Source: an uncultured virus (IMG/VR IMGVR_UViG_3300017766_004071)
Lineage: Duplodnaviria > Heunggongvirae > Uroviricota > Caudoviricetes
Reading direction: 5' to 3' (one strand)
IMG/VR virus record: IMGVR_UViG_3300017766_004071
Coordinates: 55,705-75,704 of that record
DNA length: 20,000 nucleotides
Shown here in pieces: positions 1-20,000 of the stretch (position 1 is its first letter; each line of letters begins with the position of its first letter). A model generated the notes under the pieces. That model saw only the letters and a program-made list of their open reading frames with translations. It searched no databases and was not told the DNA's origin. Made by a program: the position numbers and the translations under genes.

Positions 1-32
1 ATTCCGAACCAAACTTTTTAATAATTTAGTAA

Positions 33-40
33 TATTTATA
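33..40 (+). promoter_or_regulatory. TATTTATA putative phage promoter element upstream of leader 1
   Basis: Same octamer lies 4-14 nt upstream of the start codons at 55, 5165, 11347, 15314 and 18255. Confidence 0.55.
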
Positions 41-54
41 AACAAATAACAAAA

Positions 55-150
55 ATGAGAACATCGATAAACCATATTAGTAATTCAGTACAACCGCAAT
101 TTAAAAATTGTTGGTCAGCGGATTCTTATGGTTCAGGTGGAATCTCGTGA
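55..150 (+). CDS. Leader peptide 1 (31 aa, MRTSINHISNSVQPQFKNCWSADSYGSGGIS), putative attenuator of tRNA block 1
   Basis: ATG after an A-rich leader, TGA at 148-150, terminator follows; codons 4-21 all match block 1 tRNAs. Confidence 0.8.
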   Translation: MRTSINHISNSVQPQFKNCWSADSYGSGGIS

Positions 151-178
151 TGGTAAAAAAGATATTAATTTTTTATAC

Positions 179-211
179 AAACCCTGGACAAAAGACGTTC
201 AGGGTTTTTTT
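179..211 (+). terminator. Intrinsic terminator (attenuator 1)
   Basis: AAACCCTGGAC (179-189) / GTTCAGGGTTT (197-207) stem with T tract; GTTCAGG at 131-137 is an alternative partner for the 5' arm. Confidence 0.85.
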
Positions 212-212
212 G

Positions 213-225
213 TGTTCTTTGACAT
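213..225 (+). promoter_or_regulatory. boxA-like antitermination site
   Basis: TGTTCTTTGACAT resembles rrn boxA (TGCTCTTTAACA); lies just before the first tRNA. Confidence 0.6.
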
Positions 226-241
226 CGTTGGTAAAATATAA

Positions 242-314
242 TCCCCCTTGGTATAAAGGTTGATTACATCAGATTTTGAATCTGAGGATGGTGGTTCAAT
301 TCCATCAGGGGGAA
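242..314 (+). tRNA. trnQ: tRNA-Gln(TTG)
   Basis: TCCCCCT/AGGGGGA acceptor; TCAGA-TTTTGAA-TCTGA anticodon arm; T loop TTCAATT. Confidence 0.92.
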
Positions 315-361
315 CAATTTAAAGTGGTGAAATTTGACCACTTTAAAAAAAATATCAAATC

Positions 362-392
362 TTGGAACTAATAGAACTTAAGGTTGGTTCAT
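362..392 (+). promoter_or_regulatory. ECF-sigma-like promoter GGAACT-N17-GTT(C/T)AT
   Basis: Same bipartite motif with identical 17-nt spacing at 364, 1737 and 10082. Confidence 0.6.
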
Positions 393-432
393 ATAGATGA
401 AAGTTGATTATTAAATTTTAAAATAAAAAATT

Positions 433-708
433 ATGGAACTAGTAAGAAAGGGGGAATCGAGATGTTATGTATTCCGTGAAGAAGACATCCAAAAGGTATA
501 TGATACCATCAAAGAAATTGATAATTTTGAATTTGATTATATGCCTAATAATTGGGTAACAGTTTTCAATAGTAAAGACGTACATAAAAACTATATGGTA
601 TATAATGGTAAATTTGACATTGATGTACCTAAACTGATTGACGAGTGTGGTAAAAGGGGTGTAGGTATCATTGTTAGGTCTACTAATATTCAAGATGATT
701 GTTGGTAA
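433..708 (+). CDS. Hypothetical protein (91 aa)
   Basis: ORF with AT-rich leader downstream of the ECF-like motif. Confidence 0.75.
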   Translation: MELVRKGESRCYVFREEDIQKVYDTIKEIDNFEFDYMPNNWVTVFNSKDVHKNYMVYNGKFDIDVPKLIDECGKRGVGIIVRSTNIQDDCW

Positions 709-726
709 AAAAAACTTGATAAAACA

Positions 727-758
727 TTTGGAAATAAGAATATAGTGTCGTAATTTTG
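727..758 (+). promoter_or_regulatory. Bacteroidota primary-sigma promoter (-33 TTTG / -7 TAnnTTTG)
   Basis: TTTG 727-730, TAATTTTG 751-758, 20-nt spacer. Confidence 0.75.
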
Positions 759-762
759 TGGA

Positions 763-828
763 AGAGTAAGGAAAGGTCGTAGGTAGCACTGTCCACAACC
801 AGCCTTAAACGTGGTGGATACTTACTCT
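763..828 (+). ncRNA. Putative small structured RNA
   Basis: AGAGTAAG/CTTACTCT closing stem, internal TGTCCAC/GTGGATA helix, starts right after a promoter, GC-richer than flanks. Confidence 0.45.
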
Positions 829-858
829 AAATTTTTTCAAACTTAAAATATTAATTTT

Positions 859-1050
859 ATGACTAAAAATCAAATTTTAAATCTTGAAGTTGGGGATGTT
901 ATTCCAAATATGTTTGGTAAACTAAAAAAAGTCACAAGAATTTTACATAAAGGAACTGACATTAATGGAAAAATGTTTGTTTATTTTTACCAAGAATTTG
1001 GGGATAGTAGTGAAATGTCTTCAACTTTAAAAGAAGGTAATCAAATATAA
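859..1050 (+). CDS. Hypothetical protein (63 aa)
   Basis: ORF track; AT-rich leader. Confidence 0.7.
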   Translation: MTKNQILNLEVGDVIPNMFGKLKKVTRILHKGTDINGKMFVYFYQEFGDSSEMSSTLKEGNQI

Positions 1051-1055
1051 ATTAT

Positions 1056-1131
1056 GGTGGGATTGCCAAGTTGGTCAAGGCGAATAGCTGAAGATTATTT
1101 AATGTAGGTTCGATTCCTACTCCCACCACCA
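1056..1131 (+). tRNA. trnF: tRNA-Phe(GAA), CCA encoded
   Basis: GGTGGGA/TCCCACC acceptor; AATAG-CTGAAGA-TTATT. Confidence 0.93.
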
Positions 1132-1146
1132 AACAACTATAAGACA

Positions 1147-1317
1147 ATGAGAAGCAAAACCGTAGATAGATTGCTGAAAAGCACACCGAAAGATGTAGAA
1201 ATCTTTGTGGATTGGTATGCCGACCTGGTGGTTCGCATCAATCAGCTATTGCGTGAAAACGACATCAGCAAAAAGGAACTCGCAGAGAAGATGGACAAAA
1301 AACCATCTGAAATTTAG
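1147..1317 (+). pseudogene. Truncated XRE-family HTH protein (56 aa)
   Basis: RINQLLRENDISKKELAEKMDKKPSEI*KW: TAG falls in the recognition helix; GC-richer codon usage than neighbours. Confidence 0.6.
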
Positions 1318-1330
1318 AAATGGATTATAT

Positions 1331-1403
1331 GAGGTATGAACCCAAATGGAGAGGGACAACATTGTGGATGTTGGTTTAGTGAGTTCGATTCTCATCATAC
1401 CTA
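1331..1403 (+). tRNA. trnH: tRNA-His(GTG)
   Basis: G-1 at 1331; AGGTATG/CATACCT acceptor; CAACA-TTGTGGA-TGTTG; A73. Confidence 0.88.
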
Positions 1404-1415
1404 CTTAAACAAATT

Positions 1416-1502
1416 GGAAAGTTAAGCTCGGCGGCCCGAGTCTACGTCTTGAAAACGATAGGTACAATTGTATTGTATGGGGCTCGACACCTCAGCTTTC
1501 CG
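1416..1502 (+). tRNA. trnS: tRNA-Ser(TGA)
   Basis: GGAAAGT/GCTTTCC acceptor, G73, loop CTTGAAA, long variable arm; atypical T loop CTCGACA. Confidence 0.8.
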
Positions 1503-1511
1503 CAAATATTT

Positions 1512-1584
1512 AGTCCCATAGTTCAATGGATTAGAACCGAACAATACGAATGTTCAAATACCCGTTCAAATCGGGTTGGGACTA
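1512..1584 (+). tRNA. trnR: tRNA-Arg(ACG)
   Basis: AGTCCCA/TGGGACT acceptor; GAACA-ATACGAA-TGTTC. Confidence 0.9.
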
Positions 1585-1592
1585 CAAAACTC

Positions 1593-1715
1593 AGTCTTGT
1601 GGCGGAATGGTAGACGCAGCTGTGATAACTTCGCTGGAAGGTGAATCTCCTTTAAAATATTAGCAGGGTCAATCAGTTCTCAGTTATCGTATAGGTTCAA
1701 ATCCTATCAAGACTA
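1593..1715 (+). ncRNA. Leu-type tRNA scaffold with insert, copy A (123 nt)
   Basis: AGTCTTG/CAAGACT acceptor, Leu-like D arm GGCGGAATGGTAGACGC, T arm; no anticodon arm, insert closed by GATAACT/AGTTATC. Confidence 0.75.
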
Positions 1716-1734
1716 CAAAAAAAAATTTTAAATC

Positions 1735-1765
1735 TTGGAACTAAATGGTGAGAGAAGGGGTTTAT
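1735..1765 (+). promoter_or_regulatory. ECF-sigma-like promoter, copy 2
   Basis: GGAACT 1737-1742, N17, GTTTAT. Confidence 0.6.
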
Positions 1766-1787
1766 GTAAATGAATTTAGAAACAATT

Positions 1788-1874
1788 GGAGGATAAAGTA
1801 ATCAGGGTCGTTACCACCGCCTGCTAAGCGAGTGGCACCAAGTATGGTGTGGGGTTCGTGTCCTCTGTCCTCCG
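1788..1874 (+). tRNA. trnS: tRNA-Ser(GCT)
   Basis: GGAGGAT/GTCCTCC acceptor, G73, loop CTGCTAA, variable arm GCACCA/TGGTGT. Confidence 0.85.
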
Positions 1875-1891
1875 CAAAAAAATATTAATAA

Positions 1892-1957
1892 GATTAGAGC
1901 AGTTGAGTTCATAACTCAAAGGAATGCAGACAGTGGAGATGAGCGACCCACCTAATC
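1892..1957 (+). ncRNA. Putative small structured RNA
   Basis: GATTAG/CTAATC closing stem; hairpins TTGAGTT/AACTCAA and GTGG/CCAC. Confidence 0.4.
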
Positions 1958-1989
1958 ATTTTAAATGAATAAAAAAATATTCCAAAGTG

Positions 1990-2021
1990 TTTGGAAATTA
2001 GAAAATGAAATCGTAATTTTG
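1990..2021 (+). promoter_or_regulatory. Bacteroidota primary-sigma promoter
   Basis: TTTG 1990-1993, TAATTTTG 2014-2021; directly upstream of scaffold B. Confidence 0.75.
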
Positions 2022-2033
2022 TGATACAATAAT

Positions 2034-2181
2034 AGTCCTGTGGCGGAATTGGTAGACGCTATTAAGATAACTAAGGCAGTATATTTTCTCGGAGTAAATA
2101 TGCAAAGTCATAGTGTTGTACAGATTATCCGAGTGACGAGTACATGCTTAATTTTTACAGGTTCGAATCCTGTCAGGACTA
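2034..2181 (+). ncRNA. Leu-type tRNA scaffold with insert, copy B (148 nt)
   Basis: AGTCCTG/CAGGACT acceptor, D and T arms; insert closed by ATTAAG/CTTAAT with two hairpins. Confidence 0.75.
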
Positions 2182-2204
2182 CAAAAAATTAAAAAATAAA
2201 AGTT

Positions 2205-2381
2205 ATGGACACACATTATTGGGTAAGATTTGAGATTAGAATTGAAACTATCAACAATCAATTAACTTCTGATGAACAAAAAGAAATCTTTGACTATATA
2301 AAATCAAGAATTGACGGTAGAGATGACATAGATAGACCTAAAAAGTTGGATTGTTGTTTTGTCAATATGAGGAAATTTTAG
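2205..2381 (+). CDS. Hypothetical protein (58 aa)
   Basis: Read manually (MDTHYWVRFEIRIET...); fills the gap between scaffolds B and C. Confidence 0.6.
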   Translation: MDTHYWVRFEIRIETINNQLTSDEQKEIFDYIKSRIDGRDDIDRPKKLDCCFVNMRKF

Positions 2382-2394
2382 ATAAGTTAAATCA

Positions 2395-2524
2395 AGTCCT
2401 GTGGCGAAAGCTAAGGGTAGAGTGAAGATTGAATGTTCAGACACTCCTTAATACTAGGATTGGAGCGAAAGGTCTAACATAAACAATATGTAGCTTAATA
2501 CGGGTTCGAATCCTGTCAGGACTA
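2395..2524 (+). ncRNA. tRNA scaffold with insert, copy C (130 nt, D arm degenerate)
   Basis: AGTCCTG TGGCG ... GGTTCGAATCCTGT CAGGACT A; insert closed by AAGCTA/TAGCTT. Confidence 0.7.
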
Positions 2525-2551
2525 TTTTTTAAACTATAAAATTAAAATATA

Positions 2552-2764
2552 ATGAACGCAAGAAAAGAAATACTTGGAAAAATAGAAGAGTTTGAAAAAC
2601 GTGTGAAGTATTGGAAAGATAGACAAATAAATTTTAAATGGACAGAAGAAACTATAAAAGAGGGTGACCCATTATTTGTAATGTGTCAAGATTTTGAACA
2701 TTCTTTTAAAGAAAAAATATTACTCTTGCAATGGGTATTAGATTTAATTAAAGATGAAAATTAA
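2552..2764 (+). CDS. Hypothetical protein (70 aa)
   Basis: ORF track. Confidence 0.7.
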   Translation: MNARKEILGKIEEFEKRVKYWKDRQINFKWTEETIKEGDPLFVMCQDFEHSFKEKILLLQWVLDLIKDEN

Positions 2765-2775
2765 AACAAACTAAT

Positions 2776-2952
2776 ATGATAAATAAAATTTCAGCACTTT
2801 TTGCACTTTTAATCGGTATAATGTATTTTTCTTTATTTGCATACGATATAGAATATGACCGAGATTTAATGACTTGGTTTTGGCTATTATTTTCCGAAAT
2901 TTGGTTTATGATTAGTTTACGTTTTTGGATTTTATATGATAAAAATAATTAA
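2776..2952 (+). CDS. Small membrane protein (58 aa)
   Basis: Read manually; two hydrophobic segments. Confidence 0.55.
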   Translation: MINKISALFALLIGIMYFSLFAYDIEYDRDLMTWFWLLFSEIWFMISLRFWILYDKNN

Positions 2953-2955
2953 AAA

Positions 2956-3105
2956 ATGTTAGTAATTATTGGTCTTTTATTTTTGATAATTGGAATCTTA
3001 TTCTTAATTTTGTCTTACAAAACAAAGAACTCAGACTTGTTTATAGTTGGAATTATATTTCTAATTGTTCTTTTGTTTGGATTTATATATGGTTTAATAA
3101 TATAG
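2956..3105 (+). CDS. Small membrane protein (49 aa)
   Basis: Read manually; MLVIIGLLFLIIGILFLILSYK..., two hydrophobic segments. Confidence 0.55.
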   Translation: MLVIIGLLFLIIGILFLILSYKTKNSDLFIVGIIFLIVLLFGFIYGLII

Positions 3106-3178
3106 AGTAGTAGCGCAATTGGTAGCGCACTCGGTTTGGGACCGAGAGATTTTGCAGGTTCGAGTCCTGTCTACTCTA
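3104..3178 (+). tRNA. trnP: tRNA-Pro(TGG)
   Basis: AGAGTAG/CTACTCT acceptor; CTCGG-TTTGGGA-CCGAG. Confidence 0.92.
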
Positions 3179-3186
3179 CAAGATTT

Positions 3187-3263
3187 AGGAAAGTATCCCC
3201 TCAGCCTTATACGCCGTAGAAAGGGTAACTGGTAACATATGGGTTCGAACCCCATCTTTCCTA
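3187..3263 (+). tRNA. Non-canonical tRNA-Ile(TAT)-like RNA without a normal D arm
   Basis: AGGAAAG/CTTTCCT acceptor, A73, normal T arm, 7-nt loop CTTATAC; D-loop-like AACTGGTA lies 3' of the anticodon arm. Confidence 0.65.
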
Positions 3264-3276
3264 CAAAATTATAATA

Positions 3277-3353
3277 CGGCAAGTATACCCTCCGTCTGAT
3301 ACACGGTAGAAAGGTTAATTGGTTACATATAGGTTCGATTCCTATCTTGCCGA
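3277..3353 (+). tRNA. Non-canonical tRNA-Ile(GAT)-like RNA without a normal D arm
   Basis: CGGCAAG/CTTGCCG acceptor, A73, CCGT-CTGATAC-ACGG; same architecture and length (77 nt) as 3187-3263. Confidence 0.65.
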
Positions 3354-3362
3354 CAACAATAA

Positions 3363-3436
3363 GTCTCAGTAACTCAGTGGTTTAGAGTTCTCGACTGTTA
3401 ATCGAGTGGTCGTAGGTTCGAATCCTACCTGGGACG
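3363..3436 (+). tRNA. trnN: tRNA-Asn(GTT)
   Basis: GTCTCAG/CTGGGAC acceptor, G73; CTCGA-CTGTTAA-TCGAG. Confidence 0.94.
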
Positions 3437-3452
3437 CAAATTTTAATAAATT

Positions 3453-3680
3453 ATGGTTAATGTAAAAATTGGTGAATTTAAGGTTGGTGATAAGTTGTTT
3501 ATTGATTATAGTGAAGATAATCCAAACAATAAACACATCGAAATTAGAGCAATTGTGGATATGGAGGTGGTGATTTATTTGGATGACAAAAATAACTACC
3601 ATATGGAACCAATTCATTACTTCAATGTGTTATGTAGATGTCACTCACTTAAAAAAATAACAAATGAAACGGACAATTAG
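3453..3680 (+). CDS. Hypothetical protein (75 aa)
   Basis: ORF track; FKVGDK SH3/KOW-like start. Confidence 0.7.
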   Translation: MVNVKIGEFKVGDKLFIDYSEDNPNNKHIEIRAIVDMEVVIYLDDKNNYHMEPIHYFNVLCRCHSLKKITNETDN

Positions 3681-3819
3681 AAAACCAAGTTCTGCAAAGT
3701 TTTATGAAATGCTTAGAAATAAGTACAACAACTACATTAAGAAACAAGAAAATGAAATGGAAGATTCTACAAATTAGATTCCAACCTAAAAAATTTAATT
3801 AACAATATATAATTTTCAT

Positions 3820-4329
3820 ATGAAAAAAGAGTTTTTATTTAATGATAACATTATTGATTTTGAATTTGACGAAGTAATAGATAAAAAAATAAATGTTAAG
3901 GTATTTCACTATTTCAATAATAATCTTTTATTTGAAAAAATTGATGATAGAATAATTTGTCTTAAAGGTATTGGTAAATTATTCTTTCAAGAAGGATTCC
4001 CAATTTCATTATCTATTTCAAAATTAAAAGAACAAGGGGTTGAGGTTAGTATATTACACGTTGCTGATGAATGTTTAAAAAATGGGTGGTCACCAATCAC
4101 AACATATAATAAATTAAAATCTGACTTTGAAGAAGATATTGACAAAGAAAATCATTATGATTTACATTTATTAAAAAAATTTTGTGAATCAAATTATGAA
4201 GACCAAAGAGAAATGATATTTGAATATCTGTTTAAATGCAAAACTGATGATGTTAGAAATAAAAAAAATGAAAATCCAATAAATTGGTTACAATCACTTG
4301 TAACTAGTGGGGCTAAAAATAAACTTTAA
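3820..4329 (+). CDS. Hypothetical protein with possible AlaRS helical-domain-like motif
   Basis: GKLFFQEGFPISLSISKLKEQGVEV resembles AlaRS FKLYDTYGFPxDLT...ERGxxVD. Confidence 0.55.
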   Translation: MKKEFLFNDNIIDFEFDEVIDKKINVKVFHYFNNNLLFEKIDDRIICLKGIGKLFFQEGFPISLSISKLKEQGVEVSILHVADECLKNGWSPITTYNKLKSDFEEDIDKENHYDLHLLKKFCESNYEDQREMIFEYLFKCKTDDVRNKKNENPINWLQSLVTSGAKNKL

Positions 4330-4338
4330 CAAGAAAAT

Positions 4339-4413
4339 GACCCTGTAGCTTAGCTGGTTTAAAGCACAATACTTTTAATATTGGGAGCGGGAGTTCGAAT
4401 CTCCCCAGGGTCA
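4339..4413 (+). tRNA. trnK: tRNA-Lys(TTT)
   Basis: GACCCTG/CAGGGTC acceptor; CAATA-CTTTTAA-TATTG. Confidence 0.94.
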
Positions 4414-4422
4414 CAACACAAT

Positions 4423-4507
4423 GTCCTTATGGTGTAATGGTTAAACATCCCACTCTTACAAAGTGGAGACGAGAAGTATAATCCTAGTTCGAATCTAGGT
4501 AAGGACA
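4423..4507 (+). tRNA. trnV: tRNA-Val(TAC) with 16-nt variable region
   Basis: GTCCTTA/TAAGGAC acceptor; CCACT-CTTACAA-AGTGG. Confidence 0.88.
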
Positions 4508-4535
4508 CATTAAATGATTTTTAAAATATAAAAAA

Positions 4536-4784
4536 ATGAAAAAAATATTATTTCTTGGTTTGATATCTGTATTATTCCTTAGTTGCAAAAGAGAAGCTAA
4601 AGAAGAAATAGAAACAGATAATACTAATTATAGTGTTGAACTTCTATTTGAAGTTGATGGATGTAAAGTCTATCGATTTTTGGATGGTGAATTCCATTAT
4701 TTCACAACTTGTAATGGTTCTGTAACTCATAAAAGTAATGAAAAAAACTCCAAAGATTTGGAAATACAAACCGTTGTGAAATAA
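4536..4784 (+). CDS. Lipoprotein, DUF4884-like
   Basis: Signal peptide with lipobox FLSC; VELLFEVDGCKVYRFxDG..HYFT motif. Confidence 0.7.
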   Translation: MKKILFLGLISVLFLSCKREAKEEIETDNTNYSVELLFEVDGCKVYRFLDGEFHYFTTCNGSVTHKSNEKNSKDLEIQTVVK

Positions 4785-4790
4785 AGATTT

Positions 4791-4852
4791 GAACAATTAA
4801 GGGACCGAGCCTGCCTACAATTTCGGTGTGAGGTGCTAGTAGGTAATTGTTC
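4791..4852 (+). ncRNA. Putative pseudoknotted small RNA
   Basis: GAACAATTA/TAATTGTTC closing stem; GCCTAC/GTAGGT hairpin whose loop TCGGT pairs with upstream ACCGA. Confidence 0.45.
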
Positions 4853-4856
4853 TTTA

Positions 4857-5011
4857 TGTTATAATAGTACCACGAGGCATCCCATAAGAACTGCTCACTG
4901 CTGTGGTCTTGTTGCTTGTAAACGAATAGCCCAAGGTATAAGTTAGGAAGCTTAACTCAACCTATCCCCCACTGACGAGTGGGGTGAAGTTGGGGGATTA
5001 AAAAAGAAACA
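4857..5011 (+). ncRNA. Putative structured RNA (~155 nt)
   Basis: GC-rich non-coding stretch with ACCACG/TGTGGT, CCCCAC/GTGGGG and ATCCCCC/GGGGGAT helices. Confidence 0.4.
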
Positions 5012-5015
5012 ATAG

Positions 5016-5101
5016 GGTCGGGTGGCCGAGTTGGTTAAGGCACTAGTCTGCAAAACTATCGAATGAAAAATTCATCGTGGGTTCAAATCCCTCCCCGACC
5101 T
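5016..5101 (+). tRNA. trnC: tRNA-Cys(GCA) with long variable arm
   Basis: GGTCGGG/CCCGACC acceptor, U73, loop CTGCAAA, variable hairpin ATGAA/TTCAT. Confidence 0.9.
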
Positions 5102-5164
5102 CAAAAAAAAAGTTCAGTTAGTTATTTTTACTCATTTTGTTGATATTTATATATATATATATAT

Positions 5165-5914
5165 ATGAAATGGAATGATAACGATATTGAAAAATTAATT
5201 GATTTGGTTAATCAAGGATTAAAACCAAATAGTATTGCTGAAATTTTTGGGGTTACGTATAAAACGATAACTAATAAAATGTTTAGATTGGGTTTACAAG
5301 TAGTTTATACAACAAATAAAACTTGTAAAAATTGTGGAAATACATTTGAGTCTTATTTAAGTAAAAACAAATTATTTTGTAATTCATCTTGTTCAACAAC
5401 GTTTAATAATAAAAAACGTAAACATAGTGAAGAAACTAAAAATAAAATATCAAAAACATTAAAAAGTAAACCAACTAAACCAACTAAGCCTACTAAACCT
5501 AAAGTTGGTAAAATAAAAACTTGTAGGATTTGTAATAATAAAGTTATTGAAAAGTACAAAATTGTTTGTACTAATTGTAGGTTAGAGTATTATCAATATT
5601 ATAGACCTTCTTGTACTTTTCAATTTAATGTAAAGGATTATCCACAAGAATTTGATTTAATTTTAATTGAACAATATGGATGGTATTCTCCAACAAATAA
5701 AAAAAATAATTTGGTTGGAGTCACAAAAGACCATAAATATTCAGTGATGGAAGGTTATAGAAATAAAATAGACCCTAATATTTTATCTCATCCAGCAAAT
5801 TGTGAATTACTTTTATTTTCGGATAATTCGTCTAAAAATGGTAAATCGTCTTTAACATTAACCGAATTGCTTGAAAATATTGAAATTTGGAATAAGAAAT
5901 ACGGAAATATTTAA
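5165..5914 (+). CDS. Putative homing endonuclease (HTH, Zn ribbons, NUMOD3-like, HNH-like C terminus)
   Basis: CxxC pairs, KHSEETKNKISKT, TKDH...HPANCELL..NSSK; free-standing between tRNAs. Confidence 0.7.
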   Translation: MKWNDNDIEKLIDLVNQGLKPNSIAEIFGVTYKTITNKMFRLGLQVVYTTNKTCKNCGNTFESYLSKNKLFCNSSCSTTFNNKKRKHSEETKNKISKTLKSKPTKPTKPTKPKVGKIKTCRICNNKVIEKYKIVCTNCRLEYYQYYRPSCTFQFNVKDYPQEFDLILIEQYGWYSPTNKKNNLVGVTKDHKYSVMEGYRNKIDPNILSHPANCELLLFSDNSSKNGKSSLTLTELLENIEIWNKKYGNI

Positions 5915-5942
5915 AAGTTATTATTATCTTTACAAAACATAT

Positions 5943-6017
5943 GGGAATGTAGCTCAATTGGATTAGAGTAGTGGATTCCAGACCCACAGGTTATAGGTTC
6001 GAGTCCTATCGTTCTCG
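5943..6017 (+). tRNA. trnW: tRNA-Trp(CCA)
   Basis: GGGAATG/CGTTCTC acceptor, G73; GTGGA-TTCCAGA-CCCAC. Confidence 0.9.
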
Positions 6018-6048
6018 CAAATTTTATCAACAATTTAAAATACTTATT

Positions 6049-6360
6049 ATGGTAAGGGATTACATAATCGAAACATTAAAGAAAATCAAGGAACACGATG
6101 AGAAGGTGCACAAGTTGTATGATATGGGAGTTGATTTACTTGACTTTAACAATACCACGTCCCAACTTGAGAAGTCTATTCCGACCATCCTCAGAAAAGA
6201 AAAAGACGAATCATACGGATGGATACAGGATTTAGTTGGTTGGTGGTTGTATGAAAATATTGAAAAAAAGATTTGGTATGATGAAATTGAAGTTAATGTT
6301 GAAAGTGTCGAAGATTTTACCGACTATTTATTAAAAGAGTACAGCTCTATTAATGAATAA
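6049..6360 (+). CDS. Hypothetical protein (103 aa)
   Basis: Start moved to ATG 6049 because the track start (5971) lies inside tRNA-Trp. Confidence 0.75.
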   Translation: MVRDYIIETLKKIKEHDEKVHKLYDMGVDLLDFNNTTSQLEKSIPTILRKEKDESYGWIQDLVGWWLYENIEKKIWYDEIEVNVESVEDFTDYLLKEYSSINE

Positions 6361-6371
6361 TCGTTTAAACT

Positions 6372-7709
6372 ATGAAAATTTTCTATTCAATTTTACTAAT
6401 CTTTTTACCTTTTTTAATTTATTCCCAAGGTCTTATAATAAATGAAATATCAAATGGTGATTCTGGAAACAGAGAATATTTTGAGTTAGTTGTTATTGGC
6501 TCGACTTCAAACCCTACAATAAGTGTAGACTTGGGTGGATGGATAATAGATGATAATAATGGAGATTTTGAAGGTGTTTTAAGTGGGGTTGGTACAGCTC
6601 AAGGTCATATAAGAATTAAACCAGGATGTTTATCTAATGTAAAACCTGGGTCAATTATTTTAATTTATAATAGTGCTGATGTTAATCCCACTTTTGGGAT
6701 AACTCCAGACCCATTAGATTTTGATGGTGATTGTGTTTATATTTTACCAATAAGTGATTTGTGTTTGGATAATACATCAAATTTACCAACAACAACAAAT
6801 CCATTGTATACTCCAGTTAGTTATACCGCAACAAGAATTTGGGATAGGATTGGATTTAGAAATGATGGTGATGCCGCACAAGTTAGAAGTCCAAATGGTT
6901 TATTTTTTCACGGATTTTCATACGGGGATGTGTCAACCCCATTTCCCACTTTTCCATTTGGTGGTTCATCTTTTAATATTATAACAGGGAGTGGATTACA
7001 AAGAAATTATTTTTTCAATAGTGGTAGTTTTGGAGCAAAAGTCAATTTCAGTAGAGGTGTTGCCCCAACAAATGAAACTCCAGGTCAACCAAATAATGAT
7101 GCCAATAGATATTTTATAAATTCATTAAGAATTGGGACTTATAATTATTCAAACTTATTAGACCCAATTAATATTGGTTCATCAACAACATTGGTTGATT
7201 GTGGGACAATATTACCAATTGGTATAATTGAATTTAAGGGAACAAAAATTAACGATAATGTCAATCTTCAATGGACGCTTGATAATGTCACAGAAGTCAA
7301 TTATATTGAGTTGGAGAAGAGTTCAAATGGTTATGATTTCTATCCCATTTCTGAGATTTATCCTTATGATTTAACAATGAATTATATTGATGATTTGACT
7401 TACTCAGAAAATTATTATAGACTTAAAATTGTTGAATATAGTGGTGATATAACTTATAGTAATATTATTAATATCTCAAATAAAATTAACGATGATGTAT
7501 TAATATATCCCAATCCAACAAAAGATATATTGAATATAAAAACAATCAAAAATATTAATAGAATTTCACTATTTAATGAACTTGGGGTTGAATTTGTTAT
7601 TGAGAATCCGACATCTCAAATTGATTTATCCTCATTGTCAAAAGGAATTTATATAGTTAAGATTAATATTGATGAGAATACAATTATTAAAAAAATAATA
7701 TTAATTTAA
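6372..7709 (+). CDS. Secreted protein with lamin-tail-like N domain and T9SS type A C-terminal sorting domain
   Basis: Signal peptide; LIINEIS..EYFELVV..DLGGWIIDD; C-terminal IYPNPT..LNI..IDLSSLSKGIYIVKI..KKII. Confidence 0.85.
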   Translation: MKIFYSILLIFLPFLIYSQGLIINEISNGDSGNREYFELVVIGSTSNPTISVDLGGWIIDDNNGDFEGVLSGVGTAQGHIRIKPGCLSNVKPGSIILIYNSADVNPTFGITPDPLDFDGDCVYILPISDLCLDNTSNLPTTTNPLYTPVSYTATRIWDRIGFRNDGDAAQVRSPNGLFFHGFSYGDVSTPFPTFPFGGSSFNIITGSGLQRNYFFNSGSFGAKVNFSRGVAPTNETPGQPNNDANRYFINSLRIGTYNYSNLLDPINIGSSTTLVDCGTILPIGIIEFKGTKINDNVNLQWTLDNVTEVNYIELEKSSNGYDFYPISEIYPYDLTMNYIDDLTYSENYYRLKIVEYSGDITYSNIINISNKINDDVLIYPNPTKDILNIKTIKNINRISLFNELGVEFVIENPTSQIDLSSLSKGIYIVKINIDENTIIKKIILI

Positions 7710-8351
7710 ATGGCTTATATTGAAGGTAATTTTTTCCCCTTAAAGGTATATGTTCGAAATGAATATCTATATCAAAATAAGAAGGGATTTGGTGAATTTA
7801 CTGAGGGTGTTATAATATCAATTAGATGTTTACCAGGACAAGCGGCACTATTCCAAGTATTATTTAATAATGGTGTTATGAGAGATAAACTTCCATCTCA
7901 CGCATTATTAACTGAACCAAAATTACCTGATGTTGATTTACCATTCCATTATCTTCAAATATGGAATTGTTTTTCATATAATTTCTCGGTACATCATTTA
8001 AGTTATGTCTATGATACCAGAGTTTCAGTCTTTATGAAAGATAAGAAATGGTATGATGGAAGTTATTATGCCACAATAAATTGGGGTTCTAGTGATTTGA
8101 ATAGTGATTTTACCTTGGCTGAAGACCCAATGGAACATAAGTCACACCATATATTACTACTAGATAATGGCCAGATTGCCCTACAACCGAATAATAGGAT
8201 AAGATGGTCAGAACCATCCTTTGTCACAAAATCTTTCCCTGAGAGACCTGATTATTTGGTTAATAAGGATTATTATAATTGTGAGGGTTATGATAAGTGG
8301 GCGACCGAGGATTCTGAGTATATGTTTTATGATACAAATGAAAATAAATAA
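7710..8351 (+). CDS. Phage hypothetical protein (213 aa)
   Basis: Long ORF; HKSHHILLLDNGQIALQPNNR motif recalled from uncharacterised phage proteins. Confidence 0.8.
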   Translation: MAYIEGNFFPLKVYVRNEYLYQNKKGFGEFTEGVIISIRCLPGQAALFQVLFNNGVMRDKLPSHALLTEPKLPDVDLPFHYLQIWNCFSYNFSVHHLSYVYDTRVSVFMKDKKWYDGSYYATINWGSSDLNSDFTLAEDPMEHKSHHILLLDNGQIALQPNNRIRWSEPSFVTKSFPERPDYLVNKDYYNCEGYDKWATEDSEYMFYDTNENK

Positions 8352-8360
8352 TTTTTAAAT

Positions 8361-8876
8361 ATGACACCAATGGTAATTGTAAATTTCTATAAACCCTATG
8401 ATACAACTTGGGAACTACTCCAACTAATGGCATTGGATAAAATTGCCGAACACGAAAAGGAAACAAGTGAAGTTGAATTTGGAGATGTATCCGTTCAACA
8501 ACAATTTGATGATTATCGTGCAGCTTGTTTTCAAGGGTTAAAAACATTTATAATGCAAGTTTTAAATGAATGGGGAACTGAAAACATCTTGGTGTTTAAT
8601 GATAAATTCTATAAGAAATTTGAACATATGGAAATGGAGGGTAGATTAAAAACTTATACAACTCCCAATGTTTTCAAAACATCAAAAGAATTATTCAAAT
8701 GTTTAAAGAAAGAAAAGTTTCAGTTAGAACCAGATGATTTTGATTTCATTCACGAAACTTTTTCAAGTGCTGATGATGTTGTGTGTAATATATTCGCATT
8801 TGAATATGAATTAAAAGAAATTGATGATGATAAGGATTGGTTAGATGAGAACGGATTTGGTGATATTTTAGAATAA
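8361..8876 (+). CDS. Hypothetical acidic protein (171 aa)
   Basis: ORF track; tight gene packing. Confidence 0.8.
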   Translation: MTPMVIVNFYKPYDTTWELLQLMALDKIAEHEKETSEVEFGDVSVQQQFDDYRAACFQGLKTFIMQVLNEWGTENILVFNDKFYKKFEHMEMEGRLKTYTTPNVFKTSKELFKCLKKEKFQLEPDDFDFIHETFSSADDVVCNIFAFEYELKEIDDDKDWLDENGFGDILE

Positions 8877-8891
8877 AAAAAAGATAATAAT

Positions 8892-9104
8892 ATGAAAACA
8901 ATAGGCGTATTAGAAGCATTGAAAGATGAAACAATTAAAAAAGGAGATAAAATAATTATTGAACTTATTGTTGATGAAATAGATATTGAAAGTATGTACC
9001 CATTATCTGCATTTTGTTTTAATAAATATGATGAAATATCAAAAACTAATTATTTTAAATTGTCATGGAGTACTAAAATAAAAATAAAAGACAATAATAG
9101 TTAA
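8892..9104 (+). CDS. Hypothetical protein (70 aa)
   Basis: ORF track. Confidence 0.7.
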   Translation: MKTIGVLEALKDETIKKGDKIIIELIVDEIDIESMYPLSAFCFNKYDEISKTNYFKLSWSTKIKIKDNNS

Positions 9105-9177
9105 TTTTTTTTGTAACCAACTTGACCTTTTGTATTATATCGTTATATTTAATAAAAAAATAGTAAAAACTTCACAA

Positions 9178-9249
9178 ATGAAACACAATCTCTATATGGA
9201 CTTAACGACTGGAGCTGAGGGTAGAAATCCTCGGATGGAGATGGTATAA
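9178..9249 (+). CDS. Leader peptide 2 (23 aa, MKHNLYMDLTTGAEGRNPRMEMV), putative attenuator of tRNA block 2
   Basis: ATG 9178, TAA 9247-9249, terminator follows; codons 5-16 all match block 2 tRNAs. Confidence 0.8.
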   Translation: MKHNLYMDLTTGAEGRNPRMEMV

Positions 9250-9276
9250 TATAAGGTTTTAATTGTTAATAAAATC

Positions 9277-9313
9277 AAATCCATCTTCCTAAAAAAAAGA
9301 TGGATTTTTTTTT
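9277..9313 (+). terminator. Intrinsic terminator (attenuator 2)
   Basis: AAATCCATCTT (9277-9287) / AAGATGGATTT (9297-9307) with T tract; GGAGATGG at 9237-9244 is an alternative partner. Confidence 0.85.
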
Positions 9314-9322
9314 GTCACAGAG

Positions 9323-9353
9323 TTTGGGAATTAGAAATGGTTTTGTAACTTTG
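9323..9353 (+). promoter_or_regulatory. Bacteroidota primary-sigma promoter
   Basis: TTTG 9323-9326, TAACTTTG 9346-9353; ATG follows 4 nt later (near-leaderless). Confidence 0.7.
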
Positions 9354-9357
9354 TGGT

Positions 9358-9837
9358 ATGAGAAAACAAACACCATACATATCCTCTTCGGTCGCCATAA
9401 AAGGGATTAATGATTCAGGACTTGCAAAGTCTGAAACAAACGATTGTGTAGTTAGAGCTTTTGCTTCAGCTTTCAACGTGACTTATGATTTTGCTCACAA
9501 AAAGGTTGCTGAAATATTTGGAAGAAAAAACGGACAAGGAACTTATTGTTTTAGTTTGGTGATGAGGTCTTTGGAAAGTAAAGGAATTAGTGTTAATAGA
9601 AAAAAAATTAAAACAATAAGTAAAGATGTGAACCTTTCTTATTGGATTAAGGTTAAAGGTGTAAACACTTTGAGAAGTATGACAACTGCAAAGTTTTTGG
9701 AGGATTATCCCAAAGGAACTTACATAGTCACAGTCAAAGGTCACGCTTTTACAATTAAAGATGGGGTGGTGATTGGAAATCCTGATGATGCAACAAAGAG
9801 AAAAAAAACTATCTATGGAGCTTGGAAAATTGGATAA
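9358..9837 (+). CDS. Phage protein with possible papain-like Cys-His dyad
   Basis: NDCVVRAFA ... GTYIVTVKGHAFTIKDG motifs. Confidence 0.65.
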   Translation: MRKQTPYISSSVAIKGINDSGLAKSETNDCVVRAFASAFNVTYDFAHKKVAEIFGRKNGQGTYCFSLVMRSLESKGISVNRKKIKTISKDVNLSYWIKVKGVNTLRSMTTAKFLEDYPKGTYIVTVKGHAFTIKDGVVIGNPDDATKRKKTIYGAWKIG

Positions 9838-9855
9838 GATTACCTACTTTTGTGA

Positions 9856-9868
9856 TGTTCATTGAAAT
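9856..9868 (+). promoter_or_regulatory. boxA-like antitermination site
   Basis: TGTTCATTGAAAT just before the first tRNA of block 2; parallels 213-225. Confidence 0.55.
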
Positions 9869-9886
9869 TGAGGGAAAAATATTAAA

Positions 9887-9960
9887 GGGCTATTGGTGTA
9901 GTGGTCGAACATGCCACCCTGTCACGGTGGAGAACAGGGGTTCAAATCCCCTATAGCTCG
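9887..9960 (+). tRNA. trnD: tRNA-Asp(GTC)
   Basis: GGGCTAT/ATAGCTC acceptor, G73; CCACC-CTGTCAC-GGTGG. Confidence 0.94.
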
Positions 9961-9973
9961 CAATACTTTAATT

Positions 9974-10063
9974 AATCGGTTGGTGTAAGTGGAAATGAAT
10001 ACCACCTTGGGTAGCAACCTATTTTTAGAATGGGGGATGTAGGTTCGAATCCTACACTGGTTA
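9974..10063 (+). ncRNA. tRNA-like RNA with expanded anticodon region
   Basis: AATCGGT/ACTGGTT acceptor, perfect T arm GTAGG-TTCGAAT-CCTAC, inserted TGGGT-AGCA-ACCTA hairpin. Confidence 0.6.
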
Positions 10064-10079
10064 AAAAAAGTTTTAAAAG

Positions 10080-10110
10080 TTGGAACTAAATGATATGAAG
10101 GTTGGTTTAT
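10080..10110 (+). promoter_or_regulatory. ECF-sigma-like promoter, copy 3
   Basis: GGAACT 10082-10087, N17, GTTTAT. Confidence 0.6.
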
Positions 10111-10136
10111 AATAATGTAACTTAAAAAAATAGATT

Positions 10137-10283
10137 ATGACAAACTTTATGATAAATTTTATTATTCTTGCTATTTTTATAATGCTTTTGGGTTTTATTG
10201 GTAACTATATCATAAAAAAATATCCAGATTCTTGGGTAGCAAAATGGTGGGATGATATGACTGATATTGGTCATTGGTGGTAA
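10137..10283 (+). CDS. Small membrane protein (48 aa)
   Basis: Read manually; one TM segment then a Trp-rich tail. Confidence 0.55.
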   Translation: MTNFMINFIILAIFIMLLGFIGNYIIKKYPDSWVAKWWDDMTDIGHWW

Positions 10284-10292
10284 ATTAAAATA

Positions 10293-10462
10293 ATATCTAT
10301 GTCACGAGATTAAGATGTGACTTACGTTCTAAGGAGTTTACTTATTGTCAATTAGGGCGGACGAAGGCAACATAAGTTATATTATGGTGACTTGATATTC
10401 ACCATAACGAATACAAGATATCAAAAAGAGAAGTGGAGAATCACTTATTCAAAACTTCTCTT
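10293..10462 (+). ncRNA. Putative multi-hairpin RNA
   Basis: ATATCT/AGATAT closing; GTCAC/GTGAC, ACTTAT/ATAAGT, TTATGGTGA/TCACCATAA, then AAGAGAAGT/ACTTCTCTT. Confidence 0.45.
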
Positions 10463-10469
10463 AATTTTT

Positions 10470-10553
10470 GCCTAGGTGGTGTAATGGTAGCCACGCAAGA
10501 CTTAAAATCTTGTGACCAGTAAGGTCGTGCGGGTTCGAGTCCCGCCCTGGGTA
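10470..10553 (+). tRNA. trnL: tRNA-Leu(TAA)
   Basis: GCCTAGG/CCTGGGT acceptor; CAAGA-CTTAAAA-TCTTG; long variable arm. Confidence 0.94.
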
Positions 10554-10569
10554 CAAAAAAATAAAAAAC

Positions 10570-10758
10570 ATGATATATTTTAAAATTTACTTTACACTAC
10601 TTCTTATCACAATCATAGTTGCTGGAGTTACTGGGTCGCTTATGAATAGCGATACTAAAAGAAGTGATTTATGGTTCAAGATTTCAAACACTTGTTGGAT
10701 AGCAACATTAGTTATGGTTATTGCAGGCGTATTAACTTCTGTATGGATTCTACATTAG
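10570..10758 (+). CDS. Small membrane protein (62 aa)
   Basis: Two hydrophobic segments. Confidence 0.7.
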   Translation: MIYFKIYFTLLLITIIVAGVTGSLMNSDTKRSDLWFKISNTCWIATLVMVIAGVLTSVWILH

Positions 10759-10795
10759 AATCTTGTCGGGACTACAAAAAAAAGTTTAAAAAAGA

Positions 10796-10827
10796 TTTGG
10801 AATTAAGAAAATCAAATCGTAATTTTG
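10796..10827 (+). promoter_or_regulatory. Bacteroidota primary-sigma promoter
   Basis: TTTG 10796-10799, TAATTTTG 10820-10827; directly upstream of scaffold E; near-identical to 1990-2021. Confidence 0.75.
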
Positions 10828-10836
10828 TGAGACAAT

Positions 10837-10929
10837 AGTCTTGTGGCGGAATGGAAGACGCTCGCTTCAAGGTGCGGTTAGTCAACGAAATGTAAAGCTA
10901 ACGTACAGGTTCGAATCCTGTCAGGACTA
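10837..10929 (+). ncRNA. Leu-type tRNA scaffold, copy E (93 nt; degenerate Leu-CAA-like arm)
   Basis: AGTCTTG/CAGGACT acceptor; TCGC-TTCAAGGT-GCGG 8-nt loop; enlarged variable arm. Confidence 0.7.
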
Positions 10930-10933
10930 CAAA

Positions 10934-11037
10934 TGTGTTGTTCCTTTGAGAAAGGAAATATAAAGATGAGTGACATTACTTGAATTATGGAATAGTAACA
11001 TAATCGTACACTACAACACAGAGGATTTCTCATCCTC
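10934..11037 (+). ncRNA. Putative pseudoknotted RNA
   Basis: TGTGTTGT/ACAACACA closing stem; H-type knot TTACT/AGTAA + ATTATG/CATAAT; 3' hairpin GAGGAT/ATCCTC. Confidence 0.5.
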
Positions 11038-11051
11038 AAATTTTTAAAAAC

Positions 11052-11124
11052 GCACCATTCGACAAGGGGTCTAAGTCACCTCCCTTTCACGGAGGAGTCA
11101 CGGGTTCGAATCCCGTATGGTGTA
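11052..11124 (+). tRNA. trnE: tRNA-Glu(TTC)
   Basis: GCACCAT/ATGGTGT acceptor; CCTCC-CTTTCAC-GGAGG. Confidence 0.94.
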
Positions 11125-11176
11125 CAAATCTCAGAAGTAATTAATCTGGGGCTGAGAGGTTCGAAACTCACGGAAA

Positions 11177-11276
11177 TGATTATGGTGTAGGCGCACGGAA
11201 AGATAAAGTATGAGAATGGTAAGTACCCATTAAAGAAATTGACATCAGGATTAAGGTTCGAATTCTTATTAATCAA
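11177..11276 (+). ncRNA. Degenerate tRNA-like RNA with expanded core
   Basis: TGATTA/TAATCA acceptor, TAAGG-TTCGAAT-TCTTA T arm, ACA 3' end; no anticodon arm. Confidence 0.45.
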
Positions 11277-11285
11277 CAAACATTA

Positions 11286-11326
11286 TGTGTATAGGATTTT
11301 TGGGTTGTGTATAGGATTTTCGGGTT
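11286..11326 (+). repeat. Tandem 20-bp duplication upstream of HNH gene
   Basis: TGTGTATAGGATTTT(T/C)GGGT x2. Confidence 0.8.
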
Positions 11327-11346
11327 TTTTGTGATATTTATATAAT

Positions 11347-11928
11347 ATGGAAGAATTAAATAGACATCAAAAAGCTGCATTGGTAAGTGGTATTAAGCGT
11401 AGACAGAAATCACTACAAGAATACTACGAAAATCCTAATATTTGTAGGTGTTGCAATAAACCAATTATGGTTGGTGAAAAACAAAAAGTTCGTGAGGTTA
11501 GAAGAAAAGTTTTTTGTGACCATAGTTGTTCTGCAACTTTTAATAATCAACAAAGAGAAATTAAAGAACCGATTAAAAAAAATAAAGAACCAAGACCTAA
11601 AAAGGAAAATAAAGAATCTAAACCTAAAAAGGAAAAATTTGAATTTATTTTAGGTTTAACTAAAAAAGATTTGTTTGAAAAACACGAAATTTATTATAGA
11701 TTTAGAGCAGTAATTAGGAAACATGCACATTATATTTTCAACAAACATCATAAAGACCAAAAATGTAAGGTTTGTGGATATAATACTCACGTAGAAGTTT
11801 GTCATATAAAATCAGTTTCATCTTTCAGTGATGATACTCTAATAATTGAGATAAATTCTATAGATAATTTAGTTGGGTTATGCCCTAATCATCATTGGGA
11901 ATTTGACAATGGTAAAATAAAATTATAA
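11347..11928 (+). CDS. HNH endonuclease
   Basis: CKVCG..VEVCHIK..NLVGLCPNHHWEFD; N-terminal Zn ribbon. Confidence 0.85.
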   Translation: MEELNRHQKAALVSGIKRRQKSLQEYYENPNICRCCNKPIMVGEKQKVREVRRKVFCDHSCSATFNNQQREIKEPIKKNKEPRPKKENKESKPKKEKFEFILGLTKKDLFEKHEIYYRFRAVIRKHAHYIFNKHHKDQKCKVCGYNTHVEVCHIKSVSSFSDDTLIIEINSIDNLVGLCPNHHWEFDNGKIKL

Positions 11929-11935
11929 CACATCA

Positions 11936-12021
11936 CGCAAGGTGGACGAGTGGTCAATGTCAGGGGTCTCATAAGCCTCTTCTGCGAAAGTGGAACTTCG
12001 GTTCGAATCCGAACTTTGCGT
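11936..12021 (+). tRNA. trnM: tRNA-CAT (probably Met) with long variable arm
   Basis: CGCAAGG/CTTTGCG acceptor; GGGGT-CTCATAA-GCCTC; TTCTGC-GAAA-GTGGAA arm; U73. Confidence 0.82.
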
Positions 12022-12034
12022 CAAATTATTAAAA

Positions 12035-12120
12035 GGGTGTCTATCCAAATTGGTGAAGGAAGCTGTCTGTAAAACAGTTGCTATATGCTAAACTTGGGGG
12101 TTCGAATCCCTCGGCACCCA
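12035..12120 (+). tRNA. trnY: tRNA-Tyr(GTA)
   Basis: GGGTGTC/GGCACCC acceptor; GCTGT-CTGTAAA-ACAGT. Confidence 0.9.
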
Positions 12121-12124
12121 CAAA

Positions 12125-12328
12125 AGAAATGAAACCTTACATAGGATGGATTAGCACCATTGAAAGGGAACTTGGCTCTCATAGGGTCGCAACCTAAATC
12201 GAGAGTAATAATGACCCAAGTTGCTATGTAGGAGACCCTGCTCTACCGTGCACGGTATCAGGTGATGGGGAACAAACCATCATTAAACGTCTTGCCCATA
12301 TAATGCTTATGGAAGGACTTTCATTTCT
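12125..12328 (+). ncRNA. Putative large structured RNA (204 nt)
   Basis: AGAAATGAAA/TTTCATTTCT closing; nested CTTACATAG/CTATGTAGG, AACTTGG/CCAAGTT, CTCTC/GAGAG; fills the Tyr-Gly gap exactly. Confidence 0.6.
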
Positions 12329-12333
12329 AATTT

Positions 12334-12408
12334 GCAGTAATAGCTCAATGGTAGAGTTCTTGTCTTCCAAACAAGATGTTGCGAGTTCGAGTCTCGCTTA
12401 CTGCTCCA
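12334..12408 (+). tRNA. trnG: tRNA-Gly(TCC), CCA encoded
   Basis: GCAGTAA/TTACTGC acceptor, U73; CTTGT-CTTCCAA-ACAAG. Confidence 0.94.
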
Positions 12409-12424
12409 AATTTAAAAATTCATT

Positions 12425-12637
12425 ATGAATCAGTCCGAATTTAGAAATCTTAGAACTGGGGATAAAATCCATATTAAGTCTCGTGATGGTTTATATACCT
12501 TCTTAAAAAAAGACTTTAGAACTGGTGAAATTCATATAACCTGTAAAATATGGCAATATGAAGAAAATCCGATAAGAGTAACAAGTTTTGATGATTTCAA
12601 ATGTTTGGCTGGTGGTTTATGGAGAAAAATTATGTAA
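12425..12637 (+). CDS. Hypothetical protein (70 aa)
   Basis: ORF track. Confidence 0.7.
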   Translation: MNQSEFRNLRTGDKIHIKSRDGLYTFLKKDFRTGEIHITCKIWQYEENPIRVTSFDDFKCLAGGLWRKIM

Positions 12638-12710
12638 TAGGAGAAAGTAAGTCGGTTGGTGTATAGCTTCCTTACGTCTAAAATTTAAGCACGATTACAT
12701 AATACAAAAA

Positions 12711-12784
12711 GGGGGATTAGCTCAGCTGGCTAGAGCACTTGATTTGCATTCAAGAGGTCATCGGTTCGACTCCGATATCCTCCA
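12711..12784 (+). tRNA. trnA: tRNA-Ala(TGC)
   Basis: GGGGGAT/ATCCTCC acceptor with G3:U70; CTTGA-TTTGCAT-TCAAG. Confidence 0.95.
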
Positions 12785-12816
12785 CTGAAAAATAAACATT
12801 GTTTTAAATTTAATTT

Positions 12817-13422
12817 ATGAAAAAATTTTTAGTATTTTTAGTGTTAGTAGTATTATTGACATCTTGGTCATATACACCCCCACGTAGGGTATTATTTATC
12901 GGTGATAGTTTAACCTGTGCAACTGGTGGGTGGCAAGACCAAGTTTCCAAACATTTTGGATATCAAAGGGTCAATTTATCTAAAGGTGGTGTTAGAACGG
13001 ATTATATGAGGACAACCCTAAATGCTTGTTTTAAAAACGATTCAGCTTTTTCAAGTGTTTTTATCTATGGTGGATGTAATGATGCTTTCTCTTATGTAAA
13101 TCTCCAAGGTGCGGTTAATAACATTCAAATGATGGTTGATAGTTGTAATAGAAGAGGAATTGAACCAATTGTGATTGTGGGTTTTAATCCAGCTCAAGTA
13201 ACAACAAAGACTGTGTATGATGCAGAAACAACCAAGAGATGTGTTGGAAGATACATTGAGTTTCAAAAGTTGATGGTTCACGAGAAAACTGGTTTAAAAA
13301 ATTGTAAGATAATTCCAATGGACACTACAATGTTTTATAGTGATACTGGAGATGGAATTCATTTTGCTGCGAGTGGTCATAGAAAATTTGCTAATTGGGT
13401 TATAAATCATATGGAAAAATGA
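12817..13422 (+). CDS. Secreted SGNH/GDSL hydrolase
   Basis: Signal peptide; FIGDSLT, KGG, GCND, DGIH blocks. Confidence 0.9.
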   Translation: MKKFLVFLVLVVLLTSWSYTPPRRVLFIGDSLTCATGGWQDQVSKHFGYQRVNLSKGGVRTDYMRTTLNACFKNDSAFSSVFIYGGCNDAFSYVNLQGAVNNIQMMVDSCNRRGIEPIVIVGFNPAQVTTKTVYDAETTKRCVGRYIEFQKLMVHEKTGLKNCKIIPMDTTMFYSDTGDGIHFAASGHRKFANWVINHMEK

Positions 13423-13670
13423 AAAAAATATTTTGGTTTTCAATTTTAATCACTATCTTTGTATCCTGTAACAAACACCCCACGATAGAACCTGGTGATA
13501 TTGTTAAGAAGTGTGTAATTGATACGATGTATATTACAGAATCTCCATCCACAATTGAATTTGGTAAGAGATATAATTATAAAACCGATTGTGATGAATT
13601 GATAATGACAAGAAGAAGTGATGTGTATGAAATAGGGGATACAATAACCTACGTTTATAAAAGAAGATAA
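13419..13670 (+). CDS. Small lipoprotein (83 aa)
   Basis: Start at ATG 13419 (ATGA overlap with the upstream stop); lipobox FVSC. Confidence 0.7.
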   Translation: MKKIFWFSILITIFVSCNKHPTIEPGDIVKKCVIDTMYITESPSTIEFGKRYNYKTDCDELIMTRRSDVYEIGDTITYVYKRR

Positions 13671-13676
13671 TTATTT

Positions 13677-13762
13677 GCCGTTTTCGCATAGTGGTTGATT
13701 GCACTGGATTTGTAACCCAGTTCCGTTAGGACACGTCAGTTCGAATCTGACAAACGGCTCCA
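13677..13762 (+). tRNA. trnT: tRNA-Thr(TGT) with variable arm, CCA encoded
   Basis: GCCGTTT/AAACGGC acceptor; CTGGA-TTTGTAA-CCCAG; TCC-GTTA-GGA arm. Confidence 0.9.
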
Positions 13763-13767
13763 AAAAT

Positions 13768-13977
13768 CCCAATTGATGTAGATAGATTGGGTGGTCAGTA
13801 AGCCTAATTGCTCGTATTATGGTTAATATGTCACTATAACCAGGGTTGCCAAGACCAGATTGTTGGCAGTTTACACGAGATAGTCACTCGCATTTTCTAC
13901 AAAAGGCAAAAAACACTAGTCCGTTTCTACAGGATGATGGGGCATTGAAAAAGTGTAGCTAACTTGGAAGATACCCC
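13768..13977 (+). ncRNA. Putative structured RNA (~210 nt)
   Basis: CCCAAT/ATTGGG, CTCGT/ACGAG enclosing TGGTTA/TAACCA and TGCCAA/TTGGCA, terminal GGGG/CCCC. Confidence 0.45.
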
Positions 13978-14067
13978 AAAATTTTTTAAAAAAAACATAG
14001 GAAAAAGTGAATAATTCAGGAAGAACAACTATCTTTGTCTTATTAATCACTGAAACACATAATCACA

Positions 14068-14298
14068 ATGGCTAAAGAGAAAAAAACAATCCAAGTTGAG
14101 TTATTAAAAGAATTCGCAAACAACTATTTGGCTATTCCAATGGTTTCTATCCAAGAAAAAATGGGCATTATCACAATGATTGAAAAGGTTCTACACGAAT
14201 CTAATGCCTATAAAGGTTATATGTATTTAAAACTTGAAGAAAACAATACCCCCCCAGCATTTGGTAGTGAGGGGTGGGCAACAAGAAAATATTTTTAA
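14068..14298 (+). CDS. Hypothetical protein (76 aa)
   Basis: ORF track; TATCTTTG -7-like element at 14030-14037. Confidence 0.75.
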   Translation: MAKEKKTIQVELLKEFANNYLAIPMVSIQEKMGIITMIEKVLHESNAYKGYMYLKLEENNTPPAFGSEGWATRKYF

Positions 14299-14316
14299 TT
14301 TAAAACTTTGAATATT

Positions 14317-14580
14317 ATGGCACTTATTTATGTAATCTTGGATAGCAACGATAGAATTCCTATTCTAACTGCAAGTAGTATTGAAAAAGCTGAATTACTT
14401 TTGAATCAATATATGGGTGTTGAAGGTCCTATATTTGATGAAAGTGTTGAGTATATAGGTTTTGAACCATTTGATGACAGAGGTTATTATGAAATTTATG
14501 AAGGTGAATACAAATATAAGACAGAAGATGGTGAACAAAGATTCATAAGATATTGTATGTCATTAGATAGTTTATATTAA
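14317..14580 (+). CDS. Hypothetical acidic protein
   Basis: ORF track; ATG 14317 preferred over TTG 14308. Confidence 0.7.
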   Translation: MALIYVILDSNDRIPILTASSIEKAELLLNQYMGVEGPIFDESVEYIGFEPFDDRGYYEIYEGEYKYKTEDGEQRFIRYCMSLDSLY

Positions 14581-14585
14581 AATTT

Positions 14586-14731
14586 AGTCCTGTGGCGGAA
14601 TGGAAGACGTTTGGGTGCAAATCCCATTAGCCCAAAGGGGGTTACAATATATTGAGGTTCGATTCCTCTACTGGTACGGATGTGTCAGATTGGCGTTGTT
14701 GTAAATACAGGTTCGATTCCTGTCAGGACTA
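14586..14731 (+). ncRNA. Leu-type tRNA scaffold with insert, copy F (146 nt)
   Basis: AGTCCTG/CAGGACT acceptor; insert contains two extra T-arm-like hairpins. Confidence 0.75.
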
Positions 14732-14737
14732 CAACAT

Positions 14738-14825
14738 TTAAAACATCAACTCGTAAAGAAAATGATGGCAAAGAGGTTCAGATAAAGGTAACGAGCTCCT
14801 ACCTACCCTGAACAAGATGTTTTAA
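14738..14825 (+). ncRNA. Putative pseudoknotted RNA
   Basis: TTAAAACATC/GATGTTTTAA closing; GTTCAG/CTGAAC + AGGTA/TACCT hairpin with loop ACGAG pairing to CTCGT. Confidence 0.5.
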
Positions 14826-14832
14826 TTAATAT

Positions 14833-14946
14833 GGTCAAGTGGCGGAATGGAAGACGCTAAGTAAGATGGTGTACGTTTGTCCCATAAGAAAGACCGATGC
14901 AACAGAAATGTGAAGGGTCGTATAGGTTCAAATCCTATCTTGACTA
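14833..14946 (+). ncRNA. Leu-type tRNA scaffold with insert, copy G (114 nt)
   Basis: GGTCAAG/CTTGACT acceptor, GGCGGAATGGAAGACGC D arm, T arm; no 7-nt anticodon loop. Confidence 0.72.
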
Positions 14947-14949
14947 CAA

Positions 14950-15153
14950 TGAGTAAGAGATACTCAGCAGTCTTAGTAAAGACTTAAATCTATACTCGGT
15001 TCTAAAGGGGACATCGTGAACGCCCCTTTCATGGGAATAAAGGCAGGTAGCAGAGCCTCCCAGTAGCTTGACTAATTTTAAGAGGGATGACCCACAGGTT
15101 TATTGAAAGCAAGAAAACCGATATATCTACTCACTTGGAATCTCAGAGTGGGG
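14950..15153 (+). ncRNA. Putative structured RNA (~200 nt)
   Basis: TGAGTA can pair with TACTCA at 14961 or 15128; AGTCTT/AAGACT and AAAGGGG/CCCCTTT hairpins. Confidence 0.45.
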
Positions 15154-15159
15154 AAATTT

Positions 15160-15247
15160 GCACCCATAGCTCAACTGGACAGAGCAACCGCCTTCTAAGC
15201 GGAAGGGTACCGAAAGGTCATTGTAGGTTCGAGTCCTACTGGGTGTA
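15160..15247 (+). tRNA. trnR: tRNA-Arg(TCT) with long variable arm
   Basis: GCACCCA/TGGGTGT acceptor; CCGC-CTTCTAA-GCGG; ACC-GAAA-GGT in a 19-nt variable region. Confidence 0.9.
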
Positions 15248-15313
15248 CTAAATTTTAATAGTAGCTATTGGTTTGAATTATTGATTTGTTTATATTTATA
15301 GTAAAATACTATT

Positions 15314-15919
15314 ATGGAACAAAACAAATTCAATAAAGAAGATTTAGAAAACTTAATTCACACACAAAATAAGAGTTATCGTGAAATTGGTAAATTGTAC
15401 GGAGTTAGTGACACTTATATCAAAAAAATAGCAAGAAAACTTGGTATAGAGTTATTGGTTAGAAAAGTGTTTCCTAAAGATTTTACCCCAATAAATAAAG
15501 GTACTTGTGAAATACTTACTTGTAAAAATTGTCTAGCTACTTTTCAAAAAAAATATGGTAATCCGAAATTTTGTTGTCATAGTTGTAGTATTGATTATAG
15601 ACAAAAAAATAAATACAATCATTATTTATTCAACCAACAAGAATTTACTAATTGTATTTCAGATATGAAATGGTTTAAGAAATATATTCTTGAAGAACAA
15701 AATGAAAAATGTAATATTTGTAATATTGATAATTTTTGGAATGGTAAACCATTGAAGTTCATTTTAGACCATATTGATGGAAATGCCGCTAACAATACAA
15801 GAAATAATTTAAGACTGATTTGTCATAATTGTGATTCCCAATTGGACACTTACAAATCAAAAAATAAAAATTCGGCTAGAAAAAATAGGTATTTTTTAAA
15901 CTATAAAAACAAATTATAA
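15314..15919 (+). CDS. HNH endonuclease with N-terminal HTH
   Basis: CNICN..LDHIDGNAANN..NLRLICHNCDSQ. Confidence 0.9.
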   Translation: MEQNKFNKEDLENLIHTQNKSYREIGKLYGVSDTYIKKIARKLGIELLVRKVFPKDFTPINKGTCEILTCKNCLATFQKKYGNPKFCCHSCSIDYRQKNKYNHYLFNQQEFTNCISDMKWFKKYILEEQNEKCNICNIDNFWNGKPLKFILDHIDGNAANNTRNNLRLICHNCDSQLDTYKSKNKNSARKNRYFLNYKNKL

Positions 15920-15923
15920 AATT

Positions 15924-16097
15924 ATGAAATTTAAAGTAGGAGACAAAGTTTACAAACCGAAAGGTTACAAATTCCCAGGTATAGTTGTTGCGGTATTCCA
16001 AACCACATCTGGTGAAACGAGAATTGTTGCAGAATTAATTGATAATGGTATGTTACACATATTTAGTGAGAGTCAGCTTGAACTTGATATAAACTAA
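15924..16097 (+). CDS. SH3-fold protein, distant DfrB (R67 DHFR)-like (57 aa)
   Basis: Read manually: MKFKVGDKVYKPKGYKFPGIVVAVFQTTSGETRIVAELIDNGMLHIFSESQLELDIN. Confidence 0.6.
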   Translation: MKFKVGDKVYKPKGYKFPGIVVAVFQTTSGETRIVAELIDNGMLHIFSESQLELDIN

Positions 16098-16115
16098 ATA
16101 AATCATTATTAAGAT

Positions 16116-16373
16116 ATGAATTCTAAATTAACACAAAATAAAACACCTCTTCAAAACGTTATAGATAAAGTTGAAAAACTTACTAGAGAAGCTAAACAGA
16201 ATACAGAGGAAAAAAGAAAATTAAACATAGTTATTTCTTATCTTTGGGACGAGTTACAAAATGAAAGATATGTAATGTCTGAAATTTATGAAAAAAGTAA
16301 AAAAGAAGATAATGAAGTAACTGGAAAAATGTGGATTGAAAAAAATTTTATAGACTATCAAAAATTTTTATAA
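16116..16373 (+). CDS. Hypothetical protein (85 aa)
   Basis: ORF track. Confidence 0.7.
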   Translation: MNSKLTQNKTPLQNVIDKVEKLTREAKQNTEEKRKLNIVISYLWDELQNERYVMSEIYEKSKKEDNEVTGKMWIEKNFIDYQKFL

Positions 16374-16501
16374 TGAAAGACGAAAATCAAGGTAAAACAA
16401 ATGACCAAAGAGAATTTGCAATGTTTATGTTCTCTGGTTCAATGTTAGCACTAATTGTATTAGGATTGGTTTATCTAATCAAATTTGGATTTAACCTTTA
16501 A
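16373..16501 (+). CDS. Small membrane protein (42 aa)
   Basis: Read manually; TAATG coupling, C-terminal TM segment. Confidence 0.5.
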   Translation: MKDENQGKTNDQREFAMFMFSGSMLALIVLGLVYLIKFGFNL

Positions 16502-16506
16502 AAAAG

Positions 16507-16590
16507 ACCTGAGTGGTGGAATGGTAGACACGTTTGGCTTAGACCCAAATTCCGTTTAAAGGAGTAAGAGTTCGAATCTCTTCTTAGGTA
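16507..16590 (+). tRNA. trnL: tRNA-Leu(TAG)
   Basis: ACCTGAG/CTTAGGT acceptor; TTTGG-CTTAGAC-CCAAA; variable arm. Confidence 0.92.
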
Positions 16591-16610
16591 CAAAAATTGG
16601 ACATAAAAAA

Positions 16611-16919
16611 ATGGAAGCAAAAATTCTTAAAAAAGGTATTAATGTTACCTATTATTTTCCACATGGAAATAATGAACCATTTTGTGTTACATTCATCAAA
16701 TCAGGATGGAAGGAACATTATCACGTTATATCAGAGTGGGGTGATTCTGGAGATTTTACTCACAGAGTAATGAAACCTATTGAAATAATTGATATGTACA
16801 ATTTGACAGCTGATGATTTACCAATTGGTAATGAAATTTATTTTATCTCTAAAAAAGAAATCTTGGAGCATCCAAATGATTATGATTTAGGTGAATTTGT
16901 TCGAAAAAAAATTTCTTAA
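16611..16919 (+). CDS. Hypothetical protein (102 aa)
   Basis: ORF track. Confidence 0.75.
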   Translation: MEAKILKKGINVTYYFPHGNNEPFCVTFIKSGWKEHYHVISEWGDSGDFTHRVMKPIEIIDMYNLTADDLPIGNEIYFISKKEILEHPNDYDLGEFVRKKIS

Positions 16920-16960
16920 TGTAATTTTGTTTTTTTATCTTTGTATCAAATAATAAAACT

Positions 16961-17134
16961 ATGAAAAAGAAAGATAAATTAAAAAATACAATTGACGCCA
17001 TAGGGAATGGTGCTCGTTTGGTATATTTAGAGAAGAACCCTCACGGTTTCTCCTCAATAACAAAAGTTCATAAAACTATTAAACAATATACTAGAAAAAA
17101 CAAACGAAATGAAATACAAAATATATTTGGATGA
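16961..17134 (+). CDS. Small basic protein (57 aa), weakly ArfA-like tail
   Basis: Read manually: ...NPHGFSSITKVHKTIKQYTRKNKR... Confidence 0.55.
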   Translation: MKKKDKLKNTIDAIGNGARLVYLEKNPHGFSSITKVHKTIKQYTRKNKRNEIQNIFG

Positions 17135-17531
17135 TGAAAGAACTCCTAATGATAAGGATTGGACTATTGTTAGAAATTATGGTCAATTCATCAAAAAGAT
17201 TTCTGAAATTGGATTAGAAAATGTAGCAGTAATTTCATTTGACCATGATTTAGGCGACACTGCGGTTGAAGAATATTACACAAACGTAATGAATAAAGGT
17301 ATATTAGATTATGATAATATTGAAGAAAAAACTGGATATGATGCAGCTAAATGGTTGGTTGAACAATATATGGACAACATTACAAGTCCTTTCCCTCAAG
17401 TATATGTTCACTCAGCCAATCCTATTGGAGCTATTAATATTATTAATTATGTTAATCGTTTCCTAAGACATATCGGTAAGAAACAAACCGCAAAATTAAA
17501 AGTAGAACCTTTCACCATTCAACATAAATAA
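17109..17531 (+). CDS. Cyclic-phosphate processing receiver domain protein
   Basis: IYLDDERxP, ISFDHDLG, TGYD, VHSANPIG motifs. Confidence 0.85.
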   Translation: MKYKIYLDDERTPNDKDWTIVRNYGQFIKKISEIGLENVAVISFDHDLGDTAVEEYYTNVMNKGILDYDNIEEKTGYDAAKWLVEQYMDNITSPFPQVYVHSANPIGAINIINYVNRFLRHIGKKQTAKLKVEPFTIQHK

Positions 17532-17537
17532 AAATGA
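17499..17537 (+). repeat. 39-bp direct repeat, copy 1 (copy 2 at 18145-18183)
   Basis: AAAGTA(G/A)AACCTTTCACCAT(T/C)CAACATAAATAAAAATGA, 37/39 identical. Confidence 0.85.
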
Positions 17538-18115
17538 TATTAACAGAACAACAAGAAAAATTTTTTGAGTTTGTCAAAGAACAACATGGCACTCAAGTGA
17601 GAAAATATACGGGTGAACCTTATTGGACTCATCCATTGGCTGTCGCAGAATTAGTAAATAAATATAAATCAGATTCTTTTAGTAATGGTGAAGTATTTGC
17701 TATAGAAATATCGTTAGGTCATGATTTATTGGAAGATACTCCTTGTACTGTTGAAACTTTAAGAAAAAAATTAAGTGAGATTGGTTATCCCTATTTAAGT
17801 ACTGAGATGATTGTTTCAGGTATTGGTCATTTAACCGACACCTATACTAAAGAAGCATATCCTAAACTCAATAGAGCCAAAAGAAAAGCTATGGAAGTTG
17901 AAAGGCTTGGTAGAATCCCTGCTTATTGTCAAACAATTAAATATGCTGACTTGATTGAGAACATTTCATCTATTGTTGAGTATGATAAATCTTTCGCTGT
18001 TACTTATCTTCAAGAGAAAAAAGAGTTACTTAAGAATATGAGGGGTGGAAATTTTAATCTTTACTTGAAAGCAATAGAAGTTTATTTGGAAGCTTTAAAA
18101 ACTCTTGAGGGGTAA
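17534..18115 (+). CDS. HD-domain hydrolase, small alarmone hydrolase/Mesh1-like
   Basis: HxxQxRKxxGEPYxxHP, HDLLEDT, IKYADxxxN motifs of the RelA/SpoT hydrolase domain. Confidence 0.85.
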   Translation: MILTEQQEKFFEFVKEQHGTQVRKYTGEPYWTHPLAVAELVNKYKSDSFSNGEVFAIEISLGHDLLEDTPCTVETLRKKLSEIGYPYLSTEMIVSGIGHLTDTYTKEAYPKLNRAKRKAMEVERLGRIPAYCQTIKYADLIENISSIVEYDKSFAVTYLQEKKELLKNMRGGNFNLYLKAIEVYLEALKTLEG

Positions 18116-18144
18116 AAGGATTTTGATAAAATTCCTTATTGCCC

Positions 18145-18183
18145 AAAGTAAAACCTTTCACCATCCAACATAAATAAAAATGA
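18145..18183 (+). repeat. 39-bp direct repeat, copy 2
   Basis: Matches 17499-17537; followed by ATG AAT ATT TTC TAA. Confidence 0.85.
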
Positions 18184-18254
18184 ATATTTTCTAATAAACA
18201 TATAGTTAATTTGAGAATAGAAACCATTTTTCTTATATTTATATATAAAGATAT

Positions 18255-19223
18255 ATGGAAAATTGTAAAATTTGTTTCAAAGAATTTAAAAACTTAAAGG
18301 CACTTTCATCACATTTTAATTCTAAACATAAATTGAGTTCTAATGAATATTATGATGTTTTTCTGTTAAAAGAGGGTGAAGGTAAATGTAAAATTTGTGG
18401 AAACCCAACTTCATTTAGAAATCTAAATAAAGGTTATTTAGATAATTGTTCAATTGAATGTAGAGATAAAAATGAATCATTTAATAAAGGTTATTGGAAA
18501 GGTAAGAAACAAACTGAGGATACAATTAAAAAAAGAATCAAAAATACTAACCAAGTTTTAAAAGAACAAAAAAGAAAAGAAACAACATTAAAAAAATTTA
18601 ATGTAGATAACCCCTCAAAAAACTCAGAGATTTCTAATAAAATTAGTTTAGCTTTAAAAGGAAGGAAGATTAAAAGAACAAATGAATGGCAAAAAAATAT
18701 AATAACTGCTAAGAAAAAAAATGGCACAATCAAACATTCACAAGAAACCAAAGAAAAGATTACAAATTCTTTAAACATTTTTCACCAAAAAAATATTGAT
18801 AGGGAAAAGTATATTACTAATTCATCAAACACCAAACATTTGACTGGTTGGTATAAAAAATTACATTTTAGAAGTTCTTTAGAACTTTCTTTTTTAATTA
18901 ATAATCAAAATGTTAATTTTGAGAGTTGTGAGAATAAGTTATATGGTATTGTTTATATAATAGATGGTAAATCAAAAATATACTATCCAGATTTTACTGA
19001 TGGTCAATTTATATATGAAATTAAACCTTATAGTTTGTTAAACTATAAAAATAACAATCTAAAAATTAAGTTAGGGTATGAAAAATATAGTAATAATTTT
19101 AAATTGATAACTGAAAAAGAATCTCCATATGTATCAAAAAAAATAATAGAGGAATTAATTAAACTAGGGGTTATTATTTTAAGTAAATCAAGTGAAAATA
19201 AATTTAAAAAATACAAATATTAG
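18255..19223 (+). CDS. Putative homing endonuclease (C2H2 finger, NUMOD3-like, TnsA-like PD-(D/E)XK domain)
   Basis: CKIC..HxxxKH; KHSQETKEKI; FRSSLE..YYPDF..YEIKP. Confidence 0.78.
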   Translation: MENCKICFKEFKNLKALSSHFNSKHKLSSNEYYDVFLLKEGEGKCKICGNPTSFRNLNKGYLDNCSIECRDKNESFNKGYWKGKKQTEDTIKKRIKNTNQVLKEQKRKETTLKKFNVDNPSKNSEISNKISLALKGRKIKRTNEWQKNIITAKKKNGTIKHSQETKEKITNSLNIFHQKNIDREKYITNSSNTKHLTGWYKKLHFRSSLELSFLINNQNVNFESCENKLYGIVYIIDGKSKIYYPDFTDGQFIYEIKPYSLLNYKNNNLKIKLGYEKYSNNFKLITEKESPYVSKKIIEELIKLGVIILSKSSENKFKKYKY

Positions 19224-19244
19224 TTAACCAATTAAAGTTATTTT

Positions 19245-19736
19245 ATGAACATTTTTTTCTTGGACTACGATGTTGTTAAATGTGCAAAGTATCATTGTGA
19301 TAAACATTGTATCAAACAATTATTGGAATCAGCACAATTATTATGTGGTGCCCACCACGTAACAAATTCCAAATTGGATATCCCTTATAAATTATCCCAC
19401 AAAAATCACCCTTGTTCAATATGGGTTAGAGAATCATTATCTAACTATTTATACCTATGTGAACTTGGATTGGAATTGTGTAAGGAGTATACTTATAGAT
19501 ATGGAAAACGTCATAAGTCCCAGGATGTTATTGAGTGGTGTGTAACAAATTTTGTCAATATTTGTGACAAAGGTTTCACTGAACCACCCAAAGCAATGCC
19601 TGATGAATATAAAGTTAAAGACGTTATTCAATCTTATAGGAACTATTACATTGGGGCAAAAAAAGATTTTGTTTCTTGGAAGAATCGTGATGTTCCCTAT
19701 TGGTTTTGTGAAGAAAATCACTTAGAATTAGCATAA
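19245..19736 (+). CDS. Pyrimidine dimer DNA glycosylase/endonuclease V-like protein
   Basis: MNIFFLD..AKYHCDKHCIKQLLESAQLL..HKNHPCSIW motifs. Confidence 0.8.
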   Translation: MNIFFLDYDVVKCAKYHCDKHCIKQLLESAQLLCGAHHVTNSKLDIPYKLSHKNHPCSIWVRESLSNYLYLCELGLELCKEYTYRYGKRHKSQDVIEWCVTNFVNICDKGFTEPPKAMPDEYKVKDVIQSYRNYYIGAKKDFVSWKNRDVPYWFCEENHLELA

Positions 19737-19832
19737 AAATAAAACTATGAATATATTCAATAAAATAATGACAGGATTTTGGTTTATACTATTTCTTCTA
19801 TTTTTATTTACAATTAGAAAAAGGAGGAAGGC

Positions 19833-20000
19833 ATGAAAGAAAAATTAACAAAGTTTCAAACAAAGGTTTGGCAAACAATTGAACCCATAATTAAAAAAGA
19901 ATCTTATCAAGTTAATTTGACATTTGATGACGAATTTGTAATAACAAGAGATTCTAAATTTACAATTAAAATTTTTCCCAAAAAAGAAGTTTCAATAACA
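19833..20000 (+). CDS. Hypothetical protein, runs off window
   Basis: Open from ATG 19833 to the window end. Confidence 0.5.
   Translation, partial: MKEKLTKFQTKVWQTIEPIIKKESYQVNLTFDDEFVITRDSKFTIKIFPKKEVSIT

Follow-up and report, generated by a model that had tools for sequence, protein, structure and literature searches.

A putative leader-peptide attenuator ahead of a tRNA gene block in an uncultured phage

How phages time and dose the tRNAs that they encode themselves is largely unknown. The question is posed directly by the DNA considered here, a 20,000-nucleotide stretch of an uncultured caudoviricete genome (the window, in what follows), which opens with a short leader ORF, a predicted intrinsic terminator, and tRNA-Gln at 242, an order that would place a terminator between a leader and the genes to be regulated, as in an attenuator. 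Can the decoding of this leader decide whether the tRNA genes behind it are transcribed? An earlier note had read the leader as a roll-call of the tRNA block and the unit as an attenuator. The features that bear on this are collected in Table 1.

Table 1. Coordinates of the two leader units and their tRNA blocks (position 1 is the first base of the window)
Feature	Position	Strand	Details
5' untranslated leader	1..54	+	A-rich directly ahead of the ATG, as read from the sequence
Weak -7-like box	22-29	+	TAATTTAG, in the 5' untranslated leader; possible promoter role
Leader ORF 1	55..150	+	31 codons, stop TGA 148-150; reads MRTSINHISNSVQPQFKNCWSADSYGSGGIS
Putative sensor run, leader 1	64..117	+	18 codons (codons 4-21), block-1 amino acids only; 11 of 12 decoding classes, CGN absent
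Predicted antiterminator strand, leader 1	131..137	+	GTTCAGG, copy of the terminator 3' arm; pairs with 183-189
Intrinsic terminator 1	179..211	+	Stem 179-189/197-207, loop 190-196, T run 205-211
tRNA block 1	242..6018	+	Gln, Phe, His, Arg-ACG, Ser-GCT, Pro, Ile-UAU, Ile-GAU, Asn, Lys, Val, Cys, Trp
Promoter-like motifs within block 1	728-758, 1991-2021, 2983-3012	+	Strict TTG-N18-21-TAnnTTTG
tRNA-Ile-UAU	3187-3263	+	Infernal 28.6 bits, just below the 29-bit cut-off; D-arm-less
tRNA-Ile-GAU	3277-3353	+	Infernal 31.1 bits; D-arm-less
Promoter-like site, leader 2	9122..9151	+	TTG-N19-TATATTTA (also TTGACC-16-TATATT); conserved in all aligned relatives
Leader ORF 2	9178..9249	+	Reads MKHNLYMDLTTGAEGRNPRMEMV
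Leader 2 run	9190-9225 (codons 5-16)	+	12 codons, block-2 amino acids only; 9 of 9 classes other than Gln
Hairpin inside leader 2	9215..9234	+	GAGGGU/AUCCUC; conserved
Predicted antiterminator strand, leader 2	9237..9244	+	GGAGATGG, pairs with 9281-9288
Terminator, leader 2	9277..9313	+	Stem 9277-9287/9297-9307, then T run
Promoter-like motifs between leader 2 terminator and tRNA-Asp	9324-9353, 9822-9852	+	Strict TTG-N18-21-TAnnTTTG
tRNA block 2	9887..16591	+	Asp, Gln, Leu x3, Glu, Met, Tyr, Gly, Ala, Thr, Arg-UCU; three Leu-scaffold elements

When the sequence was re-read, codons 4-21 of leader 1 proved to be exactly those that the earlier note had listed. ARAGORN called the tRNAs for Gln, Phe, His, Arg-ACG, Ser-GCT, Pro, Asn, Lys, Val, Cys, and Trp in block 1, and Infernal found two Ile tRNAs lacking a D-arm beyond this set; all 18 amino acids of the run therefore belong, as claimed, to block 1, and none is exclusive to block 2. 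Block 1 further contains small ORFs and three tRNA-like elements of Leu-scaffold type, which carry inserts. The statement that the run takes in both Ser boxes and both Ile types of the array stands for Ile, for which both tRNAs were found, and is unconfirmed for Ser: a Ser-UGA tRNA was called in block 1 neither by ARAGORN (with or without introns) nor by Infernal, and the associated count of 13 of 14 anticodons was not reproduced. Because no tool called this tRNA, the codons TCG, TCA, and TCA are left without a confirmed cognate, which the other 15 of the 18 possess. A possible candidate for Ser-UGA is the element at 2396-2524, which carries a TTGAA motif, although it fits no accepted tRNA model. 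Arg-ACG is encoded in block 1, yet the run contains no CGN codon, just as had been reported.

A Pfam search with the 31-residue peptide of leader 1 returned zero family matches. Of 80 related loci, 17 retain the reading frame, in four diverged versions with synonymous changes; a peptide core, SxQPQFxNCW, is conserved among relatives. As judged from sequence, a short ORF with its own start codon lies upstream of the genes that it would regulate, with its frame retained, as in an attenuator.

How surprising is such a run? With genome codon usage giving a probability of 0.53 for a block-1 codon, a run of at least 18 in 30 codons has P = 7.6e-5. The empirical control consisted of the 293 small ATG ORFs of 20-45 codons on both strands of the 75.7-kb record. 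This control came out less favorably, with leader 1 ranking only second for its block-1 run; the top place goes to a spurious ORF over tRNA-Cys (run of 19), and block-1 runs of at least 14 occur in six of the 293, because block-1 amino acids have AT-rich codons. By itself, the leader 1 run is only moderately unusual, and it gains its weight from a second leader, from a test of partitions, and from the relatives.

The second leader precedes block 2, and its run of block-2 codons is the longest among the same 293 small ORFs. Together, the 18- and 12-codon runs use all 20 amino acids with no overlap, divided exactly as the tRNA genes are; of 167,960 partitions of the decoding classes, one yields both runs, and it is the real tRNA split only. 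A Fisher test on the whole ORFs of the two leaders gives p = 0.0095. The terminator of leader 2 was listed on the minus strand by the scan because its hairpin is symmetric. The hairpin inside this leader reads GAAGAU/AUCUUC in clade B, where one pair has changed in a compensatory manner and a G-U has become an A-U. Beyond block 2, a cyclic-phosphate-processing receiver domain adjoins an HD-domain ORF at 17109-18115, a hint of RNA repair in the region.

Among relatives of the same family, clades B and C share ~80% nucleotide identity with the window over the entire leader 1 intergenic region, and in the related clades the leader sequence changes, yet stays within the amino-acid set of its own block. 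Across four versions of leader 1, 78 of 80 codons at positions 2-21 fall in block-1 classes, and across five versions of the leader 2 run, 59 of 60 fall in block-2 classes, a variant (L092) having Ile within the run. The clade B leader 2 differs at seven of 12 run positions, with changes that are non-conservative and all inside the block-2 set. The agreement is not complete, in that clade B (L102) retains a full leader 1 with only five tRNAs found in its block 1, and in the clade C leader 10 of the 26 run codons are for Asn, Ser, and Val, amino acids for which the block yielded no tRNA. Further afield, a megablast search of 1-6000 against 50,697 phage records gave no match. The DUF2828/DUF7788 protein encoded upstream matched 710 phage records by tblastn, all below 60% identity and, among the matches listed, at about 49-52%.

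Four other phage lineages (G006, G008, G010, and G011) supplied 11 further leader-terminator-tRNA units with differing tRNA mixes, the leader being defined, by a rule set after the ORFs had been seen, as the longest ATG ORF ending at most 90 nt before the terminator. In the 12 leaders, that of the window included, own-block runs extend from 3 to 21 codons, and the leaders cover 87 of the 91 block classes. That leaders in other phages should track their own arrays was the comparative check set by the earlier note, and the result went its way: when block labels were shuffled, the observed run sum of 147 compared with a largest shuffled value of 106 (0/20,000), and coverage and enrichment were likewise unmatched in 20,000 shuffles. 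A thirteenth leader (G011d), spotted by inspecting a block where the terminator scan had given no unit, carries the run LQRQLQLQLL ahead of Arg-ACG, Leu, Leu, Gln, and Leu. The long conserved region upstream of leader 1, which extends from about -250 to 0 and contains two TTCAGCAA boxes, was aligned with the region before G011d; only the motif and a closing stem are common to the two.

The correspondence extends below the level of the amino acid. Among the Ser, Arg, Leu, and Ile codons up to the run ends (n = 74), 51 belong to a box that a tRNA from the leader's own block decodes; the remainder comprises six ATA beside a CAT tRNA, which are ambiguous, five in the other box, and 12 without a block tRNA. 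Agreement with the anticodons is thus seen for Arg CGN versus AGR, Ser AGY versus UCN, Leu CUN versus UUR, and Ile AUA versus AUY. Read from sequence, the codons that would be regulatory match what the regulated genes supply, as an attenuator calls for. There are exceptions. In G008b, slightly more of the 30 leader codons fit the next block (12) than the leader's own block (10), and codons without a block tRNA occur N-terminally in G008b, G010c, and G011c and as Asn in G006. In two related jumbo phages (G007 and G009), the scan for terminators and leaders found no unit before the tRNAs.

A leader of this kind would act through the RNA that follows it. The stem of terminator 1 has 11 pairs (five G-C) and closes a loop of 7 bases, with a T run reaching 211; relatives retain this stem in the form CCCTGAAC/GTTCAGGG. 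The earlier note had picked out GTTCAGG as a possible antiterminator strand, and its description was borne out: the motif duplicates 197-203, is complementary to CCTGGAC (183-189) with one G-U, and starts 13 nt past codon 21. Across the versions of leader 1, GGTTnnGGG is retained at the nucleotide level, the encoded residue varying as S/W/S/L. Folds in which a modeled ribosome masks the RNA predict that 131-137 pairs with 183-189 when the ribosome lies upstream and that this pairing is lost past codon 21-23. In comparison with dinucleotide shuffles, upstream pairing of the terminator 5' arm was matched or exceeded in 82, 29, 19, 31, and 11 of 150; such pairing is about equally likely in shuffled sequence, and thermodynamics alone therefore gives a dedicated antiterminator no support. 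Folded on its own, 100-196 has z = 0.24 and lacks the 131-137:183-189 pairing. The window folds into a long hairpin at 70-133 of the protective 1:2 type (z = -5.25 for 40-215); this hairpin is not kept in all clades, its conservation not being established, and free-RNA folds of L021, L016, and leader 2 show the antiterminator in its place, so the clades disagree on whether an antiterminator forms without a ribosome. A T-box riboswitch was considered and rejected: at the gathering score, Rfam matched only tRNA in the whole window, with no T-box or other family, and a search to E = 10 on 661 bases around leader 1 gave no T-box and no credible hit, the best scoring 16-21 bits against cut-offs of 40-114.

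Ribosome-masked folds give the terminator 5' arm an upstream pairing of 0.5-0.95 as long as the stall lies no farther than the run end, with a fall just after it. The fall comes within two codons of the run end in nine of 12 leaders (8e-5 under a uniform null); three of the 12 miss this boundary, and G011d has no fall at all. In 13 of 13 leaders, the terminator arm begins 25-38 nt after the stop codon. These models suggest that the end of the run lies near the point at which a ribosome, if stalled, would start to mask the predicted antiterminator strand.

Taken together, these observations support the earlier attenuator interpretation. We assign a probability of roughly 0.7 to the reading that 55-211 is a ribosome-mediated (leader-peptide) transcription attenuator gating a phage tRNA block, in which the leader would be translated, ribosomes would stall on it, the RNA would adopt alternative folds, and read-through would be regulated. 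The leader is written in the codons of the tRNA genes behind it, and the phage therefore probably makes this tRNA set only when ribosomes run short of its members. In essence, host RNA polymerase would start upstream, copy the 31-codon leader, and reach the terminator 27 nt before tRNA-Gln, the first ~20 codons of the leader calling on every kind of tRNA in the block behind. With prompt decoding, the ribosome would reach the leader end and mask GTTCAGG at 131-137, the terminator hairpin would form, and transcription would stop. With one slow codon, the ribosome would stall upstream, leaving the strand free to pair with 183-189, and polymerase would enter the tRNA genes. As tRNAs accumulated, fast reading of the leader would bring shut-off, a negative feedback on supply specific to the block. 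The second unit (9122-9313) would work likewise for block 2.

The clearest competitor accepts the sensor and disputes its output. The leader might sense decoding by the block tRNAs and yet not act by stall-induced antitermination, the polarity or the step being another: a stall could promote termination, leave the transcript open to attack by Rho or RNases, or alter processing of the first tRNA. The match between codons and tRNAs demands a decoding sensor and leaves its output unfixed, and both an antiterminator no better than shuffles and the disagreement among free-RNA folds are in keeping with such a scheme. We nevertheless judge it unlikely. The placement of the run ends in nine of 12 leaders makes sense only if upstream stalls free the strand, and therefore counts against it; strong intrinsic terminators at a fixed 25-38 nt past the stop codon suit the classical scheme; and positive feedback, in which more tRNA gave more read-through, would not be homeostatic.

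It is rather improbable that the leader is a general sensor of translation capacity, resembling that of ermC, with its block-matched composition a secondary refinement or a historical trace. Such a sensor would accommodate the leader codons that have no block tRNA and the survival of the clade B leader after loss of most block-1 tRNAs, and any stall within the zone should act alike. Separate leaders and blocks with disjoint amino-acid sets, however, have been redistributed together among lineages to a degree met in none of the 20,000 label shuffles, and matching at the level of the box would be superfluous for it. Already disfavored, and in our estimation highly improbable, is a small functional protein encoded by 55-150 with a terminator of its own, the tRNAs having their own promoters and the likeness being due to chance or AT bias, a view that can draw on the long block-1 runs of other small ORFs (six of 293, one with 19), the conserved peptide core, and promoter-like motifs within blocks, but that has to contend with the single successful partition, the top rank of leader 2, whose composition rather than sequence is kept between clades, the eleven further units that track their own blocks, and a peptide without a Pfam family.

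The attenuator reading has to be set beside other possible inputs to transcription. A promoter-like site better than that in the 5' untranslated leader, TTG-N20-TAATTTTA, lies upstream of the window, ~135-166 nt before position 1, and is tentatively assigned to this unit; between terminator 1 and tRNA-Gln, no canonical promoter was found. The strict motif TTG-N18-21-TAnnTTTG occurs seven times on the + strand, against 1.03 expected. Because such motifs also lie inside the blocks, the attenuator is unlikely to be the sole input, and parts of the tRNA blocks can probably be transcribed while bypassing it. A scan for sigma-70-type sites was uninformative (119 against 106 expected), and TAnnTTTG alone occurs 38 times, with 35 expected. 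RNA data consisted of assembled contigs from four metatranscriptomes. One contig, from run X15, spans 1-211 and stops at the final T of the terminator, a weak hint only; another, from run X18, begins 94 nt before the window and reaches position 60. Positions 212-513, tRNA-Gln included, are uncovered in all four runs, contig gaps being uninformative on read-through.

A broader proposition, on which we consider the odds to be even, is that Bacteroidota jumbo phages, and possibly others, carry modular tRNA blocks, each behind its own leader that calls the roll box by box and each transcribed only on shortfall, such that the loss of a single tRNA, including by host anticodon nuclease cleavage, is reported and answered with a replacement set. 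If this is true, the unit would be at once a supply regulator and a sensor in conflict over tRNAs. An attenuator before tRNA genes would in any case let decoding feed back directly on tRNA synthesis, following a logic familiar from amino-acid operons. The leaders are short, modular, and readable, and their codon lists predict the tRNAs supplied and the shortages answered; they could serve as natural sensors of single tRNA species, an idea testable by reporters or cell-free systems. For annotation, it follows that small ORFs before terminators heading phage tRNA arrays should not be entered as "hypothetical proteins."

The mechanism proposed is of a known kind; a leader-peptide attenuator ahead of tRNA genes was not found described in full-text literature searches, nor were tRNA arrays as its target. 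The classical examples are the leader peptides of amino-acid operons, trpL, hisL, leuL, and pheL, and the multivalent thr and ilvGMEDA leaders. Common to these and to the present unit are a short leader with regulatory codons, an intrinsic terminator ahead of the regulated genes, and a leader 3' strand able to pair with the terminator 5' arm (here predicted); the selection of the fold by ribosome position is proposed here as well, and the multivalent leaders sense more than one amino acid, as this one would. The differences are equally plain. The targets are tRNA genes rather than biosynthetic enzymes, up to 11-12 decoding classes appear about once or twice each where the leaders of amino-acid operons repeat one to three, the units are phage-borne, with several per genome and one per tRNA block, and a conserved 1:2 protector hairpin is not established.

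Closer in subject are the leaders of aminoacyl-tRNA synthetase genes, as in pheST, where a leader peptide stands ahead of such genes. Like the proposed unit, they report on the supply of charged tRNA and regulate a part of the decoding machinery. In bacilli, leaders with His codons precede hisS/hisZ paralogs (PMC2965389). Each synthetase leader attends to one amino acid and has a charging enzyme as its target, and all are cellular, whereas here the targets are tRNAs and the setting is viral. T-boxes work without translation, binding uncharged tRNA directly by means of a specifier codon and the T-box sequence, and share with the unit proposed here a terminator/antiterminator switch that answers to tRNA status. 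Leaders of the ermC/cat type are mentioned as sensing a general slowdown of translation (PMC2965389). There, as proposed here, a ribosome stalled on a short leader refolds the RNA downstream, but the ribosome is drug-bound, the peptide motif is fixed, and it is mostly the translation of the next gene that is controlled. In the phage leaders, composition is matched instead to specific tRNAs, and the structure at stake is a transcription terminator.

Each of the two tRNA groups in this stretch of phage DNA is preceded by a small ORF whose codons largely name the decoding classes of the tRNAs behind it (its own block). The stretch makes up the final 20 kb of a 75.7-kb record with a CheckV completeness of 27% and a G+C content of 30%, and its tRNAs (24 according to ARAGORN, 22 according to Rfam) form two groups with 3.9 kb of protein genes between them. 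Codons 4-21 of leader 1 (64-117) exactly match the list in the earlier note, and the strand that it described as copying one terminator arm and complementing the other is seen in the sequence. Its count of 13 covered anticodons out of 14 could not be reproduced: neither tool applied to the window (ARAGORN, Rfam/Infernal) called a Ser-UGA tRNA, and 15 of the 18 run codons therefore have a confirmed block-1 tRNA. The observation itself is real. The leader 1 terminator is one of two terminator-like sites found in a scan of the + strand of the 20 kb. One metatranscriptome contig (run X15) spans 1-211, ending at the terminator's last T, which is a weak hint of termination because contigs cannot show transcript ends; another (run X18) starts 94 nt before the window and stops at position 60.

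Leaders, terminators, promoter-like sites and tRNAs of the window, with leader versions and units from related phages
Feature	Position	Strand	Details
DUF2828/DUF7788 gene	3' end 366 nt upstream of window		
Leader ORF 1	55-150	+	31 codons, MRTSINHISNSVQPQFKNCWSADSYGSGGIS; preceded by A-rich stretch
Antiterminator strand candidate GTTCAGG	131-137	+	copy of 197-203; able to pair with CCTGGAC 183-189
Terminator 1 hairpin	179-207, then Ts to 211	+	11 pairs (5 G-C), 7-base loop
tRNA block 1	242-6018	+	Gln, Phe, His, Arg-ACG, Ser-GCT, Pro, Asn, Lys, Val, Cys, Trp; plus two Ile by Infernal
tRNA-Gln, first of block 1	start 242	+	ARAGORN
Ile tRNA, anticodon UAU	3187-3263	+	D-arm-less, loop CUUAUAC, Infernal 28.6 bits, just under cut-off
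Ile tRNA, anticodon GAU	3277-3353	+	D-arm-less, anticodon loop CUGAUAC, Infernal 31.1 bits
TTG-N18-21-TAnnTTTG within block 1	728-758, 1991-2021, 2983-3012	+	
Leu-scaffold tRNA-like elements (six)	1593-1716, 2034-2182, 2396-2524, 10837-10930, 14586-14732, 14833-14946		
Promoter-like site of leader 2	9122-9151	+	upstream of ORF 9178-9249
Leader ORF 2	9178-9249	+	MKHNLYMDLTTGAEGRNPRMEMV; upstream of block 2
Terminator of leader 2	9277-9313	+	after leader ORF 2
TTG-N18-21-TAnnTTTG between leader 2 terminator and tRNA-Asp	9324-9353, 9822-9852	+	
tRNA block 2	9887-16591	+	Asp, Gln, Leu x3, Glu, Met, Tyr, Gly, Ala, Thr, Arg-UCU
Leader 1 version, clade A			same as window
Leader 1 version, clade B			MKRSNKHNVISIQPQFSNCWIGNIYGLGIVS
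Leader 1 version, clade B'			clade B peptide except ...IGTIYGSGIVS
Leader 1 version, clade C			MKNFFKHINISVQPQFSNCWSKPSVCNGWGNSIEL
Leader example			MRTSSTLSLTSLQHLTRS then ENSTEV; block His, Ser, Ser, Arg-UCU, Gln, Gln, Thr, Leu...
Leader example			...NININMNFDWAIKFAGNDYVD then S...; block Phe, Trp, Ile, Val, Ala, Asn, Asp, Lys, Tyr, Met, Gly
Leader example			...VNIIKSIKHISVK then N...; block Lys, Val, Ile, Ser, His
Leader example			...LLERLER..; block Leu, Glu, Arg-UCU, Met
Thirteenth unit, G011d			MRTLSLQRQLQLQLL then TKEPG...; block Arg-ACG, Leu, Leu, Gln, Leu

Could the run of leader 1 have arisen by chance? Block-1 classes account for 0.53 of the codons in 84 long ORFs of the record, and the comparison with genome codon usage proposed in the earlier note makes a run of at least 18 in 30 codons improbable (7.6e-5). 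A control set of 293 small ORFs (ATG start, 20-45 codons, all frames, both strands) is less kind: the run ranks second, behind one of 19 in a spurious ORF over tRNA-Cys, and block-1 runs of at least 14 occur in six of these ORFs, as the codons for block-1 amino acids are rich in A and T. On its own, leader 1 would be no more than suggestive. The second leader settles whether chance is exceeded. Its codons 5-16 (LYMDLTTGAEGR, using AGA for Arg) belong to block-2 classes only and cover all nine of those besides Gln, and this run of 12 is the longest for block 2 among the same small ORFs (runner-up 9). The two runs draw on disjoint amino-acid sets that jointly comprise all twenty; with Arg divided by box and Gln counted in both blocks, a single one of 167,960 partitions of 20 classes (11 vs 9) yields both, and it is the real tRNA split. 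A 2x2 table of the whole ORFs (20/8 vs 7/15) gives a Fisher p of 0.0095.

Leader 1 is present, in four versions, in 17 of 80 related loci retrieved with the protein encoded upstream of it. By manual count, 78 of the 80 codons at positions 2-21 of these versions fall in block-1 classes, the exceptions (AGA and ACA) both being in the window; clade B has a CGC that the window's leader 1 lacks. All five related records that were searched contain leader 2. In its clade B version, MKNYLYTGETLRAEDLNLRNGRV, seven of the 12 run positions are changed non-conservatively (M to T, D to G, L to E, T to L, G to R, G to D and R to L), all within block 2, and over five distinct versions 59 of 60 run codons are in block-2 classes, the exception being an Ile in locus L092. 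Because residues change yet stay in the block-2 set, composition is conserved even where sequence diverges. Two clades count against, or limit, a role of the leader in sensing these tRNAs: clade B retains leader 1, yet the search of its block 1 gave just five tRNAs; in clade C, Asn, Ser and Val tRNAs were not found in the block, leaving 10 of 26 run codons unmatched. A tRNA-Gly(UCC)-like gene whose T arm is aberrant (GTTGGGGCAGTACCAAC; L102 13043-13113 and L103 9209-9279, the latter on the reverse strand) occurs in both clades; it scores 46 and 40.7 bits with Rfam and is not called by ARAGORN.

Similar units occur in other phage lineages. In G006 (locus L022), a promoter of Bacteroidota type and a terminator accompany the leader, MTTNTNIPTFNFTQVMFQVLPF followed by GTYLGYISKSRIV, behind which the array reads Gln, CAT, Thr, Phe, Pro, Thr, Val, Leu, Leu. 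Three block-2 amino acids of the window (Thr, Met and Leu) occur in array and leader alike. A survey of five large related records, in which tRNAs were listed, arrays taken and terminators scanned, gave nine terminators in G008, G010 and G011, each downstream of a small ORF whose stop codon precedes it by 21-38 nt; six end a few to ~25 nt before a tRNA and three lie ~0.5 kb upstream of the next one. The terminator and leader scan found no such units before the tRNAs of G007 and G009, which likewise limits the sensing role. The leader was taken as the longest ATG ORF ending at most 90 nt before the terminator, a rule set after the peptides were seen, and G011d was spotted by inspecting the region before a block lacking a scanned terminator. 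In G008b it is the opening stretch that matches the following block. With the window counted in, 12 leaders have own-block runs of 3-21 codons and together cover 87 of 91 block classes. None of 20,000 shuffles of the block labels attains the observed run sum (147; shuffle mean 49, maximum 106), coverage or enrichment, and the covariation of leader codons with array content anticipated in the earlier note is thus borne out across lineages. Given the second leader and these lineages, the link of leaders to tRNA blocks is statistically secure. In distant relatives, tmRNA-like genes (GGGGCTGA... to ...GGTTCGAATCCCACCAGCTCCA, tag frame ending ALAA as read by eye) lie just upstream of tRNA arrays (L038 ~11030-11450, L057 ~11470-11880, L059 ~9290-9720).

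The choice of synonymous codons bears on what is being selected. Among 74 Ser, Arg, Leu and Ile codons from codon 2 to the run ends, 51 are in a box decoded by an own-block tRNA, six are ATA beside a CAT tRNA of ambiguous identity, five are in the other box (four of them in the window's leader 1) and 12, chiefly ahead of the run, have no own-block tRNA. As an example of the match, CGT/CGC is confined to leaders with Arg-ACG in their block, and AGA goes with Arg-UCU. Because codons match the boxes of own-block tRNAs, decoding rather than peptide chemistry is argued to be the constraint on leaders.

A modelled ribosome was taken to cover 12-16 nt past the first base of the A-site codon, and the RNA beyond it was folded up to the base preceding the terminator 3' arm. 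For stalls at codons 2-21 of the window's leader 1, the 5' arm pairs upstream with a probability of 0.64-0.95, against at most 0.3 from codon 22-23. The switch falls at codon 21/22 in clades B and B', at codons 23-25 in clade C (run end at codon 27), and at the run end in all four versions of leader 2 (codon 16/17) and in G006 (codons 21-22). With a fixed rule applied to 13 leaders, one of which shows no fall in arm pairing, the half-plateau fall lies within two codons of the run end in nine of 12 (8e-5 under a uniform null). The stop codon is 25-38 nt upstream of the terminator arm in all 13, a GGTTnnGGG strand is conserved in nucleotides while its middle codon varies (S, W, S, L), and a hairpin within leader 2 has one compensatory pair between clades. 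These observations fit the classical leader-peptide scheme: a ribosome stalled within the run would leave the antiterminator strand free, and one at the leader end would cover it, so that the terminator would form. We infer such an attenuator as the best-supported reading, with a probability of about 0.7. Dinucleotide shuffles of the upstream part attain the observed arm pairing in 82, 29, 19, 31 and 11 of 150 cases; the G+C-rich arm thus pairs about as often in shuffles, and it is therefore the position of the partner strand alone, not stability, that counts as evidence. A protector hairpin at 70-133 in the window fold (z = -5.25 for 40-215) is inconsistent across clades, and read-through may be the default in the absence of translation.

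The motif TTG-N18-21-TAnnTTTG, which we take to be the Bacteroidota promoter consensus, occurs seven times on the + strand of the window against 1.03 expected. Because such motifs occur inside the blocks and past the leader 2 terminator, attenuators are unlikely to be the sole input to the tRNA blocks. A repeated promoter-like unit, TTGGAAnTnAGAAnAT...TCGTAATTTTG, is found at 728-758, 1991-2021 and 10797-10827; two copies directly precede Leu-scaffold elements, and that at 728-758 precedes a hairpin and T run (~765-840) that may be a small RNA. The promoter type, together with the C-terminal type IX secretion sorting domain of ORF 6372-7709 (Por_Secre_tail, 49 bits), points to a Bacteroidota host. 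The stretch occurs in sequencing runs with freshwater or lake metagenome labels.

Several other features surround the tRNAs. The two Ile tRNAs have four bases in place of the D arm and an 18-base insert in the variable region; in the close relatives L007 and L009, their place is taken by canonical CAT and GAT tRNAs. A Leu-type acceptor stem (AGTCYTG...CARGACT) and D arm are common to the Leu-scaffold elements, whose anticodon or variable region carries ~10-70 inserted bases (10837-10930 has an 8-base anticodon loop according to ARAGORN); with three per block, they have no bearing on the amino-acid split. Val 4423-4508, Cys 5016-5102, Gln 9973-10064, Met 11936-12022, Thr 13677-13762 and Arg 15160-15248 are, at 86-92 bases, unusually long for tRNAs with normally short variable arms. 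HNH ORFs lie among the block-2 tRNAs (11347-11928, HNH_2, 35.6 bits; 15314-15919, HNH_3, 19.5 bits, below cut-off), and the neighbouring ORFs 17109-17531 (cREC_REC, cyclic-phosphate-processing receiver domain, 83 bits) and 17534-18115 (HD, 21.8 bits, below cut-off) may belong to an RNA repair system beside the arrays. The intergenic region from ~250 nt upstream of the window to 54 (L001 1250-1555) is ~80% identical between clades, vs 71-78% for the flanking protein, and includes a GGATAG...CTATCC stem along with two TTCAGCAA boxes; in another phage, leader G011d also has a similar motif and a closing stem upstream of it. A fragment resembling a T arm and an acceptor stem, GGTTCAAACCCTGTCACCC, lies ~300-240 nt before the window (L001 ~1200-1260); it is limited to the closest relatives and may be a tRNA remnant.

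A T-box identity was ruled out by an Rfam search of the window and the leader surroundings. In those parts of the literature reached by a full-text search, no description was found of attenuator control of tRNA genes of this type. The proposed phage unit would have the same working principle as the leader-peptide attenuators of amino-acid operons, the nearest known systems being the multivalent thr and ilv leaders and the leaders that precede synthetase genes. It differs from these in that its target is tRNA genes, in that its leader names many classes once or twice each, and in that a single phage carries several block-specific units.

What the first reader, a model, noticed from the sequence alone, without database searches (positions are those of the whole stretch)
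1593..14946. Family of Leu-type tRNA scaffolds carrying unrelated structured cargo RNAs
Seen: six elements (1593-1715, 2034-2181, 2395-2524, 10837-10929, 14586-14731, 14833-14946). Five share AGTC(C/T)TG-TGGCG ... TA(C/T)(A/G)GGTTC(G/A)A(A/T)TCCT(G/A)T-CA(G/A)GACT-A; the sixth has a compensated GGTCAAG/CTTGACT acceptor. The anticodon/variable region is replaced by different inserts (total 93-148 nt) that still fold into closed helices. Two copies sit directly behind near-identical promoters. Established: bacterial LeuRS largely ignores the anticodon and reads A73 plus the elbow; RNase P/Z read the acceptor-T domain; engineered tRNA scaffolds stabilise inserted RNAs. Inference: a natural RNA display cassette, for example decoys or aptamers against tRNA-targeting defences, or processing and recombination hubs.
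Basis: partly seen in the sequence, partly recalled or inferred. Interest (0 to 1): 0.82.

Follow-up and report, generated by a model that had tools for sequence, protein, structure and literature searches.

The report
Phage tRNA-Leu look-alikes with swapped middles
A large freshwater phage carries a family of genes shaped like leucine tRNAs, in which the codon-reading part is replaced by many unrelated sequences, so they probably make stable tRNA-shaped RNAs that cannot decode and whose job is unknown.

Summary
All six elements share a leucine-tRNA-type acceptor stem, D arm, T arm and A73, and their middles are unrelated. The 75.7-kb phage contig has two more copies. Exact-pattern scans of viral and metagenome contigs gave 56 insert clusters with lengths of 61-212 nt; about five of these look like ordinary tRNAs.

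The conserved parts are the ones that RNase P and bacterial LeuRS read: A73, U8, A14, A15 with U48, and G18G19. The parts LeuRS ignores are the parts replaced. Stems in the scaffold change in compensated pairs.

The inserts match no Rfam family. A relative carries a real group I intron in tRNA-Leu(UAA), and that one is detected, so the search works. Inserts are conserved within a type, and homology to related phages breaks exactly at element ends.

Evidence that the inserts are structured is weak. Folding energies are no better than shuffled sequence, and only two helices covary. RNA data showed no ends.

Best reading: non-decoding, tRNA-processed RNAs derived from tRNA-Leu, of the same kind as T4 species 1 RNA. 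Their conserved ends also act as recombination points. Function is unknown.

A Ro60-like gene and a covarying Y-RNA-like gene lie just upstream of the window. This scan has flagged similar single tRNA-shaped RNAs in other big phages before.

The parts
1593..1715 (+). Element 1: 123-nt tRNA-Leu-type scaffold (acceptor AGTCTTG/CAAGACT, T stem ATAGG/CCTAT, A73) with a 72-nt middle
   Evidence: RF00005 41.4 bits. Patterns. The same insert occurs in another scaffold variant with compensated acceptor and T stems.
2034..2181 (+). Element 2: 148-nt scaffold with a 97-nt middle. It lies behind a Bacteroidota-type promoter and 23 nt upstream of ORF 2205-2381.
   Evidence: Not matched by RF00005. Variants in related contigs differ by 1-3 bases.
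2395..2524 (+). Element 3: 130-nt scaffold with a degenerate D arm and a 79-nt middle, followed by a T run
   Evidence: It is 126/130 identical in relatives G002 and G003, and 3 of the 4 changes fall in the T stem and keep pairing. Flanks there are rearranged.
10837..10929 (+). Element 4: 93-nt scaffold. The anticodon-like hairpin has an 8-nt loop. It lies behind the same promoter type.
   Evidence: ARAGORN calls it 'tRNA-???' with a 4-base anticodon caag. RF00005 35.6 bits. Promoter.
14586..14731 (+). Element 5: 146-nt scaffold holding an anticodon-like hairpin (loop UGCAAAU), a variable-arm-like hairpin, an internal second T-arm-like hairpin and two further hairpins
   Evidence: RF00005 32.5 bits. 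ARAGORN calls the first 91 nt tRNA-Leu(caa). 98.8% of 168 cells are paired and 2 pairs are compensated in 4 sequences. Homology to G002/G003 starts and ends at the element ends.
14833..14946 (+). Element 6: 114-nt scaffold with the compensated acceptor GGTCAAG/CTTGACT and a 64-nt middle
   Evidence: RF00005 33.6 bits. It is 114/114 identical in G002 and G003, while the 200 nt upstream are 81-86% identical and the downstream sequence does not align.
1990..2021 (+). Bacteroidota-type promoter motif TTTG-N20-TAATTTTG, 12 nt upstream of element 2
   Evidence: 8 matches in the window against 1.55 expected, and 0 of 200 shuffles reach 8. Consensus taken from PMC7366714 (passage read).
10796..10827 (+). 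The same promoter motif, 9 nt upstream of element 4

Best explanation
The six elements, plus at least two more on the contig, are genes for non-decoding tRNA-shaped RNAs that descend from a phage tRNA-Leu.

Shown: the conserved ends form the acceptor stem, D arm and T arm, with A73, U8, A14, A15 paired to a U48-like base, and the T loop. This is the upper half and elbow of a tRNA. The anticodon and variable arms are replaced by type-specific middles of 11-161 nt. Stem changes in the scaffold are compensated. Each insert type is a conserved unit that recurs in related phages inside different scaffold variants and different flanks.

Inferred: the elements are transcribed with the tRNA island, three of them from their own Bacteroidota-type promoter. 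They are cut out by RNase P and by the same 3' processing as the neighbouring tRNAs, since they share the CAA trailer, and then receive CCA. This would give stable RNAs that cannot read codons. Because the retained features are the ones bacterial LeuRS needs and the lost ones are those it ignores, the RNAs may be leucylated. In that case the tRNA body acts as a processing and stability handle, and perhaps a protein-binding handle, for the middle. The middle's partner is unknown.

The near-identical ends also serve as crossover points that shuffle the middles and the small neighbouring ORFs between phages.
For: Scaffold: chance expectation for the shared patterns is about 0. RF00005 reaches gathering score on 4 of 6 elements. 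Among 95 distinct family sequences the discriminator is A in 95/95, positions 8-9 are UG in 92/95, and the base before the T stem is U in 92/95, against 29% U in the inserts. Acceptor pairs are kept in 89-95 of 95 and T-stem pairs in 94-95 of 95.

Compensated acceptor and T stems surround an unchanged insert in two types: element 1 and the 112/113-nt type.

According to PMC9976931, the E. coli Leu identity elements are A73, A15-U48, G18G19 and the D/T-loop contacts. The anticodon and variable arm are not among them, and truncated tRNA-Leu lacking both arms is still charged.

Ordinary tRNA-Leu genes with the same acceptor and T arm exist in other contigs: L097 (UAG, 82 nt) and L167 (UAA, 83 nt).

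These are not introns. No Rfam family hits the inserts at E<=1, whereas a true group I intron in a relative's tRNA-Leu(UAA) scores 62.3 bits.

The trailer CAA follows 5 of 6 elements and 21 of all 30 tRNA or tRNA-like genes listed. A promoter sits upstream of elements 2 and 4.

Insert conservation against flanks: 126/130, 114/114 and 92-93% identity inside elements, where flanks are 68-86% identical or do not align. Helix covariation is seen in two types. GNRA-type GAAAGG occurs in 9 of 56 insert clusters against 1.0 expected. Homology breakpoints fall at offsets 0, 0, -3/+3 and +4 from element ends.
Against: There is no direct evidence of a discrete processed RNA, of CCA addition or of charging. 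The only RNA run was held as contigs, covered the elements thinly, and cannot show ends.

Insert folding energies are no better than shuffles for all six.

Covariation rests on 4-5 sequences per type, and each compensated pair may reflect a single event. No compensated pair was found inside the inserts of elements 1, 2, 3, 4 or 6.

High insert identity could reflect recent exchange by recombination rather than selection, because the flanks have separate histories.

Some family members have almost no middle (61 and 70 nt), so the scaffold alone may be what functions.

The counts are biased, because members were collected with an exact 3' pattern.

The host's LeuRS rules are assumed from E. coli and Aquifex work.
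Confidence: 0.55

Rival explanations
1. The elements act in cis as processing and regulatory cassettes. Only the tRNA upper half matters. It makes RNase P and the 3' tRNA nucleases cut polycistronic transcripts and so sets the ends of the small flanking mRNAs, as plant mitochondrial t-elements do. The repeated promoter-plus-scaffold units drive modular shuffling, as PeSL cassettes do in T4-type phages. The middles are tolerated filler.
For: Of 53 insert clusters with enough downstream DNA, 33 are followed within 45 nt by an ATG ORF of at least 40 open codons. In the window, elements 2 and 3 lie 23 and 27 nt before ORFs, and elements 3 and 5 lie 13 and 5 nt after ORFs. Members exist with almost no middle, at 61 and 70 nt. 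Breakpoints fall exactly at element ends and neighbouring ORFs are rearranged. Insert folding is no better than shuffles. Three copies share a 44-nt promoter block.
Against: Insert types persist unchanged while the scaffold and both flanks change. One type keeps two helices through 35% divergence, with compensated pairs. Filler of up to 161 nt is unexpected in a phage genome. Elements 1, 5 and 6 have no ORF directly behind them. No null rate for 'ORF within 45 nt' was computed.
Confidence: 0.22
2. The elements are decoys or sponges. Their tRNA-Leu-like bodies would soak up a host tRNA-targeting defence enzyme or LeuRS and so protect the phage's and host's real tRNAs. The middles would vary to escape recognition or to lack cleavage sites.
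For: The scaffold keeps the full elbow and acceptor end. The window also encodes RNA-repair and alarmone-type proteins: cREC_REC at 17109-17531 and an HD/SpoT-like protein at 17534-18115. The phage carries a near-complete tRNA set of its own.
Against: A decoy explains neither dozens of conserved, different middles nor lengths up to 212 nt. No defence system that targets tRNA-Leu was identified here. Nothing was tested.
Confidence: 0.08
3. The elements are partners or substrates of the phage's own Ro60-like protein. They would be Y-RNA-like molecules with the reverse topology of YrlA: an open acceptor end, and the protein-binding part placed where the anticodon arm would be.
For: A 467-aa protein ends 366 nt before the window. 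Its model has Ro60 structures as the 12 best-ranked Foldseek rows (E 1.2e-9 to 3.4e-5). In 20 of 20 relatives with at least 71% identity and enough downstream sequence, this gene sits 560-1672 nt upstream of the tRNA island. YrlA Y RNAs carry a tRNA-like domain, lie next to Ro60, and one is cut by RNase P and receives CCA (PMC4201824; bioRxiv 10.1101/312249).
Against: A better candidate partner exists. A 183-nt RNA starts 9-11 nt after the Ro60-like gene's stop codon, has a 5'/3' terminal stem, and shows 8 of 31 pairs compensated. The elements have no terminal Ro-binding stem. Rfam YrlA does not match at E<=1. In 58 more distant Ro60-like loci, only 19 have any tRNA within 10 kb, and 1 has a long Leu-type element.
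Confidence: 0.07
4. The elements are intron-bearing tRNA-Leu genes, and the middles are spliced out to give working tRNAs.
For: Lak megaphages were reported to have tRNAs with 'enigmatic introns' (PMC6784885, passages read). Relatives of this phage do carry a group I intron in tRNA-Leu(UAA). Element 5 holds a hairpin with CAA in its loop.
Against: No catalytic-intron signature is found at E<=1, although the control intron is detected. The middles are 43-97 nt, far below group I size. In 5 of 6 elements, no 5-bp stem with a 7-nt loop carrying a Leu anticodon flanks the insert. Element 5's loop has G at the position of U33. The phage already has intact tRNA-Leu(UAA) and tRNA-Leu(UAG) genes.
Confidence: 0.03
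5. The elements are decaying tRNA-Leu pseudogenes, left by repeated recombination and homing-endonuclease activity in the tRNA island.
For: HNH endonuclease genes lie in the island at 11347-11928 and 15314-15919. Orthologous tRNA slots hold mosaic or different alleles. Insert folding is not better than chance.
Against: Scaffold stems are maintained by compensated changes, and A73 and U48 are near-invariant. Elements are far better conserved than their flanks. Three copies have dedicated promoters. The family is spread over many contigs.
Confidence: 0.05

Closest known systems
Phage T4 stable RNA species 1 (rnaC) of the tRNA gene cluster
   Same: Both are genes inside a phage tRNA cluster. The T4 record annotates a 139-nt 'small, stable RNA'. 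Its sequence ends in a canonical T arm (CCGGG-TTCGAAT-CCCGG) followed by a 3' strand that pairs with the 5' end, and about 100 nt lie in between. Its function is still unknown.
   Different: T4 has a single copy with no Leu-type D arm, and its end pairing is imperfect (5 of 7 by my reading). In this window there is a multi-copy family with one near-invariant Leu-type scaffold and dozens of different middles. No sequence similarity between the two was tested or seen. That species 1 RNA is an RNase P substrate is my recollection, not a call.
YrlA-type bacterial and phage Y RNAs (Rfam RF02553)
   Same: Both are tRNA mimics with T arm, D arm and the Levitt 15-48 pair. Both are encoded near a Ro60 gene. 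One YrlA is cut by RNase P and CCA-tailed, and long variable loops are common (PMC4201824; 10.1101/312249).
   Different: YrlA is circularly permuted. Its ends form the Ro-binding stem at the anticodon-stem position, and its acceptor stem is closed by a loop. In these elements the ends form an open acceptor stem. RF02553 finds no match at E<=1.
'Enigmatic introns' in tRNA genes of Lak megaphages (Devoto et al. 2019, PMC6784885)
   Same: Both are oversized tRNA genes in large phages of Bacteroidota. The inserts are conserved between genomes and fit no known intron class, and one Lak insert 'may itself encode a tRNA' (passages read). Element 5 has an internal T arm.
   Different: The Lak cases are single tRNAs of several amino-acid types that keep an anticodon assignment. 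Here one Leu-type scaffold is reused with many middles and mostly has no anticodon loop. I could not compare sequences, and I did not open the Lak supplements.
Engineered tRNA scaffolds for recombinant RNA (Ponchon and Dardel; PMC3753655)
   Same: The design is the same: a foreign RNA placed in the anticodon region of a tRNA so that the cell processes and stabilises it. I saw this paper as a search listing and abstract only.
   Different: Those scaffolds are artificial. Nothing here shows that the natural middles are cargo with a function.
PeSL mobile regulatory cassettes of T4-type phages (PMC2839356, PMC4122927)
   Same: Both are repeated promoter-containing motifs that flank small ORFs in variable regions, and recombination breakpoints coincide with them. 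I saw the listing and the start of the abstracts only.
   Different: PeSLs are a promoter plus a terminator stem-loop, not tRNA-shaped, and they are not under tRNA-type structural selection.

Membership tests
tRNA (Rfam RF00005) | Covariance-model score at or above the 29-bit gathering threshold | tested here: inconclusive
   Four of six elements pass (41.4, 35.6, 33.6 and 32.5 bits). Elements 2 and 3 are not reported even at E<=1.
Decoding tRNA-Leu | 5-bp anticodon stem with a 7-nt loop, U33 and a Leu anticodon | tested here: not met
   ARAGORN gives element 4 a 4-base 'anticodon' in an 8-nt loop, and calls only a truncated part of element 5, whose loop UGCAAAU has G at position 33. It makes no call for elements 1, 2, 3 or 6. 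Constrained folds show no such arm.
Decoding tRNA-Leu | Bacterial Leu identity set: A73, A15-U48, G18G19 and the D/T-loop contacts | tested here: met
   By sequence only: A73 in 95/95, the U48-like base in 92/95, and the D arm GCGGAAU(U)GGUAGACGC in most members. The feature list comes from PMC9976931. Charging itself was not tested.
Group I intron-containing tRNA | Group I catalytic core (Rfam RF00028) inside the anticodon loop | tested here: not met
   No match in the window at E<=1. As a positive control, the relative's tRNA-Leu(UAA) in L078 10415-10606 scores 62.3 bits.
YrlA / Y RNA | Encoded next to a Ro60 gene | tested here: met
   The Ro60-like gene ends 366 nt before the window. The nearest element is about 1.9 kb further on.
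YrlA / Y RNA | The 5' and 3' ends pair into a long Ro60-binding stem, and the RF02553 model matches | tested here: not met
   The ends form a 7-bp acceptor stem. There is no RF02553 or Y_RNA match at E<=1.
tmRNA | tRNA-Ala-like ends with a tag reading frame | tested here: not met
   ARAGORN reports no tmRNA. The ends are Leu-type.
T4 rnaC-like stable RNA of a phage tRNA cluster | Lies in a phage tRNA cluster, with T arm plus paired ends around a long non-tRNA middle | tested here: met
   Comparison with the T4 record. This is a likeness of design. No family model exists, and homology was not tested.
T4 rnaC-like stable RNA of a phage tRNA cluster | Accumulates as a discrete stable RNA | not testable with these tools
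   The RNA run was held only as contigs.

The most novel reading that the evidence does not exclude
A lineage of Ro60-encoding jumbo phages of Bacteroidota uses one leucylatable, anticodon-less tRNA-Leu body as a natural, modular display scaffold. Dozens of interchangeable RNA modules would be cut out by the tRNA-processing enzymes, CCA-tailed and possibly charged. Each would bind a different host or phage partner, and new combinations would arise by recombination at the constant ends.
Probability: 0.2. Interest if true: 0.85.

Novelty: new variant of a known kind. Interest (0 to 1): 0.66.

Why it matters
tRNA-shaped RNAs of unknown function have been known in phage tRNA clusters since the T4 species 1 and 2 RNAs, but only as isolated cases. 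This window offers a family large enough for comparative work. It has one scaffold that keeps the leucine identity set, and about 50 different middles. Several copies occur per genome, and the genes sit beside a phage Ro60-like gene and a Y-like RNA. If the RNAs are processed and charged, they would be a natural counterpart of the engineered tRNA scaffold and a new class of phage small RNA. If only the scaffold matters, they would show tRNA punctuation and tRNA-mediated gene shuffling in a phage. Either result can be tested with RNase P, CCA-adding and LeuRS assays and with small-RNA sequencing.

Tried and rejected
- **RNA evidence.** One metatranscriptome run (X24) held 9% of the sampled words. 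When laid on the window, it gave contigs identical to the window at 5985-6229, 8379-8625, 9073-9243, 9723-10166, 11162-11323, 14927-15119, 17138-17400 and 19685-19948. Depth over the elements was thin and contigs carry no end information, so nothing can be said about expression of the elements.
- **Shared motif in the inserts.** I first thought 'AGAT' recurred. It is not above the best k-mer expected by chance: AGATTG occurs in 6 of 36 clusters, and the mean null maximum is 6.1. With 56 clusters, only GAAAGG/CGAAAG and ACCCCT exceed the null.
- **Antisense targets.** The longest reverse-complement matches of the 8 contig inserts to the 75.7-kb contig are 10-12 nt, within shuffled expectation. 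The host genome is unknown, so host targets were not tested.
- **Sigma-70 promoter and terminator scan.** It was uninformative: 119 promoter-like sites found against 106 expected, and 7 terminator-like sites against 7.7.
- **Isolate phages.** In INPHARED, megablast of the whole window found one 36-nt match. blastn of element 4 found 54 records, all covering 39% of the query or less and limited to the T arm; none covered 80% or more.
- **Bacterial genomes.** The exact 3' pattern matched 33 loci. Thirty are ordinary 72-73-nt class-I tRNAs (anticodon loops of Val-UAC type in cyanobacteria and Arg-CCU type in Chitinophagaceae and Sphingobacteriales). One is an ordinary-size tRNA that my finder mis-delimited. 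Two lie on a 32,898-bp phage-like contig binned into a MAG.
- **Earlier notes.** Nothing was on file for this genome or this sequence.
- **Protein atlas.** The look-up did not complete and I did not repeat it.
- **Literature.** Searches found no description of this family. This covers only the held open-access library.

Full report
**Where the window lies.** The window is the last 20 kb of a 75.7-kb viral contig that CheckV rates 27% complete, so it is a fragment of a jumbo phage. ARAGORN finds 24 tRNA genes on the + strand. The host is probably a member of the Bacteroidota, on two grounds. ORF 6372-7709 carries a type-IX secretion sorting domain (Por_Secre_tail, E 7.5e-13). The Bacteroidota promoter motif TTTG-N18-22-TAnnTTTG occurs 8 times against 1.55 expected, and 0 of 200 shuffles reach 8. 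The consensus is taken from a passage of PMC7366714. DNA runs that hold the sequence are labelled freshwater, lake or subsurface metagenomes.

**The observation.** All six elements are real and lie at the stated coordinates. The 5' pattern matches 6 times (0.26 expected) and the 3' pattern 7 times (0.00 expected). Lengths are 123, 148, 130, 93, 146 and 114 nt. Rfam's tRNA model passes its threshold on four of them, but not on elements 2 and 3. The contig holds two more copies (506-582, 77 nt; 881-972, 92 nt) and a related element at 990-1087. About 44 nt upstream of elements 2 and 4, and of the copy at 506, are nearly identical and contain the promoter motif.

**How large the family is.** An exact scan with the 3' pattern found 73 loci in viral contigs. 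Pooling these with four related tRNA islands gave 108 distinct sequences with a Leu-type D arm. These fall into 63 insert clusters, and 56 of the clusters belong to the AGUC...GACUA family. Lengths run from 61 to 212 nt. About five of the 56 look like ordinary tRNAs. Two of those are standard tRNA-Leu genes (L097 with UAG, L167 with UAA) that have the same acceptor and T arm, which points to a tRNA-Leu origin for the family. One member (L138, 61 nt) has only an 11-nt linker between the D and T arms. Among bacterial species representatives, the pattern occurs only in ordinary class-I tRNAs and in one mis-binned phage contig. No isolate phage in INPHARED holds a whole element.

**What is conserved.**
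- Across 95 distinct family sequences the discriminator is A in 95, positions 8-9 are UG in 92, and the base before the T stem is U in 92. Inserts contain 29% U.
- Acceptor pairs are kept in 89-95 of 95 sequences and T-stem pairs in 94-95.
- These counts are biased, because members were collected through the 3' strand.
- Independent support comes from compensated stems. Element 1's insert sits in AGUCUUG/CAAGACU with T stem AUAGG/CCUAU in the window, and in AGUCCUG/CAGGACU with ACAGG/CCUGU in L199. The 112/113-nt type sits in AGUCAGG/CCUGACU or AGUCCUG/CAGGACU.
- The review PMC9976931 (passages) states that E. coli leucine identity rests on A73, the A15-U48 pair, G18G19 and the D/T-loop contacts. 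[quoted passage not shown] The family therefore keeps what LeuRS reads and has replaced what LeuRS ignores. That the elements are charged is an inference.

**The middles.**
- They are unrelated to one another. No k-mer is shared beyond chance in 36 clusters. With 56 clusters only GAAAGG/CGAAAG (GNRA-type hairpins, 9 of 56 against 1.0 expected) and ACCCCU (5 of 56) stand out.
- They match no Rfam family at E<=1. In relatives G003 and G004 the orthologue of the window's tRNA-Leu(UAA) carries a 199-nt group I intron, which Rfam scores at 62.3 bits in the G003 island (L078). Real introns in this island are therefore recognisable, and the middles are not of that kind.
- Their predicted folding is no better than shuffled sequence, with z-scores from -1.21 to +0.19. 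This goes against the label 'structured cargo'.
- Covariation is limited. In element 5 (4 sequences), 98.8% of 168 cells pair, against 36-46% when the partners are slid. Two pairs of the anticodon-like stem are compensated, and four one-sided changes keep pairing.
- A type absent from the window (107-110 nt, 5 sequences) keeps a helix next to the T arm through two compensated pairs. It also has an invariant AAGUGA/UCACUU pairing that would make a pseudoknot, while its loops diverge.
- I found no compensated pair within the middles of elements 1, 2, 3, 4 or 6.

**Comparison with related phages.** Four related contigs (G001-G004) have syntenic tRNA islands. The slots between the standard tRNAs hold different family members in different phages. 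Where the same member is present, it is far better conserved than its surroundings:
- Element 3 is 126/130 identical, with rearranged flanks.
- Element 6 is 114/114 identical, against 81-86% upstream.
- Element 5 is 92-93% identical, against about 70%.

Local alignments start and stop at the element ends, at offsets 0/0, -3/+3 and +4. An ORF that lies upstream of element 3 in the window lies downstream of it in G002 and G003. The elements therefore behave as discrete units and as recombination junctions. This also means that high identity may reflect recent exchange rather than purifying selection. Standard tRNA genes of the island are mosaic in the same way.

**Context for processing.** The trailer after position 73 begins CAA for 5 of 6 elements and for 21 of all 30 tRNA or tRNA-like genes listed. 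Across the family it begins CAA in 31 of 53 clusters. Thirty-three of those 53 clusters are followed within 45 nt by an ORF. This fits the cis-acting 'punctuation' rival, but I computed no null rate for it.

**Ro60 and a Y-like RNA just upstream.**
- A 467-aa protein (Pfam DUF2828 plus DUF7788) ends 366 nt before the window.
- Its AlphaFold model (pLDDT 70.4) has Ro60/TROVE structures as the 12 best-ranked rows listed by Foldseek. These include a Thermus phage Ro60 (E 1.2e-9 and 1.3e-7), Deinococcus Rsr, and Xenopus and human Ro60.
- Nine to eleven nt after its stop codon lies an RNA of 132-185 nt (183 nt in this phage). It has a 13-bp terminal stem formed by its two ends and an internal loop. 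In 9 relatives, 8 of 31 predicted pairs are compensated. In the closest relatives it contains a T-arm-like hairpin.
- Rfam does not recognise this RNA.
- In 20 of 20 relatives with at least 71% protein identity and enough downstream DNA, the tRNA island starts 560-1672 nt after this gene. In 58 more distant loci, 19 have any tRNA within 10 kb.
- Published work places Y RNAs with tRNA-like domains next to Ro60 in bacteria and phages (PMC4201824; PMC12135203; 10.1101/312249).
- The adjacent RNA, not the six elements, is the natural candidate partner of the phage Ro60. The elements lack the terminal stem that defines Y RNAs. A functional link between the two is possible but was not tested.

**Verdict.** The elements are best read as tRNA-Leu-derived, non-decoding, tRNA-shaped RNA genes. 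Their bodies are kept for processing and for tRNA-type protein contacts, and their middles are type-specific, conserved modules of unknown function. Their constant ends also act as recombination points. The main rival is a purely cis-acting role in processing and gene shuffling.

The nearest known things are T4 species 1 RNA, the 'enigmatic introns' of Lak megaphages and YrlA. I found none of these described as a multi-copy, single-scaffold family, and the literature searches found no account of this one.

Earlier notes of this scan describe single tRNA-shaped RNAs with inserts in other large phages, so the phenomenon recurs. This case adds the family structure and the Leu identity logic.

Noticed in passing
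L205:1935-3338 (+), i.e. contig 53935-55338, ending 366 nt before window position 1: A 467-aa protein annotated only as DUF2828+DUF7788 is Ro60/TROVE-like by fold. The 12 best-ranked Foldseek rows are Ro60 structures (E 1.2e-9 to 3.4e-5). More than 8000 relatives exist, all labelled 'hypothetical'.
   Followed up: yes
L205:3348-3530 (+), i.e. contig 55348-55530; the same RNA at L240:11411-11593: A Y-RNA-like gene starts 9-11 nt after the Ro60-like stop codon. It has a 13-bp terminal stem formed by its 5' and 3' ends and an internal loop, and 8 of 31 predicted pairs are compensated in 9 relatives. The closest relatives carry a T-arm-like hairpin inside it. Rfam does not match it at E<=1.
   Followed up: partly
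L078:10415-10606 (relative G003); also relative G004 (L079): The orthologue of the window's tRNA-Leu(UAA) (window 10470-10554, intron-free) carries a 199-nt group I intron in the anticodon loop (RF00028, 62.3 bits).
   Followed up: partly
window 12227-12288 (+): A match to Rfam 'freshwater-1 RNA' (RF02979) at 68.7 bits, E 2.8e-14, just under its 72-bit threshold. It lies between tRNA-Tyr and tRNA-Gly.
   Followed up: no
window 3187-3263 and 3277-3353 (+): Two 77-nt tRNA-like genes (RF00005 28.6 and 31.1 bits) that seem to lack a normal D arm. Their loops read CUUAUAC and CUGAUAC, which would be Ile anticodons UAU and GAU. Relatives G002 and G003 have ordinary tRNA-Met and tRNA-Ile(GAU) in this slot.
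   Followed up: partly
window 4423-4508, 5016-5102, 11936-12022, 13677-13762, 15160-15248 (+): tRNAs that are normally class I (Val, Cys, Met, Thr, Arg-UCU) are 85-89 nt long here, with an extra hairpin in the variable region. For Thr, Arg, Cys and Met, relatives carry alleles of 73-76 nt without the hairpin in the same slot.
   Followed up: partly
window 14947-15159 (+): This is a non-coding stretch between element 6 and tRNA-Arg. The longest-depth phage-identical RNA contig of run X24 (193 nt, depth 16) covers 14927-15119.
   Followed up: no
window 9973-10064, 11126-11280; contig 990-1087: Further odd tRNA-like pieces with a T arm but non-standard bodies. These include a 92-nt 'tRNA-Gln' call and an element with TGATTA/TAATCA ends, which is expanded to 133 nt in relative G001.
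   Followed up: no
window 17109-17531 and 17534-18115 (+): A cREC_REC (cyclic-phosphate processing receiver) protein sits next to an HD-domain protein that resembles the SpoT/RelA hydrolase half. This suggests RNA-repair or alarmone counter-defence genes beside the tRNA island.
   Followed up: no
L204:7287-8339 and 8475-9155 (+); L204:6147-6980 (-): An Hsp70 gene is split into two ORFs 135 nt apart. A 277-aa class-II aminoacyl-tRNA-synthetase-like protein (tRNA-synt_2, E 7.2e-15) is too short to be a full AsnRS or AspRS.
   Followed up: no

Follow-up and report, generated by a model that had tools for sequence, protein, structure and literature searches.

The systems closest to the one described here are the leader-peptide attenuators of enterobacteria, among them the multivalent leaders of ilvGMEDA and thr, and also the trp, his, leu and pheA leaders. 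In E. coli, the pheST attenuator with its pheM leader places a run of Phe codons at the head of a synthetase operon. We describe here a phage locus in which a short ORF followed by an intrinsic terminator, hereafter leader 2, precedes a block of tRNA genes and names with its codons the amino acids of that block. Four features of the classical attenuators are found in leader 2, namely an ORF, related codons, a terminator and the placement of the stop codon; a fifth, the alternative pairing, is possible. It departs from them in two: its codons do not form runs, and a promoter is present between its terminator and the genes. In the text returned by a full-text literature search, no paper on leader-peptide control of tRNA genes was found. 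The reasons for which phages carry tRNA genes, and the control of these genes, are an open question; recent work connects the tRNAs of phages with the evasion of host defences that cleave tRNAs (for example PMC10264068 and PMC11555353).

The DNA analysed, called here the window, is a stretch of 20,000 nucleotides with a G+C content of 31%, corresponding to bases 55705-75704 of a 75.7-kb IMG/VR record of an uncultured virus (IMGVR_UViG_3300017766_004071) whose completeness is estimated at 27%. Coordinates are those of the window, and all features reported below lie on its + strand. The host is probably a member of the Bacteroidota, because the neighbouring ORF 6372-7709 ends with a Por_Secre_tail domain (type-IX secretion sorting domain, E = 7.5e-13) and because a promoter family of the −33/−7 type, described further below, is present. 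DNA searches of a phage collection for cultured relatives gave matches to tRNA genes only, and the homologues that a protein search returned for a 213-aa neighbour were all distant ones, from cyanophages and pelagiphages, with less than 60% identity. Seventy loci with more distant relatives of the 213-aa protein (L019-L088) have neither arrays nor leaders, and they served solely as background.

In the window, ARAGORN reports 24 tRNA genes and Rfam 22 that reach its gathering score; every one of them is on the + strand. Block 1 (242..6018) contains Gln, Phe, His, Arg-ACG, Ser-GCT, Pro, Ile-TAT, Ile-GAT, Asn, Lys, Val, Cys and Trp. Two of these tRNA-like genes, located between Pro and Asn, lack a D arm (31.1 and 28.6 bits). 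Their anticodon loops read CUUAUAC and CUGAUAC, and relatives have a canonical Ile-GAT at this site, so that Ile was counted in the block-1 set. Block 1 also has a disrupted Leu-like gene (1593-1716), at the position of which ARAGORN calls a Leu-TAA in the relative L118. Block 2 (9887..16591), in which ORFs are interspersed, contains ten solid tRNAs and four ambiguous tRNA-like genes. The solid ones are Asp-GTC, Leu-TAA, Glu-TTC, Met-CAT, Tyr-GTA, Gly-TCC, Ala-TGC, Thr-TGT, Arg-TCT and Leu-TAG; all ten are called by ARAGORN and nine also reach the Rfam gathering score, Met being called by ARAGORN only. Among the ambiguous genes, the one at 9973-10064 is called Gln-TTG by ARAGORN, with a poor anticodon stem and a score below the Rfam gathering score, and the three others (10837-10930, 14586-14731 and 14833-14946) are members of a Leu-like family. 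The two blocks are separated by four protein genes and the leader-2 element. The ORF placed between leader 2 and block 2 (9358..9837, 159 aa) matches no Pfam family and is missing in the relatives L014 and L015, in which the gap from terminator to tRNA-Asp is about 30-40 nt. Other genes of the neighbourhood relate to RNA conflict: one, accompanied by a structured RNA, encodes a DUF2828/DUF7788 protein, and others encode cREC_REC plus HD domain proteins.

Leader ORF 2 (9178..9249) opens with an ATG at 9178 and runs for 23 codons to a TAA at 9247-9249, for a peptide of sequence MKHNLYMDLTTGAEGRNPRMEMV. Its codons 5-16 (9190..9225), CTC TAT ATG GAC TTA ACG ACT GGA GCT GAG GGT AGA, encode LYMDLTTGAEGR, that is all nine block-2 amino acids and no others. 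This had been pointed out in an initial annotation of the stretch, and it held when the codons were read again from the sequence and compared with the tRNA calls. Its further statement that all ten tRNAs are represented was equally correct, since the run has one codon from each Leu box, TTA and CTC, as well as AGA for the Arg-TCT box. The run would act as the sensor in the model presented below, in which codons 2-4 (K, H, N), although block-1 residues, would also trigger the switch. Each amino acid is present only once or twice, with no tandem runs except Thr-Thr at codons 10-11; with single codons rather than runs, the sensitivity of such a sensor is doubtful compared to that of the classical leaders. 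Ordinary wobble reads 8 of the 12 sensor codons. As the annotation had warned, CTC, ACT, GCT and GGT need an extended wobble, namely four-way reading by U34. Reading of whole four-codon boxes by U34 of the phage tRNAs is plausible, since the phage has only one U34 tRNA per four-codon box.

Block 1 is preceded by a companion, leader ORF 1 (55..150, MRTSINHISNSVQPQFKNCWSADSYGSGGIS), whose codons 4-21 specify block-1 amino acids only. It is followed by a terminator (179..212) that ends 30 nt before tRNA-Gln. To judge the matches between leaders and blocks, two sets of residues were defined from the tRNA calls, B2 (D L E M Y G A T R) and B1 (Q F H R S P I N K V C W), and every maximal run made of residues of one set only was listed in the six frames. 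Over the 151,404 six-frame codon positions of the phage's own record, the leader-2 run alone covers 9/9 of B2, the next best run covering 8. The leader-1 run (SINHISNSVQPQFKNCWS) covers 11/12 of B1 and is among the two best B1 runs of the record. The background consisted of DNA from related phages that is devoid of arrays, 895 kb in total with 1.79 million codon positions, in which no B2 run reaches 9/9 and 17 reach 8/9, and in which 17 B1 runs reach 11/12 and none 12/12. When the peptides were kept fixed and the alphabet was split at random into sets of 9 and 12 (n = 200,000), 8 splits fitted leader 2, 113 fitted leader 1 and 2 fitted both. Enlarging B2 by Gln, or leaving Arg out of it, does not alter the leader-2 match; the leader-1 match depends on Ile being in B1, and its Ile codons have their counterparts in the two tRNA-like genes that lack a D arm. 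The runs of the two leaders share no residue, and combined they comprise all 20 amino acids, as do the two blocks. We concluded that the set match between leader 2 and block 2 is not explicable by chance.

Leader 1 exists in eight peptide variants. At codons 2-21, 34 of the 35 residue states belong to B1, the exception being Thr3 in the window's type; of the derived states, about 15 in number, at least 14 fall within B1 (p = 0.002). The tails after codon 21-27 are made of B2 residues for about one half. Two of the variants (d and f) cover 12/12 of B1, with CGC for Arg-ACG. The sole indel within leader 1 is 6 nt long, and three of its Ser codons, of type TCN, have no matching phage tRNA. Its invariant core, CCGCAATTT...AATTGTTGG, doubles as a hairpin whose loop contains the single variable codon, and in which a G-U pair becomes A-U or G-C in two variants. 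The leader-1 terminator is paired in 77/77 alignment cells and the antiterminator in 52/56, with 427 of 2000 shuffles giving an antiterminator equal or better.

Homologues of leader 2 are confined to the array-bearing clade. Matching by 17-mer retrieved 18 viral contigs, of which 15 have a real homologue; a pattern scan of metagenomes gave 9 contigs. The matches in L092, L097 and L098 had occurred by chance, in unrelated frames, and were dropped. All eight peptide variants of leader 2 have an ATG, 23 codons and the same stop position, the stop being TAA or TGA. An invariant start and a stop fixed in position despite the switching between TAA and TGA look like signs that leader 2 is translated, and the 6-nt length of the indel in leader 1 is a sign of the same kind. 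Variation concentrates mostly at codons 10-13, outside all predicted helices, where TTGA, TAGT, TTRA, TIAT and TITT are found; Ile (ATA) is the sole non-B2 residue to appear there. In L126, which has the TITT version, the Ala codon is lost. Three differences are combined in L008: its leader 2 gained ATA, its block 2 has a CAT tRNA, and in its leader 1 an ATC stands in place of the window's ATA. This type of CAT tRNA adjoins Ile-GAT in block 1 of L014 and L015, a position from which the CAT tRNA of L008 may be taken for an Ile decoder. The changes in leaders and tRNAs of L008 are suggestive of one co-change.

A divergent lineage (L137, L150 and L152) retains a near-identical promoter region, a 23-codon ORF, the hairpin and the terminator, with MKNYLYTGETLRAEDLNLRNGRV as peptide. 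Codons 4-16 of this leader 2 (YLYTGETLRAEDL) are all B2 and cover 8/9 amino acids, Met being missing; TTA, CTT and AGA are present. Compared to the window, 8 of 13 positions have changed, and all 8 replacements are B2 residues (p = 0.0026, using proteome frequencies). Block 2 of this lineage (Asp, Tyr, Glu, Met, Ala, Thr, Arg-TCT, Gly, Leu-TAG) has the same nine amino acids. The leader-2 run of L150 is the top B2 run of its 20-kb locus, and its leader-1 run the top B1 run, with 12/12 covered and CGC for Arg-ACG. Composition is thus kept in L137 and L150 and sequence is not, which is what a codon panel predicts, and not what a functional peptide or a purely structural RNA predicts. The panel does not, on the other hand, track the gain and loss of tRNA genes. 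The leader 1 of L150 names 12 amino acids, whereas five tRNAs make up the block behind it (Gln, Pro, a CAT tRNA, Cys and Trp); block 2 of L016 and L099 has neither a Gly nor an Ala tRNA; and the Ala codon lost in L126 is a third case.

The intrinsic terminator of leader 2 (9277..9313) has a stem of 11 bp (9277-9287/9297-9307), a 9-nt loop and a T9 tract, for −11.1 kcal/mol. It and the terminator of leader 1 (179-207) are the only strong + strand terminators of the 20-kb window. Among relatives, 107 of 108 cells of the stem are paired, with one compensatory change from U-A to C-G. An internal hairpin, possibly a pause hairpin, lies within the ORF (9215..9234, CUGAGGGU-AGAA-AUCCUCGG, −7.1 kcal/mol); it is paired in 80/80 cells and has one compensatory change, from G-C to A-U, in L150. 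Hairpin and terminator together amount to 187/188 cells and 2 compensatory pairs, a result reached by 4 of 500 shuffles.

Three segments could provide alternative pairings. Region 1 (9188..9195, AUCUCUAU) can pair with 9235-9242, as it does in the MFE fold; this 1:2 helix is paired in 74/80 cells, with no covariation. Region 2 (9235..9244), the putative 5′ arm of an antiterminator, has GGAGAUGG at 9237-9244 and ends 3 nt before the stop codon. Region 3 (9281-9288) consists of the terminator 5′ arm and the first loop base. The 8-bp pairing between regions 2 and 3 that had been proposed was confirmed: GGAGATGG (9237-9244) and CCATCTTC (9281-9288) form 8 pairs, one of them G-U, in a duplex of −11.2 kcal/mol, and the arm starts 11 nt past codon 16, the last of the sensor codons. 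The antiterminator pairing is, however, not better than chance. When the leader-2 ORF was shuffled with dinucleotides conserved, 402 of 2000 shuffles paired with the terminator arm equally or better. Among relatives, 74/80 cells are paired, and the single compensatory change, from G-C to A-U in L126, involves the terminator loop base 9288; 62 of 500 shuffles reach this result. In L150, the register of the antiterminator is shifted.

Folding with the ribosome-covered region masked, which the initial annotation had suggested, was carried out on a transcript extending to just before the terminator 3′ arm, the bases from −15 to +12 of the A-site (an assumed footprint) being kept unpaired. Regions 2 and 3 pair when the A-site is at codons 2-17, and this pairing is lost once it reaches codon 18. 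For L150, the pairing is present with the A-site at codons 2-16 and absent from 17 onwards. In the window as in L150, codon 16 is the last of the pure run, whose end thus coincides, under the footprint assumed, with the modelled boundary for freeing the antiterminator arm. With truncated transcripts free of ribosomes, leader 2 favours the 2:3 pairing and leader 1 the 1:2 pairing; for leader 2, the default would therefore be read-through, and a ribosome at the stop codon would lead to termination.

Searches for known RNA elements were made on the same segment. With the T-box covariance model, nothing in the window reached the gathering score, and 9100-9360 gave no match even at E ≤ 1; the leader models that Rfam has for amino-acid operons (His, Trp, Thr, Leu and the like) matched neither in the window nor in 9100-9360. 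In the surroundings of leader 1, the sole Rfam match is a weak one to rnk_leader, on the terminator (21.5 bits, compared to a gathering score of 50). We also considered 9237-9288 as a mini-tRNA, and rejected it: the segment is 52 nt long, has neither T arm nor anticodon arm, and gives no tRNA match.

Upstream of leader 2, a promoter-like site (9122..9149, TTGACC-N16-TATATT) agrees with the consensus at 10 of 12 positions, and a start there would give an A-rich 5′ UTR of about 20 nt. The stretch TTTGTAAC..CTTGAC..TTATATTTAATAAAAAA around this site is kept even in L137 and L150, and the site may function as a promoter. The motif GTTATAT, common to the two leader sites, was tried as a leader promoter motif and discarded, being frequent across the genome. 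A second kind of promoter, the Bacteroidota-type −33/−7 family (TTTG-N17-21-TAnnTTTG), has 8 matches for 1.63 expected, and none of 200 shuffles reaches 8. One member is at 9323..9353 (TTTG-N19-TAACTTTG), 3′ of the leader-2 terminator. It has a counterpart between terminator and block 2 in L014 and L015, and also in L150, where the site is at 10069-10100, 33 nt before tRNA-Asp. A separate promoter downstream of the terminator had been listed as a caveat in the initial annotation, and the excess of family matches and the conservation support it. Further members are found inside the blocks, at 727, 1990, 2982 and 10796, and none between 212 and 242, from the leader-1 terminator to tRNA-Gln. One promoter of this family directly precedes an isolated tRNA near the beginning of the record. 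The blocks can thus be transcribed with no read-through, and, given the promoter between terminator and block 2, leader 2 can only add to the expression of the block, and is not its sole gate.

Taken together, these observations lead us to a reading of which we are about half convinced, that leader ORF 2 and its terminator constitute a ribosome-read transcription attenuator gauging the decoding of block-2 codons. The initial annotation had proposed such an attenuator, sensing the supply of block-2 tRNAs. The proposal is supported in part, by the set match, its recurrence in L150, the existence of leader 1, the terminator, the boundary found by masked folding and the conservation of the element, and is weakened by the antiterminator helix and the intervening promoter, which are its weakest links. 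That leader 2 is translated, that an antiterminator is chosen, in which direction regulation would go and what would trigger it physiologically, for instance cleavage or depletion of host tRNAs, are elements that we infer.

The proposed course of events is as follows. A transcript initiated at the TTGACC/TATATT site, or coming from the preceding genes, would present the 23 codons to a ribosome. If translation ran smoothly to the stop codon, the ribosome would cover region 2, the terminator would form and the transcript would end. If, somewhere within codons 5-16, the ribosome had to wait for a tRNA of the block-2 type, region 2 would be left free and would pair with the terminator 5′ arm at 9281-9288, and RNA polymerase would proceed into block 2. 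The output of this read-through would be added to that of block 2's own promoters. With every amino acid named by one or two isolated codons, the panel would gauge the whole tRNA set, and the products of block 2 would feed back negatively on leader 2. Leader 1 would do likewise for block 1.

Three other explanations were weighed. In the first, which we find unlikely, the element is a unit of its own, with promoter, a structured RNA of about 155 nt and terminator, that produces a non-coding RNA; the frame is then untranslated and its likeness to the tRNA set coincidental. The promoter-like site and the terminator fit this view, as do the covariation of the internal hairpin, the fold z-score of the element (−3.1), the separate promoter of block 2 and the chance level of the antiterminator. 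Conservation fits it too, nucleotide identity of the element being 89-99%, higher than that of the flanking ORFs (between lineages, 89-90% for the element and 68-84% for the ORFs). The synonymous sites of leader 2 are highly identical, which a pure RNA element explains equally well. This explanation, however, needs the coincidence to occur twice in one genome (p about 1e-5), and again after the sequence turnover in L150. It also leaves aside that start, stop and length of the ORF are kept in 8/8 variants. Moreover, no Rfam family matches the element, for which the best score is 25.8 bits, on the terminator only, compared to a gathering score of 50.

The second explanation accepts that a translated frame reports on the decoding of block-2 codons, and supposes that the output is not attenuation but RNA stability, processing, Rho access or the peptide itself. 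That the rule of composition is strong while the alternative helix is weak, and that the antiterminator register is shifted in L150, would be understood in this way. Nevertheless, a strong and conserved intrinsic terminator is present after both leaders, at a fixed distance, and in two lineages the pure run stops where the model sets the limit for leaving region 2 free. As for the peptide as product, its sequence is not conserved. We consider an output of this kind to be distinctly improbable.

It is very improbable, finally, that the hairpin 9277-9313 simply ends the upstream unit (genes 6372-9104), the small frame being incidental in its 3′ untranslated region: although it is the first strong + strand terminator after these genes, although a promoter restarts transcription just past it, and although an RNA contig spans 9073-9243, beginning inside the upstream ORF and before the proposed leader-2 promoter, the set-match statistics weigh here as they do against a non-coding RNA, the segment is more conserved than the genes that it would terminate, and block 1 is preceded by the same design of ORF and terminator. 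This contig comes from one freshwater metatranscriptome (Logan contigs), in which 9% of the sampled words are present; it and the contigs for seven other pieces have a depth of 3-16 and are uninformative on transcript ends and on translation, carry-over of DNA being possible; a lack of coverage elsewhere carries no meaning.

Coming back to attenuation by leader 2, a wider scheme can be imagined for large phages, in the form of a tRNA homeostat: each block would have a leader with a panel of codons, one codon each, that gauges the decoding power of just this block's tRNAs and opens the terminator upon shortage of any of them, and the products of the block would close it again. The trigger could be, for example, host anticodon nucleases or phage-induced decay of host tRNAs. 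We put this scheme forward tentatively, and would rather bet against it. If true, a translated sensor naming the tRNAs of its own block would make control of the array demand-driven and self-limiting, and leader-peptide attenuation would be extended from amino-acid supply to tRNA supply. Should it hold generally, the panels of uncultured phages could be used, each naming its block, to predict which of their tRNA genes belong together functionally.

The comparison with the known systems can now be made point by point. With T-box riboswitches, the proposed control shares the tying of translation-related genes to tRNA status via a choice between terminator and antiterminator; T-boxes, in contrast, bind uncharged tRNA directly and need no ORF, and no T-box match is found here. 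The likeness to pheST and pheM is that leader-peptide attenuation would act on a gene of the translation apparatus and not on amino-acid synthesis. The difference is that a multi-amino-acid panel is placed before tRNA genes, whereas pheM places a Phe run before a synthetase. With the enterobacterial leaders in general, leader 2 has in common a short ORF followed by an intrinsic terminator, a segment close to the ORF that can pair with the terminator 5′ arm, a stop codon so placed that a terminating ribosome would cover this pairing segment, and codons that name the class of the downstream product. Unlike them, it belongs to a phage, is followed by tRNA genes instead of biosynthetic enzymes, and has a promoter after its terminator. 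Finally, in place of runs of codons for one to three kinds of amino acids, the phage leaders display a panel of 9 (or 12) amino acids, each named once or twice.

Two tandem tRNA-like genes lie within the first tRNA block, at window positions 3187-3263 and 3277-3353. Both are devoid of a D arm, which is replaced by 4 nt, and both carry an extra arm of 18 nt. Their anticodon loops read CUUAUAC (anticodon UAU) and CUGAUAC (anticodon GAU), and the pair therefore probably corresponds to unusual Ile tRNAs. ARAGORN made no call for either gene, and their Rfam scores were 28.6 and 31.1 bits. At the equivalent position, relatives carry a canonical Ile-GAT tRNA together with one that has the anticodon CAT.

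A family of Leu-like tRNA-like genes was found at window positions 1593-1716, 10837-10930, 14586-14731 and 14833-14946, and at 506-583 of the whole virus record. Its members have in common AGUCYUG as the acceptor stem, the T arm and a D arm of the Leu type. In the anticodon region they are irregular or split, the departures being a CAAG-containing loop of 8 nt, an insert of 58 nt and a second T arm lying internally. Paired extra arms, normally a trait of Leu, Ser and Tyr tRNAs, were present in each of the tRNAs for Val (4423-4508), Cys (5016-5102), Met (11936-12022), Thr (13677-13762) and Arg-TCT (15160-15248), whose length is 86-89 nt. Among relatives, both tRNA content and tRNA spacing are mosaic.

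A repeated promoter family of the -33/-7 type, with the pattern TTTGGAAATTAGAAA..TCGTAATTTTG, occurs at window positions 727-758, 1990-2021, 2982-3012, 9323-9353 and 10796-10827, and at ~467-497 of the virus record; several copies sit ~10 nt upstream of a tRNA 5′ end. The spacer of about 30 nt between the terminator of leader 1, the ORF ahead of the first block, and tRNA-Gln (213-241, GTGTTCTTTGACATCGTTGGTAAAATATAA) is almost invariant in all leader-1 lineages, and matched none of the promoter patterns tried.

Interspersed among the tRNA genes are HNH-type endonuclease-like ORFs (5165-5914, 11347-11928 and 15314-15919), with domain matches to HNH_2 (E = 8.6e-9) and, weakly, to HNH_3. Two adjacent ORFs, encoding a cyclic-phosphate-processing receiver domain (cREC_REC, 17109-17531, E = 2e-23) and a weakly matching HD domain (17534-18115), are predicted to be RNA-repair-type equipment beside the tRNA arrays. 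The phage ORF at 6372-7709 combines a lamin-tail-like domain with a type-IX secretion C-terminal sorting domain, the latter being a clue pointing to a host among Bacteroidota.

Just upstream of the window, a gene (~54245-55337 of the virus record; 8081-9541 in the related viral locus L119) encodes a 486 aa protein with DUF2828 (E = 6e-38) and DUF7788 (E = 6.5e-50) domains. Directly 3′ of it lies a structured RNA of ~190 nt (~55345-55530; L119 9545-9735), whose ends pair as a long stem enclosing a branched core that contains the T-loop-like GGTTCAAACC. Its fold has a z-score of -4.5, an equally good fold being obtained in 0 of 200 shuffles, and no Rfam match was found at E <= 1. The association of this protein with the ~190-nt RNA is reminiscent of a Ro/Y-RNA pair.
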